NCBI GenBank assembly: GCA_002773135.1
Contig: PFCB01000028.1
Location: 4,203-68,202 of the forward strand
DNA from: Candidatus Magasanikbacteria bacterium CG10_big_fil_rev_8_21_14_0_10_47_10
GTDB lineage: Bacteria; Patescibacteriota; Patescibacteriia; Magasanikbacterales; UBA922
Direction: 5' to 3'
DNA length: 64,000 nt
The translations under genes and the position numbers were made by a program. The notes beneath the pieces are model-generated. The model was not told where the DNA came from, searched no databases, and worked only from the letters and a program-made list of their open reading frames with translations. Shown here piece after piece: positions 1 to 64,000 of the stretch. Each line of letters begins with the position of its first letter. Position 1 is the first letter of the stretch.

Positions 1-303
1 CCCGCCTTTCCTCACGATGAGCGCGGCTGGTGGTCTTCAGACATCCATGGTGAAATAATGTTGTACGATGTAAACGATTTGGCGGCAGTTGCGCAAGGGA
101 CAAAATTACCGTATGAGCCGCAACCATACGCCCGTATCAACATTAATCAGTACTTGTTTGATCCGGGATTTGATTACGGCAGGTATAAAAAACAATCTCT
201 CGGTGCTGCCGCTTTTGATAGAGAACGTGGATATCTCTACGTCTTTGAAAGAATGGCTGACGAGGATGAAAAAAGTATTGTACATGTATTCGAAGTAAAA
301 TAA
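1..303 (+). CDS. C-terminal fragment (5' truncated by window edge) of secreted/membrane-anchored protein of unknown function; tandem paralogue of the next gene
   Basis: Frame-1 translation from position 1 (PAFPHDERGWWSSDIHGEIMLYDVNDLAAVAQGTKLPYEPQPYA...YLFDPGFDY...AAFDRERGYLYVFER...VHVFEVK) aligns residue-for-residue with the last ~100 aa of ORF 326..1786 (DFPFDQRGWWSEGIQAQMIFYNPADLAAVAQGKIGPHEPQPYA...YLIDPGFDF...APAFDREHGLIYLFER...VHVFAVQ). Confidence 0.6.
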   Translation, partial: PAFPHDERGWWSSDIHGEIMLYDVNDLAAVAQGTKLPYEPQPYARININQYLFDPGFDYGRYKKQSLGAAAFDRERGYLYVFERMADEDEKSIVHVFEVK

Positions 304-325
304 ATTTTCTTTTCCCACATATATT

Positions 326-1786
326 ATGCCGGATGAAACCCCAACAAAAGATCAAATGTCTCAAATTCCGCCATCGGAACCGCCTCGATCAAGGAAGTCG
401 GCACTGTTGATTGGTGGACTTATCATAATTGTCCTGATTGGCATTGGTACATTCGCTTACCTGAAAACCACGTCTCAGAATGCTCCACTCATTTATGTTC
501 CAATCAATGATACCCTGCGAACGGGTGGACAGGCGGATTCCGCCCTATCACCTCCTATTGATCCGAGCACATTGCCATCCGAGCTGATTACGCCATCGGA
601 TATTGTATATAAAGGCGCCTTTCGACTGCCGGAACCGTCCGGGGGCTCCGGCTGGGGCTGGAGTGGCTATGCGGCCACGTTCTATCCTGCCGGTGATTCT
701 ACCGGACCGAACGATGGATATCCCGGCTCGTTGTTTGCCACTGGCCACGATTACCAGCAAATGGTTTCTGAAATCAGCATTCCGGTACCCGTTATAAGCA
801 AAAATCTTGAAGATTTGAATACAGCAACCACAATTCAACCGTTTGCTGAAATCCGCGGGAAACTTTTTGGCGAGCAGGAGATCCCTCGCGCAGGACTTGC
901 GTACCTGCCTCCCCAGGCAGGGCACACAACAGGCAAGCTCTATTTTTCATGGGGTCAGCACTTTGAGGACGGTTCACCCACGCACGGATGGAGCGAGCTG
1001 AACCTTGCGAACCCCGAGCCGGCAGGGGCATGGTATGTTGATGGCTTTACCAGCTACGCAACCAACGACTACCTGTTTGAAATTCCGTCAGACTGGGCTG
1101 ACACGTATGTGCAGGGCCGCAGACTTGGTACCGGACGCTTCCGAGATGGCAACTGGTCCGGCCGAGGACCCGCGCTATTTGCTATTGGACCATGGCAACA
1201 TGGCAATCCGCCAAAGCCAAACACCACCATTGACGCGACCCCACTGCTCTTATACGGCATTCAAGAACCCGGGAACCCGGAGATAGTGAATGACCCTGAG
1301 ATGGAAATGAAAAACTTCAGTGAATCGGATGAATGGAGCGGAGCTGAATGGCTGACAAAGGGAGATACGGCGGCGCTGGTTTTTTTCGGGACAAAAGCGC
1401 TTGGTGAAACATGGTATGGATTTGGCAATGGCGTGGTCTACCCAACTAGTGGAGACGAAGATGAAGTCTATCCGGACGTGCCGGATTTTCCATTTGACCA
1501 ACGAGGGTGGTGGAGCGAAGGAATTCAAGCGCAAATGATTTTTTATAACCCGGCTGATTTGGCCGCTGTCGCGCAAGGAAAAATTGGTCCGCATGAACCG
1601 CAGCCATATGCCACACTCAATCTTGACCCATATCTGATCGATCCGGGTTTTGATTTTGTCCGCGAAAAACGATACATCCTGGGCGCTCCTGCGTTTGACC
1701 GCGAGCACGGTCTTATCTATCTGTTTGAGCGCAGAGCGGATAGTGAAGATGACCTCAGCGTCGTGCACGTATTTGCCGTGCAATAA
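326..1786 (+). CDS. Hypothetical exported protein with N-terminal TM anchor (LLIGGLIIIVLIGIGTFAYL), Pro/Ser-rich linker, Trp/Gly-rich body; unknown family
   Basis: 486-aa ORF; single N-terminal hydrophobic helix after a charged Pro-rich leader; C-terminal ~100 aa duplicated in the upstream partial ORF. Confidence 0.55.
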   Translation: MPDETPTKDQMSQIPPSEPPRSRKSALLIGGLIIIVLIGIGTFAYLKTTSQNAPLIYVPINDTLRTGGQADSALSPPIDPSTLPSELITPSDIVYKGAFRLPEPSGGSGWGWSGYAATFYPAGDSTGPNDGYPGSLFATGHDYQQMVSEISIPVPVISKNLEDLNTATTIQPFAEIRGKLFGEQEIPRAGLAYLPPQAGHTTGKLYFSWGQHFEDGSPTHGWSELNLANPEPAGAWYVDGFTSYATNDYLFEIPSDWADTYVQGRRLGTGRFRDGNWSGRGPALFAIGPWQHGNPPKPNTTIDATPLLLYGIQEPGNPEIVNDPEMEMKNFSESDEWSGAEWLTKGDTAALVFFGTKALGETWYGFGNGVVYPTSGDEDEVYPDVPDFPFDQRGWWSEGIQAQMIFYNPADLAAVAQGKIGPHEPQPYATLNLDPYLIDPGFDFVREKRYILGAPAFDREHGLIYLFERRADSEDDLSVVHVFAVQ

Positions 1787-1812
1787 ATGCGTGTAATAAC
1801 GCGAAGGGCGTG

Positions 1813-1886
1813 TATCAGGGGGGAGATTCGAACTCCCGACCTCAGGGTTATGAATCCTGTGCTCTCACCAACTGAGCTACCCTGAC
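1813..1886 (-). tRNA. tRNA with CAU anticodon (elongator Met or lysidine-Ile2 type)
   Basis: Reverse complement reads GTCAGGG-TA-GCTC-AGTTGGTGA-GAGC-A-CAGGA-TTCATAA-CCCTG-AGGTC-GGGAG-TTCGAAT-CTCCC-CCCTGAT-A. Cloverleaf with 7-bp acceptor (G1.U72 wobble), D-arm GCTC/GAGC, T-arm GGGAG/CTCCC with TTCGAAT loop, anticodon loop TTCATAA. C11:G24 and only two G-C pairs in the anticodon stem argue against initiator type. No encoded CCA. Confidence 0.8.
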
Positions 1887-1948
1887 ATGACGACTAGCAT
1901 ATCTGAAAAAAACGTCATTGTCAATCAGTTTGCAGCCGGCTCAGGTTG

Positions 1949-3739
1949 TTATCTGGCCGGCGGAACATTGTAATATTTGAGGATAAATGACGCAACCTGC
2001 GAGAACACCGGCGCTGCGGTTGACACGGAAAACGCGCGCTGCGGTTTTTCAAATTTTACAATCATGACAAACGCCGGTTCATCAACAGGAGCAAACCCGA
2101 CAAACGAATGATTGGTATCTTCAGAATATCCACCGGGGCCGGCAATTTGTGCGGTACCCGTTTTGCCGGCGACATAGTATCCCGGCACAGCCGCGGCACC
2201 GGCCTGCCCGCTATCGATAACACTTACCAACATTCCGGCAACGAGTGACGCCGCCCGACCGGACAAAACCTCTCTCACCACCTCCGGCTTTGTTCGCTCT
2301 ATTTTCCCCTGTTTTTGGCCCTCTTTGTATCGTATTTCCTCTACAATATACGGCTTCATCAACTTGCCACCATTTGCTATAGCGCCAAAGGCGGTAACCA
2401 TTTGCAGCGGCGTCACCGTAATTCCTTGCCCAAAAGACGCGGTCGCGGTATAGCAGTCAATGTCATTGCCCTTTTTTTCATAGAGCGTGTCTATCGTGCC
2501 ACTGCCCTCCGTATCCAATCCAATCCCCTTTTTGACGCCAAACCCAAAATTCTGAATGTACTCAACAAATTTTTCCTTGCCAAGCTGATTGACCACATAC
2601 ACCATGCCCGTGTTAATGGAATTTTCGAGCACGCCGGTCATGGTTTGATCACCATATTCTTTTTCACTTGAGTTACGAATCGGTTTTGTACAGCCGGCCT
2701 CGACAAAACCATTATCATGAAACACAGATCCGGGCTGAACGATATTTTCATTAATTGCCGCAGACATGGCGACCGGTTTAAACACCGAGCCCGGTTCGTA
2801 CGCGGTAAAAATTGACGTGTTATTAAAAACGTCTATGCTCTCCGCTTCGTTGTATTGATTTGGGTTAAAATCCGGCAAACTGCACATGGCTAAAATGGCC
2901 CCGGTGTACGGCTCCATCACAATTAAACTCGCACTTTGCGCCCCGTACTCATCCATCGCCTTGCGCAATATTTCACAGCTCTGAAATTGTATGGTTCGAT
3001 CAATGGTCAGCAAAAGATCAGCACCATCTTCGGCCTCTTGAAAAATTCGACCGGCCAGAGGAATTTGTTTCCCCTTCGCGCTTCTGATGCCTTCAAAAAA
3101 ACCACCCGTCCCGGCCAGCTCTCGCTGCCAGTACCCCTCCAGCCCGTAGCGGCCGACATCAGTACCCTCATCCGTTTTGCCGACAAAACCCATCACTTGA
3201 GACGCAAGCCGACCCTCGGGATAGTACCGCTGCGGCTTGCGTATAAAATGAATACCGGGCAACTGTTTGTCTTCAATCGTCTTCATGATGTCTTCTTCCA
3301 AAGATTGCTCTATCGGTTCATAGGGATCACCCCTCTTATTCAGCTGCAGATAAACCGCCAATTTTTTTTCATCGTCATACCCGAGGATACCCGACAGTTC
3401 GCTCGCGTTTCGCTCCGCTTGCGTGTCCGCGGTAATTTCGCGCGTGTCAGCGTACATGATAAAGACATCCCTGTTCATTGCCAGTGGAAACTCTTCCGCG
3501 GTTCGTGTATCCTGCGCGAATACCGTCCCCCGTTTGGGAAACAACTCGGCGTACAGCTCGTGCGCGCCGGACGCCAGCTGTACATAGAACGCGTGGTTCA
3601 AAATCATAAGGTCAAAAAGCCGAACAACGATAACACAAGCAAACACGACCAGCGCAAGTCCTATTGACCGCAGACGTGCCACCGACTGGTCGGGAGCCGA
3701 CGCGCGATTTGATGCATTATTCTTCTTTGAGAGGATCAT
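1949..3739 (-). CDS. Class B penicillin-binding protein (PBP2/FtsI-type peptidoglycan D,D-transpeptidase)
   Basis: 596 aa; N-terminal TM anchor; transpeptidase motifs SVFKP (SxxK), NSINTG (SxN) and AGKTGTA (KTG). Confidence 0.85.
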   Translation of the reverse strand: MILSKKNNASNRASAPDQSVARLRSIGLALVVFACVIVVRLFDLMILNHAFYVQLASGAHELYAELFPKRGTVFAQDTRTAEEFPLAMNRDVFIMYADTREITADTQAERNASELSGILGYDDEKKLAVYLQLNKRGDPYEPIEQSLEEDIMKTIEDKQLPGIHFIRKPQRYYPEGRLASQVMGFVGKTDEGTDVGRYGLEGYWQRELAGTGGFFEGIRSAKGKQIPLAGRIFQEAEDGADLLLTIDRTIQFQSCEILRKAMDEYGAQSASLIVMEPYTGAILAMCSLPDFNPNQYNEAESIDVFNNTSIFTAYEPGSVFKPVAMSAAINENIVQPGSVFHDNGFVEAGCTKPIRNSSEKEYGDQTMTGVLENSINTGMVYVVNQLGKEKFVEYIQNFGFGVKKGIGLDTEGSGTIDTLYEKKGNDIDCYTATASFGQGITVTPLQMVTAFGAIANGGKLMKPYIVEEIRYKEGQKQGKIERTKPEVVREVLSGRAASLVAGMLVSVIDSGQAGAAAVPGYYVAGKTGTAQIAGPGGYSEDTNHSFVGFAPVDEPAFVMIVKFEKPQRAFSVSTAAPVFSQVASFILKYYNVPPAR

Positions 3740-3791
3740 AACTCCAGTAGTTTATCATCTTTCCGCGTCCTGCTCAATCGCTTTCTTCGCT

Positions 3792-3820
3792 TTGACCAAT
3801 GGCGAAACTATTGCTACAAT
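3792..3820 (+). promoter_or_regulatory. Sigma70-like promoter for folD (TTGACC -35, 17-nt spacer, extended TGCTACAAT -10); RBS GGAG 5 nt before ATG
   Basis: TTGACC at 3792-3797, TACAAT at 3815-3820 preceded by TGC; divergent intergenic region between the PBP gene and folD. Confidence 0.5.
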
Positions 3821-3831
3821 AGCGGAGCCCT

Positions 3832-4701
3832 ATGACAAAATTGATCGATGGAAAACGCATTGCCTCTCTTATCTTGGCCAAGACCAAGGCCGCGGTGGAG
3901 CAGCTCGCTCTTGCCGGTGAAGTACCCAAATTGGCGGTTGTTTTGGTTGGTGAAGATAAGCCATCTCAAACCTATGTGGGCAGAAAGGGAAAAGCCGCTG
4001 AAAAAGTTGGCATGGCATTCTCGCTCCATACCCTTCCTTCTACTACAACCACCGAGGAGCTCCTCGCGCGCCTTACCGCCATTCAGAGCGATGCTTTGCT
4101 GTCCGGCCTTATCGTGCAACTTCCGCTTCCAAAGCACATTGATACCGGTACGGTCATCAACATGATTCGTCCGGAGGTTGATGTTGACTGCCTGACCGAC
4201 GTAAATCTTGGAAAGATTGTCATGCAAACCAACCATATGGTTCCCCCAACGCCGGGGGCGGTGATGTCTGTACTGCATCATCTGAATGTTGATTTGGTGG
4301 GAAAACGTGTCACCATTGTTGGCACCGGTCCGCTTGTTGGCAAGCCACTTGCCATTATGATGATGAATGAAAGCGCCAGTGTGCGAACCTGTAACAGCAA
4401 AACGCCGGACACGAAAGAACGGTGTTTAGACGCCGATATCATTGTCACGGGAGTCGGCAAAAAACACTTGATCAGAGGTGACATGGTTTCACCCGGAGCC
4501 ATTGTTATCGATACGGGTGTTGATTTTGACGCGGGAAAGATGTATGGAGACGTACATGTGGAAGAAGTAGAACGTGTCGCCGGCGCGGTCACACCGACCC
4601 CTGGCGGTATCGGACCGATCACTGTCGCCCGGCTGTTATGGAATACGGTACTTTGCGAAGAAAGAAAAAGGTTCCGCGAAAAAAAGCAGATCATACAATA
4701 A
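3832..4701 (+). CDS. folD: Bifunctional methylenetetrahydrofolate dehydrogenase/methenyl-THF cyclohydrolase
   Basis: 289 aa; N-terminus MTKLIDGKRIA...KLAVVLVGEDKPSQTYVGRKGKAAEKVGM typical of FolD; Rossmann GTGPLVGKP. Confidence 0.9.
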   Translation: MTKLIDGKRIASLILAKTKAAVEQLALAGEVPKLAVVLVGEDKPSQTYVGRKGKAAEKVGMAFSLHTLPSTTTTEELLARLTAIQSDALLSGLIVQLPLPKHIDTGTVINMIRPEVDVDCLTDVNLGKIVMQTNHMVPPTPGAVMSVLHHLNVDLVGKRVTIVGTGPLVGKPLAIMMMNESASVRTCNSKTPDTKERCLDADIIVTGVGKKHLIRGDMVSPGAIVIDTGVDFDAGKMYGDVHVEEVERVAGAVTPTPGGIGPITVARLLWNTVLCEERKRFREKKQIIQ

Positions 4702-4766
4702 AGAAACACGTCCTATTTGGTGAAAAATCTCAAACAGCAGCCTGTCGTGCGAAGATATATAGTTAA

Positions 4767-6086
<1,320 letters not shown>

Positions 6087-6092
6087 TAGCGG

Positions 6093-8462
6093 ATGGGTAC
6101 TAACAATATGAAATCAGGTATGGCGCATACGGTGGATACAATTGACGTCCTATCGCTTGACGATGCGCAGTTACAACGCAAATTTTTGGATTACAAAATT
6201 CAGCTCACGCGCGATGAAGCGGAAAAAATTCAACGCCATATCCTCAACCGCCCGCCAACAGTAACTGAGCTGATTTTATGGTCTATACAGGGTTCTGAAC
6301 ATTGTTCCTATAAAAGTACGCGACACCTTTTGAAACAATTTGTAACCGATGGACCCAATGTCATTTTGGGACCTGGCGAGGATGCAGGAATTGTTGAAAT
6401 TTCGCGCGATACCAGCGGACAAAAGTATGGTATTGTCATGAGTCATGAATCTCACAATCACCCATCGCAGATTGTCCCATATGAAGGAGCCGCGACCGGC
6501 ATTGGGGGGAATGTCCGTGACGTCGCCTGCATGGGTGCAAAGGTCATTGCGTGCGCGGATTCACTGCGCTTTGGAGCGCTCAACAACCCCAAAACCGGGT
6601 GGATTCACGAAGGCGTGATCGCCGGTATTGCCGGGTATGGCAATCCCATTGGTGTACCAAATATTGCCGGCGACGCGTATTATGACGAAAGCTACAATGA
6701 AAACTGCCTCGTCAACGTCGTAACGCTCGGTGTTTTGGGTGAACATGATATTATCCACTCGCGCGCGCCTGAGCATGCCGATGGCTTTGATATCATCCTT
6801 GTTGGTAAACCAACGGACAACAGCGGATTTGGCGGCGCGAGTTTTGCCTCTGTCGAACTTGCGGACGATAAAAAAGATCAAAACAAAGGAGCTGTTCAAG
6901 AGCCAAATGCTTTTTTGAAACGGCACCTGTTGAAAGCAACATACGGACTTTTTGAGTTGTTGAAAGAAAAAAATCTTATACACGCGGTTGGTTTCAAAGA
7001 TCTTGGCGCCGGCGGCATTGCCTGCGCGGCAGTAGAGCTTGCGGATAGCGCGGGCATGGGTGCTATTATTAACCTGGATCAGGTCTTTGTTGGAATGAAT
7101 GATTTGGATCCAAGCGTTATCCTCTGCTCGGAAACGCAGGAGCGATTTATGTGGGTTGCGCCGCCGGATATCACCGATATTATTGTTAAGCACTACAACC
7201 ACACATTTTCTCTCCCCCACATTGCTAAAGGGGCAATGGCCAAAGTTATTGGGACAGTAACAGACAATCCAAAATTTATCGCAACGTACCAGGGGCAGTA
7301 TGTTGTTGACGCGCCGGCGCGTGCGGTAACAGCGGGACTCAAATACGAGCGCCCATTTCAGGCGCCGCAGAGAACCTATACAGAGCCGGACCGCCCAAAC
7401 ATGTCTGCCAAGCTTGATGATTTATTTTTGCAAGTTCTATCCCACCAGCACGTATCATCGCGTTCACCTATCTATGAAAGATATGATAAGCAGGTTCAAG
7501 GAATTACTGTTATTGAACCCGGACACGCTGATGCCGGCGTGATGCGACCGTTTCATGACCCACGCTGGCCGGCCGAAATCAAAAAAATCGGCATTGCGCT
7601 GTCTGTTGATCACAACCCACGCTATTGTAAAATCAGTCCGTACTGGGGCGCTGTCAATGCCGTGGCGGAAGCATGCCGCAATGTCGCAGCCGTTGGAGCG
7701 ACACCATGGGCGCTCACTGACTGCTTGAATTTTGGCAACCCGGAAAAACCCGATCAAATGTGGGAGTTTGTCGAAGCTGTTCGTGGTATTTCCGATGCAC
7801 AGCGCGGCATTCACATTAAAGATTATCTGACAGCACCCATACCAATTATTTCCGGGAATGTTTCCCTCTACAATGAATCCGGACAGGGCGCGATAGCCCC
7901 AAGTCCTGTTATCGCCTGCCTTGGTCGTTTACGCGACGTGTCCCGGGCTATCACCATGGCATTTAAGCAGCAGGATTCCGCTATTCTTCTTGTTGGCGAG
8001 CGAAAAGATGAATGTGGAGGCAGTGTTTACTACGACATCATTGGCGAACTTGGCGCCAATGTACCAAAACCGGTCCTGCGGGACGTTGAAGCGCAAATTT
8101 TTGCGCTGACAGATGCTATTTATCATGGATATGTTTTGGCCGCGCATGATATCTCGGATGGCGGCGTTGCCGCGTGCATTGCGGAGATGTGCTTTGACAA
8201 CATGATTGGAGTGAATGCGACGATTCCGGGCAGTCTTGATCCGGAAAAATTATTATTCGGTGAAAGCGGTGGTTTTGTGATACAAGTAAAAAAAGAACGC
8301 GTAACACGCGTGGAAGAAATTTTTCAAAACAGAGGCGCGCAGGTCGTTGTGATCGGAGAGACGACGGAAAGCGAACGCATTGAACTGAATGGCTGTATTG
8401 ATGTTTTACTTACAGACGCGCGCTACGCGTGGGACAACGGTCTGCGAAAAAAATTATTGTGA
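6093..8462 (+). CDS. purL: Phosphoribosylformylglycinamidine synthase subunit PurL (FGAM synthase II)
   Basis: 789 aa; duplicated PurM-like ATP-grasp/AIRS domains; motifs SHNHPS, EGAATGIGGNVRDV. Confidence 0.85.
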   Translation: MGTNNMKSGMAHTVDTIDVLSLDDAQLQRKFLDYKIQLTRDEAEKIQRHILNRPPTVTELILWSIQGSEHCSYKSTRHLLKQFVTDGPNVILGPGEDAGIVEISRDTSGQKYGIVMSHESHNHPSQIVPYEGAATGIGGNVRDVACMGAKVIACADSLRFGALNNPKTGWIHEGVIAGIAGYGNPIGVPNIAGDAYYDESYNENCLVNVVTLGVLGEHDIIHSRAPEHADGFDIILVGKPTDNSGFGGASFASVELADDKKDQNKGAVQEPNAFLKRHLLKATYGLFELLKEKNLIHAVGFKDLGAGGIACAAVELADSAGMGAIINLDQVFVGMNDLDPSVILCSETQERFMWVAPPDITDIIVKHYNHTFSLPHIAKGAMAKVIGTVTDNPKFIATYQGQYVVDAPARAVTAGLKYERPFQAPQRTYTEPDRPNMSAKLDDLFLQVLSHQHVSSRSPIYERYDKQVQGITVIEPGHADAGVMRPFHDPRWPAEIKKIGIALSVDHNPRYCKISPYWGAVNAVAEACRNVAAVGATPWALTDCLNFGNPEKPDQMWEFVEAVRGISDAQRGIHIKDYLTAPIPIISGNVSLYNESGQGAIAPSPVIACLGRLRDVSRAITMAFKQQDSAILLVGERKDECGGSVYYDIIGELGANVPKPVLRDVEAQIFALTDAIYHGYVLAAHDISDGGVAACIAEMCFDNMIGVNATIPGSLDPEKLLFGESGGFVIQVKKERVTRVEEIFQNRGAQVVVIGETTESERIELNGCIDVLLTDARYAWDNGLRKKLL

Positions 8463-8547
8463 TGCCTTTCCGTCTGTCGATCAAGTTGAGACGAAGGACT
8501 TCCATGACGCACCCCCTTTACCCACTCCTACGAAGCAAAGCCCCACT

Positions 8548-9255
8548 ATGTCAACAGACAGTCTCTCATTGATAAGAAAAGAGCTCATGCACTATGTGGA
8601 ACCAGCATACAAAGCCGGAGCCATTCTTTTTTTTAAGGAAAAAATCAACCCACTGGGTGTACGCACACCAATTGTTCGAAAAATTGCACGCATGTATTTC
8701 CCAAAGGAGGCAACCAAACAAGAAGTCTTTGCCTTATGCGAACAGTTACTTCAAAAAAAAACATATGAGGAGACGCTTATTGCTTTTGATTGGGCTGTCA
8801 AGCAAACTCATGAATTTGAAAAAAATGATTTTGCTCGGCTTGAGCGATGGTTAAAAACATATGTCAACAACTGGGCCTTTTGTGACGACTTTTGCACGCA
8901 CGCGTTTGGCGCGTTGATTACAAGATATCCGGAACTTTTATCGAAAACAAAAAAATGGCGTGTGTCCGAAAACAGATGGCTGCGCCGCGCGTCAGCCATC
9001 ATACTGATTCATCCAATGATGAAAAAAAAGAAAGAATTTTTGAAGGATGTGTTTGAAGCAGCGGACGCACTTCTTGTTGATGACGACGATTTGGTACAAA
9101 AAGGCTATGGTTGGATGCTAAAGATAGCAAGCAATTCGTACCCTGCAGATGTGTTTCAGTTTGTTATGAAACGAAAAAACACAATGCCACGAACCGCCTT
9201 GCGCTATGCTATTGAAAAATATCCAAAAGAAATGAAAAAATCTGCAATGAAGTAA
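8548..9255 (+). CDS. DNA alkylation repair protein (AlkC/AlkD-like HEAT-repeat glycosylase family, PF08713-like)
   Basis: Start placed at internal Met (MSTDSLSL) because the upstream part of ORF 8389.. overlaps purL; motif YVNNWAFCDDFCTHAFGALI resembles the NWDLVD signature of the family; ~235 aa. Confidence 0.55.
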   Translation: MSTDSLSLIRKELMHYVEPAYKAGAILFFKEKINPLGVRTPIVRKIARMYFPKEATKQEVFALCEQLLQKKTYEETLIAFDWAVKQTHEFEKNDFARLERWLKTYVNNWAFCDDFCTHAFGALITRYPELLSKTKKWRVSENRWLRRASAIILIHPMMKKKKEFLKDVFEAADALLVDDDDLVQKGYGWMLKIASNSYPADVFQFVMKRKNTMPRTALRYAIEKYPKEMKKSAMK

Positions 9256-9257
9256 AA

Positions 9258-9290
9258 CAAAACCCCGCCTCATCCGGAGGCGGGGTTTGT
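9258..9290. terminator. Bidirectional rho-independent terminator (CCCCGCCTC-ATCCG-GAGGCGGGG flanked by A-run and T-run)
   Basis: Perfect 9-bp GC-rich stem, A-tract 5' and TTTGT 3'; sits between convergent genes. Confidence 0.75.
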
Positions 9291-9360
9291 GCCCATAGTA
9301 CACCTGTTTCTATCACGGTTGTGTGATGGAGACAGGTGTTACCATGGGCAACTCCTTTTG

Positions 9361-9849
9361 TTAGCCATCGTCAGAATCGTCTGAGTCCGCCGAGTCAAGC
9401 GTTTCGAGCCCTATATCCTCGGGCAAATCCGCCGCGCACCTCACCTGCTCGATCTTGTCGGAAATCATCCGCGCGGCCTGAAGCAGCATATGCGCGGTCA
9501 ACTCGCCGGCGATTTCATTCTCCAGGCGATATGACCCGGCGGCACACCGGATGATCCGAAATGTTTCTACACCTCCCTTGAGCGGGTTGACAATCCTGAG
9601 AATCGCGCGATCAAGCAAGTTGATCGGCTCGATAATGTGGCTCACTCGGTCGGCAAGGTCTGCCTTTCCAAGGCTCCGCAGACTTGCGGCAGCGCACAGC
9701 GTCAGCGCGGATCCGACATTGGCCAGCGCGATCATCACGCCTGGACCTACATCGCCAACCCATGCTGCCCTACTGGCCCATCTGCTACTATATCCGACAG
9801 AGTATGAAACACCGTCGCGCGTCCTCATCTGAACGATAAAATTGGCCAT
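9361..9849 (-). CDS. Hypothetical protein with acidic C-terminal tail (DSADSDDSDDG); noticeably GC-richer than neighbours
   Basis: Start placed at MANFIVQM (9849) so that it does not overlap the divergent purM start; no recognisable family from sequence alone. Confidence 0.4.
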   Translation of the reverse strand: MANFIVQMRTRDGVSYSVGYSSRWASRAAWVGDVGPGVMIALANVGSALTLCAAASLRSLGKADLADRVSHIIEPINLLDRAILRIVNPLKGGVETFRIIRCAAGSYRLENEIAGELTAHMLLQAARMISDKIEQVRCAADLPEDIGLETLDSADSDDSDDG

Positions 9850-9892
9850 TTCATTCCCCCCTTTGATTATACTTAAGCACTCCACACGCTAT

Positions 9893-10891
9893 ATGTCAAT
9901 GACGTATCAATCAGCCGGAGTCGATATCGTGGCCGGCAACCAGGTTGTCGATAATATAAAGAAACGCGTGGCGGATACGTTTTCACCCCATGTGATGACC
10001 GGCCTTGGCGCCTTTGGCGCGCTCTTTGATATTAAGGCCGCGCTCGCCCCGTACCGCTCCCCTGTTCTGGTCCAAAGTGTGGATGGTGTTGGAACAAAAC
10101 TAACCGTCGCGAAAATGATGAACCGTTTTGACACGATTGGACATGATATTGTTGCCAACTGCTGCGGTGACATTGTCGCCATGGGCGCACGCCCTCTGAC
10201 ATTTTTGGATTACGTTGCACACGAGCGACTGGACGTTGAAATCATGGACAGTATTATGAATGGCATGATTGACGCCTGTATTGAATGTGGTGTTTCTCTT
10301 GTGGGTGGTGAAACGGCGGAAATGCCCGGAACCTACACCACTGGCGAGCATGACATTGTTGGATGTGTGACCGGGGTTGTCGAGCGTGACAATATTATTA
10401 ATGGATCAGCGATACAAGCGGGTGATGTTATCATTGGCCTCTCGTCAAGTGGCCTCCATACAAATGGATATTCTCTTGCCAGAAAAATATTATTTGATGG
10501 TGCCGGCCTTGGCGTTCACTCGCGAGTAGATGGACTCGATAATTCAATCGGTGAGGAACTACTCAAACCGCATATCAACTACACGCGACCGGTTCTTGCT
10601 CTATTGGATGCCGGCATACATATAAAGGGTATCGCGCATATCACCGGAGGCGGCCTGATAGAAAATATCCCCCGCGTTCTTCCAAAGGGTATGCGCGCAA
10701 AAATATGCAAGGGGAGCTGGCCTATCCCCCCCCTCTTTCATCTGTTGGAAAAAATTGGTAAGGTAGAACCCCGTGAGATGTATAGAACCTTTAATATGGG
10801 CATCGGCATGGTGCTGATCTGTGACCCAGCAGATGCAGCATCTATTTTGCGTCAGATAAACGCGTACCGTATTGGAGATATTGTCAGGTAA
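9893..10891 (+). CDS. purM: Phosphoribosylformylglycinamidine cyclo-ligase (AIR synthetase)
   Basis: N-terminus MSMTYQSAGVDIVAGN..., PurM-family body (GLGAFGALFD, VGGETAEMPG, HITGGGL). Confidence 0.9.
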   Translation: MSMTYQSAGVDIVAGNQVVDNIKKRVADTFSPHVMTGLGAFGALFDIKAALAPYRSPVLVQSVDGVGTKLTVAKMMNRFDTIGHDIVANCCGDIVAMGARPLTFLDYVAHERLDVEIMDSIMNGMIDACIECGVSLVGGETAEMPGTYTTGEHDIVGCVTGVVERDNIINGSAIQAGDVIIGLSSSGLHTNGYSLARKILFDGAGLGVHSRVDGLDNSIGEELLKPHINYTRPVLALLDAGIHIKGIAHITGGGLIENIPRVLPKGMRAKICKGSWPIPPLFHLLEKIGKVEPREMYRTFNMGIGMVLICDPADAASILRQINAYRIGDIVR

Positions 10892-10972
10892 AAGCAGCTG
10901 GTCCCTTGCCTTCAAAAAATATTCGTAATTTCGTACAATTCCTGCCGGCAGGCAGGCGTAGTTCGTACATAT

Positions 10973-13699
10973 ATGAAGATAGCCATCATCCAATTTCCCG
11001 GCTCCAACTGCGAGCAAGAATCCAGCCAGGCCATAAAAATGGCAGGCATGGAGCCGGTTGAATTCATGTGGAATCATGACCCAAACAGCCTGAGCGAGTT
11101 TGACGGCTATTTTATTGTTGGCGGTTTTTCGTATGAGGACAGATCCCGTGCCGGCATTATCGCGGCAATGGATCCGCTTATGCCATATATTGCAGCAGAG
11201 GCGCTGAAAGGAAAACCGGTGCTTGGCATTTGCAATGGCGCCCAAATTTTGGTGGAAACGGGCCTGGTACCCGGGCTGCGGGGCAATGCCGTGGGTATGG
11301 CGATTGCCACGAACAAACGTGTGAAGCACAGCACGGTACTTGGCACCGGATTTTATAATGCCTGGGTAAACATAGCGGTATCGTGCGATCCGCACAGTTC
11401 GGCTTTTACCCGACATATGCGGCATGGCACGCCAATTCGCGTACCAGTGGCGCACGCGGAAGGCCGATTTATCATTGCCGATGAGCTGGTAACGCAAATG
11501 AAACGATACAACCAGCTCACATTTCGATACACAGACCAAAATGGCAAATGGGCTATTGAATTCCCTGACAATCCAAACGGATCGACGCAGGGCATTGCCG
11601 CGGTCAGCAACCCCGCCGGTAATGTCATGGCCATGATGCCCCATCCGGAACGGACAGACGTTGGCCAGCCCATTTTTACTTCCATGCGTGACTTTATCGC
11701 GGATGAGCGGCGCATTCAGATACGCACTCTTGACTACCGTGTACCAAAAGTCGCAGTACAAAAATATGAGCCTTCGGGCACGGGTATTGTGACGGAATTG
11801 ATCATTACGGACAATGAAGCCGTGACGGTTGAACAAACATTGCGCGCGAAAAAAATTGACGTGTCTGTATCTCGATATTCTCATTGGGCCGCGACCGGCG
11901 AAAACATATCAGCAGAGACACTATCCAAAACCGGCGAATTGTTTAACTCAAACAAAGAGCGGGTGGTAGATAATCTGCCGGCTGAAAAAAACACGCTGTA
12001 CTTGATGGTACGTGATAAAGAGGATTTTGTCGGTCAATCAAAAAAACAGACACTAAAAACGCGCTTTAGTATGAGCGGTCTGCGTGACCTTCTATACAGC
12101 CGCGTCTGGAAGATATCGGCGCAGAGTGGCAATCTTCATGAAGCGATTGAGGCGATAATGGAAACAAATATCCTATTCAACCCGCACGCGCAAGACTGCT
12201 ATATGTTTGCGCCAACTGCGGCCTCACCCGCTAAACCACAGCCTATGCAACAGGAAAAACAGCAAAACATGCCGTCATACGTGAACACAATTACGGAGCA
12301 ACGTAATAACTGTTTGACACGAACCGACGCACCGCTGGGAACGCGATTAGAAGGCAAGGTTCGCGATCGCTATGTTCAGGATGACAAAATTATTCTCATA
12401 ACCACAGACCGCCAAAGCGCCTTTGACCGCGTCCTTGCATCCATCCCTTTTAAGGGACAGGTTCTGAATCTGACCAGTGCCTGGTGGTTTGAGAAAACAA
12501 AACATATTATTCCCAATCATGTTATTGAAATCCCGGATCCAAACGTCACCGTGGGAAAAAAGGTAGATGTTTTTCCGGTTGAATTTGTCGTGCGGGGATA
12601 TATTACCGGTACGACGGATACATCTGCATGGGTTAACTACAATAAAGGCGTGCGAGATTTTTGTGGTAATCAGCTGCCGGAAGGGCTGAAAAAAAATCAA
12701 AAGTTTGACTTCCCTATTATTACGCCAACGACAAAAGCCGATGAGCACGACCGCCTTATTTCACCAAAGGATATTATTGACGAAGGCCTGATGACTCAGC
12801 AGGAATGGGATTTTTGCAGCCGTAAGGCGTTGGAGCTGTTTAGCTTTGGCCAGGCAATCGCGCGCGAGCGTGGATTGATTTTAGTGGATACTAAATACGA
12901 AATGGGCCGCGACAAGGATGGCAATATCATTCTTGTTGACGAAATTCACACACCGGACTCCAGCCGCTACTGGATCGCAGCGTCATATGAGGGACGCATG
13001 GCAAACGGCAAAGAGCCGGAAAATATTGATAAAGAATTCCTGCGACTCTGGTTTAAAGATAATTGTGATCCCTATAATGACAAGGAGCTGCCTCCTGCTC
13101 CTCCGGAGCTGGTTGCGGAGCTGTCACGCCGGTACATTATGCTCTATGAAATGATCACTGGTGAAACATTTGTCTTTCCCGAAGATGGACTGCGCGTGGA
13201 AGATAGACTGACAGAGAACCTTGCGACGTACGTCATTGAAAACAAAACACATGACACAGATACCAAAACACATATTGTTGCTGGGGAGGTAGAATTGTCG
13301 CGCGAGATGAAAGTTGTGTTAGTGCTGGGGTCAGAGAAAGACGCGGATTTTGCAAAGAGAATCACTGAGCTGCTTGCGCAGGACGGCATTGCCTTTGACC
13401 AGCACGTGGCCAGCGCGCACAAGGAAGCGGCCAAAGGCCTGGACTTGATTGAACGCTACAAGGACAAACGCGTGATCTATGTCACTATTGCCGGGAGGTC
13501 TAACGCGCTGTCCGGCTTTATGGCCGGCAATTCAGACAAGCCTGTTATCGCCTGTCCCCCATTTACTGACAAAATGGATATGCTGGTCAACATTCACTCT
13601 ACCCTGCAAATGCCAAGCAAAGTACCGGTTATGACTATTTTGGAACCTGGCAATGTTGTGCTGGCGATTAAGAGAATTATGTCACTCATTTCATCTTGA
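10973..13699 (+). CDS. Four-module fusion protein: PurQ (glutaminase) - PurS-like (possibly tandem) - PurC (SAICAR synthetase) - PurE-like (AIR carboxylase/N5-CAIR mutase)
   Basis: 908-aa uninterrupted ORF. aa 1-~240 class I GATase (MKIAIIQFPGSNCE, GICNGAQIL Cys, MPHPER His). aa ~255-430 PurS-like (AVTVEQTLRAKKIDVSVSRY ... ILFNPHAQDCYMF ~ LxNPVIEDY). aa ~445-740 PurC (LEGKVRDRYV..., ITTDRQSAFD). aa ~765-908 PurE-like (MKVVLVLGSEKD..., SAHK, VTIAGRSNALSGFMAGNSDKPVIACPP). Confidence 0.8.
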   Translation: MKIAIIQFPGSNCEQESSQAIKMAGMEPVEFMWNHDPNSLSEFDGYFIVGGFSYEDRSRAGIIAAMDPLMPYIAAEALKGKPVLGICNGAQILVETGLVPGLRGNAVGMAIATNKRVKHSTVLGTGFYNAWVNIAVSCDPHSSAFTRHMRHGTPIRVPVAHAEGRFIIADELVTQMKRYNQLTFRYTDQNGKWAIEFPDNPNGSTQGIAAVSNPAGNVMAMMPHPERTDVGQPIFTSMRDFIADERRIQIRTLDYRVPKVAVQKYEPSGTGIVTELIITDNEAVTVEQTLRAKKIDVSVSRYSHWAATGENISAETLSKTGELFNSNKERVVDNLPAEKNTLYLMVRDKEDFVGQSKKQTLKTRFSMSGLRDLLYSRVWKISAQSGNLHEAIEAIMETNILFNPHAQDCYMFAPTAASPAKPQPMQQEKQQNMPSYVNTITEQRNNCLTRTDAPLGTRLEGKVRDRYVQDDKIILITTDRQSAFDRVLASIPFKGQVLNLTSAWWFEKTKHIIPNHVIEIPDPNVTVGKKVDVFPVEFVVRGYITGTTDTSAWVNYNKGVRDFCGNQLPEGLKKNQKFDFPIITPTTKADEHDRLISPKDIIDEGLMTQQEWDFCSRKALELFSFGQAIARERGLILVDTKYEMGRDKDGNIILVDEIHTPDSSRYWIAASYEGRMANGKEPENIDKEFLRLWFKDNCDPYNDKELPPAPPELVAELSRRYIMLYEMITGETFVFPEDGLRVEDRLTENLATYVIENKTHDTDTKTHIVAGEVELSREMKVVLVLGSEKDADFAKRITELLAQDGIAFDQHVASAHKEAAKGLDLIERYKDKRVIYVTIAGRSNALSGFMAGNSDKPVIACPPFTDKMDMLVNIHSTLQMPSKVPVMTILEPGNVVLAIKRIMSLISS

Positions 13700-13707
13700 G
13701 CCTATCC

Positions 13708-13758
13708 CTTGTGTCATCCTGAACTTGTTTGCCGTGTCATCCTGAACTTGTTTCAGGA
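13708..13758. repeat. Tandem direct repeat (2 x GTGTCATCCTGAACTTGTTT, 23-bp period) whose second copy forms hairpin ATCCTGAA-CTTGT-TTCAGGAT
   Basis: Exact 20-nt copies at 13711-13730 and 13734-13753; 8-bp perfect inverted arms 13738-13745/13751-13758. Confidence 0.7.
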
Positions 13759-13779
13759 TCTCGGTACAATACGTAGTAA

Positions 13780-13800
13780 ATGCTGAAATAAATTCAGCAT
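13780..13800. promoter_or_regulatory. Perfect palindrome ATGCTGAA-ATAAA-TTCAGCAT upstream of purB; candidate operator (related to hairpin at 13738-13758; TACAAT -10-like box at 13765-13770 lies between them)
   Basis: 8-bp perfect inverted arms with 5-nt spacer; shares CTGAA-N5-TTCAG core with the upstream hairpin. Confidence 0.45.
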
Positions 13801-13881
13801 GACAACAATATGGCATAACAACACTACACAATGACATCACGATAGAGTGACAAGGAGACTTCCCTGACGAACGTTAAAAAT

Positions 13882-15243
13882 ATGAATCCCCTTTCATCCA
13901 TTTCACCAATTGACGGACGATACAGAGGCGAGGTACAAGAGCTCGCGGCGTTTTTTAGTGAAATGGCCCTGATGAAATATCGGCTCATGATTGAGGTCGA
14001 GTATTTGATTGCCCTGTCGCATGAGCGCGGTGTGCCGGAGGTAGCGCTATTCAATCCGGAACAAACTGCCTGCTTGCGAGCGGCGTATCAGCAGTTTATG
14101 CTCAATGACGCGGAAAGAGTAAAAAAAATAGAGGCCGTAACCAATCATGATGTTAAAGCCATCGAATATTTTTTGCAAATGAAGGTGAAAGGAACCGATC
14201 TGGAGAAATGCACCTCGTTCATTCACTTTGCGCTTACGAGCGAGGATGTAAACAATCTGGCCTATTCGCTGATGGTACGGGATGCACTGCATACTGTGTA
14301 TTTACCAAGCCTGCGCGCGGTCATCCGATCAATCGAAGAAAAAGCGCTGGCCTACCGTGAGCTCCCCATGCTTGCGCTCACGCACGGTCAAAGCGCCACG
14401 CCAACCACGCTAGGCAAAGAATTTTCTGTGTTTGTCTCTCGACTGTCTCGGCAACTGGAGCCGCTTTCTGCGCATCAGCTGCAGGGCAAGTTTGGTGGAG
14501 CAACCGGTACCTGGGCCGCGCATGTGGTTTCCTATCCAAATGTTGATTGGATTGGGTTTAGTAAAAAATTTATATCGAATCTAGGCCTCTCCCCGAACCT
14601 GATCACCATCCAGATAGAGGATCATGATTCATTGGCAGAGGTGTGTCACACCATGAGTCGTATCAATACCATTTTGATCGACTTTTGTCGTGATATGTGG
14701 AGCTATATCAGCCGCGGGATTATTGCGCAAAAGCCCAAAGAGGGCGAAGTCGGCTCTAGCACCATGCCGCACAAAATCAATCCGATTCAATTTGAAAATG
14801 CAGAAGGTAATTTGGGTATTGCCAATGCGTACTTTTCGCATCTGGCGGCAAAGCTCCCGATTTCCCGCATGCAGCGCGATCTTACAGACAGTACTGTTCT
14901 ACGCAACCAAGGTGTCCCACTGGCACATTCTCTTTTGGCATGTAAAAATATATGCAAAGGGCTTGAACGCGTTGCACCAAATGATATCAAGCTGCGCGAA
15001 GAACTAGATACGCATCCGGAAGTCCTTGCAGAAGCGGTTCAAACAGTATTGCGTAAGCATGGCCAGGGTGATGCCTACGAACAACTCAAGGCAGCAACGC
15101 GGGGAAAGGATATGACGCTTGAGGACCTGCGCGAGTTCATATCACATCTAGATATTTCACAGAGTGATAAAAAAAGACTCATGGAATTGAAACCAACTGA
15201 ATATATTGGTTTGGCCGAAGAAATAACAAAAAAGAATGTCTAG
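13882..15243 (+). CDS. purB: Adenylosuccinate lyase
   Basis: 453 aa; N-terminus MNPLSSISPIDGRYRGEV typical of PurB; fumarate-lyase signature GSSTMPHKINP. Confidence 0.9.
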   Translation: MNPLSSISPIDGRYRGEVQELAAFFSEMALMKYRLMIEVEYLIALSHERGVPEVALFNPEQTACLRAAYQQFMLNDAERVKKIEAVTNHDVKAIEYFLQMKVKGTDLEKCTSFIHFALTSEDVNNLAYSLMVRDALHTVYLPSLRAVIRSIEEKALAYRELPMLALTHGQSATPTTLGKEFSVFVSRLSRQLEPLSAHQLQGKFGGATGTWAAHVVSYPNVDWIGFSKKFISNLGLSPNLITIQIEDHDSLAEVCHTMSRINTILIDFCRDMWSYISRGIIAQKPKEGEVGSSTMPHKINPIQFENAEGNLGIANAYFSHLAAKLPISRMQRDLTDSTVLRNQGVPLAHSLLACKNICKGLERVAPNDIKLREELDTHPEVLAEAVQTVLRKHGQGDAYEQLKAATRGKDMTLEDLREFISHLDISQSDKKRLMELKPTEYIGLAEEITKKNV

Positions 15244-15343
15244 TGGCGTTTACTTGCATTGCTGGATGACTGGCGTGCTCACAATGCGCCGTGCATATAA
15301 CGCTGAACACCTCTGGTAAACCATACGAACTAAGAACTAATAT

Positions 15344-16816
15344 ATGTGCGGCATTATCGGTATCTACTCTCACAAACCCGTTGCGACTGAAATTTATGAC
15401 GGCATGATCCATTTGCAACACCGCGGCACTGACGCGGCCGGTATTTTGACATGCGAAAACGGCCGGTTTCATGTAAAAAAAGGCTCTGGCCTGGTTCGTG
15501 ATATATTTCACCCGGGCAACATGACACGCTTGCAAGGTAACTGGGGGCTTGGACACAATCGGTACTCAACAACAGGAGACTCTTCTGACATAGAAAACGC
15601 ACAACCACGCTATGCCAACTCGCCCTATGGTATTGCCATGGTGCACAACGGGAATCTCACCAATTATTATGATCTTAAAAAAGAGCTTGCCGAGGTGGAC
15701 CGATACAACAGCAACACTGATTCTGACATAGAAACATTGGTGAGTATTTTTGCCTCCAGACTAAATTCCCTTCCACGCCATACACCAATTTTTGAAGCCA
15801 TATGTGCAGCAGTCGAGTCTGTTTTTGATAGAGCAAAAGGTGGATATTCAGTTATTGGAATCATTGCTGGGCAAGGAATGTTTGCGTTTCGTGACCCGCA
15901 CGGCATTCGCCCTCTTGTGTATGGCGCGCGGCACAATGAAGATGGCACACATGACTATATTTTTTCATCAGAAAACACCATGTACTACCCGCTCGGCTTT
16001 CGTTTGCGCGACGATATTGGCCCGGGTGAAGTCATGCTTATCGACACCCAGGGCAACCGCTTTCGCAGAACCCTACGCCGCGACACCTTTACACCCTGCA
16101 TTTTTGAGTACGTCTATCTTGCTCGACCGGATGCTGTCATGAATAACATTTCCGTATATCGCGCGCGTTTGCGAATGGGACAGAATCTGGCTCGCAAGTG
16201 GAAACGTGAGCATCCGGATATTCTTCCTGATGTGGTTGTACCGGTTCCTTTTTCATCTAATACAGCAGCCCTGTCTATGGCACACGAGCTCGGTGTTCGG
16301 TACACTGAGGGGCTTTATAAAAATGCGTATGTGGGGCGGACGTTTATTATGCCGGGACAAGAGAAACGCCGAAAATCTGTATTGCAAAAGCTTTCACCAC
16401 AAGAAACCGAGCTTCGGGGCAAGGTTGTGATGCTTCTTGATGACTCTATTGTTCGCGGAACTACCAGTAAGGAAGTTGTCCGCCTTGTTCGCGATGCTGG
16501 TGCAGAAAAAGTATACTTTGTTTCTGCCTGTCCAGAAGTAAAATACCCAGACTTTTATGGTATTGATATACCAACACAGTCTGAGCTTATAGCATCAAAA
16601 CTGTCAGTAGAAGAAATTGAAAAATTTATTGAAGCTGATATTCTGATGTATCAAGATATTGATGATTTGGTGGAAGCAATTTTACGGCGACGTGATCATG
16701 GAATAGATCGACTCTCTATGCCATGCCTGGATGGATGGTATGTGACCGGTGATATTGATGTGGAAAAAATGGAAGAGATAGAAAGGCAGCGAACGGTGGA
16801 GCGAGCATCGGCGTAA
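15344..16816 (+). CDS. purF: Amidophosphoribosyltransferase
   Basis: 490 aa; N-terminal MCGIIGI (Ntn Cys1), PRTase domain with DDSIVRGTTS. Confidence 0.95.
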   Translation: MCGIIGIYSHKPVATEIYDGMIHLQHRGTDAAGILTCENGRFHVKKGSGLVRDIFHPGNMTRLQGNWGLGHNRYSTTGDSSDIENAQPRYANSPYGIAMVHNGNLTNYYDLKKELAEVDRYNSNTDSDIETLVSIFASRLNSLPRHTPIFEAICAAVESVFDRAKGGYSVIGIIAGQGMFAFRDPHGIRPLVYGARHNEDGTHDYIFSSENTMYYPLGFRLRDDIGPGEVMLIDTQGNRFRRTLRRDTFTPCIFEYVYLARPDAVMNNISVYRARLRMGQNLARKWKREHPDILPDVVVPVPFSSNTAALSMAHELGVRYTEGLYKNAYVGRTFIMPGQEKRRKSVLQKLSPQETELRGKVVMLLDDSIVRGTTSKEVVRLVRDAGAEKVYFVSACPEVKYPDFYGIDIPTQSELIASKLSVEEIEKFIEADILMYQDIDDLVEAILRRRDHGIDRLSMPCLDGWYVTGDIDVEKMEEIERQRTVERASA

Positions 16817-16920
16817 TTATTATTTTTATTACTTATAGTAACAAATGATTTATTGTAATGAGCGCTGATGCGTGGGAAGCACACTGCACCAACGCCCCAA
16901 GCAAACCGCCGCAGAATGTC

Positions 16921-16941
16921 CTCTCCCCTTTTAGGGGAGAG
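16921..16941. repeat. Perfect hairpin CTCTCCCC-TTTTA-GGGGAGAG immediately upstream of the DUF559 gene
   Basis: 8-bp stem, 5-nt loop, seen directly. Confidence 0.6.
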
Positions 16942-16974
16942 ACAGAGAGAGGTACAATCAAGAAAGGAGGGAAT

Positions 16975-17406
16975 ATGCAACAACAGCACAACCGTGCTCG
17001 AAGCGACGAACTGAAAGCCCGACGCAGACAGTTGCGCCAAAAGCAAACGAAGGCTGAAAAAGTATTTTGGCAAGAAGTGCGCGCCTGCCGTACTGGGTAC
17101 CACGTCCGCAGGCAGCACAATATCAGCGCTTTTATCGTTGATTTTTACTGCCATGAGGTAGCTTTGATCATAGAACTCGACGGACCGATTCACCGATATA
17201 CAAAAGACTACGACCGTTGGCGGCAAGCAAAGCTTGAAAGCTGGGGCTATTATGTCATACGATATAACAACAACGAGGTTCTCTTTGACCGAGAGCGCGT
17301 ATTGAATGAGGTTCTTCTCTTCTGTGAAGTGTTGCGTATTTCGATGGCAGTGGCTTCTAGAACCTCTCCCTGTCCCTCTCCTTGCCCTTCGCTGCGCTCG
17401 GGGTGA
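16975..17406 (+). CDS. DUF559 (Vsr-like endonuclease-domain) protein
   Basis: Start at MQQQHNRARSDELKARRRQLRQKQT; core GYHVRRQHNISAFIVDFYCHEVALIIELDGPIHRY...WGYYVIRYNNNEV matches the DUF559 pattern (RRQ...DFyc...ElDG..H....D..R...L...G..V.R..N..V). Confidence 0.75.
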   Translation: MQQQHNRARSDELKARRRQLRQKQTKAEKVFWQEVRACRTGYHVRRQHNISAFIVDFYCHEVALIIELDGPIHRYTKDYDRWRQAKLESWGYYVIRYNNNEVLFDRERVLNEVLLFCEVLRISMAVASRTSPCPSPCPSLRSG

Positions 17407-17440
17407 AGGAGAGGGAACGTTCTAAGACGCCTCTTCTCAA
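17355..17440. terminator. Long imperfect hairpin (AGAACCTCTCCCTGTCCCTCTCCTTGCCC ... GGGGTGAAGGAGAGGGAACGTTCT) overlapping the DUF559 3' end, before purD
   Basis: Arms share AGAAC and TCCCTCTCCTT cores in inverted orientation; CTCTCC motif also present in the hairpin upstream of the same gene. Confidence 0.45.
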
Positions 17441-17467
17441 CCGAATACAAGATAATTTGACCAACGT

Positions 17468-19357
17468 ATGAACATCCTCCTCATCGGATCTGGCGCAAGA
17501 GAACATGCAATCGCCAGAGCTATAAAAAAATCAAAAATACACACAAGCCTGTTTTGTTTTGGAAGCTCAAGCAATCCAGGTATTTTTGCGCTTTCAACTG
17601 GCTACGCCACCGGCACGCTGACGGCAGTGAACGATATCCTCGCATACGCACAGCTCAACCGCATTGACTGGGCAATTATTGGGCCAGAGGCACCGCTTGC
17701 CGCCGGTGTGGTGGACGCGCTGGAAGATGCCGGTATCCCCTGCGTGGGGCCACGCAAGCAGCTGGCACAGCTGGAAAGCAGCAAATCGTTTACCCGAGAG
17801 CTGATGACAAAATACAACATCCCCGGCTGTCCCAAATATACATACTTCTCTTCGCTAGAAGGCGTAGCCACATTCCTCTCTGAGCTAGGTGACGCGTACG
17901 TGATTAAGGCAGACGGCCTGATGGGTGGTAAAGGTGTAAAGGTAGCTGGTGATCACCTGACAAGCCGATACCAGGCATATGATTGGTGCAAAGAACTGCT
18001 GCATGATGGCAAGACATTTTTGATAGAAGAAAAACTGGTTGGCCAGGAATTCTCCTTTATCAGCTTGAGCGACGGAAACAACCTGGCGCACACAATATGT
18101 ATTCAAGATCACAAGCGAGCATATGAGGGCGACACCGGCCCAAATACCGGAGGCATGGGAACATACTCAGATGCCAACCACTCCCTTCCTTTTTTGGAAT
18201 CATCTAACATTGCTGCTGCCAAGCATATAAACGCACTGACAGCCGAGGCACTTCGGCAAGAATTTGGCATGGGCTACCGCGGTGTCTTGTATGGCGGATT
18301 TATGGCCACGGCTGACGGAGTTAAATTAATTGAATATAATGCACGATTTGGCGATCCGGAAGCCATGAATATTTTTGCTCTTTTGGAATCTGACTTTGTT
18401 GAGGCGTGCATGGCAACAATAGAGGGCAGACTGACACAAAATCATATGCAATTCAGTCACAAAGCAAGTGTCTGCAAATATGCAGTACCAAACGGCTATC
18501 CGGATGCCCCTGTTGCGAATCAGTTGATTAACGTTGAAGCAGTAATGAATCCTGATGCCCTTTACTTTTCCGCAGTAGACCAAAAAGCGGACGGATTGTA
18601 TGAAACAGGATCGCGAACTATTGCAGTGGTAGGCATAGCTGATACAATATTATTAGCTGAAAATAGTGCTGAAGAGGAAGTACGTAGAATTCATGGTCCC
18701 CTATTTCATAGAGCAGATATAGGAACCAAATCACTGGTTGATAAACGCGTACAAATGATGCAAGATCTGCGTGGTACGGCTTCTGTTTCTCAAAAGATAC
18801 GAATTGCAGTACTCGGCTCTACTCGAGGCACCAGTCTGCAGCCTGTTATTGATGCAATTGAGCGAGGTGGGCTTCATGGCACGATTGAAGTGGTGATCAG
18901 CAATAACCCAAATGCGTACATTTTACAGCGCGCTGCGCATCACAGTATTCCAAGCATGTACATTGATGGAGCCGGCATGACTCGTGACGAATACGATCAA
19001 AAAATCATTACCGAGCTGTCCAATTATCAAATTGATATTATTTTGCTCATTGGCTATATGCGCATTCTCTCCCCCTCCTTTGTGAAAGCGTATTCGGGAA
19101 AAATTTTAAATGTCCACCCATCTCTGCTGCCAAAGTTTGCCGGGGGCATGGACCTGAACGTACACAAAGCCGTGATTGATGCGGGTGAAACAGAAACAGG
19201 CTGCACGATTCATATGGTTGATGAGGGTGTAGATACAGGCAAAATAGTGCGGCAAAAAAAATGCGGCGTTTCGCCACTCGATACGGCAGAAAGTTTGAAA
19301 GCAAAGGTCCAGGCATTGGAAGGAGAAGCATTTATAGAGGTGATAAAATACATATGA
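17468..19357 (+). CDS. Fusion protein: phosphoribosylamine-glycine ligase (PurD, GAR synthetase) + phosphoribosylglycinamide formyltransferase (PurN, GART)
   Basis: 629 aa; N-terminal MNILLIGSGAREHAIARAI... ATP-grasp PurD (~430 aa); C-terminal IRIAVLGSTRGTSLQPVIDAI...NVHPSLLPKFAGGMDLNVHKAVIDAGETETGCTIHMVDEGVDTG formyltransferase. Stop TGA overlaps purH ATG (ATGA). Confidence 0.85.
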   Translation: MNILLIGSGAREHAIARAIKKSKIHTSLFCFGSSSNPGIFALSTGYATGTLTAVNDILAYAQLNRIDWAIIGPEAPLAAGVVDALEDAGIPCVGPRKQLAQLESSKSFTRELMTKYNIPGCPKYTYFSSLEGVATFLSELGDAYVIKADGLMGGKGVKVAGDHLTSRYQAYDWCKELLHDGKTFLIEEKLVGQEFSFISLSDGNNLAHTICIQDHKRAYEGDTGPNTGGMGTYSDANHSLPFLESSNIAAAKHINALTAEALRQEFGMGYRGVLYGGFMATADGVKLIEYNARFGDPEAMNIFALLESDFVEACMATIEGRLTQNHMQFSHKASVCKYAVPNGYPDAPVANQLINVEAVMNPDALYFSAVDQKADGLYETGSRTIAVVGIADTILLAENSAEEEVRRIHGPLFHRADIGTKSLVDKRVQMMQDLRGTASVSQKIRIAVLGSTRGTSLQPVIDAIERGGLHGTIEVVISNNPNAYILQRAAHHSIPSMYIDGAGMTRDEYDQKIITELSNYQIDIILLIGYMRILSPSFVKAYSGKILNVHPSLLPKFAGGMDLNVHKAVIDAGETETGCTIHMVDEGVDTGKIVRQKKCGVSPLDTAESLKAKVQALEGEAFIEVIKYI

Positions 19358-20943
19358 ACACAAATTCTACTCACGTCCGTCGCGCATTAATTTCAGTATC
19401 TGACAAAACCGATATTGTTGATCTTGCCCATGAATTACACCACCTTGGTGTTGAGCTATTATCTACCGGCGGCACCGCCTCAACCATTCGAGATGCAAAG
19501 ATACCGGTCACAGATGTTTCAGAGGTAACACAATTCCCTGAGATGATGCACGGACGGGTAAAAACACTTCACCCCCTTATTCACGGGGGCATTCTGGGAC
19601 TCCGCGACGAACATGCGCGCGAAGCTGCAGCAAATAATGTTGAGTGGATTGATTTGGTTGTTTGCAATCTCTATCCGTTTGCAGAAACAATCAAAAAAAC
19701 AGACGTTACCATGGATGATGTATTTGAGAATATCGATATTGGTGGCCCAAGTATGATACGCAGCGCTGCAAAAAATGTTGGGTGGACCACAGTACTGGTG
19801 GATCCTGCTGACTATGCACGCGTGCTAGATGAATTACGCGAACGAGGAAGTATTTCATTTGATGTTCGCAAAGATTTGAGCGCGAAGGCGTTTCGCCACA
19901 CAGCACACTACGACGCCATTGTCGCCGAGCACATGAACGAACGACTGAATATTCCTTTTCCAGAAGATCTTACATTTACAGCACACAAGGCATATGATTT
20001 GCGGTATGGTGAAAATCCGCATCAAGAAGCTGCTGTATATGTTGATCCGCACTTCAAAGAAACCTCGATATTAAAAGCTACTATTCACCAGGGCAAGCAG
20101 CTTTCATACAACAATATTGGTGATGCAGATGGCGCATTATCTATGGTGAAAGAATTTTCAGAACCTGCGTGTATTGTAGTCAAACACGCCAATCCGTGTG
20201 GCGCGGCAGTTGGGACGGACATCAGTGACGTCTTTCAGCGAGCCTATGCCGTTGACCCCATGTCGGCCTTTGGTGGTATTATTGCCATTAACCGCCCGTG
20301 TACTGTGGACATTGCCAATGAAATCATTAAAGTCTATGCCGAAATTGTAATAGCGCCCTGCTTTGAACCGGAGGCGCTTGGGGTTTTGGCCAAAAAAAAC
20401 AATATGCGTGTGCTGGAAGTGGGGGCTATTGTCCCCCGCAGGCCAAAGCATGAGCTAAAGTACGTGGAAGGCGGCATTCTGGTGCAAGATGTGGATACCA
20501 AACGCATTGAAAAAGATGATTTGCAGTTTGTGACGCAGGCAGAGCCCACACAAGCGCAGCTTTCTGACATGCTCTTTGCCTGGAAAGTATTGAAGCATGT
20601 GAAATCAAATGGCATTTTGCTAGCAAAGGACAGTACGACTGTTGGCCTGGGGGCAGGCCAAGTGTCACGCGTGGATGCGGTGGAATTGGCAATTAAAAAA
20701 TCTCGTTTCCATTTCCCTTCAGTCAATTCCGCCGGGCAAGCCTCAGAGCCTCAACTCACTGGTTGTATTTTGGCCTCAGATGCGTTCTTCCCATTTAGAG
20801 ACTCCATTGATCGTGCTGCAGAAGTTGGCATCAAAGCGATAATCCAGCCGGGTGGCTCCATGCGCGATGACGAGGTTATCAAAGCATGTGACGAGCATGG
20901 CATTGCCATGGTCTTTACCGGGGCAAGGTGTTTTAAACATTAA
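19354..20943 (+). CDS. purH: Bifunctional AICAR transformylase / IMP cyclohydrolase
   Basis: Start at [19 protein letters not shown] (4-nt overlap with upstream gene); MGS-like domain then AICARFT domain; ~529 aa. Confidence 0.9.
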
Positions 20944-20951
20944 ATGAAGAA

Positions 20952-20982
20952 GCCCGCCCGCGAATGTATCGCGAACGGGCTT
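20952..20982. terminator. GC-rich stem-loop (AGCCCG..CGCGA-loop-TCGCG..CGGGCT) between convergent purH and the small minus-strand ORF
   Basis: Nested 5-bp + 5-bp stems seen directly; no clean T-run, so weak. Confidence 0.35.
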
Positions 20983-21001
20983 GTACCTATACCGGCTCGT
21001 G

Positions 21002-21232
21002 TCAGTGGAGTCGGCTCCTGAGCAACTCGTCCTGCACCCACTCCGCGACAGGGAGCCCTCGCGGCTTGCTGTTCGGATCGAGCACGAGCGGCTCCCCACC
21101 TTCCACCTGAAAGGTCCAGGTTCGCGCTCCACACGACTTGGCCGTGCACCGCTCGGCCTGCGGCATAGGGCCTGCAGCCAGCCACGCAACTTGGTAACGC
21201 TCCAATGGAGCGCCGCACTTGGGACACGTCAT
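21002..21232 (-). CDS. Small GC-rich hypothetical protein with N-terminal zinc-ribbon-like CPKCG motif (76 aa)
   Basis: ORF MTCPKCGAPLERYQVAWLAAG...; local GC clearly above flanks; could alternatively be non-coding. Confidence 0.3.
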   Translation of the reverse strand: MTCPKCGAPLERYQVAWLAAGPMPQAERCTAKSCGARTWTFQVEGGEPLVLDPNSKPRGLPVAEWVQDELLRSRLH

Positions 21233-21267
21233 GATCTACCTCCTACAAAACTGATAACACAAATAAA

Positions 21268-21296
21268 GGCGCATGTCAATGCATGCACCTTTTTTA
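21268..21296. terminator. Bidirectional terminator GCATG-TCAATG-CATGC followed by TTTTTTATT (A-rich on the other side)
   Basis: Hairpin plus T-run directly visible; downstream of minus-strand membrane-protein gene. Confidence 0.5.
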
Positions 21297-21324
21297 TTCT
21301 CACGTATTAGTGCTTGATTGGTGA

Positions 21325-21675
21325 CTATCTTCCAAACAGATTGGCACCAAATAGCGCGATTGCAACGGTCACAAATAACAATATAAAACCAATATTATCC
21401 AATAATTTCTGTCGTTTTCTGAATGCTTCGAAATCTTTCCACTTTCCAGATTTCCATGCCATTTGACGCCCTTTTACACCCAGCCAAATTGCAACACCCA
21501 GCAATGAAATTTGACCAATGACAGGAACGAACGCAAGAACGATCAGGCCAAGACCTAATACATACAGTCTACTTCCTAATGCCCACAGCGGACCCATCAA
21601 AAATCCTCCCCAGCTCGCTTTTTTTACAAATACCTCAGGCGGATATGAGTGGGGTTTTTTCGACTCTTGTTCCAT
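21325..21675 (-). CDS. Small integral membrane protein (2 predicted TM helices), unknown function
   Basis: 116 aa; hydrophobic segments LWALGSRLYVLGLGLIVLAFVPVIGQISLLGVAIWLGV and IGFILLFVTVAIALFGANLFG. Confidence 0.5.
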   Translation of the reverse strand: MEQESKKPHSYPPEVFVKKASWGGFLMGPLWALGSRLYVLGLGLIVLAFVPVIGQISLLGVAIWLGVKGRQMAWKSGKWKDFEAFRKRQKLLDNIGFILLFVTVAIALFGANLFGR

Positions 21676-21720
21676 ATATTCGATATTTTAGTAACATTAC
21701 GTATAAGTATACCATATTTG

Positions 21721-23196
21721 CTACTCCCCCACCCGATAATTCGGCGCGTCTTCAATTCGCCCCAAATCATGCGGATGGCTCTCTTTGAGTGATGATCCTG
21801 ATATTTTTACAAAATGGGCATTGCGCTGCAAATCAGCAATCGTGCGTGAGCCGGTATACCCCATGCCGGATCGCAAACCGCCGGCCAGCTGATATAGAAT
21901 GCGGTCCACCGTGCCCTTGTACGGAACGCGGCCACTCACACCCTCAGGGACAAACTTCATCTTTTGTGTGACATCTGCTTGGCCATAGCGATCTTTGCTT
22001 CCCTGTTCCATGGCTTGCAAAGACCCCATGCCACGATATGTTTTAAACATACGACCATCTATAAATTCAACACGCCCTGGTGATTCATCTGTCCCTGCAA
22101 ACAGGTTCCCCATCATTACGGTGGAAGCTCCTGCGGCAAGTGCTTTTACAATATCACCGGATGTTTTGATACCACCATCTGCAATAAGCGGTACAATTTT
22201 CTTCGCTGCGTGCACACCTTTTGCAACTTCCAAAATGGCTGACAACTGTGGCACGCCAATGCCGGCCACCACGCGCGTGGTGCAAATTGAGCCTGGCCCA
22301 ATGCCGACTTTCACAGCATCCGCACCCGCGTTAATTAGCGCGTGTGCTGCTTCTGCGGTTGCAATATTCCCTGCAATTACTTGCGCGCTTGGGTATGCTG
22401 CTTTTATTTCCAATACCGTAGAAATAACACCATCCGAATCACCATGTGCCGTATCTACCACCAGCACATCCGCGCGCTCGCGCAACAACGCTTCTGCGCG
22501 CGCAAGACCGGCTTGACCAACACCAACTGCTGCACCAACACGCAACTGTTTATTTTCGTCTTTTGCAGCGTCAGGATATTTGTGATTTTTTTCTATATCA
22601 TGTCGCGTTACCATACTCACCAATCGCCTTTTTTCATCAACAATACAAAGCGTGCGAAGTTTAAACTCTCGAATCATCATATTTGCCTGGTCCAAGGTAA
22701 TACCATCCTTTGCCAAAATCAATTCAGTGGCAGGCGTCATTCTATCTTTAACCAAAAGATGTGCGTCATCCGGAATAAAATAATCAACATCAGAAATAAT
22801 ACCCAGAAGAATGCCATTTTCATCAACAACAGGTGTCTTTTTAAACCCCTGCTGTTCACGAATATCCATCACCCGCTGTATAGTGTCATTTGGCCCCACT
22901 GTGGCTGGCCGCATAATAAACCCATTTTCAAAACGTTTTACTTTGTGAACTTCATACGCTTGCTCCTCTATTGAAAGATTTTTATGTATCACACCCAGCC
23001 CACCGGCCAACGCCATGGATATAGCCATTTTTGCTTGCGTCACCGTGTCCATTGGCGCAGACAAAAAAGGATTATTTAGCTGTATACTGCGTGTTAGTTG
23101 CGCATGGAGCGTGACATCCTTTGGCAACACATCAGAGTGCTGCGGAATAAGCAGCACATCATCAAATGTCAGAGTTGCCTCAAAAGGATCAAACAT
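21721..23196 (-). CDS. guaB: Inosine-5'-monophosphate dehydrogenase
   Basis: Start placed at MFDPFEATLTFDDVLLIPQ (third Met of ORF; upstream part is translated repeat element IPAFAGMTP); CBS pair, catalytic loop, GGIKTSGDIVKALAAGASTVMMG. Confidence 0.9.
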   Translation of the reverse strand: MFDPFEATLTFDDVLLIPQHSDVLPKDVTLHAQLTRSIQLNNPFLSAPMDTVTQAKMAISMALAGGLGVIHKNLSIEEQAYEVHKVKRFENGFIMRPATVGPNDTIQRVMDIREQQGFKKTPVVDENGILLGIISDVDYFIPDDAHLLVKDRMTPATELILAKDGITLDQANMMIREFKLRTLCIVDEKRRLVSMVTRHDIEKNHKYPDAAKDENKQLRVGAAVGVGQAGLARAEALLRERADVLVVDTAHGDSDGVISTVLEIKAAYPSAQVIAGNIATAEAAHALINAGADAVKVGIGPGSICTTRVVAGIGVPQLSAILEVAKGVHAAKKIVPLIADGGIKTSGDIVKALAAGASTVMMGNLFAGTDESPGRVEFIDGRMFKTYRGMGSLQAMEQGSKDRYGQADVTQKMKFVPEGVSGRVPYKGTVDRILYQLAGGLRSGMGYTGSRTIADLQRNAHFVKISGSSLKESHPHDLGRIEDAPNYRVGE

Positions 23197-23225
23197 AGAT
23201 ATTAAGCATAAAATTGAGCATATTC

Positions 23226-23307
23226 CAGGTGTCATTCCCGCGAAAGCGGGAATCCAGTAAAACAATGTTCCTGCTAACTGGATCCCCGCTTTCGCGGGGA
23301 TGACACG
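23226..23307. repeat. MITE-like palindromic element: GTGTCATTCCCGCGAAAGCGGGAATCCAG - 24-nt spacer - CTGGATCCCCGCTTTCGCGGGGATGACAC (two inverted units), in the guaB-guaA divergent intergenic region
   Basis: Each unit is itself a hairpin (CCCGC-GAAA-GCGGG); units are inverted copies of each other; third and fourth copies at 25303-25420. Confidence 0.8.
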
Positions 23308-23391
23308 ATTAGTCCTTTATGCGCTCAATACACGCTACAAGTTACAGGATAATTGCATTCTATCATCCTTATTGTTATGATTCAAACCACT

Positions 23392-25269
23392 ATGAAAGAC
23401 CATATTGCCATACTGGATTTTGGATCTCAGTACACACATCTGATTGCCCGGCGCGTGCGTGAGTTGGGTGTCCGATCACATATTTATTCGTCTACCACGC
23501 TCGCCGATGACCTGGTTCATGCGGCCGGCATTATCCTTTCAGGTGGACCGGGTAGCATTGTAAAAAATGGACCACTCACTCATGATCCGGATATTTTTGA
23601 AATAGGGGTCCCTATGCTCGGCCTGTGCTATGGGCATCAGCTCATGGCATACCATTTTGGCGGACGGCTTGCTGCAGGAACAGCTAGAGAATACGGCAGC
23701 GCGGATCTTCATATTTCAGATTCTGCTATTTTTAATCAAATTGGTAATACAACAACGGTGTGGATGAGTCATGGCGAGCATGTTGCAGACCTGCCGGATG
23801 AATTTGTATGCATTGCCAATACAGGTAATGGCAGCGTTGGTGCTATGTCGCATGAAGAAAGACGCTTATTTGGTTTTCAATACCATCCGGAAGTGCATCA
23901 TTCTTCAGATGGCATAACCATGCTGCGCAATTTCATCTTTGATATTTGCAATGCTCAGAAAAATTGGAGCACAGCAAACCAACTGGAACAAATACAATGT
24001 CAAATTATTTCTGAAGCAGGCAACAAAAATGTTTTTCTTTTGCTCAGCGGTGGTGTTGATTCTACTGTCTGCTATGCACTGCTGAAAAAAACGTTGGGCA
24101 AACACCGCGTCTATGGTCTGCATGTGGATCATGGCATGATGAGAAAAAATGAGTCTACACAAGTTACCAAGGCACTTGCAGCTATTGGCCTCGATGACTT
24201 ACATGTGGCCAATGCGGAAACTACTTTTTTGGAAGCGCTTCGCGGTGTTGTTGATCCGGAACAAAAACGAAAGATTATCGGTGATCTATTTATTGATATT
24301 GCCAATACTGTCATGGCTGACCTGAAAATGAACAACGGAAATTGGCTGCTTGGCCAAGGTACTATTTATCCGGATACAATTGAATCAGGTGGTACAAAAA
24401 ATGCTGATACGATCAAAACACATCACAATCGAGTAGACAAAATTAATGAAATGATTGCGCAAGGATTAGTAATTGAACCAATTAAAGATTTGTATAAAGA
24501 CGAAGTGCGCGCAGTTGGCCGCGAGCTTGGTCTTCCATCAGAAATTGTTGACCGACATCCGTTTCCCGGACCTGGCCTGGCAATACGATGTTTGTGTTCC
24601 GACGGAAGTACTGAGCGAGCATCCGTCATTGCGAGCCCAGATCACAATACTCGTCATTGCGAGCGAAGCGAAGCAATCCCCCACATCAATGGGATTGCCG
24701 CGGTCGCTGCGCTCCCTCGCAATAACGAAATAAAATCTAGTACTGCTTATACTATATACAGGCTTCCCATCAAATCTGTGGGCGTCCAAGGTGATGAACG
24801 CAGTTACGCGCACCCGGCCGTGCTCACTGGATCATATAGTCTCCATGAACTGCAACAACTGTCCCCTACCATCACCAATCAGCATCATGATATAAACCGG
24901 GTACTTGGTCTGATATACGGCGATATAAATAAACTGAATGCATCGCTGATGCATAAAGCGGATGTGTGCAACGCGCGCCTTGATTTGCTACGCAATATAG
25001 ATCAGCGAGTAAATACTATTGTGCAGCGTGATCCAAACTGGAACAAGGTGTGGCAAATGCCTATTGTTCTTATTCCGTTTGGACATACAAAAAAAGAATC
25101 ACTTGTGATCCGGCCGGTAGAGTCAAGCGAGGCCATGACTGTTTCATTTGCGCCGCTGCATCCGGACACGCTGCGCGTAATAATAGAAGACCTGACTGTT
25201 TCTCAGCAGGTCGATTATATCTTCTACGATCTGACCAATAAACCACCCGGGACAATCGAATGGGAATGA
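23392..25269 (+). CDS. guaA: GMP synthase (glutamine-hydrolysing), unusually long (~625 aa) owing to internal insertions
   Basis: Start at MKDHIAILDFGSQY; class I GATase, PP-loop LLSGGVDSTV, C-terminal dimerisation domain ending KPPGTIEWE. Confidence 0.9.
   Translation: MKDHIAILDFGSQYTHLIARRVRELGVRSHIYSSTTLADDLVHAAGIILSGGPGSIVKNGPLTHDPDIFEIGVPMLGLCYGHQLMAYHFGGRLAAGTAREYGSADLHISDSAIFNQIGNTTTVWMSHGEHVADLPDEFVCIANTGNGSVGAMSHEERRLFGFQYHPEVHHSSDGITMLRNFIFDICNAQKNWSTANQLEQIQCQIISEAGNKNVFLLLSGGVDSTVCYALLKKTLGKHRVYGLHVDHGMMRKNESTQVTKALAAIGLDDLHVANAETTFLEALRGVVDPEQKRKIIGDLFIDIANTVMADLKMNNGNWLLGQGTIYPDTIESGGTKNADTIKTHHNRVDKINEMIAQGLVIEPIKDLYKDEVRAVGRELGLPSEIVDRHPFPGPGLAIRCLCSDGSTERASVIASPDHNTRHCERSEAIPHINGIAAVAALPRNNEIKSSTAYTIYRLPIKSVGVQGDERSYAHPAVLTGSYSLHELQQLSPTITNQHHDINRVLGLIYGDINKLNASLMHKADVCNARLDLLRNIDQRVNTIVQRDPNWNKVWQMPIVLIPFGHTKKESLVIRPVESSEAMTVSFAPLHPDTLRVIIEDLTVSQQVDYIFYDLTNKPPGTIEWE
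24620..24730. repeat. Palindromic repeat element inserted IN-FRAME within guaA (units CGTCATTGCGAGC, CGTCATTGCGAGCGAAGCGAAGCAATCCC, and inverted GGGATTGCCGCGGTCGCTGCGCTCCCTCGCAATAACG)
   Basis: Shares GTCATT...AATCC termini with the intergenic repeats; translated as ...SVIASPDHNTRHCERSEAIPHINGIAAVAALPRNNE... at the position where canonical GuaA has a shorter T.E.L..LR.AD.I segment. Confidence 0.65.
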
Positions 25270-25302
25270 ATGTACGAATGGCTACTGAGTACAAAATACA
25301 CT

Positions 25303-25420
25303 TGTCATTCCCGCGAATGCGGGAATCCAGTCAGCTCAGCTATCCGCCCTGCCTGGATCCCCGATAGTCGACGCTCCGCGTCGTACTTCGAGGATGACAA
25401 TGTCATCTGACATTATCCGA
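25303..25420. repeat. Second composite copy of the GTCATTCCCGCGAA(A/T)GCGGGAATCCAG element (one intact unit + one inverted unit disrupted by a ~28-nt insert containing the TCGACGC-TCC-GCGTCGA palindrome), between convergent guaA and epimerase genes
   Basis: CTTGTCATTCCCGCGAATGCGGGAATCCAGTC at 25303-25334; CTGGATCCCC...GAGGATGACAATGTCATC at ~25352-25420. Confidence 0.7.
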
Positions 25421-25439
25421 AAATCTAAATCATCAAAGG

Positions 25440-26354
25440 TTATTCAATCCCCATTTCTTCTTTCAACGCTTTTATTCCTTCTTCCAGCTCAATACTTGGT
25501 GCCCAGCCCAACAGTTGCTTTGCTTTTGTAATATCAGCACCGGAAAAACGAGGATCACCAGGGCGTTCCGGAACATTCACATGTTCCCCACCAATCAAGT
25601 CAACAAGCTGATTCACTGTTGTTGGTCTGCTATTACCAATATTGATTACGTCTCCCTTTCCTACTGTGTCCTTTGTCATTGCAAGTATGTTTGCTCGCAC
25701 CACATCAGACACATGCGTATAGTCACGATAATACTCTCCATCCCCGCAAACTGTCATGGGCTCGCCATTCTTTTTTTGTGTTAAAAATTTTCCAATAACC
25801 AATGCATAGGCACCCTCCGGATCAAAATATGGACCATACACATTAAAATAAATCAAACTGACTGTTTCAATATCATATAACTGCGCAAACAAACGACAAT
25901 AATGTTCTCCGGTCAACTTATGAAGCGCATACGGACTAATTGGCATTTTCACCGCACCATCTTCCTTCAGCAGCTCCTTTTCCTCTGCGCCATATGTTGA
26001 TGATGACGAGCTAAAGATAACACGCTTCACACCAGCGTCGCGCGCGGCTAGCAGCACGTTGAGCGTTCCATTAACATTTACATCATTTGTTTCAAGCGGA
26101 TGTTCAACAGAAAATGTTACCCGTGGCAATGCTGCCATGTGAAACACACCATCAACATTTTCCATTGCCCGAAGCAATGCATCAAAATCACGAATATCTC
26201 CTTCAATGTACGCAACGCCTTGTTGCAGCCGCTCCTCTTTTTTGCCACCTGCGTAGTTATCAAAAACACGAACTGTGTGACCCTCCGCAATAAGCTGAAC
26301 AACTAAATTTGTTCCAATAAAGCCTGCACCGCCTGTTACCAAATAATTTGCCAT
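25440..26354 (-). CDS. NAD-dependent nucleotide-sugar epimerase/dehydratase (GalE/WbpP-like SDR)
   Basis: 304 aa; MANYLVTGGAGFIGTNLV Rossmann, YxxxK-type SDR body. Confidence 0.8.
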   Translation of the reverse strand: MANYLVTGGAGFIGTNLVVQLIAEGHTVRVFDNYAGGKKEERLQQGVAYIEGDIRDFDALLRAMENVDGVFHMAALPRVTFSVEHPLETNDVNVNGTLNVLLAARDAGVKRVIFSSSSSTYGAEEKELLKEDGAVKMPISPYALHKLTGEHYCRLFAQLYDIETVSLIYFNVYGPYFDPEGAYALVIGKFLTQKKNGEPMTVCGDGEYYRDYTHVSDVVRANILAMTKDTVGKGDVINIGNSRPTTVNQLVDLIGGEHVNVPERPGDPRFSGADITKAKQLLGWAPSIELEEGIKALKEEMGIE

Positions 26355-26441
26355 AGTATGTGTGTTACGTCACAAAATTTACGGTTCAGATAATAATACA
26401 TGGCACCAATCACCATGAACTGTTAACATAAAACTTTAAAC

Positions 26442-27749
26442 CTACAAGGACCAGTATGTCAGGCCCGCTTGTTCTATATCATCTTTATTATATATGTGCT
26501 TTACATCAAAAAGCAACCGCGGCCCGCTCTTTTGCAGCAACTGGAGTAACGCCTCCGCGTTCATCTGTGCAAATTCCGTGTGCTTTACGGCAACGATACA
26601 TCCGTCGACGGTTACATCATCCAGCGAATCAATGAGATCAATACCATATTCGTGTTTCACTTCCGCCTTGTCTGCATGAGGATCATATACCAACACAGTG
26701 CAGCCATGCTTTTCTGTCAACGCCTTATAGAGTCCTGCGACTTTTGAGTTGCGTACATCTGGAATATTTTCTTTAAATGTTACACCCAACATGACCAACG
26801 TTGGAGACTCAACACCGCGTTGCGCGCACAACGTGTGAATAGAACGAGCTACAATATTATGCATGTCATCATTAATTTTTCTGCCGGACAAAATAACGTC
26901 CGGCCTATAACCATAAAACTGTGTCGCAGCATGCGTGAGATAATACGGGTCAACACCAATGCAATGACCACCAACCAAACCGGGCTGAAAATGTAAAAAA
27001 TTCCATTTGGTGCCGGCAGCTTCTAGCACGTCATATACACTAATTCCCATTTTGTTAAAAATGACAGCCAGCTCATTTACCAGCGCAATATTGACATCTC
27101 GCTGCGTATTTTCAATAACTTTTGCCGCTTCTGCAGCACGAATTGACGCGGCGCGAAATGTTGGCGCTATGGTGCCATATACTTTCTCAATCACGTCTGC
27201 TGACTCATCATCCATTCCAGAAACAACTTTCACCACTTTATCTATGGTGTGTTCTTTGTCACCTGGATTTACACGCTCCGGTGAATAACCAACCTTGAAA
27301 TCACTTCCAGCAACAAGATTTGATTCCTTTTCAAGGATAGGAACACATACATCCTGTGTTACGCCCGGATACACTGTCGACTCATACACAACAACAGAGT
27401 CGTTTACCATGTATTTTCCAACCATTTCGGTTGCACGCTCCACAATAGATAGGTCCGGAACAGTATTCTCGTCCACTGGCGTTGGCACAGCCACAATAAT
27501 AAATTTCGACTGTGCAATAACAGCCGGATCACTATTGAACGTCATCGTGCTAGCTGCCAAATTTGCTGCATCCACCTCACCAGTTCTATCAATCCCCTTT
27601 TTCAACTCTTCAATTTTTTTTGTATCAACATCAAGCCCGGCAACATCAAAATGCTTTGCCAAAAGTACGGAAAGCGGTAGCCCAACATAGCCGAGTCCAA
27701 CTACACAAATTTTTTCCTTTTTGGATTGAAGATCTGTAAATTGAAGCAT
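26442..27749 (-). CDS. UDP-sugar 6-dehydrogenase family (UDP-ManNAc/UDP-GlcNAc dehydrogenase-like, WecC/WbpA-type)
   Basis: Start at MLQFTDLQSKKEKICVVGLGYVGLPLSVLLAK; three-domain UDPG_MGDP_dh architecture. Confidence 0.8.
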   Translation of the reverse strand: MLQFTDLQSKKEKICVVGLGYVGLPLSVLLAKHFDVAGLDVDTKKIEELKKGIDRTGEVDAANLAASTMTFNSDPAVIAQSKFIIVAVPTPVDENTVPDLSIVERATEMVGKYMVNDSVVVYESTVYPGVTQDVCVPILEKESNLVAGSDFKVGYSPERVNPGDKEHTIDKVVKVVSGMDDESADVIEKVYGTIAPTFRAASIRAAEAAKVIENTQRDVNIALVNELAVIFNKMGISVYDVLEAAGTKWNFLHFQPGLVGGHCIGVDPYYLTHAATQFYGYRPDVILSGRKINDDMHNIVARSIHTLCAQRGVESPTLVMLGVTFKENIPDVRNSKVAGLYKALTEKHGCTVLVYDPHADKAEVKHEYGIDLIDSLDDVTVDGCIVAVKHTEFAQMNAEALLQLLQKSGPRLLFDVKHIYNKDDIEQAGLTYWSL

Positions 27750-27852
27750 ATTCCATCCGAGACACCTAACACTGAAAACTCGACACAATTTTTTTACAGT
27801 ATGTGTCACGTTATTAGTGACATGTGTTATGTAAAGTCTTAAACTATGCGTA

Positions 27853-29241
27853 TTACGCGTGCCCCCTTATAAACGGGCTTCCTACCGCTATCACGTCAAA
27901 CCCGGCATTCCGTAAATCAGCATACCGATGATGGAGCATCCGTCGACCATCCATAATAAGTGGTCGCGTTTGCAGTTCACTCACAATCACGTCTGCCAAA
28001 CCGCGAAACTGCGGCCAATCTGTGGCAATAATAATGACATCCGCATCTTTGACAGCATCAAACTCATGCGATGCATAGGTTCTTTTTTCTGTTTCAGCAA
28101 ACATGCTTTTGAACATATCCGATGCAGCAGGATCATAGAGCGACACATGTGATACGTTTTTTCCCTCCAAAAAATGCATGATATCAATACTTGGCGAATT
28201 GCGCGTATCGTTGGTATCACGTTTAAATGCAAGACCAAGCAAGGCAACACGTTTACCTGCCCAATCAAATCCCGCGTCCTTCTGCGCGCGACCTAAAAAT
28301 GTTTCCAACTGCCTTTTGTTGGCAATATAGGTTTCATTCACCAATACGGCTTCTTGCCCTGCTGTTTGCAATTGATGCGACAGTGACCGCGCATCTTTTA
28401 TAAAACAACTGCCGCCAGCGTACAGGCTATCGTAAAAACCCCACTTTCCAATTCTGTCGTCATTGATCAAAATACGACGCAAATTTTCAAATGATATTGC
28501 GTCAAACGCTTCTGCTGTACGACCAATCACATCAAAGCAAATTGCCAATTTATTAAACAAATAAAAATTCGCAAGCAGCTTTCCTGCAGCGGCTTCTTTT
28601 GGATTGACTTCAATATACTCAACATCAGGTGAATCATAAAAGCGTCTATAGACATTGCGCATAACATCAAAATCTTTTTCTTGCCACGCACCAACCACAA
28701 TTCTGTCTGGCTTCAGTGATCCCTGTATTGCCTTTCCCTCCACCAAAAATTCAGGGTTCGACACAACCCCCACATTGCGCACGCCTGCTTTATCCAAAAT
28801 TTCTTGCGTGTGATCAACCGTATCAATAGGAACCGTACTCTTATTTACAATAACAATATATTTTTGCTGTGCACCACCATCTCTTTTTGCAAGCGCAGTC
28901 GCGAGTTGCTCTGCCGCGCTATTGTAATACTCCATGTTGCTCTCTCCTGTTTCACCAATCTCCGGTGTTGGCAAACACATAAAAATAGCATCTACAGATG
29001 CCAAAAAATTCACTACATTGCTGTAGTCAGTTGTGAAGGCAATCCGCTCTTTATTGCGAACAAGCAAGTCGCCCAAACCTTTTTCAAAAAGACATGACTC
29101 TATGGTATCTCTGTCGCCAGAGGCAAGCATTTGAATCTTTTTCTGATCAATATCAAAAACAAGCGTGCTATGCCCACTGTCTGCTGCCACGGCCGCGCTG
29201 CACGCGCCGACAAATCCAGCACCAATATAAAGTATGTTCAT
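27853..29241 (-). CDS. UDP-glucose/GDP-mannose 6-dehydrogenase family protein (Ugd-like)
   Basis: Start at MNILYIGAGFVGACSAAV; UDPG_MGDP_dh N, central (GGSCFIKD catalytic Cys) and C domains. Confidence 0.8.
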   Translation of the reverse strand: MNILYIGAGFVGACSAAVAADSGHSTLVFDIDQKKIQMLASGDRDTIESCLFEKGLGDLLVRNKERIAFTTDYSNVVNFLASVDAIFMCLPTPEIGETGESNMEYYNSAAEQLATALAKRDGGAQQKYIVIVNKSTVPIDTVDHTQEILDKAGVRNVGVVSNPEFLVEGKAIQGSLKPDRIVVGAWQEKDFDVMRNVYRRFYDSPDVEYIEVNPKEAAAGKLLANFYLFNKLAICFDVIGRTAEAFDAISFENLRRILINDDRIGKWGFYDSLYAGGSCFIKDARSLSHQLQTAGQEAVLVNETYIANKRQLETFLGRAQKDAGFDWAGKRVALLGLAFKRDTNDTRNSPSIDIMHFLEGKNVSHVSLYDPAASDMFKSMFAETEKRTYASHEFDAVKDADVIIIATDWPQFRGLADVIVSELQTRPLIMDGRRMLHHRYADLRNAGFDVIAVGSPFIRGHA

Positions 29242-29363
29242 ATGAAGGATATAGTACATTTTGCAGCACTCTTCGTCAAGCAATTGCGCTAATATAAGGG
29301 AAAATATTGACTTTAGCAATTATGTATGGTATACACACAGTCAAATCAACAGGGGGTGAAATC

Positions 29364-30179
29364 ATGCGCAAGATCGTGAACATCATCATTTGGATTGTTG
29401 CCATTGGCCTGCTGGTCATCTACCCGCTTGTAAGCCGCGCGGATGAGGCGGCCGAGGCAGATGCCGACGAGGTGTCCGCGTTCGACAAGGGCTCAGCCCT
29501 GTTCGAAGCACGCGACTACGAGGCAGCAAAAGCTGCGCTGCTGAAAGTGATCGCAGACTCCGAGCTCACCCTAGGCCAGCGCGAGGAAGTACTCTTCATG
29601 CTCGGAGCGTCGTGCCACGAGCTTGGCAACCTCACATGCGCTGTCTTCTACTTGGAGAACTATCTCGCGATTGCAACAATCGCGAGCCCTCACCTCATTG
29701 AGGCGCGCAACCGCGTGAAGCGCATCAAGAATCCACCTCCACCTGTTGTCGAGGCTCCAAAGGAGGAGCCACTGCCTCCACCGGCAACCATGCCATCACC
29801 GGCAGAAGAGCACAAAGATGCGGAAGCATTGGCAAAGGCAGCTGAGCCAAGCCGAGGCATCATGCCGAACTGGTACGTATGGACACTGGGTGGAGCAGCT
29901 CTTGCCTGCGGAGTTGGAACAGTGGTGTACGGAGTCGAAGCGTTGAACCGCGAAAAGCAGACCCACTCACAGGACATCCAAAGCCGCGCCGAATATAGGC
30001 AACGCGTGGATGACATGGAGTCTGCGCAGACAGCCACGAACGTCTTCCTGCTCTCATCTGCTGTGCTTGGCGCCTCGGCCGGTGTGCTCTGGTGGCTGGA
30101 TCTGCGCGAATCCACACCATCGAACGCTCTTTCTCTCACCCCCACCCCTTCCGGCGCGACGCTTTCTGTCGCTTTCTAG
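29364..30179 (+). CDS. GC-rich island gene 1: membrane protein with N-terminal signal/anchor, TPR-like helical region, Pro-rich linker (KNPPPPVVEAPKEEPLPPPATMPSP) and C-terminal TM helix
   Basis: Start at MRKIVNIIIWIVAIGLLVIYPLVSRA preceded by GGGGGTG RBS; GC content rises abruptly here. Confidence 0.55.
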   Translation: MRKIVNIIIWIVAIGLLVIYPLVSRADEAAEADADEVSAFDKGSALFEARDYEAAKAALLKVIADSELTLGQREEVLFMLGASCHELGNLTCAVFYLENYLAIATIASPHLIEARNRVKRIKNPPPPVVEAPKEEPLPPPATMPSPAEEHKDAEALAKAAEPSRGIMPNWYVWTLGGAALACGVGTVVYGVEALNREKQTHSQDIQSRAEYRQRVDDMESAQTATNVFLLSSAVLGASAGVLWWLDLRESTPSNALSLTPTPSGATLSVAF

Positions 30180-30198
30180 CCGGCATGAGGCTGTCCAA

Positions 30199-30267
30199 AA
30201 GACCGCCCCATTCCCCTGTTATTCTGATCAAATCGGAATAAAAGGAGGAGATGGGCGGTCTTTTTTT
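30199..30267 (+). terminator. Structured terminator-like element: outer stem AAGACCGCCC/GGGCGGTCTT enclosing a 44-nt loop with inner stem TTATTC/GAATAA, followed by TTTTTTT
   Basis: Seen directly; AT-rich (host-like) composition unlike flanking coding DNA. Confidence 0.5.
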
Positions 30268-30327
30268 GCTAAAATTAGGTAAAAAAAGGAAAATACAAGA
30301 ATGTTCCCTATTCTTTCAGTCTTCATA

Positions 30328-30356
30328 TTGACAAAACCGCTTAATTATGCTAAATT
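30328..30356 (+). promoter_or_regulatory. Sigma70-like promoter (TTGACA - 17 nt - TAAATT) for the repeat-protein gene
   Basis: Consensus -35 hexamer and spacing; AT-rich intergenic. Confidence 0.45.
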
Positions 30357-30425
30357 ATCCTGTCTCGGTATACTAATATCGGACGTGTTTCTTACAACTC
30401 GCAGCCCTGTGGGCAAGGACAAGTC

Positions 30426-32639
30426 ATGAACCTCCGTAGCCTCGTCGGAATCGTTTTTTTCTTCAACTTCGCGGCGTGCATCGTGGGGGCGCCCGCCGGC
30501 GGCCCGGCTGAGTGCTACTCTGTCCGCGACTGCGCGGACAGCGGGCACTTCGCCTGCGTCAACGAGGAGTGCGTCGAGGTTGAGGACCCCGACGCCGATG
30601 TCAGCGGCAACGGCGGCGCGGGCGGCAGCATCGGCAGCCCGGACTTTGGTCCGGACGCCGAGCTGCCCGACATGATGGGCCCGCCCCCGTGCGAACCCGA
30701 CGTCGAGTGCGTTGTCCCCGATGCGCTCGGCCCGTGTGCCGATGGTGTCACGGTCTGCACCGAAGGCGGCGAGGTCTGCGATCCGGTCGCAACTCCGCAA
30801 GAGGAAGTGTGCGACGGCGTGGACAACAACTGCAACGGCGAGACGGACGAAGGCGACCTCGACAGGTCGTGCTTCTCCGGCAGGCCCGAGCAGATCGACG
30901 TCGGCATCTGCCACGCAGGCACCCAAGCCTGCGTCAACGGCGCCTACGGCGACTGCGACGGCGAGACCCTGCCCGAGCTCGAGGGCGACGTGCCCGACGG
31001 CGAGGACAACAACTGCGACGGATCCGCTGACGAGGGCTTCGACTGCCTCCCTGGCATCGAAGACCGCGAATGCGGCCGCTTGCAGGTTGGCACGTGCCGA
31101 CCCGGCCTTCAGTCCTGTCAGCCCGACGGAACCTGGAGCGATTGCGAGGGACAAACCCTCCCCGCGCCCGAGTTCTGCGATGGCATGGACAACAACTGCG
31201 ACGGCATGGTCGACAACAACGCCATGGACGCCGATGGTGTCTGCGCCCTGGGCACTGGTGCATGCGTGCGCCAAGGCCTCGGAATCTGCTTCGATGGCAG
31301 AATCATCTGCAACGCGGTCCCGGGAGTTCCGGGGACCGAGCGCTGCAGCGACAACATGGACAACGACTGCGACGGCCAGATCGATGAAGGCTTCCCCGAC
31401 CTGGGAATGGCCTGCGAGGCCGGCATCGGCGAGTGCGCTCGTCAGGGCACACTCGTCTGCGCGGGCGATCGACTCGCCTGCAGCGCGGTTCCAGGACAGA
31501 CCGCCGCCGAGATCTGTGACGGACTCGACAACGACTGCGACGGTGAGACAGACGAGGACATGCTGGGCAACCCGCTGTCCCAGCTGTGCTACACCGGCCC
31601 TGTCGGGACTCAAGGCGTTGGACTGTGCCGCACCGGCGTACAGACCTGCCAGAACAGTCGCTTCGGCGACTGCCTCGGGCAGGTCCTGCCAGTGCAGGAA
31701 CAGTGTGGCGACGGAAACGATGAAGACTGCAACGGCATGATCGACGAGTCCTGCTGCGACCCCAGCCCCGAGATCTGTAACGGTCGCGACGACGACTGCG
31801 ACCGCCAGATCGACGAGGGCAACCCGGGTGGCGGCGCGGCCTGCGACACCGGACAGTTCGGACTCTGCGGACCCGGCACCATGACCTGCCAGAACGGACA
31901 GGTCGAGTGTGCCGGCGTGGATCCGGCTGCCGAGATCTGCGATGGTCTGGACAACGACTGCAACGGTGAAGTCGACGATGGCTTCAACGTAGGAGCGGCC
32001 TGCGCGGTCGGCATCGGTCTGTGCGAACGCACCGGCCGCATTGCTTGCCAGGCCGGCTTGGCCGCGTGCGACGCGGTCCCGGGACAGCCCGCCGTCGAGA
32101 TCTGCAACGGACTCGACGACGACTGCGACGGGATGGCCGACGAACACAACGTGCCGCTGGTGCAAGACGGAGACCTCTCGGTCTACACCTGCTCCCCCGA
32201 CTTCGTGGTGCAGGATCTCGGAGGCGGTCAGTTTCTGCGGATCGACCGCAACAGTCAGCCCATCCTCCAGCAAGCCGCGGCGGCCAACGCCTGCGCGGCG
32301 CGGGGCATGCGCCTCCCCACCATCGCAGAGCTGCGGTCGTGGATCGAGGGCTGCCCGACTACGGAAACGGGCGGTGCCTGCCGCATCACAGACGCGGCTG
32401 GCTGTGCCGGCCTTGCCGCTTGCGAGGACCGGGCGAACTGCCAGTGCGCCGCGGCCATGGGGCCGGCTGCCGATGGCTGCTACTGGGCAGCCGGCGTCTG
32501 GCAGGGCGAGTGCAGCCAGAACTGGAGCAGCCGCGTTGATGGCGCCTACGCCATCGCGGCAGTCTTCATCTCCGGCCGCGTCACCGGGTACCAACCACAG
32601 CCCTACGCCTACCGTTGCGTGGCCCCCGGCCTGCCCTAA
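30426..32639 (+). CDS. GC-rich island gene 2: secreted lipoprotein (lipobox FAAC) with ~9 Cys/Asp-rich CDGxDNDCDGxxDE(G) repeats (MopE-type putative metal-binding / thrombospondin-type-3-like Ca-binding motif) and a C-terminal ~170-aa lectin-fold/DUF1566-like domain (GMRLPTIAELRSW)
   Basis: 737 aa; repeats CDGVDNNCNGETDEG, DGEDNNCDGSADEGF, CDGMDNNCDGMVDNN, CSDNMDNDCDGQIDEGF, CDGLDNDCDGETDED, CGDGNDEDCNGMIDES, CNGRDDDCDRQIDEG, CDGLDNDCNGEVDDGF, CNGLDDDCDGMADEH; strongly C-ending codons. Confidence 0.7.
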   Translation: MNLRSLVGIVFFFNFAACIVGAPAGGPAECYSVRDCADSGHFACVNEECVEVEDPDADVSGNGGAGGSIGSPDFGPDAELPDMMGPPPCEPDVECVVPDALGPCADGVTVCTEGGEVCDPVATPQEEVCDGVDNNCNGETDEGDLDRSCFSGRPEQIDVGICHAGTQACVNGAYGDCDGETLPELEGDVPDGEDNNCDGSADEGFDCLPGIEDRECGRLQVGTCRPGLQSCQPDGTWSDCEGQTLPAPEFCDGMDNNCDGMVDNNAMDADGVCALGTGACVRQGLGICFDGRIICNAVPGVPGTERCSDNMDNDCDGQIDEGFPDLGMACEAGIGECARQGTLVCAGDRLACSAVPGQTAAEICDGLDNDCDGETDEDMLGNPLSQLCYTGPVGTQGVGLCRTGVQTCQNSRFGDCLGQVLPVQEQCGDGNDEDCNGMIDESCCDPSPEICNGRDDDCDRQIDEGNPGGGAACDTGQFGLCGPGTMTCQNGQVECAGVDPAAEICDGLDNDCNGEVDDGFNVGAACAVGIGLCERTGRIACQAGLAACDAVPGQPAVEICNGLDDDCDGMADEHNVPLVQDGDLSVYTCSPDFVVQDLGGGQFLRIDRNSQPILQQAAAANACAARGMRLPTIAELRSWIEGCPTTETGGACRITDAAGCAGLAACEDRANCQCAAAMGPAADGCYWAAGVWQGECSQNWSSRVDGAYAIAAVFISGRVTGYQPQPYAYRCVAPGLP

Positions 32640-32722
32640 CCCACTTCTTCCATTTTTCCCTGGAAGTCCGCCACGGCGGACTCGGGAACCTACCAAGGAG
32701 CGCCTCTCTTCATGTTGAAGAG

Positions 32723-32756
32723 GGGCACAAACAAAAACCCGCCTTATAAAAGGCGG
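32723..32756. terminator. Bidirectional rho-independent terminator AAAAACCCGCCTT-ATAA-AAGGCGGGTTTTT
   Basis: Perfect stem, A-tract and T-tract. Confidence 0.8.
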
Positions 32757-32853
32757 GTTTTTGTTTGTACATACCGTTGACAAACACGCTTTTTTTTGCT
32801 AAAGTTTGCAGGCAAATTGCTGTCCAATTCGGACGGCAGCGCATGGAGGAACT

Positions 32854-33645
32854 GTGTCCGATCATCCGATCAAGAGCGCCGCGCACGACGCGGCGGAGAA
32901 GTTCACCCGAGACGGCCGACCGGCAGATGGGGTGGTCTACCGCGCCGTCCTGCCGGACAGCCGATCGAGCAGCTACTTCACCAGCTTCGGCTTCCAAGGC
33001 GTGGGGATGACCGCCCTTGGGTACCAGGTCGTGATGACCAGCTACTTCGAACCCATGATCAGAATGGGAGCGATCACGGGCTGGCGCGACAACGCCCCGC
33101 GCTACATCTATGCCCTGAGGGGAGGTGAGGCCATCGCGTGGACCGAGCTGGGTTGTCTGGCCAAGAAGGGCCAGAGCCAGCAGGAGAAGGTCCGCCTCTT
33201 CCCCGGCATCATGCCGGGCAGCGGCGCTGCGCGCGCCCAGACCGTCATGATGGACGCAGGCGGCACGCTCTGGCTGACGCGCAACGGAGAGACCGACCGC
33301 TTCTACCGCCTGGTCAAGACCGAGAGCGGCAGCTGGCGGCACATCGAACCGGTCATCCTGCAGGGACGACACACGGGGTGCTACATCGAGGCTGCCTCCA
33401 TGAGGAGCGATCACATCGCCGTGATCCGCTCGCGCCAAGATGGCACTCCGGCCTGGATGGAATCCTACGGGTTCAACGGTCGCTTTATTCCGGGCGCAGC
33501 CGACGAAGGACCCCGCACCCCTTGGCTGTACGGGTTGACCTTCCGAGCCGGCGATCCGGAACCATGGACCGTGATCGATACCACCACGCGCAAGGCCACG
33601 GTGCCGCGCGGCATCTACCGCGGCACCAAGTTGGTGCGGCGGTAG
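32854..33645 (+). CDS. GC-rich island gene 3: hypothetical cytoplasmic protein (no signal peptide), unknown family
   Basis: GTG start 7 nt after GGAGG RBS chosen; alternative ATG at 32806. Complex (non-low-complexity) amino-acid composition, in contrast to the antisense ORF. Confidence 0.4.
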   Translation: MSDHPIKSAAHDAAEKFTRDGRPADGVVYRAVLPDSRSSSYFTSFGFQGVGMTALGYQVVMTSYFEPMIRMGAITGWRDNAPRYIYALRGGEAIAWTELGCLAKKGQSQQEKVRLFPGIMPGSGAARAQTVMMDAGGTLWLTRNGETDRFYRLVKTESGSWRHIEPVILQGRHTGCYIEAASMRSDHIAVIRSRQDGTPAWMESYGFNGRFIPGAADEGPRTPWLYGLTFRAGDPEPWTVIDTTTRKATVPRGIYRGTKLVRR

Positions 33646-33864
33646 ATGCCGCGCGGCACCGCCCTCGCCTTCCTGCCCAATGGCGACCTGCTGGTCCTGC
33701 AGTACCGCCATGGCCATGGCGCCTTTGGCCGACCCGGCCGACTGGCCATCGTCAGCGCGGGCGCCCTTCCACCGCCGGTGTGACATGTTCCACCGCCTAC
33801 CGCATGGGGACTGGCCATCCCCTTCCATTCAATGCGTAGAATACATATTGTATTCATTGAAAAC

Positions 33865-33896
33865 AAAACACCGCCCTCTCTGAGGCGGTGTTTTGT
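33865..33896. terminator. Bidirectional terminator AAACACCGCC-CTCTCTGA-GGCGGTGTTTTGTTT
   Basis: 10-bp stem with A-tract and T-tract; marks the right edge of the GC-rich island. Confidence 0.75.
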
Positions 33897-33908
33897 TTCT
33901 TAAAATAT

Positions 33909-34787
33909 TTATTGCAAGTAGTACCCCAAAAGCAGACAAATAGCACCAACACCACCAACCACCATGCCAATGACATCACGCTTGCGCACCTGCCGCGCTT
34001 CACGAAAAATGTACAACCCTACCATCACTGCGCCCAGCGTATAAAAAAACGCTTGCAATGGATAAAGGACTGTCGCTGGATACACAAGCAGCGCATAGTA
34101 CACCGATGAAAGCGACCCGACAATGCACAGTGACAACAATACTGAGTGCGCGTAAACCTTCTTTCCTCGCATCAAACTCCAATCGCGCTCTACGATACGC
34201 GGCACAAATGATCCTGCGCACCCCCCAATGTACCACGATGTGACGTAGGTAATTAATGGGATCCCCTTTACCGCAAAAAAATTAACCAAAAAATTGATCA
34301 CACCGACCACTAACACAAACCCGACCAGAGCGAATAGCCAGTCCTTTTGCTCTTGTGAGCGATCGGTCGATGATTTTTTATAAAATAATGTAATGGCCCC
34401 GAGTGTTGCCAGGACGCCGACCCAAACAAGCGCGCCAGGAGCTGTCCGAAAATCAAAAAACGCCCATTCTCCCAAAAAAAGAGCACTCAGTCCGACGGCC
34501 AAGCCATTGATGAAAGGCAAGAATAAAATTGTCTTCGACAAACTCAGATGAACACCCCGAGCAAAAAACCACGCCCCGATTGCGTTGAATGCTCCTATCA
34601 AAAAAACCGGTAAGAGAACCGGAACACTTTGGGTAAAGAAAAAAGCGATCATCGTGACGAGCAAGGCAGACCAAATATACATGGTATTCACCACCACGCT
34701 CGCCTTGTGCCGCGCAAGAAGCTTTTTATTGAAATACTGACTAACGATTGCCGCGAGAATTCCAAGGACAAAAATGACAGGCACCAT
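33909..34787 (-). CDS. Polytopic membrane protein (~9-10 TM; DMT/EamA-like or polysaccharide-associated permease), last gene of long minus-strand operon
   Basis: 292 aa, almost entirely hydrophobic helices. Confidence 0.4.
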   Translation of the reverse strand: MVPVIFVLGILAAIVSQYFNKKLLARHKASVVVNTMYIWSALLVTMIAFFFTQSVPVLLPVFLIGAFNAIGAWFFARGVHLSLSKTILFLPFINGLAVGLSALFLGEWAFFDFRTAPGALVWVGVLATLGAITLFYKKSSTDRSQEQKDWLFALVGFVLVVGVINFLVNFFAVKGIPLITYVTSWYIGGCAGSFVPRIVERDWSLMRGKKVYAHSVLLSLCIVGSLSSVYYALLVYPATVLYPLQAFFYTLGAVMVGLYIFREARQVRKRDVIGMVVGGVGAICLLLGYYLQ

Positions 34788-34790
34788 ACG

Positions 34791-35546
34791 CTAACTGTTA
34801 TCCTCTGCGAGTGATTTGATATATCCTTCATTTCTTTCATACATCCCATTCAACTCCCGCCACTGTGGGTGAGCATCCACAAGCGCGCGAATATCAGCCA
34901 TTGAGCAGGGTCCTCCTGCTTCTTTGCAGGCCGCGGCAACATGTCGCAAAAAATCCAAATCTTCCGGGGTGTCCAGCGTCCATCGATATCCCGACCAATC
35001 TGCATCATGCACAATATTGCCTATAGCAAACAGAGTGGGATTCTTCCATATATAGGGCGTGACATGCTCACGCTCAGAAGAGAGCCCTGCTTCATTCCAC
35101 GCGCGTTCCAGAGCCTGAAACGAAAATACTTCAACGTCGATTCCGTCCGGATAGGTTGCCGGCTGCGTATTTGCGACATAGTCGTAGCCCCCTTTTTGAA
35201 ATTCTTGAACAATCCGGTCAATAACAGCAGGATCCATAAAAGGGCAATCGCCGGTTATTCTGATGACACTGTCGGCGTTTACTTTTTTTGCGGCCTGATA
35301 ATATCGATCAAGGACATCATCTTCACTTCCTCTGTACACCGTGAGTCCCCGCTCCTCCGCCCACGTTGCAAGCGGATCATCTTTCGCGTCAGTGGTTGTT
35401 GCCAACACAACCTGCTGAGTTGTGAGAGATCGTTTCACCGCATCCACAACATGCGCTATTGCCGGTCTGCCAGCGATATCAAGAAGCATCTTTCCCGGCA
35501 AGCGCGAAGACCCCATTCGCGCCTGAATAATAGCGACAACCTTCAT
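34791..35546 (-). CDS. CMP-nonulosonic acid synthetase-type cytidylyltransferase (NeuA/PseF/LegF/SpsF family)
   Basis: MKVVAIIQARMGSSRLPGKML N-terminal signature of acylneuraminate cytidylyltransferases; 251 aa. Confidence 0.75.
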   Translation of the reverse strand: MKVVAIIQARMGSSRLPGKMLLDIAGRPAIAHVVDAVKRSLTTQQVVLATTTDAKDDPLATWAEERGLTVYRGSEDDVLDRYYQAAKKVNADSVIRITGDCPFMDPAVIDRIVQEFQKGGYDYVANTQPATYPDGIDVEVFSFQALERAWNEAGLSSEREHVTPYIWKNPTLFAIGNIVHDADWSGYRWTLDTPEDLDFLRHVAAACKEAGGPCSMADIRALVDAHPQWRELNGMYERNEGYIKSLAEDNS

Positions 35547-36541
35547 ACGTAAGAAATAGAAATAAATCGCCCGGTCTCGTTGGACTCCTTTGCCGCAACT
35601 ATCAACCGCACGACGGCCGCACCGGAGGCAAGCGGCGTTTTTGTTTGCGTCCGCGCGTCTACGGCCTCCAAAAAATGGCGCGCTTCTTCTACATACATAT
35701 CATTAATGTCGTAATCCTCTACAAGGGGAAACTCCTCTTCATCGTGTTCCTTGGTCTTGAGAATGATTTTCTTTTCCGGCATAGACCAAAGAATAGTCCC
35801 TTTTTCGCCGACAAACTCAAAATTTCGTTGATAAAACCGCTGCAAGTAATCAAGGTGTATTTCCCCAATAGCACCGTTTTCAAATCGTAAAATCGTAGCG
35901 GCAACGTCTTCTACATCTATGTCAAGATCACTTACTGTATCAGCAAAGCAGGCAAGCTGTTTTACCGGCCCCACAAACCATGTAAGATAATCAAACTCAT
36001 GTGAATCAAGCAAAATTCCTCCACCTAATTTCTTATTTGCACTATACCCCTGTTTATAATCTTCCCAAGGATGCCAGTCTGGCAAATATTGGCCAAACTG
36101 ACAGCGAGCTGTCAAAATTTTTCCAATCGTCCCGGCATCAATAAGTTCTTTCATTTTGATAAACAATGGATAAAACTTCCAATTGCTCCCAACCATGGTG
36201 ATCAGATTCTTTTCTTTGGCTACTGCAATGAGTTGATCCATACCTTCCAATGAATGCGATACTGGCTTTTCTATAAACAAATGACACCCCTTATCTGCAC
36301 AATACAGAGCTTGCTCCATATGATATAGAGAAGGAGAGCAAACAAAAGCAATGTCAAAGGATTCGGCTTCAAACGCTTCCTCCATTGAGGGATAGACAGG
36401 AATGCCAAATTCATCTTTCAACGGCTGAATTCTGTCGGCATTCACCTCTACAATTGCCACTCCTTTTTCGCCCAACGAAATAAGATTCCTGGCGTGACGC
36501 TTTCCAATGGATCCGCCTCCCAAAACGAGAATGTGTTTCAT
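35543..36541 (-). CDS. Gfo/Idh/MocA-family NAD(P)-dependent oxidoreductase
   Basis: MKHILVLGGGSIGKRHARNL...EKPVS motif; 332 aa; start overlaps upstream stop. Confidence 0.8.
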   Translation of the reverse strand: MKHILVLGGGSIGKRHARNLISLGEKGVAIVEVNADRIQPLKDEFGIPVYPSMEEAFEAESFDIAFVCSPSLYHMEQALYCADKGCHLFIEKPVSHSLEGMDQLIAVAKEKNLITMVGSNWKFYPLFIKMKELIDAGTIGKILTARCQFGQYLPDWHPWEDYKQGYSANKKLGGGILLDSHEFDYLTWFVGPVKQLACFADTVSDLDIDVEDVAATILRFENGAIGEIHLDYLQRFYQRNFEFVGEKGTILWSMPEKKIILKTKEHDEEEFPLVEDYDINDMYVEEARHFLEAVDARTQTKTPLASGAAVVRLIVAAKESNETGRFISISYV

Positions 36542-37179
36542 AGGTAGGGCTGTATATCACAAAAAAATTGATCCTTGTTCTCAAAAAGAATAGTGCGTAA
36601 CCCCACCTCACGCGCCACCGCGATCTTGCTTTTGGAATTATCAATAAAGAGTGCCTCTTCCGGTGTCGCTCCCATCTGTTCCAGCATCTGCTCAAAAATC
36701 TCAGGACCGTCCGTTTTCATGCGGCCAACACCGGCATCGCAGCTAAACAGTATGGATTCAAATATTTCATTCAAATCGTGTTCCTGCCGGATATGGTCTC
36801 GCATTTCAACAGTTAAATCGGACAACAACCCGACACGGTATGTCTTTTGCAATTGCTTTGCAACGGTCAGCATATCGGGCCACAATGTATAGGAAGACAA
36901 ATACGCAGCAGAAAGCGCGCCCGGATTGATATCACTGTCTTCTGACAATCCAAAATGATTCATAACCCGTTGCCAAAATTCTGTTCCCTCGTATTTGCCG
37001 CGATAATAATCATTATACAGGGGGCGAACCGCTTTTGCGATATCGTCCGGGCCAAGCCTAACTTTTTGCTGCAACGCAGCCGACGCGAACGGTTCACCCT
37101 CGCTACAACAAACACCGCCCCAATCAAAAATAATGGCATGTATTTTCTCTTTCATGTTGTCTGCCGTGTCTTGTGCCAT
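36538..37179 (-). CDS. HAD-superfamily hydrolase/phosphatase
   Basis: Start at internal Met (MAQDTADN..) because the 5' part of the ORF overlaps the upstream gene; motif I IIFDWGGV (DxDGx-like). Confidence 0.65.
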   Translation of the reverse strand: MAQDTADNMKEKIHAIIFDWGGVCCSEGEPFASAALQQKVRLGPDDIAKAVRPLYNDYYRGKYEGTEFWQRVMNHFGLSEDSDINPGALSAAYLSSYTLWPDMLTVAKQLQKTYRVGLLSDLTVEMRDHIRQEHDLNEIFESILFSCDAGVGRMKTDGPEIFEQMLEQMGATPEEALFIDNSKSKIAVAREVGLRTILFENKDQFFCDIQPYL

Positions 37180-37180
37180 A

Positions 37181-39544
37181 TTATTGCGTATTACGAACAG
37201 TCCGCGGCGCGACAATGTCACCCTCGAGTGACGCGACAATTGCGTCAATTGATTCAAAAGACGCCAACATATCACACGCTCGGTCAAATACGGTCAAAAA
37301 TTCATCCACGTGTTCACGGGTATGCAAATAACTCAGAAGCACGGAGCTTGTAAATAAGATACCGGATTTATGCAAGTGTTCATATACAAATGTTTTGTAC
37401 ACGCGCGCTTCATAGTCATCTTGCAACTGAATGGTCATGACCGGATGCGGTCCGCAACCGCTCAATATGATTGGAACCTCATACTTCCGGGCAATCGCGT
37501 TGCCCCGGTCTATCATGTATTGACCAATATCAAATAAGTGGGAATGCACATCACCAAACTCCCTCATCATGGCAATGGTTTCCAGGGCGGCGACCATCCC
37601 GGGAACATAGCCCCCAAAGGTTGTGGAGACAAATACTTCATCCATCCGGCGCATATATTCCGCTTTCCCGCAAATGGCGGACAAAGGAAATCCCCCTGAA
37701 ATAGCTTTCCCAAAACACCCTATGTCTGGCGTCACACCATAATACTCCTGCGCGCCACCCAACGCCCATCGAAACCCTGTGACCATTTCGTCAAAGATAA
37801 GCAGCGCACCGTGCGCGTGCGCTATTTCCTTTATTTTTGCAAGAAAATCATCGGTTGGATGCTCGGATGATGCAGGCTCCAGTATAACCGCGCAAATTGA
37901 GTCCGGATTCTCCCGAAATATTTTTTCCAATGACGCCGGATTGTTGTACTCAAAATCATGTGTCATTGTTTTTATACTCTCTGGCACGCCATTGCTGCGC
38001 CCGGCCTTCGTGCAAATACTCCAGTCTTGCCAGCCATGATAGCCGCACTTTGCAACGTGATCTCGGCCGGTCACATATCGTGCGAGACGGATGGCGCCGC
38101 TTGTCGCGTCATTACCATTGATTAAAAAACGGCTCATTTCCGCACAAGGTACGACCTCTCGTAAAACAGTGGCCAACTCCAATTCTTTTTCCGATGGCAA
38201 TGAAAAAATAGTGCCGCGGTCAATTTGTTCTTTCACCGCCGTATTTATTCTGTTATGCGCGTAACCAAATACCATGGGACCCAGCGCCATCAGAAAGTCG
38301 AGATACTTATTTCCGTCCGCATCCCATATATGCACGCCCTGCGCGCGTGCAATCGTAAGCGGCGTTACCCCCACCACAAACTGCGTTGGTGTTTTGCTCA
38401 ATGTCTGCGATGCCCCCGGGATATATTGTTGTATTTCTTTTAATTGTTCTCGTTTGTCCATATGAATTTGCGGCGTAAAGTAAGTGATTTCATCAAACGC
38501 CGTTAAAAATTTTGTGATATCTCCAGCCCAGGCGCTATCGGTTTTCGTATACATCTCCCGCAAGACATAAAGCGTTTTAATCAAAAAATCATCCAATATA
38601 AGCACGTGCAAAAGATCCTTCTCTTGGCGCGCCAGTGGCATTTCTGCTTCATACGCGCTCAAAAATATTTTGGTCAAAGACAGCGCTGTTGTCGCAACAT
38701 CTGCAGTGGACTGATCAACAAAAAATTGCCTGCCAAACCGATAGATCGCAAACGCGACATCACGCGCACGCTGACTCACGCGCAGTGCGTCAAAATCAAG
38801 AATCGCCGCGAGCGTATCTCCTTTCATGATCACGTTGTGAGGATGCAAATCAGAATGAATAATTTGCGTTGGTAGCGCGTCGATCTTGGCTCTGTTGGCA
38901 TCAACACGGACAACAGCGGCGCGGAGCGCCGGCATGGACGCTATGACCATTTCATCTGTCTGAGTGCGCACGTCCTTCTGCTCTATGTGCTCCGCAATTT
39001 CTACAAAATCTTTCTCTGTATAGGATGGTATGACATTAAAATATGCCTTTGTCTGTTTACTATGGCCTTCAATATCAGAAGCAAGAGTGGCCTCTAATCC
39101 CGCCAGCCCCTTGTGGACCTTTGCGACTGCCATGGCAACAGACGCCAGAGCCTCCTGCGTTGGAACAAAATGAGATCCATCAATAAAACGGAATACGGTG
39201 TACAATATGCCGTGACGCTGAACATATCCCTGCCCGTCAATGGTTTTAATGGCTTCACTTACAGGAATGCCCAGATCCATCAGCGCCTCCACAACCGACA
39301 TATATCTGCGAACTTGCGCTTCGCTATCAATCAGTTGATTTCTTCGCACCAGCAATGTTTCGTTCTCAAGTACCACCTTGTAGTTGCTCGAATTTATTTC
39401 ATTTCTACTCAATTGCGTAATATCGTGAATACCACCATTCTTTCCATACGCAGCCAAAATTTCAGCAAACATGCCCCAGTCCCCGGCATACGGCTCGTAG
39501 GTGATCAGCGGGTCAGAAAAATTGTCTTTTGGGAATACTGTCAT
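37181..39544 (-). CDS. Bifunctional fusion: N-terminal APH/choline-kinase-like small-molecule kinase + C-terminal class III (PLP) aminotransferase (GSA-aminomutase-like)
   Basis: 787 aa; kinase catalytic motif IIHSDLHPHNVIM and DFD; aminotransferase-III motifs GVHIWDADGNKYLDF, LIFDEMVTGFR, CFGKAISGG (Lys). Confidence 0.75.
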   Translation of the reverse strand: MTVFPKDNFSDPLITYEPYAGDWGMFAEILAAYGKNGGIHDITQLSRNEINSSNYKVVLENETLLVRRNQLIDSEAQVRRYMSVVEALMDLGIPVSEAIKTIDGQGYVQRHGILYTVFRFIDGSHFVPTQEALASVAMAVAKVHKGLAGLEATLASDIEGHSKQTKAYFNVIPSYTEKDFVEIAEHIEQKDVRTQTDEMVIASMPALRAAVVRVDANRAKIDALPTQIIHSDLHPHNVIMKGDTLAAILDFDALRVSQRARDVAFAIYRFGRQFFVDQSTADVATTALSLTKIFLSAYEAEMPLARQEKDLLHVLILDDFLIKTLYVLREMYTKTDSAWAGDITKFLTAFDEITYFTPQIHMDKREQLKEIQQYIPGASQTLSKTPTQFVVGVTPLTIARAQGVHIWDADGNKYLDFLMALGPMVFGYAHNRINTAVKEQIDRGTIFSLPSEKELELATVLREVVPCAEMSRFLINGNDATSGAIRLARYVTGRDHVAKCGYHGWQDWSICTKAGRSNGVPESIKTMTHDFEYNNPASLEKIFRENPDSICAVILEPASSEHPTDDFLAKIKEIAHAHGALLIFDEMVTGFRWALGGAQEYYGVTPDIGCFGKAISGGFPLSAICGKAEYMRRMDEVFVSTTFGGYVPGMVAALETIAMMREFGDVHSHLFDIGQYMIDRGNAIARKYEVPIILSGCGPHPVMTIQLQDDYEARVYKTFVYEHLHKSGILFTSSVLLSYLHTREHVDEFLTVFDRACDMLASFESIDAIVASLEGDIVAPRTVRNTQ

Positions 39545-39939
39545 ACAGCTGAATAGTCCGCCTCTGAATATGAATCCGCTTTTGCCGGATCAAATAGCGT
39601 CGCACGATATTCAATGAATATCACATCTGTCAGGGCCTCCATTTCATGGTATACATCCTTTTCAATTATCACATACGACATTGGATCAATATCCTGGCGC
39701 AGATCCTCCCCTTTTCTATTTTTTGCATACAATCGAATTTGTCCGGAAATCAAAAAAAATAGCTCCGGATCTTTTGAAGGATCAATGCCGGTATGGAAAT
39801 GATTTGCAAATGTACTGCCCTGCTTTCGCGTATACAGCGTCACTTGCTTGCCGGGAAGATTCCGGAACAACTCAAAAACATCACCACGATCATCCGATGG
39901 GCTGTTTGAGACACCCTTTGTGATGGTAATGCCTTTCAT
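39541..39939 (-). CDS. Cupin-fold protein (WxcM/FdtA-like sugar 3,4-ketoisomerase-type domain)
   Basis: Start at MKGITITKG; motif SDDRGDVFELF...HFH resembles DxRGxLxxxE...HAH of FdtA/WxcM cupins. Confidence 0.5.
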   Translation of the reverse strand: MKGITITKGVSNSPSDDRGDVFELFRNLPGKQVTLYTRKQGSTFANHFHTGIDPSKDPELFFLISGQIRLYAKNRKGEDLRQDIDPMSYVIIEKDVYHEMEALTDVIFIEYRATLFDPAKADSYSEADYSAV

Positions 39940-39940
39940 A

Positions 39941-40696
39941 TTAGGTGTTGAGCGCCTCCTTAAAAAACTGCATGTTTTTGACATCATTTGACAATCCATC
40001 CTGCTTGGGTGTTTCAAAAACGAGCTGCGCATCTGATTGAATAAATCGGTTATTCAACTCGCTGCGAACCCAGGCAGCGTCAATGCGGCTCTCCCACAAA
40101 TTTGTATGCTCATCCACGGCATGAGATATGTCGCCTCCGGAAATATGAAAATATGTTGGCTTCAACGCATCCAAGCAGTCTGCTACAAATGTTTTGTAAT
40201 CAAGCCCTTGATAGACCGCCGCTTTTGCTGCCTTTTCAAAATCAAAGCAAATTGGTTTGACTGCGGCGATCTGCTTAAGCTGTTCAAGCGTTTGTGCGTA
40301 CATTGGCTGCTCGTTGGTATCAAGACCTGCCATGTTTTCTATCAGAATGCGCGGATCATCAATCCTCTCCAGCTCATGAAAAAATGATTCAAACGTATGA
40401 TTCTGCCCGGGATGAACAATAATCTTCTGCGCGCCCAGATAATCAGCAAGCCGTCTGGTTCCCTCCCATATTTTTAATTGCTCGGGGCCAATCATGAACT
40501 CGTGAAATCCGCTTGTATGGGTATGATGAATTTCAACTGGCACCTCTTGGAGCGAGTCAAAATGTTCCATTTCATCAGCGGATCCCGGGTTGTGGTACAG
40601 TTCAATAAAATCAACAATCCCTTTCTTGTATAGCAAAACGGCCTCTGTAAAAAGGTCTTTATTATTGGTCCAAAGCTTTAATCCGTACTTAATCAT
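39941..40696 (-). CDS. Xylose-isomerase-like TIM-barrel (sugar phosphate isomerase/epimerase family) protein
   Basis: Start at MIKYGLKLWT; His/Glu-rich barrel pattern (EIHHTHTSGFHE, HPG); family assignment tentative. Confidence 0.4.
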   Translation of the reverse strand: MIKYGLKLWTNNKDLFTEAVLLYKKGIVDFIELYHNPGSADEMEHFDSLQEVPVEIHHTHTSGFHEFMIGPEQLKIWEGTRRLADYLGAQKIIVHPGQNHTFESFFHELERIDDPRILIENMAGLDTNEQPMYAQTLEQLKQIAAVKPICFDFEKAAKAAVYQGLDYKTFVADCLDALKPTYFHISGGDISHAVDEHTNLWESRIDAAWVRSELNNRFIQSDAQLVFETPKQDGLSNDVKNMQFFKEALNT

Positions 40697-41154
40697 ACAG
40701 GAATAGCTTTGGTCATGTGCAGCCACGCATCATCACGCGTCCGTTCCGTAAAGCCATATTTGGAAAGAAGCCTTTGCGAGCCACTGTTTGTACGAGAAAC
40801 AATCGCGTGAATCTCTGCTCCCTTCTGCATCATGGCAAGCGTTTCTCCAAGAAGCCGCGAGCCCACGCCTTGCCCATGATATGCAGGATCAAGGGCAATG
40901 GAAAGCACATACGATCCATCATTATCAACATCATATCGGCAATACCCGATGACCTCAGCCGCAGTACGCATCACATAACAACGATTGAGCCCGCCACCTA
41001 TATATGCCTTGGTAAACCACTGAATGTGGTTTGAAAGAGCCGGTATCTCTTTGGTCCGTGCAAAGGCATTCACTTCCGAAGAATACCGAATACGCCAGAC
41101 AGCCTCTGCATCATCCGCGTTTGCTTCATCGATTGTCATTTGAGCAGGCTCCAT
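40693..41154 (-). CDS. GNAT N-acetyltransferase (PseH-like candidate)
   Basis: 153 aa; acetyl-CoA motif QGVGSRLLGETLAMMQ; position between aminotransferase and NeuB-like synthase. Confidence 0.6.
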   Translation of the reverse strand: MEPAQMTIDEANADDAEAVWRIRYSSEVNAFARTKEIPALSNHIQWFTKAYIGGGLNRCYVMRTAAEVIGYCRYDVDNDGSYVLSIALDPAYHGQGVGSRLLGETLAMMQKGAEIHAIVSRTNSGSQRLLSKYGFTERTRDDAWLHMTKAIPV

Positions 41155-41159
41155 ATGGG

Positions 41160-42263
41160 TTACAGGTCACTGCGTCCTTCCATGCCAATAATCTGACGCC
41201 ACGCGAGCGGTGTTCCGGACTCAATATCTTCCGCAGCGGCCTTTCCCAATACTTCTTCATAATACCTCGGCTGCAGCCCAAAATTCGGGCGAATCACGCG
41301 AATCGTATCCGGTGTAAAAATATCCCCTTTTTTAATATCGCGTGTCACAAAAATGGATTTTCGATATCTGATATTGTGTTCCTCCGGCTTGCTCTGGATT
41401 CCATAATTCACTTTTCCCTTTATTTTTTCGGCGCGGCGCACATCGCGCACAAATTGCGTAAATTCTGCAGGCCCCACAGAAAAATTTGCGTCAAATGTTT
41501 TGTCATCAGAATCGGCCACAACATGCTTTTCAATCATTGACGCTCCCATAATCGCCGCCTGCAATGGAATTTCACTGCCGGCGTTATTATCAGAAAATCC
41601 AACAACCACATCAAATTGCTTCGCAATATCCAGCATGGTGGCCATATTGGTGTCTTCGGGCTGAGGATCACCCGAATACGCGGTCACGCAATGAAAAATA
41701 CCAATATCACTTGCTCCATGCTGACGCAACGTATCAACAGCCAACTTGATTTCTTGTTCCGATGCAAAGCCCGTTGACATGATCACCGGCTTCCCCGTCT
41801 GCGCAATGCGTTTGAGAAGTGGAATATCAGTGACTTCGTAGGAAGCGACTTTATATAAAGGAACATCTAATGTCTCCAAAAAATCAACTGCGGTCGAATC
41901 AAATGGCGTGCTAAAAAAAACAAGATCCAATTCCTCTGCGATTTTCTGCAATGGCGCGTGCCACTCACGCGGTGTATACGCCTTTTGATAAATACTATAC
42001 AATGTCTCACCGGTCCACGAATCAGGATTACCACCACCGCCCACTTGAAAATATTCTTTTCTTGAATCAATGGTCATCCCGTCGGCAGTGTATGTTTGCA
42101 ACTTGATCGCATCCGCCCCGGCCGCGGCCGCGGCCTTCACAATATCAACCGCTTTTTCATACACGCCGCCATGATTTGCAGACATTTCGGCAATAATAAA
42201 ACACGGATTGTTTCCACCAATCTCCCGCTTCCCCTTTGGCGTGTTGATCGTAAATGTCTGCAT
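41160..42263 (-). CDS. Nonulosonic acid synthase (NeuB/PseI/LegI family, PEP-dependent) with C-terminal SAF/antifreeze-like domain
   Basis: 367 aa; CFIIAEMSANHGG, AIKLQTY motifs; SAF-like tail FVTRDIKKGDIFTPDTIRVIRP. Confidence 0.85.
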   Translation of the reverse strand: MQTFTINTPKGKREIGGNNPCFIIAEMSANHGGVYEKAVDIVKAAAAAGADAIKLQTYTADGMTIDSRKEYFQVGGGGNPDSWTGETLYSIYQKAYTPREWHAPLQKIAEELDLVFFSTPFDSTAVDFLETLDVPLYKVASYEVTDIPLLKRIAQTGKPVIMSTGFASEQEIKLAVDTLRQHGASDIGIFHCVTAYSGDPQPEDTNMATMLDIAKQFDVVVGFSDNNAGSEIPLQAAIMGASMIEKHVVADSDDKTFDANFSVGPAEFTQFVRDVRRAEKIKGKVNYGIQSKPEEHNIRYRKSIFVTRDIKKGDIFTPDTIRVIRPNFGLQPRYYEEVLGKAAAEDIESGTPLAWRQIIGMEGRSDL

Positions 42264-42272
42264 ATACGGTAG

Positions 42273-43415
42273 CTACGTGGATTGATGCCCAACGCACTCT
42301 TTTATCGTTTCAATAACATACGCTTGCTCATCGGGCTGCAAGGTTGGATATATTGGCAGTGACAAGATAGACTCATACCATTTTTCAGCAACAGGACAGT
42401 GCCCTTTTTGATATCCTAGTGAACGGTAGTATGGGTGGTAATAAACCGGAATATAGTGCACCTGCACCCACATATTTTTTGCTCTCAATGCGGCGAATAC
42501 CTCTGCCCGCTTTCCCTCTGCCGCACCGGCGAGCCGAATAACATATAAATGCCACGCGGATTGGTACAGGGAGTCGTCCGCCATGGGTGTCTCAATTTCC
42601 GTAACCGACGCAAATGCGTCATGATAGCGTGCGGCAATATCACGCCTTTTGGCAATAAACTCATTAAGCTTGCCAAGTTGACTCCTCCCCAGTGCCGCGT
42701 GGATATCGCTCAGCCGGTAATTATTGCCAAGCAACTGCATCTCATGATACCAACCCCCCGGTGATTCGGATTGCAAGTCTGTGCTCGTTATCCCATGCGT
42801 GGCAAACTGTTTCATTGTTTTATATACATGACGGTCGTTGGTCAACACTGCTCCCCCTTCCCCTGTTGTAATGCTTTTGACCGGATGAAAACTAAACGCT
42901 GTCATATCGGCAATTGATCCAACCATTTTTTCATTGTACGTTGCTCCCAGCGCGTGGCAACCATCTGCAATAACCAAGAGCCCATGACGGTCCGCGATTG
43001 CGCGAATAGCATCATAATCAACCGGACGCCCCGTATAGTCGATAGGAACAATGGCCTTTGTCCGCGGTGTGATTGCCGCTTCAATTTTTGATGGATCAAT
43101 GTTGCCGGTTGCTGGATCAATATCAACAAAAATGGGCGTTGCTCCCTGGAACAATGCGGCGTTCCCGGTTGCGGCAAACGTCATGGGGGATGTAATAATT
43201 TCATCACCCGGGCCAATGCCCGCGGCAACATACGCGGCATGCAGGGCCGCTGTCCCGTTTGAAACGGCAACCGCATATGACGCGCCACAAAAATCCGCCA
43301 GCGCTTCTTCAAACGCTGTTACTGCCGGCCCCTGAGTCAGATAGTCCGAGCGAAGAACACTGACAACAGCATCAATATCATCATCTCCAATAGTTTGTTT
43401 GCCGTAGGATATCAT
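42273..43415 (-). CDS. DegT/DnrJ/EryC1-family PLP aminotransferase (PseC/LegC-like UDP-4-keto-sugar aminotransferase)
   Basis: 380 aa; MISYGKQTIGDDDIDAVVSVLRSDYLTQGP N-terminus typical of PseC; HPVKS(I)TTGEGG PLP-Lys. Confidence 0.85.
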   Translation of the reverse strand: MISYGKQTIGDDDIDAVVSVLRSDYLTQGPAVTAFEEALADFCGASYAVAVSNGTAALHAAYVAAGIGPGDEIITSPMTFAATGNAALFQGATPIFVDIDPATGNIDPSKIEAAITPRTKAIVPIDYTGRPVDYDAIRAIADRHGLLVIADGCHALGATYNEKMVGSIADMTAFSFHPVKSITTGEGGAVLTNDRHVYKTMKQFATHGITSTDLQSESPGGWYHEMQLLGNNYRLSDIHAALGRSQLGKLNEFIAKRRDIAARYHDAFASVTEIETPMADDSLYQSAWHLYVIRLAGAAEGKRAEVFAALRAKNMWVQVHYIPVYYHPYYRSLGYQKGHCPVAEKWYESILSLPIYPTLQPDEQAYVIETIKECVGHQST

Positions 43416-44416
43416 ATTGATGCAAGAAGCTCTTTTAATGTCTGCTCATTGAGCCACACTGGATTATTGTCACTGGAGTAAAAAAAATCTTTGCGTACAT
43501 CAGGCAAATTCTCGTATACACTTCGCAGCCGTTCATCCCCATGTGGCAAAATAACAAAATGCCGATCCGTCTCTTTTGCGTTTCTCGCTTCCTCCTTTGT
43601 CACCAAGGTCTCATGCATTTTTTCTCCGGGACGAATCCCAACTTCATGAATCCGGCACTCCGGAGCAACAATAGCAATAAACTCTTGAACCTTCATGCTT
43701 GGAATTTTTGGAATAAACATTTCTCCGCCGTGCATGTGTTCCAAGGCGTGGAGAACCAAGTCAACACCGGCATCAAGCGTGATCCAAAATCGTGTCATTT
43801 CCGAATGTGTCAAGGTGATCGCGCCGGTTGCTCGTTGACGTTCAATCACTTGCAACAGGCTTCCGCGACTTCCCAACACATTGCCATAGCGCACAACACT
43901 CATGCGTGTCGCGCGATCATTAAAGGCGGTTGAACTGCTCACAACCAATTTTTCAGCGCAAAGCTTTGTCGCGCCGTACAAATTTGCCGGCCCTGCCGCC
44001 TTGTCGGTCGATACCAGTACCAACCGTTGTACATTATTGTCCACTGCCGCCTGAATCACGTTTTGCGTCCCCAAAATATTTGTTTTAATCGCCTCAAACG
44101 GATTATACTCAAGCGCGGGCACCTGCTTGAGCGCGGCGGCATGCACGACATAGTCCACGCCACAAAATGCGCTGCGGAGTCTATCAATATCACGAACATC
44201 ACCAATAAAAAAACGAAGTTTACCCTGCGGATCCTCAATATCAGTCATCATGACTGATTGCTTGAGCTCATCACGACTAAAAATAATAATGCGCCGCGCA
44301 TCGCTGTCCGCCAGCAAGCGTCGAATAAACTGCTGACCGAATGATCCGGTCCCGCCGGTGATCAAAATTGACTTATTTTTGAGAAATTCGAGAGACATAG
44401 AGTGGTTAAAAGACAA
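43412..44416 (-). CDS. UDP-N-acetylglucosamine 4,6-dehydratase (PseB/FlaA1-type short-form)
   Basis: 334 aa; KSILITGGTGSFGQQF signature. Confidence 0.85.
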   Translation of the reverse strand: MSFNHSMSLEFLKNKSILITGGTGSFGQQFIRRLLADSDARRIIIFSRDELKQSVMMTDIEDPQGKLRFFIGDVRDIDRLRSAFCGVDYVVHAAALKQVPALEYNPFEAIKTNILGTQNVIQAAVDNNVQRLVLVSTDKAAGPANLYGATKLCAEKLVVSSSTAFNDRATRMSVVRYGNVLGSRGSLLQVIERQRATGAITLTHSEMTRFWITLDAGVDLVLHALEHMHGGEMFIPKIPSMKVQEFIAIVAPECRIHEVGIRPGEKMHETLVTKEEARNAKETDRHFVILPHGDERLRSVYENLPDVRKDFFYSSDNNPVWLNEQTLKELLASI

Positions 44417-44463
44417 AGAATATCATAGCACCTTTTGGTGCGAAAAGCAAGGGCGTGGAGAGG

Positions 44464-45561
44464 TTATTTTTCATATGTATTTCTTTCCCTAATTATTGCG
44501 AGTATCTGCTCAGCCACGCGTCCTTTTCCGTACAAGTCGCGCCACTGAATATCTTTGGTATACATCGTTTTTGCGGCTGATGCCATTGCCTCAGGACTCA
44601 CGTCAGATAAGCAATTCATCCCCGCCTCAACAGTCTCCGGCCGCTCCGTGCGTACCCGAATTGTAACACAGGGAACATGCAAAATGCTGGCTTCTTCTTG
44701 CAAACCACCGGAATCTGTAACAATAAGAGCCGCGTGTGCCTGGAGCTGCAAAAAATCAAGGTACCCCATAGGCTCAATGGTGCGAACAGCGTCAGGAACA
44801 TCAAGTCCAAAGGATTGAATATTATGTTTTGTCCGCGGATGCACAGGGAGCACAAGCGGCATCTGCAGTTCCTCCGATATACGCGACAACCCGAGCAAAA
44901 TGTTGTTCAGGACATTTTTTTGGTCGACATTTTCTGCCCGATGCGCTGTCACCAATACGTACTTCTTCTTTTCAAGTCCAAGCATGCTGCACACATTTTC
45001 ACGTGATTCGGATATCGCAAGATTTTGATAAACCGCATCTGACACAGTATTCCCGGTTACATATACCTTCTCTGCCGCTATCCCTTCATCCAAAAGATTT
45101 GTTTTTGCAATTCCCGTCGGCGCAAACAGATACTCGGCGAGATGATCTGTAAGGATCCTATTTCTTTCCTCTATCATGTTCATATCCCCACTGCGTAAAC
45201 CGGCTTCTACATGCCCAATCGGTATCTGCAATTTGTTTGCCGCCAACGCCCCGGCAAGCACGGTATTTGTATCGCCCTGCACCAACACAATATCGGGGCA
45301 GGCCTGCTTCAACACAGTCTCCAAAGCTCTCATCATATACCCCATTTGTGACGCATAGTCACGACTCCCCACACGCACGTTATGCGCAGGCGGGGAAAGG
45401 CCAAGATCGTCAAAAAAGGCGCCATCCATTGTGTGATCATAATGCTGTCCCGTATGTATCAAAACAAACGCGACCCCGTTACTCTCACAGGCCCGAATAA
45501 CCGGCGACATTTTGATAATTTCCGGGCGCGTTCCTACAATAATGGCGACAGTATAGGGCAT
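44464..45561 (-). CDS. UDP-N-acetylglucosamine 2-epimerase family (WecB/NeuC/LegG-type)
   Basis: 365 aa; MPYTVAIIVGTRPEIIKMSPVI N-terminus, HVEAGLRS motif. Confidence 0.85.
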   Translation of the reverse strand: MPYTVAIIVGTRPEIIKMSPVIRACESNGVAFVLIHTGQHYDHTMDGAFFDDLGLSPPAHNVRVGSRDYASQMGYMMRALETVLKQACPDIVLVQGDTNTVLAGALAANKLQIPIGHVEAGLRSGDMNMIEERNRILTDHLAEYLFAPTGIAKTNLLDEGIAAEKVYVTGNTVSDAVYQNLAISESRENVCSMLGLEKKKYVLVTAHRAENVDQKNVLNNILLGLSRISEELQMPLVLPVHPRTKHNIQSFGLDVPDAVRTIEPMGYLDFLQLQAHAALIVTDSGGLQEEASILHVPCVTIRVRTERPETVEAGMNCLSDVSPEAMASAAKTMYTKDIQWRDLYGKGRVAEQILAIIRERNTYEK

Positions 45562-45562
45562 A

Positions 45563-46747
45563 TCAAAAATTTAAATGGCGCAATGTATGAAAAAGTGATA
45601 CATATCGCGCCGTGGTATTACGCACATGAAATATCTCAGCCTCATGATCCTTTCTGATCGGGTGTTCATCACCGCAAATCAAGCCCGCCATATATGTGGC
45701 AAGTGCCTCTGTCTCTGAGTAAGAAAATGAACGATATCCAACTTGAGTAAGAACCGCCGCTGTCGGGCTGTTGTCTGGCGTTATTCCAATAATCGCACTT
45801 CCACTCCCAACATAATCTATCACCTTTGATGGGAGAAACGGACTATCCGGATAGTTAGCGTCAATTGCAATCAGGCAGTCTGCCCGAGTCATATGTTCCA
45901 AGCTTGTTTCATACGAAACCGGGTCAGATACCATTACAATATCCGCAAGGTCATACTTCTTTACCAGATTCATTACATCATCCTTTCCATAGCCGGAATA
46001 GGGATTGCTTGCACCAATAAGATGTACGCGCACCCGTGATCTCAGCTCCGGCTTTTCCCGCAGCATACGGCTCAGAGAATCAAACAAGACAGAAGGGGTA
46101 CGCTGTTTGTAAAAAGCGCCGATGTGGCTCAACACAAATTTTGAACGGCCAGGCTTCGCCGCCGCGGGATATTCAGAATAACAATGTGGCACAACCAGTG
46201 CCTTCTCTTGGAAAGAAGCCGGGTATTTACTCATTACCACTCTTTTTGCCACGTCATTGGTAAAAATAATACTGTCACTCTGCTTCATGACAAATGCTTC
46301 ACGTCTTTTTTCCAAAATACCTCCCATGCCGGAAAATGCCTTATATGGATTGTCGATCCATGGATCACTAAAATGAGAGACAAAAGGTCGCTTCAAAATC
46401 TTTTTGAGCATGGCTCCCAGAATGTTGCTATCCTGCGGATTGGAAAATGAAAATATCACATCAATATCATGTTCCGCGCAAATAGCAACAACTCGTTTTT
46501 TGAGATCCCGAAAATACCGCGTCCTGTACATGGCTCGCTTGAATCGGCCAAGCAGGCCACTCCCACCGCATGAAAACTGGGGGATGAAATATACCGGAAA
46601 GTCGCTTTTATACACCTGCTCGCTTTCATACGTAACCACTACCGGATCAATCCCCTGCTTGTGCCATTCCGGTAACATTTTGCCAATTAAAATAGCTTGC
46701 GGGCGAATGGCCGGTGGTGTCCAGAAGCTGAGTACAAGAATCTTCAT
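45563..46747 (-). CDS. GT-B-fold glycosyltransferase-like protein
   Basis: Start at MKILVLSFWTPP; C-terminal half resembles GT1/GT4 nucleotide-binding domain (LPSKVIDYVGSGSAIIGI). Confidence 0.45.
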   Translation of the reverse strand: MKILVLSFWTPPAIRPQAILIGKMLPEWHKQGIDPVVVTYESEQVYKSDFPVYFIPQFSCGGSGLLGRFKRAMYRTRYFRDLKKRVVAICAEHDIDVIFSFSNPQDSNILGAMLKKILKRPFVSHFSDPWIDNPYKAFSGMGGILEKRREAFVMKQSDSIIFTNDVAKRVVMSKYPASFQEKALVVPHCYSEYPAAAKPGRSKFVLSHIGAFYKQRTPSVLFDSLSRMLREKPELRSRVRVHLIGASNPYSGYGKDDVMNLVKKYDLADIVMVSDPVSYETSLEHMTRADCLIAIDANYPDSPFLPSKVIDYVGSGSAIIGITPDNSPTAAVLTQVGYRSFSYSETEALATYMAGLICGDEHPIRKDHEAEIFHVRNTTARYVSLFHTLRHLNF

Positions 46748-46748
46748 A

Positions 46749-48011
46749 TTATGACATGAGTGGTTTCCCGTGAACAAGAAGATATTTAAACCAGGATCCG
46801 GCGAGCAAGGAGGTAACAATTGCAATAAGCACGAGCGTAACAAAAAACATTTCATTAATAATACCAAGATCAAACGCTACCGTGGCAAGGACTATGCCGG
46901 GACCACCGCGCGTATTCATAGCCACGGCAAAATTCACGCTGGTCAGCCAATCTTGCTTTGCAAGACGGGCGGCAAACAATGTGCCCGCAGCCTCAAAGGC
47001 AGTAGTAAACACCAGAAACCCAATGAAGAATGAAATATCAAGGTGATGTATAAGATCCAACTTCAGCCCAACAATGGCAAAATACAGGGGAATGAAAAAA
47101 GCCAATGACATATCTTTGATTCCCGTTTTGACCGTGGCAAACGTCTCTTCCGGCAGTGTTCCCACAACAATACCCGCAAGGAAAGCCCCAAATACAATGT
47201 TCACATTAAGAATACTCGCGATTGCCGCAAACAAAAAACAGATAAAAAGAGTATATGCCGCAACAGATGATTTAATGAGAAAATTTAAACGGAGGGTGTT
47301 AGTGTACCGAATCAGTTTTGGCATTACAAAAAGCGTAACGGCAAAAAAGGAGCACGTTATCAAAATGGTTGTTATGATGTTCGATTGAGTCAACGAGTCA
47401 CTGCTCACCAGTCCTGTGGCAATTGCGAGCGCAACCCACAAGAGAACATCCTGAATCGTGGCGGTCGACAGAACAATTCTGGCAAAGCGTGTATGTATTA
47501 TTTTTAAATCCAAAAAAATTCGAGATATCACGGGAATCGATGTGACGGCCATCGCAATGGCTATCACCATTGTCAGAGCTGCCATATTCCCCTTTACCCC
47601 AAGGACGGAAGAAAAATCGTAGTACTGTGGAGATAGCCAGCCGACAACAAATGGTATCGCCGTTGCGCCAATAATAAGAGCCCCAATAATCTTTTTATCA
47701 CCCTTGTTTACTGTTTGCCGCAGCTCAAATCCTGAAATGAACATCAGCAGTATCAACCCCATCCAGGAAAGTATTGCAAGCAGTTTCCCCTCACCATCAA
47801 ACGCGTGAAAGAGCCAGCTATATATGTTTGGAAACATGTACCCCAATACGGTCGGCCCCATCACAAGACCACCAACAATTTCGCCGATAACCTTTGGCAT
47901 CCTGTATTTTTGAAACAAATAGCCGCCATAATGCGCCGCAGCCAAAAGAATCACAATCGCCAAAAAAAAATGCGTTAATTCAAAATTTGTGAGTGTGATA
48001 AATTCCGGCAT
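46749..48011 (-). CDS. Cation:proton antiporter (CPA2/KefB/NapA-like Na+(K+)/H+ exchanger)
   Basis: 420 aa, ~12 TM; N-terminal FFLAIVILLAAAHYGGYLFQKYRMPKVIGEIVGGLVMGP typical of Na_H_Exchanger family. Confidence 0.75.
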   Translation of the reverse strand: MPEFITLTNFELTHFFLAIVILLAAAHYGGYLFQKYRMPKVIGEIVGGLVMGPTVLGYMFPNIYSWLFHAFDGEGKLLAILSWMGLILLMFISGFELRQTVNKGDKKIIGALIIGATAIPFVVGWLSPQYYDFSSVLGVKGNMAALTMVIAIAMAVTSIPVISRIFLDLKIIHTRFARIVLSTATIQDVLLWVALAIATGLVSSDSLTQSNIITTILITCSFFAVTLFVMPKLIRYTNTLRLNFLIKSSVAAYTLFICFLFAAIASILNVNIVFGAFLAGIVVGTLPEETFATVKTGIKDMSLAFFIPLYFAIVGLKLDLIHHLDISFFIGFLVFTTAFEAAGTLFAARLAKQDWLTSVNFAVAMNTRGGPGIVLATVAFDLGIINEMFFVTLVLIAIVTSLLAGSWFKYLLVHGKPLMS

Positions 48012-48016
48012 ATGAG

Positions 48017-48562
48017 CTACTCATTTTCACGATACGGATGAAAAATCACCCCATGCAATTCGAGGATATCTATCCCGCATGCTTTGGCTTTCTGTCTGGC
48101 CTGCTCAATCAGCTCCATAAAAAGCTCGTGGTCTCTATCTATATCTATATACAAATCTTCTTTGTCGAGCATGATATATTTCGCGTCGATTTTTTGAATA
48201 ATTGATTCAAGATTATCAATGCCCGTCTTTGTTTCAATTTTTGGTACCAGTCCCACGTGGGGGGGCAACTGAACGCGGATTTTGTATATTTCTTCCGGAT
48301 CTTCCACATTTGATACAGCAAAGTGCTTTATATGCGGGAACCGATCGACCAATGTGATCGTATCCTCCAGCGAAATGCTTGGCCGTGGCGGTTTTGACCT
48401 TCCTTGCGGATAGTCCAAATATACGTCATAGTCGACAAGCTCGCCTAATAGCTTCACAAGCGCGTCTCTATCCTTTAGCCAAGCAACATTAATCCGGATG
48501 ACGGCGTCCGCCGGGACATTCAAAGGGGTGGCCGTAAGAAGATGATTTGAAATGACAAGCAT
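48017..48562 (-). CDS. Pyruvate-kinase-like / PEP-utilising TIM-barrel domain protein (short, 181 aa)
   Basis: Segment HVGLVPKIETKTGIDNLESIIQKIDAKYIMLDKEDLYIDI resembles the PK/HpcH barrel strand-loop (KIENQEGVDN...GDLGVEI). Confidence 0.3.
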   Translation of the reverse strand: MLVISNHLLTATPLNVPADAVIRINVAWLKDRDALVKLLGELVDYDVYLDYPQGRSKPPRPSISLEDTITLVDRFPHIKHFAVSNVEDPEEIYKIRVQLPPHVGLVPKIETKTGIDNLESIIQKIDAKYIMLDKEDLYIDIDRDHELFMELIEQARQKAKACGIDILELHGVIFHPYRENE

Positions 48563-48567
48563 AAGTT

Positions 48568-49005
48568 TTATTTAAGATCCTGAATTTTTTTGATAATTTG
48601 GCTTGTTGATATGCCATCGTGATAGCCAAGCTTTACGATAACACCGCCAACCTCGGCAATTGCGCCCGCTCCCGGCGTCTCCTCGCCTTCCCCCCACCCT
48701 GCTCCTGGACCTTTGGCAAGGATATGAGGCTTTACCAACCGAATATTCTTACATGGCGTGAGCTGATCTTGTATCATGACTTCGTCAACGCACGACAAAT
48801 GCTCTACGACGTACAATCGCTGTTCCTGACTTATGATAGGACGACGCTTAAACTCTTCGGCAACTTCATCGGTAAAAATTCCAACAACAAGTTTGTCGCC
48901 CAGCGCTCTTGCCTCCTTGAGGAGTTCAACATGGCCGCTATGAAGCATATCAAATACTCCATATGTATAGACAATTTTTTGTTCGCTATTCATAGTATGA
49001 TTCAT
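48568..49005 (-). CDS. Cytidylyltransferase-like nucleotidyltransferase (TagD glycerol-3-phosphate cytidylyltransferase / RfaE domain II family)
   Basis: 145 aa; (H/T)xGH motif GVFDMLHSGH. Confidence 0.75.
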   Translation of the reverse strand: MNHTMNSEQKIVYTYGVFDMLHSGHVELLKEARALGDKLVVGIFTDEVAEEFKRRPIISQEQRLYVVEHLSCVDEVMIQDQLTPCKNIRLVKPHILAKGPGAGWGEGEETPGAGAIAEVGGVIVKLGYHDGISTSQIIKKIQDLK

Positions 49006-50207
49006 TAGGTATGATTGAGATACATTTGCTTAAACAACGCCACGGTTTCATCTGTTGCATTTCCACGATTGAACAAAAGTTGATCGTGAAGCGCCGGCGC
49101 GTCTCTTCTTTTAATACTGCCGCGTATTAATCCATCTATGTGCGTATCAAGATCCTGAAGGTCTTTTACCAAATACCCATACTCATCCCGGAAATCTCCC
49201 AGCGAGTTCATTTCATGTGTCTCAAAAAATTTTGGTATGTCCAAAAAAATCATCGGCTTGCCAAGCAAGTAATATTCAATCCATATCGTGCTAATGCATG
49301 TCATAGCGATATCACTTGCCATGACATATTCAGTTGAATCTTGATTCATGAGATTATAGATTCGCTTCGCTCTTAAATTTTCTTCCTTGAAAAATTCTTC
49401 CCAGTCAACAGCGCCGCTGCTCTTTTTGTTGGATGGATCTATATACGCACCGGGATGTACTTTGATAATGAGGTTTACATTGTGTCTATCGGGAATAGTT
49501 AGAATATCCTCCAGCCAAGTAAAAATACTGGTGTGCTGATTCCATGTAGGCGCATAAAATACTGTCGGCAGATCTGGGTTAAGTCCAATGCGTTCAAAAA
49601 GCGCTTTTTTATCAACTGTTTTACGAAATAAATCATCTGATTTTGGCCCCCCCAATCTATGGATCATCGGAATGGCTTCAATCGCATGATCAGCGCAGTA
49701 CGCAAGGAAATCCTTTTCATAGGCAGGTCCGGTAATAATCGTATCCGTCATACGCTCAATTGCCGGTGAAAACACATCATACTTTGTTTTTGATGTGATG
49801 GTATGGGGAAAATTGATTTTATACCTCGCACGTTTATGCACATGAATATCATAGGAAAGCGTCGCGTTTACATAAAAATCAACACCAAATAACCAATTCG
49901 TCCAGACCACATTCGCCCACTTCGGAAGCGGCGGCCCGAAATCTTTTCGAATTAACGCTCGAAGCGGTCCACCGACTGCGGCGTTGGATGTATATACCAC
50001 CAAAGCACCGTCCTCGTGGACACGCATCATCACATTGTATATATAGAAAAATTCATTTGTCGTGGTTGTTTCGACAACATACACAGGATGCTTTCGCATT
50101 CGTGCTTTCACAATCGCGCCGTTAATGACCACAATATGAGGTACTTCGCATAGCCGAACCCCAATATTATATAAGCGAATCCAAATTTTCTTCAGTAGTT
50201 CTTCCAT
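49005..50207 (-). CDS. CDP-glycerol (CDP-alditol) glycerophosphotransferase, TagB/TagF family
   Basis: 400 aa; motif TVFYAPTWNQ matches the YAPTWR signature of Glyphos_transf. Confidence 0.7.
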   Translation of the reverse strand: MEELLKKIWIRLYNIGVRLCEVPHIVVINGAIVKARMRKHPVYVVETTTTNEFFYIYNVMMRVHEDGALVVYTSNAAVGGPLRALIRKDFGPPLPKWANVVWTNWLFGVDFYVNATLSYDIHVHKRARYKINFPHTITSKTKYDVFSPAIERMTDTIITGPAYEKDFLAYCADHAIEAIPMIHRLGGPKSDDLFRKTVDKKALFERIGLNPDLPTVFYAPTWNQHTSIFTWLEDILTIPDRHNVNLIIKVHPGAYIDPSNKKSSGAVDWEEFFKEENLRAKRIYNLMNQDSTEYVMASDIAMTCISTIWIEYYLLGKPMIFLDIPKFFETHEMNSLGDFRDEYGYLVKDLQDLDTHIDGLIRGSIKRRDAPALHDQLLFNRGNATDETVALFKQMYLNHT

Positions 50208-50225
50208 ACTTTGTACGAGGATATC

Positions 50226-52406
50226 TTAATTCTTCCCATTCCCTTCTATCGATACCAATAGTACGTCAGCCATATATTTCACCGCCCAATTCAGCGCTTC
50301 GTACCTTCCATACTCACCCGAAATCGGCCAACTTCCCCACACAGCTCCCAAACCGCCAAACCGCGGCTCCATCATATTTTGTCTCGCTTTCAAATACCCC
50401 TTCATGTTTTCCGCGGCATGCGTATACGTTTCAATACCCGTCTTTTTGTACACTTTTTGGCAAGTAACTGCTGTTTGTGCAATACCTGTTAGACATGCCC
50501 AGTCAGCGGTTCCCTGCCAATCAGATCCCAGTCTTCCCGGAATCATTCCAATATCGTCCATCTGAGATACTATCCCGTCAATTGCTTTGCGCGCGGCACT
50601 CATATACCGCTGATCATCCAGCATTTCACCAATATCCCACAAACCATCAACCGTATAGGCCATGGTATGGAGCAAGGCATCATCCTTTTTTTGAAAATCG
50701 GCGTCAGCAAACCATCCATATTCATTCTGACACGTTGTGGTGTGTTCTGCTGCTCTGCGGCCCGCCTCTACCAACGTTTGATCCTTTTGATCAAGACCAA
50801 GGGCAACCAGCGGGGCTATTGCGTATATATTGTATGTTGTGGTTTCCGTGTTGACACTGGATGCGTTATCAATAATCCAACGCCCCTCTTTATTCTGTTC
50901 CCTACTTGCTATCCAATTTGCTGCTTTGTTTGCTCCGTCAAGATATTTTTCAAGTCCGGTTTCCTTGTACAGCGCAAACAGCCCACGGATGACTTGTCCC
51001 GTATCAAAGACTGCTTTATTTGGGCTTACCCTGATGTTGCCGCCGTGCACTGCGCCATCATCATGCATTATTGCCAACTCCCAATTTCCCATTTGTTTCG
51101 CACGCTGCATGAGATCGCTATCTGAAAAAAATTTGGAGGCATGAATCATGGTTGGAATGATATATCCCGTTGTCTCCGGATATGATGGCTGCCAGCCACT
51201 GCCATTTTCTTTTCCATTTGACACAATACTAACGCCTCGACTCACGCCCCCATCAGGCGTTGCATCATGCGCCCGCACCAGCCAGTCCACACTATGGCGC
51301 AAGTGCGTTGTATCAGTGCCGGCAAACGCGTAGTTGCGACTTTCGAGTGCGCCACTAAAAACGGCAGCCTGCTTTTTTTGCTTCTTTCTCTTTGACCGAG
51401 CGACAATACGTTTCAAAAACGAAGCTTTTTTCTTTGGCGCCGCCTGTATACTGCCAATAAAACATATCTTCTCCAAGGTCACTCGAAAAAAAGGCATTGT
51501 ACTGACAAGGTTCTCGAGCCCAAGAAAAAAATTGAATAGAGGCACCTGCACCCACTTTGGTGCAATATATCGAAAACGTAATTCTTCAAACAACCAAAAG
51601 TGAATGCCCCACCCTGCCCCTGAGTAGCCAATTGGCGTGACAAATGTTTGATCACACCATTTTTCAATGTCGCGATACGAAAAATATGCGTCATATGCCA
51701 GGCCCCAACTTCGGCGCTTTTCCATGGCAGGCATCATACGAAATCGTTTGTACAATTCCTTTGAATTATACTTATTGTACACCTCCAACGCGACATATCC
51801 CTGTGGCTTTGTTGTCCGTGCCATTTCGGCAAAAGCTTGTTCCGGCGCGCGCAAATGCTGATAGACTCGAATGCTAATGGAAAAATCCGCGACAGCATCC
51901 TTGAACGGCATATCTTCCAACTGGGCGCATACCAACCAATACCCCGGCTCACGACGCTTTGTTGCTTGAAGAAGCGTCAGGGATGTATCAACGCCAATAT
52001 GCACTGCTGCTTCTGGATAGCTTGATAACAATCTTCCGTTTCCACATCCGCCATCAATAATAGTCTTACCCGCCAAATCTATGTCTTTTGTGAGTCTCTT
52101 TACCGCCCGGAGCTCTGATTCATGGGTATAGAGTCCCCAAGGTGTCCCTTGCTTTTGCAGATAACTATCATATTTTTTTGCGTAACTGGTTGCGTTTTTG
52201 TCCTGATCCCAATGCCGCTTATGCGTGGATGGCGCGTATGTATCATTTGGGTACAAAATTGGTATGCCATCCACAATCGGATAGGTGCTGTGACAATCTG
52301 CGCATCTCAGTAGGTTGTTCCCTTCTTTTTGTGACAGACTCAAGTCACCGCGACATCGTCGTGATGGACAGCAAAGTGCAGCAATGAATTCACGAGAAAG
52401 AGACAT
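50226..52406 (-). CDS. Three-module protein: Trm112-like zinc-ribbon + class I SAM methyltransferase + large C-terminal domain of unknown function
   Basis: 726 aa; CPSRRC...CADCHSTYPIVDGIPIL; SAM motif IIDGGCGNGRLL; C-terminal ~400 aa unassigned. Confidence 0.5.
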   Translation of the reverse strand: MSLSREFIAALCCPSRRCRGDLSLSQKEGNNLLRCADCHSTYPIVDGIPILYPNDTYAPSTHKRHWDQDKNATSYAKKYDSYLQKQGTPWGLYTHESELRAVKRLTKDIDLAGKTIIDGGCGNGRLLSSYPEAAVHIGVDTSLTLLQATKRREPGYWLVCAQLEDMPFKDAVADFSISIRVYQHLRAPEQAFAEMARTTKPQGYVALEVYNKYNSKELYKRFRMMPAMEKRRSWGLAYDAYFSYRDIEKWCDQTFVTPIGYSGAGWGIHFWLFEELRFRYIAPKWVQVPLFNFFLGLENLVSTMPFFRVTLEKICFIGSIQAAPKKKASFLKRIVARSKRKKQKKQAAVFSGALESRNYAFAGTDTTHLRHSVDWLVRAHDATPDGGVSRGVSIVSNGKENGSGWQPSYPETTGYIIPTMIHASKFFSDSDLMQRAKQMGNWELAIMHDDGAVHGGNIRVSPNKAVFDTGQVIRGLFALYKETGLEKYLDGANKAANWIASREQNKEGRWIIDNASSVNTETTTYNIYAIAPLVALGLDQKDQTLVEAGRRAAEHTTTCQNEYGWFADADFQKKDDALLHTMAYTVDGLWDIGEMLDDQRYMSAARKAIDGIVSQMDDIGMIPGRLGSDWQGTADWACLTGIAQTAVTCQKVYKKTGIETYTHAAENMKGYLKARQNMMEPRFGGLGAVWGSWPISGEYGRYEALNWAVKYMADVLLVSIEGNGKN

Positions 52407-52409
52407 ATT

Positions 52410-53951
52410 TTATGATTTAAATATTACGTTTTTCATTATTTCTTTTTTGTAAATAGTCCAAAGGGCTTCCATACTTTCCCCGCCACGCTCCCACGCCTTA
52501 AAATAATTGTACTCGTGACCGGTACCCAAAACGGCTGCCACGTATTGCTCAAGCGCGCGTTCGTACTTCTCATTTTTAAAATCCTTTTTTAATACTTCTA
52601 GAATTTTTGCGGCAAGCGTTGTCATATCATGGTGCACAAAGACATTTGGCAATTTTTTTGTTGTACCCAAATTTCCCAGTTGAATCGCCGGCTTATTGTA
52701 AAATGCCGCCTCAGCAATGCTGGTACTGTTGGGGCTAATGATCATATCCATTTTTTGCAAGATACTATCGTTTGGGATCCTATAATCAACCAGTTTCACG
52801 TTGACAGTTCGCGCCACCTTTTCAATGTATGATGGCGGACGAAATCCAACCATACCGGGATGCTCCTTTACCACCAATGTGTAGTCCTTTGGCAATGACA
52901 TGGCCACCTGTCGAGCGGTTTCTATCTGATTGCTAAAATATGGTGCCATTACATCAATGGTTGCTTCGGGCTGAAACTGGAGTGGAAAATACACAAATGC
53001 GCCAGCCTTTTCCAAAGGATAATATTCTCGCGTCTGCATCTTGCGTGTATATATCTTTGGCGCGTAGTGATCTCTAAGCTTGATTACAGGTGGCCTGTAA
53101 TCAACGGTTATTCCTGTGCTCTCCAACTCATTCACTTGTTTTTTTGTATACCACTTTACAATTTGGTAGTATGGCGAAATTTCAGTCCGCAGCCACTGTT
53201 TCAGTGGTGTTTTCTTTCCTTTCAGAACAGGTATTTGATAGTCCGGAACCTTAAATTCTTTCCGAAATTCCGCAATGTACTCCTTTGCTTTATCCAAACG
53301 TGGGGAGCGTATCTTTCCTTCGCGCAACTGATCCACATAGTCATAAAAAGGCCCCTCATCATCAAAATGATTGTAGGTAAAGAGAAAGTATCCCTTTATT
53401 TTTGAGTCTGTCACAGCCATCATGGGAACGCCTTGCCTGTGCGCATACAGGTTAAACATAATATGTGGAAGGGAGACAAAATTCGGCGCAATGATTAAAT
53501 CCGGCTTAAATGTCTCAAAAAATTGTTTACTGTACTTGTATACGGCCATGACAAAATCAATGATTTCTTCATCGGATACATTCTGCCGAAAGCTATAGTA
53601 ATATTTATCCTTGTAGCACTTCACGTGATTGCGAAGTGTGGATACAACGGGCCAGATGGAGTCAATCCCCAAAGCATCACAAATTTCTTCCAGTGAATAT
53701 CTGTCACCGGCCAAATAGTCTTTTGGCCGACTCATTATTTCGTCGTTATTGATAATAAGTTCATATTTCGCGTCCGGCTGATTGACAATAAGGTCATGGG
53801 TTGTATTTTTGAATGTTAACGCGGCCAATACCGCACCATTTTCATATAACTTCCGTGCCAAAAATCGGCCAATGCCTTTCCCCCAGCCACGCTGTTGAAA
53901 AAGAATGATTCGTTTCCCTTGAAATTCATTTTGCTGACGTGCTTCACTCAT
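52410..53951 (-). CDS. Capsule-polysaccharide-biosynthesis family protein (KpsC/KpsS-like, PF05159-type) paralogue 1
   Basis: 513 aa; motif VYFPLQFQPEATID resembles LQ..xDS motif of KpsC/KpsS beta-Kdo transferases; paralogous to 55015..56451. Confidence 0.45.
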   Translation of the reverse strand: MSEARQQNEFQGKRIILFQQRGWGKGIGRFLARKLYENGAVLAALTFKNTTHDLIVNQPDAKYELIINNDEIMSRPKDYLAGDRYSLEEICDALGIDSIWPVVSTLRNHVKCYKDKYYYSFRQNVSDEEIIDFVMAVYKYSKQFFETFKPDLIIAPNFVSLPHIMFNLYAHRQGVPMMAVTDSKIKGYFLFTYNHFDDEGPFYDYVDQLREGKIRSPRLDKAKEYIAEFRKEFKVPDYQIPVLKGKKTPLKQWLRTEISPYYQIVKWYTKKQVNELESTGITVDYRPPVIKLRDHYAPKIYTRKMQTREYYPLEKAGAFVYFPLQFQPEATIDVMAPYFSNQIETARQVAMSLPKDYTLVVKEHPGMVGFRPPSYIEKVARTVNVKLVDYRIPNDSILQKMDMIISPNSTSIAEAAFYNKPAIQLGNLGTTKKLPNVFVHHDMTTLAAKILEVLKKDFKNEKYERALEQYVAAVLGTGHEYNYFKAWERGGESMEALWTIYKKEIMKNVIFKS

Positions 53952-55018
53952 ATAATAGTCTGTTTGTATGCGTTCATTCGATCAGTATACACTTCCAAAA
54001 AATACTCTTTGTCATAATATTTTTCACCGGCAAAAACCGTCACAGGCTCCCCGCCAAATCCTCTTTTAAATTTACTAATATCAATCTCCTTCTGTGAAGG
54101 AACTGAAAGTAACGTGGGACCATAATCTTGCCAGCCCACTTCATACGAAGATACTTGCTGTCGGTGCATATACTCTATTGCTGCCCATTGAATACAATGG
54201 GCAATTGGTAAAGTTGAAGCATCCGGATCATTGCACGCGGATCCCAAATAGGCATGTTTATTGTAGATATAAAAATATGCAAAACCGACCCAATTTTCCC
54301 CCTGCTTTGCTCCTATCAAAAATGCGTTCCTATCGCGGATAAAGTTCTCCATCATATCAAATGTCAGTGAAGAACGTGTTTTCCGGCCGGCAGCCTTCTC
54401 GTGCAAGTTTTCATATTGGACATATATATCTCTTGTGAGAACAGACGCATCAAATATCTCCGTACGAAGTACTTTTTCCCCCCTCTTCAAGTCATATTGA
54501 TGGCCATGTCGAATGCCTTTTTTTAGTGAATCCAAGGGCGCGTCAAGCAACATGCACTGCGATATCCATGACGTATCAAGGAATCCAAATTGCACCAAGG
54601 GGTTAGCCTTCAGCGTATTCCTCTCACTGGCACACAACATTAGTGGACTGTAGCTTACTGCGCACCGTTTCACACCATGATCAGTTGCCAAACCATCCAA
54701 TTCTTCGAACAACATTTTTTGGGCTTTCTTTTTTTGCTTATCGCCCAGTAGCGGCGCAAATATTGGATTCGGCCCCGGTTGGCCGTTCAAACCAAACACG
54801 CGCGTTCCCTGCTCGGACATCTCTATCAAGGGTATGCCACCAACAATCTGGCCATCATGCACAACAACAAACGATCGGTCTACTGGTTCAAATGGCGCCG
54901 CATATGCCAGTTGATACTGTAGCCCACCGGACGTGTGCCAAAACCATGCGTCATTGCTTTTATTGCATAGGTCATCCCACTGGCTGTATCGTTGCCGCTT
55001 GAGTGATTCAATATTCAT
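53948..55018 (-). CDS. FemAB-like / GNAT-fold aminoacyl- or acyl-transferase (Acetyltransf_6-type)
   Basis: 356 aa; family call tentative, based on overall GNAT-duplicated architecture and Trp-rich N-terminus. Confidence 0.35.
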   Translation of the reverse strand: MNIESLKRQRYSQWDDLCNKSNDAWFWHTSGGLQYQLAYAAPFEPVDRSFVVVHDGQIVGGIPLIEMSEQGTRVFGLNGQPGPNPIFAPLLGDKQKKKAQKMLFEELDGLATDHGVKRCAVSYSPLMLCASERNTLKANPLVQFGFLDTSWISQCMLLDAPLDSLKKGIRHGHQYDLKRGEKVLRTEIFDASVLTRDIYVQYENLHEKAAGRKTRSSLTFDMMENFIRDRNAFLIGAKQGENWVGFAYFYIYNKHAYLGSACNDPDASTLPIAHCIQWAAIEYMHRQQVSSYEVGWQDYGPTLLSVPSQKEIDISKFKRGFGGEPVTVFAGEKYYDKEYFLEVYTDRMNAYKQTII

Positions 55019-56451
55019 AGATCCGAAGCCTTTAACTCTCCAACAATTATTCCTGTAAGTTCTGCCATGCTTTCTTCAAAACTGAGTTCGGAAATCTTGT
55101 CAACAAATCCTTCAACATATGCATGTACAGTGGCATCATCAAATGCTTTCAAAAATCGAAGAACATCTTGTTCTGTTACCGAAAAACCATCTGCGATAGA
55201 TCGAAGCGCTGCTTTGCAGCTTTCTACGTCTGCAATGCGAAATAATTTTGGAAAATCTCTATACCATGGATAGCCAAATATTAAAACAGGCTTTTTCCTT
55301 ATAGTTGCCTCCCAGCCCGCAGTCCCTGTTACTGTTGCTACGGCCTTGGCTTTTTCGCTTAGGGTAAACGAATTCATGTGTATGGGAACCAACTGCACCC
55401 GCGGGATCTGCGCGAGTTGCTTGTAATACCCAGGATATCTATTTGATGAATACGCCGTTCCACTGCGCAGCCACCATTGAGACGGATGCTCCTTCACATA
55501 CACCCTCCACCCTTTCGGTAATGAGGCCGCGAGTGTCTCTATCATCAATGTTTGATCCACAAAAATATCTCCCTGTGGGCTGGTTGTCCTTTCCGGCTGA
55601 AAATTAAGCGGCACATACACATACGCATGGTCCAAATCAGGATGCAGCTCAACCACGCGTGCGTATTCCTTCTCCAAATTTGGTTTGAATTGCTTCACAA
55701 AATATCGTGGTCCCCGTTGTATAATAGAGCCATCCAAGATGCTCTTAATAAGCTTTTTTATCTTTTTTATAAATGGTTTAACACCCGTAAACTGCTTCTT
55801 CCAATGCGTCATGTAAATGGGTGTGGAATCAACGGTACTGTCAGTTTGCTTTTGGTAGTAATCCCCAATATCCCGGCTCAAATCTTCAGATTGTATTGTT
55901 GTATGGTCATACAATGCAATTTTTTCTTGCAACAAAGGGCTTCCCTGTTCCCAATCACAATATGTTAACAGACGGTCTGAGACCCAGGAGTCTTCAAACA
56001 TTATGGTCTTGATTCCTGCTCGTTTTGCCAGAGCGTATAGGATGTAATTATAGACGGTGTGTGGAACAGTAGGAAATATAATAGCGTCAGGTTTGTGCTT
56101 TTCCAACAACCCATGCCAATATTGCAGCATGATGTAATACCGGTGCCTGCGCTTATCAACACAATCTGTATCAAAACGTTTATTCATCATGGTCAACACC
56201 AACGATTCAGTTCTGTGCATACTATCAATAAGCGCCTTGCTTGGCGGCGGAAAATCGTACACGTCCACATTTTTTGCTGGCAACCCATCCCACGCGTCAA
56301 TGTGAGAATGAAACACAGTCCCCTGTGGTACCTCTTCCTCGGATGCCTGTGTCCCCACCCAATACAAAATCTCATGGCCATCTTGCTGCAGCCCATCAAT
56401 CAAACCTGAAATTTCTGAACGATTCGCAGCCCAAATCAAAAATAATTTCAT
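55015..56451 (-). CDS. Capsule-polysaccharide-biosynthesis family protein (KpsC/KpsS-like) paralogue 2
   Basis: 478 aa; motif VYVPLNFQPERTTS; similar domain order to 52410..53951. Confidence 0.45.
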   Translation of the reverse strand: MKLFLIWAANRSEISGLIDGLQQDGHEILYWVGTQASEEEVPQGTVFHSHIDAWDGLPAKNVDVYDFPPPSKALIDSMHRTESLVLTMMNKRFDTDCVDKRRHRYYIMLQYWHGLLEKHKPDAIIFPTVPHTVYNYILYALAKRAGIKTIMFEDSWVSDRLLTYCDWEQGSPLLQEKIALYDHTTIQSEDLSRDIGDYYQKQTDSTVDSTPIYMTHWKKQFTGVKPFIKKIKKLIKSILDGSIIQRGPRYFVKQFKPNLEKEYARVVELHPDLDHAYVYVPLNFQPERTTSPQGDIFVDQTLMIETLAASLPKGWRVYVKEHPSQWWLRSGTAYSSNRYPGYYKQLAQIPRVQLVPIHMNSFTLSEKAKAVATVTGTAGWEATIRKKPVLIFGYPWYRDFPKLFRIADVESCKAALRSIADGFSVTEQDVLRFLKAFDDATVHAYVEGFVDKISELSFEESMAELTGIIVGELKASDL

Positions 56452-58256
56452 ACGTTTTTCCCTAGTATTGAATGCATCCTGGACAAATAACTTGTTCCAT
56501 CCGCTAGCAATTGCTTTGGAGATCCTTGCTCTATCACAGTCCCCTTATCGATTGCCACAATGGTGTCGGAGCCCAACACGGTTGATAATCTGTGCGCAAT
56601 AATAATTACTGTAATTTCGCCCTTCAACCCGTCTATAACCTGCCTAATTTTTGCCTCTGACTCATTATCCAGCGCACTCGTGGCTTCATCCAAAATAAGC
56701 AACTTCGGCTTTCGCGCCAGAACGCGGGCAATGCTCAGGCGCTGTCTTTGCCCACCTGAAAGACGGATTCCTCTGTCACCAATGACTGTATCAAATCCGT
56801 CAGGACAGTCCATAATGGCATTGTACATGTTTGCTTGCTGTGCAGCCAAGGCAATATCCTCCTGGGTTATTGTTTCATCAAAAAAAGAAATATTGTTGGC
56901 AATTGTGTCATGAAACAAAAAAATGTCCTGCGATACATACCCAATGCTGTTTCTGTATTCCTGCAATGATATTTGTTGAATGTCTGTCCCATCGATGCAA
57001 ACCCGCCCCTCTGTTGGCTGCAACAATCGTAAAAGAATATCAACCAACGTTGTCTTTCCTGCTCCGGATTCTCCTATTATCCCCACCGTCTCCCCCTTTG
57101 CGATGCTAAAATTCAATCCGGACAACACAGAACTTCCACCAGCATACGCAAATCCGGTGTTTTCAAATGTAATACTTTTGTTCAATGTGAACGGCGTCCC
57201 TTCTATATCGGACTCCCTCTGATCGTGTGCAAGCAACTCGTAGTCAAGAACATTTTTCAAAAAAGGATAATTGGCATTAATCCCGATGATAATCGTATTT
57301 AATCGTTTGATATACACAAAAATCTGCTTGATCAGATAAATTATGACAAGCAACGCCGCAAAATCAAACGTCGGTGACTGGTAAAAAAAATAAAAAACGA
57401 GAACAATAAAAAGAAGGCTTACTGGCTGCATCAAATGCGTTGACGTAATGTTAACAAAAAAAAGTCGGATTTGGAGCTCCTTAACTTTTTCAAAGAAGGA
57501 AACGCCCACCCGACGAACTCGATCCTGCACATTCATGGCTTTAATTGTTTTCATCCCTGTGATCGCTTCGTTAATCTGGTGAGATAATTCTTTATAAATA
57601 TTTGTCTCCGCAACCGAAATTTCACGTATCTTGCGAATAAACGGCCTGATTGCCAAAAAAAGAACAATACCAAGAAAAAAAGTACCCAATGTTATAACAG
57701 GTGAAATACTTATTGCTACCGCAGAATATACCGCTAAATTCACCAGCGTCATCACCGCCATGCTAATGATGCTGAGATAATTTTTACTCCGAACGACATC
57801 TGTCAAAAGTACTTGCTCAAGATATCCCAATTTCTGCTTCATCAGGTAAGACCATGATGATTCCAACGTAGCAGAAAGAAGCCTCGTCCTCGTCTCAGCC
57901 TCGTACTCCGCATTAATTTTCAAGCTGATATACGAAAAAGCTATGGTGATGACTGATGTGGCAATAAAAAGAAGAGAAATAAATATGAGCAAATACGGAA
58001 CACTAAAATTAACACCTACAAGTTGAAAACCAGCTTCAATGTACGTTGAAATTGGATCAGTCGCGCTATTTTCAGCGCCAACAATAAGTGAAAAAAGTGG
58101 AATCAACGCGTTAATCCCGATTCCTTCAAAAACGCCACTCACAAAGGCAAGAATAACCAAAATAATAATTCTGCCTTTGTATTCGCCAAATGCGCGATTT
58201 GACAGGTGAATCGCGTTCTGTATGGTTGCGATATATCGATGTATCATACCTTCCAC
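56448..58256 (-). CDS. ABC exporter, fused permease-ATPase (MsbA/ type I exporter-like)
   Basis: 602 aa; 6 TM N-terminal; Walker A GESGAGKTT, signature LSGGQRQRLSIAR, Walker B LLILDEATSALD. Confidence 0.9.
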   Translation of the reverse strand: MEGMIHRYIATIQNAIHLSNRAFGEYKGRIIILVILAFVSGVFEGIGINALIPLFSLIVGAENSATDPISTYIEAGFQLVGVNFSVPYLLIFISLLFIATSVITIAFSYISLKINAEYEAETRTRLLSATLESSWSYLMKQKLGYLEQVLLTDVVRSKNYLSIISMAVMTLVNLAVYSAVAISISPVITLGTFFLGIVLFLAIRPFIRKIREISVAETNIYKELSHQINEAITGMKTIKAMNVQDRVRRVGVSFFEKVKELQIRLFFVNITSTHLMQPVSLLFIVLVFYFFYQSPTFDFAALLVIIYLIKQIFVYIKRLNTIIIGINANYPFLKNVLDYELLAHDQRESDIEGTPFTLNKSITFENTGFAYAGGSSVLSGLNFSIAKGETVGIIGESGAGKTTLVDILLRLLQPTEGRVCIDGTDIQQISLQEYRNSIGYVSQDIFLFHDTIANNISFFDETITQEDIALAAQQANMYNAIMDCPDGFDTVIGDRGIRLSGGQRQRLSIARVLARKPKLLILDEATSALDNESEAKIRQVIDGLKGEITVIIIAHRLSTVLGSDTIVAIDKGTVIEQGSPKQLLADGTSYLSRMHSILGKNV

Positions 58257-58513
58257 TCATTAATCGTATCCACAACTTTCTTCTTCACGTTCAAATACTT
58301 TTCTGTTGCTTTTTTTTCAAGCTCCGGTGAGACCAGCCGCAATATTTCCTTTCCAAGAATTCTATACTGGCCCCCTACTTTATTTGCCTTAATCAAGCCT
58401 TTTTTTAAAAGCCGTTTCATTGTGCTCGAGCTTATCTTGAGCAGTTGCTGAGCCTCTGACGTCGTATAGATGCCATTGGGATCAACCGCATTGTGGGTTA
58501 TGTCGTCGTGCAT
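58244..58513 (-). CDS. Excisionase/AlpA-type helix-turn-helix DNA-binding protein (HTH_17-like)
   Basis: 89 aa; YTTSEAQQLLKISSSTMKRLLKKGLIKANKVGGQYRI matches the HTH_17 excisionase-family pattern; 13-nt overlap with the ABC gene start. Confidence 0.55.
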   Translation of the reverse strand: MHDDITHNAVDPNGIYTTSEAQQLLKISSSTMKRLLKKGLIKANKVGGQYRILGKEILRLVSPELEKKATEKYLNVKKKVVDTINEWKV

Positions 58514-58566
58514 ACGTTGCTTTCAGATACAGTGTATCATACTGATCTATCAGGTGTCAAAAAGGG

Positions 58567-60807
58567 TCATATGGTATCAAGTATGCGTTTTACCCGCCTT
58601 TCCCATGTATATGTATCCATCACCAACCGGTATGCCCTCTGTGCTGCAGCATTGGCACTTTCCCGGCTGTGACGCAGGCCATTGACTGCCCGGGCAATAC
58701 TGTTTGGATCACCCGGCTGGCAAAAAAAGGCCCTCTCCTCTGACAGTACTTCTCTGACACTTGGAAGATCTGAAGCAAGAATCGGACGATTGCTTGCCAT
58801 ATACTCAAACATCTTGAGGGGTGACATAAAGTACGCAAAGTGCTCTGTCCAGGGAAATGGCATAAGCAGTACATCGCAGGCCTTCTGATACCGAGCAATA
58901 ACCGGCTGCGCAAAATGCTCAACAAGCAACACCCTGTCACCAACACCTATTTCTTCTGCCATCTGCTGATATTCCTCTCTATGCCGTTTTTTACCCCCCA
59001 CAGCAAGAAACATCACATTTGAATCAAGCTGTTTCAATGCGGACAAAATATCTGCAATCCCTTTGTCCATTTCCAGTGTTTTGAATCGCCCCATGTAGCC
59101 AATAATAAATTTTTCTTGTGGCAAACCAAACGCGTCACGCGCCTGCTCTTTTGTTGTTGGGATATCAAAGATTGCAGGATCTACAGCATCAGGAAACACA
59201 TGTGTTTGTTTTTTTCGCGCATAGGTATCTGCGTATGTCTTTTCCAAATGCTGTGTGACAAAAATAATTGTATCTACTGTGCGAGATAGGAAGCGTTCAA
59301 CCACCTGATCAATGCCATTTCTTGGCATCTCATGGATCTCATACACGGTCTTGATGCGCAGACGAAAGAGGAGTATCAAAACCGATACCAGCAGCAGCAA
59401 ACGAGGTTCCCTACAGTATACGTGTGTTATGTGTTGTTCCCGTGCATATTGAATGTATTGAAATGCCCGTAACAAACTGTTGGGTGCATTACATTCTTGA
59501 ATGTCAAATTCTTCCCCACCACTACGCAATTTTTTTACCCCCAATACAAATTCGCAATCATGCTGTTTACCAAAAGCACGAGACATGGCAGCAATCTGTG
59601 CCCCACTTCCGGTACTTAGTGGAAATGTTATTGACGTCGCGTATAACAGATGCGCCTTTTGTTCACGCATACGTGTTAGAATGTGATCTGCTCTGGCATA
59701 CCATGTATATCTCTGCACGTCTTCAAATGCTTGCAAGCAAAGGCGCGTAGACACTGACGTATTGTTCTGAATATCTCTTATCGCATGTGCCAGTGACTTG
59801 CTATCTCCGGGCTTGACCAGCAACGCGTTCTTCTGATCTGCCAGGATCTCTCGTACACTTGGCAGATCACTTGCAATAATAGGACGCTTGCTTGCCATGT
59901 ATTCAAACATCTTTAGTGGTGACATACAATACGCAAAATGCTCTGTATATGGAAATGGCATCAGGAGCGCATTACAGGCCTTCTGATACAATGCCACCTC
60001 TCTTCTGGTCACAAATCCCTTAAAGTGAACCCTCTTTTTGACACCAAGTGCGTCTGCTTTGCGTGTATAGTGTGCAATGTCCGTGTCTGTTCCTCCAACA
60101 CAAAGAAAATGAGCAGTAGGAACCGACACCAATGATTCTAAAATAGAATCTATCCCCTTTTGCATGCCCATGGTACTAAATCTGCCAAAGTACCCAACAA
60201 CATATGATCCCAAAAGCATGCCCAGGCCTGCTTGCTGTCTTGCCTGCTCAATTGAAATATCTGATGCAAAAATGTCCATATCTACTGCATCTGGTTGGAT
60301 GAGTATATCTCTGCTAGGATGCATTTTTTTATACTGTTGCTTGAGCCCTTCTGTCACGGCAATGACATGCGTGACTCGTTTTGTAAAGAGCTGGAAGGCC
60401 CACTGCTTTGTCGCAAACACACGATGAACTTCAAAGGCAGTCTTGAATCCACGCAAACCAAATACCCACGCAACTTCTGGCTGTCTTGTATACACTAGAG
60501 TGTCTTTGTCCAATTTGAAAAAAAATAATTGCAGCAAAAACCACATTGTCTGTAGATGAAAACTTATTTTTCCTATCTTAGGATGCCACCTAAGAAAATC
60601 ATAGCTCTTGATCCGTTCTACATGAAATGAATCCTTTTTAAGACCATAGTAATCAAAAATAGTTGCATCTACTTCTTGCTTTCTTGTTGGCAAATACACC
60701 GTCACATCTGCGCCATGCATCGCAAACTGCTCACACATTTTGGTGATTTGGTATCCGCTGGCCTTTTGGCTTGGAATCGTAAGATTTGCGATGTATGCCA
60801 GTTTCAT
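58567..60807 (-). CDS. Dual-domain glycosyltransferase: two tandem GT-B (GT4-like) modules in one polypeptide
   Basis: 746 aa; near-identical C-terminal GT4 motifs in each half (LLMPFPYTEHFAYCMSPLKMFEYMASKRPIIASDLPSVREIL / LLMPFPWTEHFAYFMSPLKMFEYMASNRPILASDLPSVREVL); DNA-level direct repeat ~1.1 kb apart. Confidence 0.8.
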   Translation of the reverse strand: MKLAYIANLTIPSQKASGYQITKMCEQFAMHGADVTVYLPTRKQEVDATIFDYYGLKKDSFHVERIKSYDFLRWHPKIGKISFHLQTMWFLLQLFFFKLDKDTLVYTRQPEVAWVFGLRGFKTAFEVHRVFATKQWAFQLFTKRVTHVIAVTEGLKQQYKKMHPSRDILIQPDAVDMDIFASDISIEQARQQAGLGMLLGSYVVGYFGRFSTMGMQKGIDSILESLVSVPTAHFLCVGGTDTDIAHYTRKADALGVKKRVHFKGFVTRREVALYQKACNALLMPFPYTEHFAYCMSPLKMFEYMASKRPIIASDLPSVREILADQKNALLVKPGDSKSLAHAIRDIQNNTSVSTRLCLQAFEDVQRYTWYARADHILTRMREQKAHLLYATSITFPLSTGSGAQIAAMSRAFGKQHDCEFVLGVKKLRSGGEEFDIQECNAPNSLLRAFQYIQYAREQHITHVYCREPRLLLLVSVLILLFRLRIKTVYEIHEMPRNGIDQVVERFLSRTVDTIIFVTQHLEKTYADTYARKKQTHVFPDAVDPAIFDIPTTKEQARDAFGLPQEKFIIGYMGRFKTLEMDKGIADILSALKQLDSNVMFLAVGGKKRHREEYQQMAEEIGVGDRVLLVEHFAQPVIARYQKACDVLLMPFPWTEHFAYFMSPLKMFEYMASNRPILASDLPSVREVLSEERAFFCQPGDPNSIARAVNGLRHSRESANAAAQRAYRLVMDTYTWERRVKRILDTI

Positions 60808-60816
60808 AATCTGCTT

Positions 60817-62523
60817 CTACTTTTTTGCAATAAAGAAATAGCCGAGCGGCACGTGCTTTTCTGAAAGATGATTGCTCGGTCGTATGCGCGTTAGAAATTT
60901 TTTTATAAGCAAATAATCGAGCACCAGATGAATTTTTTCTGCGATCCGCTTCACAAATCGCGGCCGGTACAGCCCAAATTGCAATTGGAATCGCGTACTA
61001 AAGACGCCGGTACCCAGCTCGTGAATATGGATATCGGTAAAACCCGCGCGTTCGAACATTTTTTTCAATGCGGAGCCTGTGTACCGAAAATAGTCATCCG
61101 GCGAACCATGTACATGAAATAAAAATGGTGTGCACCCAACAAACCGACCACCTGATTTTAGAACTCGAAATCCCTCGTTCAAAACCGTTTGATAATCAAA
61201 TATATGTTCCAGCACGTTCATGCACACAATACCGTCATATGACCCGTCTTCCATTGGAAATGGCTGTTGAATGTCAAAACACAAATCACAGCCGGTATCG
61301 GGATTGATATTCACCACAAAAATATCATGCTCCCCTTTCATACGTTCATGGTAGCCGGAGCGTCTGTCTCCCCCAAGATCCAGGACCTTCCCATTGATTG
61401 ACTCTATCTTGGATAAGGCATCATACTCAAGACGCCGGAGTAATGACATTGGTGATTTCTTCATAGGAGTATTTTTTTGTATGTGAGTAAATATCTTTTT
61501 TATCAGGGCAGTGACACTATGTTGTTTCACAACGATGTCTCGTAAATGTACTCCAAGCGCTGTGCGCTCATTTTTTGATAATGTATATATCTCCTCTATT
61601 TTCTGCACGAATGCTGAAACATTATTTTTTTCATACATCAATTTTTCTGTATGAGAACCAAGGACATCAACCAGTGCATCATTGCATGTAAGGATCGGAG
61701 TCCCGCATGCCATTGCCTCAAGAATGGCTTTATCCAAGCTTCCGGTTGTGCTCATGTTTACAAACAAGTCAGCCTTTTGCAAATGTTCCGCGAGATCCTT
61801 ATTTGGCACAGACCCAACAAATGAAATATGCTGATCAAGCCCCATATTTCTTACTGCGTGCTTCAGCTCTTCCAAATATATCTCCTGAGAGGGAGTACCC
61901 GGTGCTCCAATAATGTCTGCTCTCAGCTCAATCCCCTTTTGTTTCAAAACATCAACAGCATGAATCATCAAGCCGTACCCTTTTACCGGTGAAATTCGTC
62001 CAACAGTAACTAATGTAAATACTTGACCTGACTCTGATTCCAAGCGTGGAGTAAATTGTTTTATATCTATCCCCTGATGAAGCACCCGGATCTTCTTGCT
62101 ATCTAATCGGCATCCTTTTGGCGTGGAGGTAAAAATGATGTTGACAAGTATTTCTGCAAGTCGCAATCGTGGAGACACATGACCATGTGCATACCACAGA
62201 GCGATTGGTTTGCGCATAAGTTTCCAAAGGAACCCGCCCAGCAACACATATTCAACAATCATGTGCACATAGACTTGATCGTAGTCTTTTCTATATTTCC
62301 AAATATACGAATAGAGACGCCTAAGATATGTAAAACGAGAAGCGCCGTCTTCTTTGCCAAGACTATGTACAGTTACAGTATCCGGCAAATCAATAGCTCC
62401 TTTACTCAAGCAAACAACAGTAACCGTATCTACATATTGAGATAATTCTGCTACCCAGCGGTGTGTAAACGCCAACACATCGTCATTCGCATCCATCTTT
62501 TCACATAAAAAAAGCAACCTCAT
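60817..62523 (-). CDS. Glycosyltransferase (GT4) - class I SAM methyltransferase fusion (candidate chain-terminating/modifying enzyme)
   Basis: N-terminal GT-B; C-terminal SAM motif VLDLGGDRRSGY...GGRFVG; start set at second Met to abut upstream stop. Confidence 0.7.
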   Translation of the reverse strand: MRLLFLCEKMDANDDVLAFTHRWVAELSQYVDTVTVVCLSKGAIDLPDTVTVHSLGKEDGASRFTYLRRLYSYIWKYRKDYDQVYVHMIVEYVLLGGFLWKLMRKPIALWYAHGHVSPRLRLAEILVNIIFTSTPKGCRLDSKKIRVLHQGIDIKQFTPRLESESGQVFTLVTVGRISPVKGYGLMIHAVDVLKQKGIELRADIIGAPGTPSQEIYLEELKHAVRNMGLDQHISFVGSVPNKDLAEHLQKADLFVNMSTTGSLDKAILEAMACGTPILTCNDALVDVLGSHTEKLMYEKNNVSAFVQKIEEIYTLSKNERTALGVHLRDIVVKQHSVTALIKKIFTHIQKNTPMKKSPMSLLRRLEYDALSKIESINGKVLDLGGDRRSGYHERMKGEHDIFVVNINPDTGCDLCFDIQQPFPMEDGSYDGIVCMNVLEHIFDYQTVLNEGFRVLKSGGRFVGCTPFLFHVHGSPDDYFRYTGSALKKMFERAGFTDIHIHELGTGVFSTRFQLQFGLYRPRFVKRIAEKIHLVLDYLLIKKFLTRIRPSNHLSEKHVPLGYFFIAKK

Positions 62524-63515
62524 AAAACAAAATTTGCAATTGCGTCTATCCACGCGTCTTTTCTATCTGTTGAAATTATTCTAATTGTATCGCCGGATTT
62601 GGTTTCATACCCGGCACTCCCAACCGCGCTCATGATAATGGGCGTGCCGGCACACTCGGCTTCGCGAATGACCGAGCTATACCCCTCACTACGACTTGGC
62701 GACAAAAGGCAGTCCACGGTTTTTATATACCCTATTGGGTCGTCGGTCCATGCCTCAAAAAAAACATGTCGCTCCAGCACGAGATCCGCGACCTTCTGCA
62801 TAAGCATCTTTTTTTGCGAGCCATCTCCAACAATCAAGAGCCGGTAGCCCGGCTTTAGCACTGCGACCTGCGCCCACACATCTATCAGCCATGATACATT
62901 CTTTACCGGTTCCAGCCGCCCCAGAAACAAAAAAATAGCATCCGCACCGGGATATTTTTTTTTCGCGTCATTTCTTGGTATGTGATCTTTGATGATGCTG
63001 CCATCCATGATCAAGGGAGCGACAGTCAGCGTATGCTCGGGCACGCCCATTACCCGCATGCTCTGTTTTATCCGCTCGCCAACAACACGCACGCGGCTCG
63101 CACGTTTAATCACAAACAAACCGAGATGATATTGAATCCGCTCTTTGGCTGATCCCTTTTTATAATATTCTGATCCGTAAAAGTCACCATGCACCTGGAC
63201 TTCCAGCTCCGCGCGCGACATGATGGCAAGAACCCAACCTGCCAACCCGGTAAAAAAAGGATCCTGCGTTGTTATTTTTTTTATATGGTATTTCCCAATA
63301 ATCCGATCACCCAGCAGCACAAGGCGAAAAAATTGCGCAGCCTTGTTGCCGCCCGTACCGGTGACTGTTACCTCATCCGACAAAGCAATTTTTTGATACA
63401 CTCGCGTCGGAATGATAATTTCCAGCGCTTCATTTTTTCCATACTCAATCATGCGCTGAGCAACACCGCCGGTAGAATCAAATATTTTCCTATCCAAACT
63501 AATCATGAGTTGCAT
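62520..63515 (-). CDS. Glycosyltransferase family 4 (GT-B)
   Basis: 331 aa; EX7E-region GTPIIMSAVGSAGYE. Confidence 0.75.
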   Translation of the reverse strand: MQLMISLDRKIFDSTGGVAQRMIEYGKNEALEIIIPTRVYQKIALSDEVTVTGTGGNKAAQFFRLVLLGDRIIGKYHIKKITTQDPFFTGLAGWVLAIMSRAELEVQVHGDFYGSEYYKKGSAKERIQYHLGLFVIKRASRVRVVGERIKQSMRVMGVPEHTLTVAPLIMDGSIIKDHIPRNDAKKKYPGADAIFLFLGRLEPVKNVSWLIDVWAQVAVLKPGYRLLIVGDGSQKKMLMQKVADLVLERHVFFEAWTDDPIGYIKTVDCLLSPSRSEGYSSVIREAECAGTPIIMSAVGSAGYETKSGDTIRIISTDRKDAWIDAIANFVL

Positions 63516-64000
63516 ATCTGTCGCAATGCTTGCTGAGTATTATTCATCATAGTATCAAACGAAAACGTTTCAAAAAAATCTTCCGGAGGTCGCCCATTGG
63601 GTCTATCAATCAAAAAAGTCCGTATGGCTTTTTCCAAATCATCGCGGTCATTGTACACAAAGAGTGTTCCTGTGCCGGCCGCCCGTATCAACTCCGGATT
63701 CCCAGAACTGTTACTTGCCAGAACAAAGGTACCCAGCATCATCGCCTCCAATATCGCATGAGAGAGTCCTTCGTAACCGCTGTTGAGGATAAACGCGTCA
63801 GCCTGCCGCATGTGTGACAGTGTTTCATTTCTTGAACACACGCCAAGCAGGTGGACTGTTTCATCCAGAGCCAAACGCGATACATGTGACTCGATATCTT
63901 TTCGTGTAGGGCCGTCGCCAATAATTTTTAGTTGTAATGCGGGAAAATCATTTTTTAATCGATGCATGACATCAATGAGAACAATCATTCCCTTCCACGG
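63503..64000 (-). CDS. Glycosyltransferase family 4, C-terminal part (gene continues beyond window end)
   Basis: IIGDGPTRKDIESH...AFILNSGYEGLSHAILEAMMLGTFVLASNSSGNPELI; no stop between 63989 and 64000 in frame. Confidence 0.6.
   Translation of the reverse strand, partial: PWKGMIVLIDVMHRLKNDFPALQLKIIGDGPTRKDIESHVSRLALDETVHLLGVCSRNETLSHMRQADAFILNSGYEGLSHAILEAMMLGTFVLASNSSGNPELIRAAGTGTLFVYNDRDDLEKAIRTFLIDRPNGRPPEDFFETFSFDTMMNNTQQALRQICNS

Follow-up and report, generated by a model that had tools for sequence, protein, structure and literature searches.

In the slg gene clusters, a methyltransferase-glycosyltransferase fusion caps the glycan chain, an ABC transporter exports it and a Wzy_C(-TPR) transferase serves as ligase (PMC2943079). 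For the methyltransferase-glycosyltransferase fusion WsaE of G. stearothermophilus, a 2-O-methyl cap has been proposed to end the chain; a TagD-like slg gene that carries a PF04464 domain has been proposed to act in the addition of glycerate-2-phosphate to ManNAc (PMC2943079). With regard to nonulosonic acids, the KpsS-like protein KpsS1 (GT118) from A. baumannii has been proven to be a retaining pseudaminyltransferase (PMC12887879), and Tanf_01245, which is TagB-like, attaches Pse or Leg to ManNAcA (PMC5420450).

The window studied here, a 64-kb stretch of DNA, stems from a Candidatus Magasanikbacteria bacterium, an uncultured, ultra-small member of the CPR/Patescibacteria; its 478-aa protein PF05159-a, described below, is identical to one from Candidatus Magasanikbacteria bacterium CG10_big_fil_rev. 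From position 64000 down to 33909 every gene lies on the minus strand in a single tight operon, in which neighbors overlap or are separated by at most 53 nt. The first-pass annotation had described the co-directional block at 45563-64000 as continuous with nonulosonate genes, and open reading frames and family assignments bear this out. The best explanation, which as a whole has in our judgment an even chance of being right, is that this block represents the assembly and export half of an operon, over 30 kb long, for a surface glycan. The product of the operon is most likely a cell-surface sugar chain with pseudaminic acid (Pse), a sialic-acid-like sugar, and the nearest analogues are ABC-dependent glycan pathways of the Gram-positive S-layer or O-antigen type.

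Pseudaminic Acid Genes

The proteins encoded by pseB (43412-44416, minus strand), pseC (42273-43415, minus strand) and pseI (41160-42263, minus strand) score 428.4, 487.2 and 406.6 bits with the respective NCBIfam models PseB, PseC and PseI (cut-offs 407.75, 423.5 and 340.25). Since all three exceed the equivalog cut-offs, the nonulosonate of the locus is, judged from sequence, of the pseudaminic-acid type. It counts against this pathway that the GNAT N-acetyltransferase regarded as candidate PseH (153 aa, 40693..41154, minus strand; Acetyltransf_1/3/7 about 44 bits) reaches 29.3 bits with the PseH model (cut-off 93), that the CTP_transf_3 protein, a CMP-ulosonate synthetase candidate (251 aa, 34791-35546, minus strand), scores higher with KdsB-type models (87.6 bits) than with PseF (28.5 bits), both assignments being weak, and that NCBIfam scoring identified no PseG in the operon. 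According to profile searches, the distal part of the operon (33909..40726, minus strand), with genes for tailoring and activation, also encodes a TIM-barrel-like protein (261 aa), a cupin-like protein (163 aa), a fusion of APH kinase and class III aminotransferase (787 aa), a HAD protein (249 aa), a GFO/IDH/MocA oxidoreductase (332 aa) and a membrane protein (292 aa).

KpsC/KpsS-Like Proteins

Two proteins are assigned to PF05159 by Pfam (gathering score 20), in agreement with their earlier placement in the KpsC/KpsS family and not in an unrelated one: the GT-B enzyme PF05159-a (478 aa, 55015..56451, minus strand, 40.8 bits) and PF05159-b (513 aa, 52410..53951, minus strand, 22.7 bits), which opens the gene group termed module B. 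They are distant paralogues (BLASTP E = 2e-15, 24% identity). Both contain KEHP; the PLQFQPE motif previously ascribed to both is found in PF05159-b, while PF05159-a has PLNFQPE. PF05159-a matches KpsC in the PDB with E = 1e-5 as single sequence and 9e-8 as family profile, and its family profile yields a non-significant E of 0.69 with WbbB. A Foldseek search of the PDB with the AF2 model (pLDDT 94.3) returned the GT-B fold, KpsC exhibiting the top identity (14-17%) and the highest target-length-normalised TM-score among the matches (0.39-0.44). Against a specific structural relationship counts the low TMq of 0.3 with KpsC, and generic GT-B 2-epimerases outrank it by E-value.

All 72 homologues of PF05159-a share Q285, P286 and E287, and conservation of H322 and P323 is at least 90%; the motifs x[FY]QPE and KEHP each occur in 90 of the 97 full-length family open reading frames from 80 loci. 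In a weak HMMER alignment of PF05159-b with KpsC-C from T. dismutans, QxxxE falls onto QxxxD and HP onto HP. With E = 0.16 this alignment is not significant by itself, which counts against a secure nucleophile, and local alignment of PF05159-a with a KpsC-N fragment favors another register, placing VVDQTF of KpsC onto FVDQTL at 297-302 with a 17-residue gap. Accordance with a retaining double displacement in which the glutamate E287 of PF05159-a takes the place of the KpsC aspartate is likely, the assignment not being secure.

Relatives of PF05159-a were found in 224 GTDB species genomes, the best 80 being nearly all from Patescibacteria. At least one nonulosonate gene resides within 10 kb of the PF05159-a relative in all 37 complete loci, a linkage conserved across Patescibacteria. 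Unbiased clustering of neighbors in the best 80 of the 224 yielded PF05159 (79 loci), PseB-like (65), ABC (63), DegT (56), NeuB (50) and CTP_transf_3 (47) proteins, and homologues of GFO and Aminotran_3 are present in 30 and 27 of these 80 loci. The proposal that the paralogues transfer the nonulosonate of the locus is strengthened by this linkage as well as by the precedent of KpsS1, and PF05159-a is the prime candidate for a CMP-pseudaminic acid transferase.

Module A and the FemAB-Like Protein

Module A, which recurs across Patescibacteria, consists of HTH_17, ABC and PF05159-a genes. It is opened by a small HTH_17 DNA-binding protein (89 aa, 58244..58513, minus strand; PF12728, 45.4 bits), a gene missing from the list of the first-pass annotation; the HTH_17-ABC order is also present in the related loci L003, L004 and L089. 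The ABC gene (56448..58256, minus strand) overlaps that for PF05159-a, and in 50 of 75 related loci it is located immediately upstream of the PF05159 gene on the same strand, and in 13 more it lies within a few kb. It encodes a half-transporter of 602 aa with fused transmembrane and nucleotide-binding domains (ABC_membrane plus ABC_tran), consistent with the MsbA-like exporter described earlier. The best NCBIfam scores were obtained for the HepA family (363.9 bits), HepA being involved in heterocyst polysaccharide export, followed by MsbA (292.5), glucan exporter (259.8) and PglK (226.8), and not for peptide exporters; a C39 peptidase domain is absent from the protein. All scores are below the respective cut-offs, and this counts against fixing a substrate class. 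On profile similarity, this MsbA/PglK/HepA-type protein is a candidate flippase or exporter of a lipid-linked glycan.

Between the two PF05159 genes resides that for a FemAB/GNAT-superfamily protein (356 aa, 53948..55018, minus strand), a candidate aminoacyl or acyl transferase tailoring the glycan or the nonulosonate. Its designation as FemAB-like is retained in the sense of similarity to the TIGR04421 FemAB family (E = 8e-21), with 74.5 bits below the cut-off of 250, and Acetyltransf_6 likewise stays below its gathering score (21.5 vs. 22 bits); the predicted PF02388 gave no match even at E <= 5. Homologues occur in 15 of the best 80 loci.

Module B

Module B, likewise recurrent across Patescibacteria, comprises PF05159-b, a methyltransferase that carries an (α/α)6-like domain, TagB/F-like, cytidylyltransferase-like, pyruvate-kinase-like mini-barrel (175 aa; 181 aa in the window) and GT4-like proteins and WecB; synteny is kept in L089 and L090, and L088 and L013 have other arrangements. 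In these four loci, PF05159-b sits together with the TagB/TagF-like unit. The methyltransferase (726 aa, 50226..52406, minus strand) combines a Trm112-like Zn-ribbon, a SAM methyltransferase (Methyltransf_11, 59.7 bits) and a C-terminal domain of about 400 aa with weak (α/α)6-barrel similarities and sub-threshold matches only, namely to GH127, C5-epimerase C-terminus, LanC-like and GH88. Orthologues of 704-735 aa occupy the corresponding place in L089, L090 and L013. This protein, the 181-aa mini-barrel and the CPA2 antiporter described below had not been listed by the first-pass annotation.

The YAPTWNQ protein (400 aa, 49005..50207, minus strand; also KVHPG) is a TagB/TagF-family phosphotransferase-like enzyme (PF04464, 40.1 bits, gathering score 22.1), in line with the TagF family named earlier. 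Its family profile matches the TagF-like polymerase Cps3D (8qoy) in the PDB with E = 1.8e-6, and a weak match (23.5 bits) links it to the family of BFO_1060, the Pse/Leg transferase of T. forsythia. The family is narrow, with 25 clusters and all named sources from Patescibacteria. A cytidylyl/adenylyl-transferase of the TagD/ECT/RfaE-II superfamily (145 aa, 48568..49005, minus strand; CTP_transf_like, 63.1 bits) overlaps the PF04464 stop codon by 1 nt at position 49005. PDB matches are human ethanolamine-phosphate cytidylyltransferase (ECT, 1e-19), the Fom1 cytidylyltransferase domain (1e-16) and TagD (3e-13). Cytidylyltransferase character stands. The protein is not a TagD equivalog: it reaches 59.6 bits with that model (cut-off 165.4) and scores higher with RfaE domain II (120.8 bits), also below cut-off. 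The adjacent protein (181 aa, 48017..48562, minus strand) is a mini-barrel of the PEP/pyruvate-binding superfamily (pyruvate-kinase A-domain or HpcH-like) according to family profile and AF2 model (pLDDT 95.7). Pfam matches to PK (22.7 bits) and HpcH_HpaI (19.8 bits) are sub-threshold, the family profile matches pyruvate kinases (E = 2e-5), and Foldseek returned PK, class II pyruvate aldolases and citrate lyase beta (TMq 0.56-0.68). The triad of PF04464, cytidylyltransferase and PK-like genes is also found in L088-L091, with a different gene order in L091. Because the first two always travel with the mini-barrel, the PF04464 donor need not be CDP-glycerol.

Only in this locus does a CPA2 cation/proton antiporter gene (420 aa, 46749..48011, minus strand; Na_H_Exchanger, 137.6 bits) separate the PK-like from the GT4-like gene of module B, L088-L090 lacking it at that position; in L013 a 51%-identical copy adjoins module B in a different arrangement. 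The GT4-like protein (45563..46747, minus strand; with the ATG at 46747 as start, about 394 aa; Glyco_transf_4 24.6 bits, sub-threshold) has counterparts of 395-408 aa at the same position beside Epimerase_2 in L088-L090 and is a candidate transferase for ManNAc or another sugar. Module B is closed by a non-hydrolysing UDP-GlcNAc 2-epimerase, WecB/MnaA (44464..45561, minus strand), that exceeds the TIGR00236 wecB cut-off (378.5 vs. 210 bits) and not that for NeuC (89.3 vs. 235.9 bits). It is thus predicted to supply UDP-ManNAc and to stand outside the nonulosonate pathway.

GT4 Glycosyltransferases and the GT4-Methyltransferase Fusion

At least five GT4 modules were found by Pfam, including the weak GT4-like one of module B, in line with the four or more proposed before. 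A GT4 gene cut by the window end (C-terminal part, 63503..64000, minus strand; Glycos_transf_1, 99 bits) encodes 375 aa on the full contig (L087, 6178-7305) and is accompanied by a GT4 enzyme of 331 aa (62520..63515, minus strand; Glycos_transf_1 81.9 bits, Glyco_trans_1_4 76.2 bits). The double GT4 (746 aa, 58567..60807, minus strand) has two complete modules (Glyco_trans_1_4 and Glycos_transf_1, each twice) and a counterpart of 762-763 aa in L001/L002; it is a candidate bifunctional, repeat-forming transferase.

In the protein encoded at 60817..62553 (578 aa, minus strand), Pfam domains reveal GT4 (Glycos_transf_1, residues 179-328) fused to a class I SAM methyltransferase (Methyltransf_11/23, residues 386-509). 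The fusion itself was recognized earlier; its reading as a WbdD-type chain terminator fails on two defining features, as a kinase domain and room for a coiled-coil ruler are lacking. The protein is nearer to WsaE than to WbdD and is a candidate glycosyltransferase plus O-methyl capping enzyme. In Giovannonibacteria the methyltransferase is a gene of its own (216 aa) within a comparable GT4-rich stretch.

Proposed Pathway and Alternatives

For the pathway outlined here we infer substrates, order of steps, role of the cap and acceptor. A heteroglycan would be assembled on a lipid carrier at the cytoplasmic membrane face, possibly initiated by a PglC-type transferase, genes for which are present in related loci and not in the window. 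The chain would be built by the GT4 enzymes, with the double GT4 as likely repeat-former, and ManNAc would enter it from the UDP-ManNAc provided by WecB. O-methyl groups could stem from the GT4-methyltransferase fusion and the 726-aa protein. One phospho-linked small substituent might be transferred by the TagB/F-like enzyme; the cytidylyltransferase-like protein would make the CDP-activated donor, the mini-barrel perhaps supplying a phosphorylated precursor. CMP-activated Pse, formed via PseB, PseC and PseI, would be transferred by PF05159-a and/or PF05159-b, probably by the double displacement involving E287. The finished lipid-linked glycan would then be flipped by the ABC half-transporter, and a Wzy_C-family ligase may attach it to S-layer protein, pilin or another envelope component; the same contig carries a Wzy_C gene (668 aa) roughly 9 kb farther upstream. 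It counts against this scheme that the 64-kb window contains no initiating phosphoglycosyltransferase and that Bac_transf and Wzy_C-TPR are found within 10 kb of PF05159-a in 5 and 8 of the best 80 loci; both adjoin module B in L088 and L090.

The earlier proposal of a teichoic-acid/capsule hybrid of glycerol-phosphate and nonulosonate units is only partly supported, namely with respect to the nonulosonate. Nothing speaks for a poly(glycerol-phosphate) chain, as the PF04464 protein is, at 400 aa, about as large as a single-unit primase of the TagB type and its cytidylyltransferase partner lacks TagD equivalog status. A capsule is discounted by the CPR host, the absence of KpsMT/KpsED and an exporter of the fused MsbA/PglK fold, whereas classical ABC-transporter-dependent pathways use the ABC-2 type.

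The literature searched holds no biochemical or glycan data on any CPR bacterium, which counts against the pseudaminic acid-containing surface glycan proposed here. The core genes of the operon recur in this little-known group, and candidate enzymes can thereby be named for a surface chemistry that is undescribed there.

Gene Content and Organization of the Putative Glycan Locus

All genes of the locus are encoded on the minus strand; from the window end (64000) to about position 33909, neighbouring genes either overlap or leave no gap larger than 53 nt, so that we regard them as one continuous operon. In the order of transcription, assignments by Pfam and NCBIfam begin with a GT4 glycosyltransferase truncated by the window end (63503-64000), a second GT4 protein (331 aa, 62520-63515), a fusion of GT4 and SAM methyltransferase (578 aa, 60817-62553), a double GT4 protein (58567-60807), an HTH_17 protein (58244-58513), a fused ABC_membrane plus ABC_tran half-transporter (602 aa, 56448-58256) and PF05159-a, the first of two KpsC/KpsS-like proteins (478 aa, 55015-56451). 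These are followed by a FemAB/GNAT-superfamily protein (53948-55018), the paralogue PF05159-b (513 aa, 52410-53951), a protein combining Zn-ribbon, methyltransferase and (α/α)6-like parts (726 aa, 50226-52406), a PF04464 protein with the sequence YAPTWNQ (400 aa, 49005-50207), a cytidylyltransferase-like protein (48568-49005), a pyruvate kinase (PK)-like protein (181 aa, 48017-48562), a CPA2 antiporter (46749-48011), a GT4-like protein (45563-46747) and a 2-epimerase (44464-45561). Nonulosonate and tailoring genes complete the operon (33909-44416). The 478-aa protein is identical to one from Candidatus Magasanikbacteria bacterium CG10_big_fil_rev, which belongs to the Candidate Phyla Radiation (CPR).

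On the family level, the gene content described in the first-pass annotation was confirmed by Pfam and NCBIfam with small corrections, and the PF05159 and PF04464 HMMs that it had proposed as checks both yielded scores above the gathering thresholds. The two proteins that it had listed as sharing PLQFQPE do both belong to PF05159; this exact motif is present in PF05159-b only, PF05159-a containing PLNFQPE. The designation FemAB-like holds on the superfamily level, as the protein scored 74.5 bits with TIGR04421 (cut-off 250) and matched neither PF02388 at E <= 5 nor any PDB entry.

Predicted Sugar Building Blocks

With regard to the nonulosonate, PseB (428.4 bits, cut-off 407.75), PseC (487.2, cut-off 423.5) and PseI (406.6, cut-off 340.25) all pass their NCBIfam equivalog cut-offs, which assigns it to the pseudaminic acid (Pse) type. 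PseG was not matched by NCBIfam among the operon genes, and a GNAT protein (29.3 bits vs. a cut-off of 93) and a CTP_transf_3 protein (28.5 vs. 205.7) stay below the equivalog cut-offs for PseH and PseF, respectively. The roles of PseG, PseH and PseF may possibly be filled by non-orthologous replacements. The 2-epimerase (44464-45561) is of the non-hydrolysing WecB/MnaA type and is predicted to supply UDP-ManNAc outside of the nonulosonate pathway. Its scores (378.5 bits for wecB, cut-off 210, vs. 89.3 for NeuC) led us to reject a function as NeuC/LegG in a legionaminic acid pathway.

Among the tailoring genes, that at 37181-39544 unites an APH-type kinase with a class III (GSA-like) aminotransferase in a single 787-aa protein; the genes after it encode a HAD phosphatase and an oxidoreductase of the GFO/IDH/MocA type. 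Homologues occur in related loci from other genomes (Aminotran_3 in 27/80, GFO in 30/80), and these genes may provide an amino-alcohol or another tailoring group of the glycan. At 25440-29319, past a GC-rich island, the window encodes an SDR epimerase/dehydratase-family protein and two UDP-sugar 6-dehydrogenase paralogues, which may be a source of uronic acids (ManNAcA, GlcA) for the same glycan.

The KpsC/KpsS-Like Proteins

PF05159-a and PF05159-b both exceed the gathering score of 20 (40.8 and 22.7 bits, respectively) and are distant paralogues (E = 2e-15, 24% identity). When PF05159-a was compared with the PDB by sequence, KpsC alone was significant (E = 1e-5 with the single sequence, 9e-8 with the family profile), the value for WbbB being non-significant (E 0.69). 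An AlphaFold model of PF05159-a computed from 72 homologues (pLDDT 94.3, pTM 0.92) features two Rossmann-like domains and a helical insertion. Foldseek related it to GT-B proteins in general at low global TM-scores, with KpsC entries on top both in identity (14-17%) and in target-length-normalised TM-score (0.39-0.44). PF05159 scores above the gathering threshold are common to the proteins studied here and to KpsS1, KpsC and KpsS (GT118, GT107), with WbbB (GT99) as a structural relative; a two-Rossmann GT-B-like fold may be shared as well, and also in common is the presumed donor, a CMP-activated 2-keto-3-deoxy sugar acid.

Within the 72 sequences of the PF05159-a family, Q285, P286 and E287 are invariant, and H322 and P323, part of a KEHP motif, are conserved to at least 90%; of the 97 full-length ORFs of this family encoded in 80 loci, 90 contain the pattern x[FY]QPE and 90 contain KEHP. 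KEHP aligns with VKVHP of the N-terminal KpsC domain (KpsC-N), so the HP motif, which serves in CMP phosphate binding, is present. KpsC uses as its nucleophile the aspartate in QxxxD, an invariant motif located directly behind a β-strand (PMC10148158). An invariant QxxxD of this kind was not found in the family, the aligned position being occupied by the invariant glutamate of QPE (E287 in PF05159-a). In PF05159-a, strand 277-281 is followed by NFQPE, and PF05159-b contains QFQPE (QxxxE); HMMER places QxxxE and HP of the latter on QxxxD and HP of the C-terminal KpsC domain of T. dismutans, at an E-value (0.16) that is non-significant alone. From the strand position and this alignment we infer that glutamate replaces the KpsC aspartate in both paralogues. 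A rival register is offered by a local alignment that sets KpsC VVDQTF on FVDQTL at 297-302 with a 17-residue gap.

Compared with KpsC, the HP motif is retained, and the central strand is likewise followed by an acidic residue, probably in the position of the QxxxD aspartate. Identity amounts to only about 14-17%, glutamate would take the place of the invariant Asp, and PF05159-a does not conserve the first Q of the motif. In addition, more residues separate the N-domain PH from the central-strand motif than lie between His94 and Asp160 of KpsC-N, a comparison of spacing only and not of structurally aligned positions. The surroundings also differ from those of KpsC/KpsS systems: in the scanned region of the window no ABC-2 transporter, KpsE/D or KdsA homologue was detected, the nonulosonate genes are PseB/C/I and not those of a CMP-Kdo pathway, the CPR host is monoderm-like, and the PF05159 genes share their operon with an MsbA-type ABC exporter and not with KpsMT/ED.

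Genomic Linkage of PF05159 Proteins, ABC Exporters and Nonulosonate Genes

A survey of one genome per GTDB species revealed relatives of PF05159-a in at least 224 species-level genomes, and the best 80 of these 224 are almost all from Patescibacteria. Among the 75 loci that have sufficient upstream sequence, 50 carry an ABC gene immediately upstream in the same orientation, and a further 13 carry one on the same strand within a few kb, several of them with a second PF05159 copy in tandem between the two genes. In each of the 37 loci whose 10-kb flanks are complete, one or more genes of nonulosonate biosynthesis are present. When the neighbouring ORFs of the 80 loci were all clustered in an unbiased manner, PF05159 proteins ranked first (79/80 loci), followed by PseB-like (65/80), ABC (63/80), DegT/PseC-like (56/80), NeuB (50/80) and CTP_transf_3 proteins (47/80); an HTH_17 gene precedes the ABC gene in several loci.

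Action of the PF05159 enzymes on the nonulosonate and their cooperation with the ABC exporter find their main new support in this linkage across loci. For Acinetobacter baumannii KpsS1, which shares 30% identity with KpsS, retaining pseudaminyltransferase activity has been proven by experiment, and the enzyme founded family GT118 (PMC12887879). KpsS1 provides a precedent for the central proposal of the first-pass annotation, i.e., transfer of the locus-encoded nonulosonate by the KpsC/S-like proteins, which is strengthened by this precedent and by the genomic linkage. PF05159-a resembles KpsS1 in its genomic coupling to Pse genes, a likeness judged by context and not by the KpsS1 sequence.

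Adjacent tandem duplicates of PF05159-a are present in several of the related loci (L018, L034, L035, L054, L057-L059, L073), are about 39-41% identical to the protein from the window and in some cases sit between the ABC gene and the primary copy. Such duplicates suggest two successive nonulosonate transfers. A fragment of PF05159-a with 53% identity is encoded on a contig labelled Candidatus Woesearchaeota, a DPANN archaeon (L083, 10001-10780), and could be due either to exchange between CPR and DPANN or to a binning error. Cassettes of FkbH_N, carrier protein, MaoC dehydratase and SDR genes adjoin the ABC/PF05159 pair or the three-gene unit of module B described below in two loci (L003, 11485-15916; L091, 51-3258); L003 additionally encodes a phosphopantetheinyl transferase (ACPS) and an acyltransferase of the Antibiotic_NAT family. 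The probable role of these cassettes is N-acylation of the nonulosonate, with an acyl group derived from glycerate or a hydroxyacyl unit. HisH/HisF-like pairs, found in 15-17 of the 80 loci, may serve in the synthesis of an acetamidino group.

Proposed Export and Anchoring of the Glycan

The ABC protein is a single 602-aa polypeptide of ABC_membrane (PF00664) and ABC_tran. It ranks highest with the NCBIfam HepA family (363.9 bits, cut-off 725), followed by MsbA (292.5, cut-off 602), a glucan exporter (259.8, cut-off 733) and PglK (226.8, cut-off 1000), all of them below cut-off. Export of a bacteriocin or peptide was discarded, as a C39 peptidase domain is absent and the respective models score lower. 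An ABC exporter had been part of the first-pass annotation and is indeed present; it is of the fused type and not an ABC-2 permease with separate nucleotide-binding domain (Wzm/Wzt, TagGH, KpsMT) as in the classical ABC-transporter-dependent pathways.

The closest described logic is that of Gram-positive S-layer glycan clusters. Like the slg clusters of Geobacillus stearothermophilus NRS 2004/3a and Paenibacillus alvei CCM 2051T, the locus is a tight glycosyltransferase operon that would sustain cytoplasmic chain growth on a lipid carrier; in the slg systems, a lipid-linked primer and ABC export are combined with a Wzy_C or Wzy_C-TPR O-oligosaccharyltransferase, and for the methyltransferase-GT fusion WsaE the methyl cap has been proposed as chain terminator (PMC2943079). 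In the 578-aa fusion of the window, matches are confined to GT4 (residues about 29-354) and methyltransferase (386-509), leaving about 70 residues beyond the latter. Neither a kinase match nor room for a C-terminal coiled-coil ruler was found in this protein, and chain termination of the WbdD type, as suggested in the first pass, is therefore not upheld. The slg clusters differ in that their exporters are of the Wzm/Wzt type as opposed to the fused MsbA/PglK type, in that they do not contain Pse and KpsS-like transferases and in that no PK-like partner has been described for them; moreover, an S-layer gene was not identified adjoining the locus.

Several traits are also shared with protein O-glycosylation in Tannerella forsythia (Tanf_01245/BFO_1060; terminal Pse/Leg; PMC5420450), where a Pse pathway is likewise found beside a CMP-dependent, TagB-like transferase with HP motif, ManNAc(A) chemistry occurs in the same glycan and methyltransferases are encoded in the locus. 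Similarity to BFO_1060 is, on the other hand, limited to 23-29 bits (cut-off 200), and T. forsythia belongs to the didermic Bacteroidota. Its flippase is reported to be of the Wzx type.

Beyond the window end, the contig encodes further GT4 proteins, an epimerase-GT4N fusion, an MFS-like membrane protein and a Wzy_C-family protein, the gene of which is partly covered. A PglC-type Bac_transf protein and a Wzy_C-TPR protein adjoin module B in two related loci (L088, L090); within 10 kb of PF05159-a such genes are rare (Bac_transf in 5/80, Wzy_C-TPR in 8/80 loci). This rarity is one of the reasons why a lipid-primer role in the style of KpsS/KpsC is a serious, if unlikely, rival: PF05159-a would prime a membrane glycerolipid such as phosphatidylglycerol with Pse, PF05159-b or tandem copies would extend it and the MsbA-like protein would flip it, resulting in a lipid-anchored product similar to lipoteichoic acid or lipoglycan, with no need for undecaprenyl phosphate or an oligosaccharyltransferase. 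A Kdo linker on phosphatidylglycerol is indeed the product of KpsS and KpsC (PMC12887879), the ABC protein is similar to MsbA, a lipid flippase, and its gene overlaps that of PF05159-a, the pair of genes is kept in 50 of 75 loci, and second and tandem PF05159 copies are common. These points are countered by the Bac_transf and Wzy_C-TPR genes next to module B in L088 and L090, by Wzy_C on the contig of the window itself and by the many GT4 proteins and the methyltransferase-GT fusion, which suit chain growth on a lipid carrier. Furthermore, KpsS1, the only family member known to transfer Pse, works within a Wzy-dependent capsule repeat unit. As best model we retain a lipid-carrier-linked heteroglycan with ManNAc, O-methyl groups, one phospho-substituent and Pse, which would be flipped by the ABC half-transporter and ligated by the Wzy_C-family enzyme and whose genes are conserved in modular fashion across Patescibacteria.

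Module B and a Possible Route to a Phospho-Substituent

The stretch of genes from PF05159-b to the WecB-type epimerase (module B) recurs in L089 and L090 in the order PF05159-b, a methyltransferase protein of 704-735 aa, PF04464, cytidylyltransferase-like (CT-like), PK-like (182-193 aa), GT4-like and Epimerase_2, with one additional methyltransferase gene within the run in L089; the window shows the same order plus the inserted CPA2 antiporter. L088 contains these genes minus that for the large methyltransferase protein and in partly changed order, and L013 has them in a different arrangement. Even in the more distant L091, the genes for the CT-like, PK-like and PF04464 proteins are kept together, albeit in another order, which indicates that the three behave as one functional unit. 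The C-terminal domain of the 726-aa methyltransferase protein yielded only sub-threshold matches to (α/α)6 barrels. The CPA2 antiporter gene (46749-48011) has a 51% identical copy adjoining module B in L013 (5967-7214) and none in L088-L090, and this association reflects either functional linkage or a shared insertion.

The PF04464 protein scores 40.1 bits (gathering score 22.1) over residues 182-321 and belongs to a narrow family of 25 clusters, all named sources of which are Patescibacteria. A PDB search with the single sequence gave no match for this TagB/F-like protein, while the family profile matches the TagF-like polymerase Cps3D (E = 1.8e-6) with GcPKsD...VFYAPTWnq aligned; the conserved region G-P-(K/R)-x-D ... 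YAPTW(R/N) is thus present. For the CT-like protein, scores with RfaE domain II (120.8 bits) and TagD (TIGR01518; 59.6 bits vs. 165.4) are both below cut-off, and the ranking of PDB matches is led by human ethanolamine-phosphate cytidylyltransferase, followed by the cytidylyltransferase domain of Fom1 and then TagD.

Members of the PK-like family are stand-alone proteins of about 175 aa; an exhaustive search returned 327 representatives, every named source being a CPR lineage. The family profile matches pyruvate kinases (E = 2e-5) around PKIE..G..N and MLDKEDL, and superposition of a confident model of the protein (pLDDT 95.7) gave TMq values of 0.56-0.68 with the A-domain of pyruvate kinase, with class II pyruvate aldolases and with citrate lyase beta. 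Of the pyruvate kinase active site, the protein appears to have kept the strand 1 Arg/Asn, the Asp in LD(Y)P.GR and the residues for metal binding and acid-base catalysis (Lys/Glu/Asp), while it seems to lack the nucleotide-capping B domain. The match of the CT-like protein to Fom1 had raised the idea that the mini-barrel might be a divergent PEP mutase of a phosphonate route. This was rejected, since its motifs are pyruvate kinase-like, neither PEP mutase nor isocitrate lyase appears among the 50 Foldseek matches listed and a phosphonopyruvate decarboxylase was not found in the locus. Fusions of the PK-like protein to a cytidylyltransferase or to PF04464 were not encountered in the exhaustive search, which yielded only PQ-loop and HNH fusions. 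In some CPR genomes a PQ-loop (SemiSWEET-like) membrane protein is fused to, or encoded directly ahead of, the mini-barrel (P0273; L092, 5699-6525), which hints at a coupling of transporter and enzyme.

In the lic pathway, phosphocholine is incorporated by means of the transporter LicB, the kinase LicA, the cytidylyltransferase LicC and the transferase LicD. By analogy to LicA/LicC/LicD, the PK-like, CT-like and PF04464 proteins could conceivably act as kinase, cytidylyltransferase and phosphotransferase, respectively, sharing the logic by which a small alcohol is phosphorylated, activated with CTP and transferred as phospho-alcohol to a glycan; the PQ-loop protein next to some PK-like genes also fits this comparison. 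Unlike in lic, all three enzymes stem from other folds and families, and kinase activity of the mini-barrel is pure conjecture. In the S-layer glycan of P. alvei, a glycerate-2-phosphate on O-4 of ManNAc has been attributed to a PF04464 domain, and the cluster also contains a TagD-like gene (PMC2943079). Glycerol-phosphate is therefore not the sole option, and glycerate-2-phosphate would also suit the co-located WecB.

These data bear on the overall proposal of the first-pass annotation, i.e., a teichoic acid/capsule hybrid with a backbone in which glycerol-phosphate (made by TagD and a TagF polymerase) and nonulosonate (added by KpsC/S-like polymerases) alternate or are combined, exported in an ABC-dependent manner and terminated as by WbdD. 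The memberships in PF04464, CTP_transf_like and PF05159 stand, TagF-like capsule polymerases are known and one of them, Cps3D, is matched by the family profile, two PF05159 paralogues could mimic the dual modules of KpsC, and an ABC exporter and methyltransferases are present at the locus. A hybrid polymer of this kind is nevertheless improbable. With 400 aa and no additional domains, the PF04464 protein has the size of a primase (TagB), the CT-like protein is not a TagD equivalog that would provide CDP-glycerol, and CDP-glycerol synthesis offers no reason for the obligatory PK-like partner, so that canonical TagD/TagF glycerol-phosphate chemistry is not upheld. Beyond that, at least five GT4 modules including the double GT4 protein point to a backbone of hexose or HexNAc, neither KpsMT/ED nor TagGH is found, the exporter is not of the ABC-2 type, and a WbdD-like kinase or coiled coil is absent. 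The first interpretation as a whole is accordingly only partly supported.

Likewise improbable is the notion that the PF04464 protein itself transfers Pse onto ManNAc(A) like Tanf_01245, a TagB-like enzyme with ManNAcA as acceptor (PMC5420450), leaving the PF05159, CT-like and PK-like proteins to another ulosonic or phospho-sugar branch. In its favour, WecB and two UDP-sugar dehydrogenases are encoded in the window, and the NCBIfam BFO_1060 model weakly matches the PF04464 protein (23.5 bits) and PF05159-b (28.7). These scores fall far short of the model's cut-off (200), however, and the PF04464 gene is linked by translational coupling and co-inheritance to a cytidylyltransferase of a superfamily that activates phosphate esters, which suits a CDP-alcohol donor. 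In addition, the PF04464 family, with its 25 clusters, is far narrower than the Pse genes, and it is PF05159-a and not PF04464 that tracks the nonulosonate genes.

Other Features of the Window

Between 29400 and 33900, a sharply bounded GC-rich island (55-69% GC vs. 42-48% in the flanks) carries genes that are encoded on the plus strand and so run counter to the operon beside it. It encodes a TPR/TM protein (29307-30179), a 279-aa protein without family match and a 737-aa Cys-rich protein (30426-32639) with an N-terminal hydrophobic stretch and repeated 'DNNCDG' metal-binding motifs of the PF11617 MopE type. The island looks like the result of horizontal transfer from a high-GC lineage or of chimeric assembly. 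A near-complete de novo purine pathway together with guaB and guaA occupies 326-25269 and includes fusions of GATase, SAICAR synthase and AIR carboxylase (908 aa) and of GARS and formyltransferase (629 aa). As CPR genomes usually lack nucleotide biosynthesis, the presence of this pathway stands out.

Implications for Surface Glycans of Patescibacteria

The CPR or Patescibacteria make up a large share of bacterial diversity and live attached to other cells; to our knowledge, almost nothing has been reported about their surface chemistry. In the full-text literature searched, no link between CPR and nonulosonic acids was found, and a single paper names Patescibacteria as well as pseudaminic acid, each of them once and in passing. 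Together with its relatives, found in at least 224 genomes on the species level, the locus defines a concrete set of genes amenable to tests by cloning. It comprises candidate pseudaminyltransferases, a scarce enzyme class sought for glycoengineering and as drug targets, as well as a putative dedicated ABC flippase and a conserved, unexplained PK-like mini-enzyme tied to a CDP-dependent transferase. Its most original parts are the unit built around the PK-like mini-barrel and the coupling of ABC and PF05159 proteins. If the glycan is confirmed, it would offer a handle to label and enrich uncultured CPR bacteria and to study their recognition of hosts.

Going one step further, we put forward, as a tentative and doubtful possibility, a lineage-wide, hitherto undescribed surface-glycan pathway of Patescibacteria with two new elements. 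The first would be a KpsS-like family with a glutamate nucleophile that caps or primes with Pse and is coupled to a dedicated MsbA-type flippase, rendering export Pse-dependent. As the second, a three-enzyme route to the phospho-substituent might exist in which the PK-derived 175-aa mini-barrel serves as PEP-dependent kinase of a scavenged small alcohol or acid (glycerol, glycerate, ethanolamine), followed by activation by the cytidylyltransferase and TagB-like transfer. If this is true, the glycan could be the surface determinant that these episymbionts show to their hosts.
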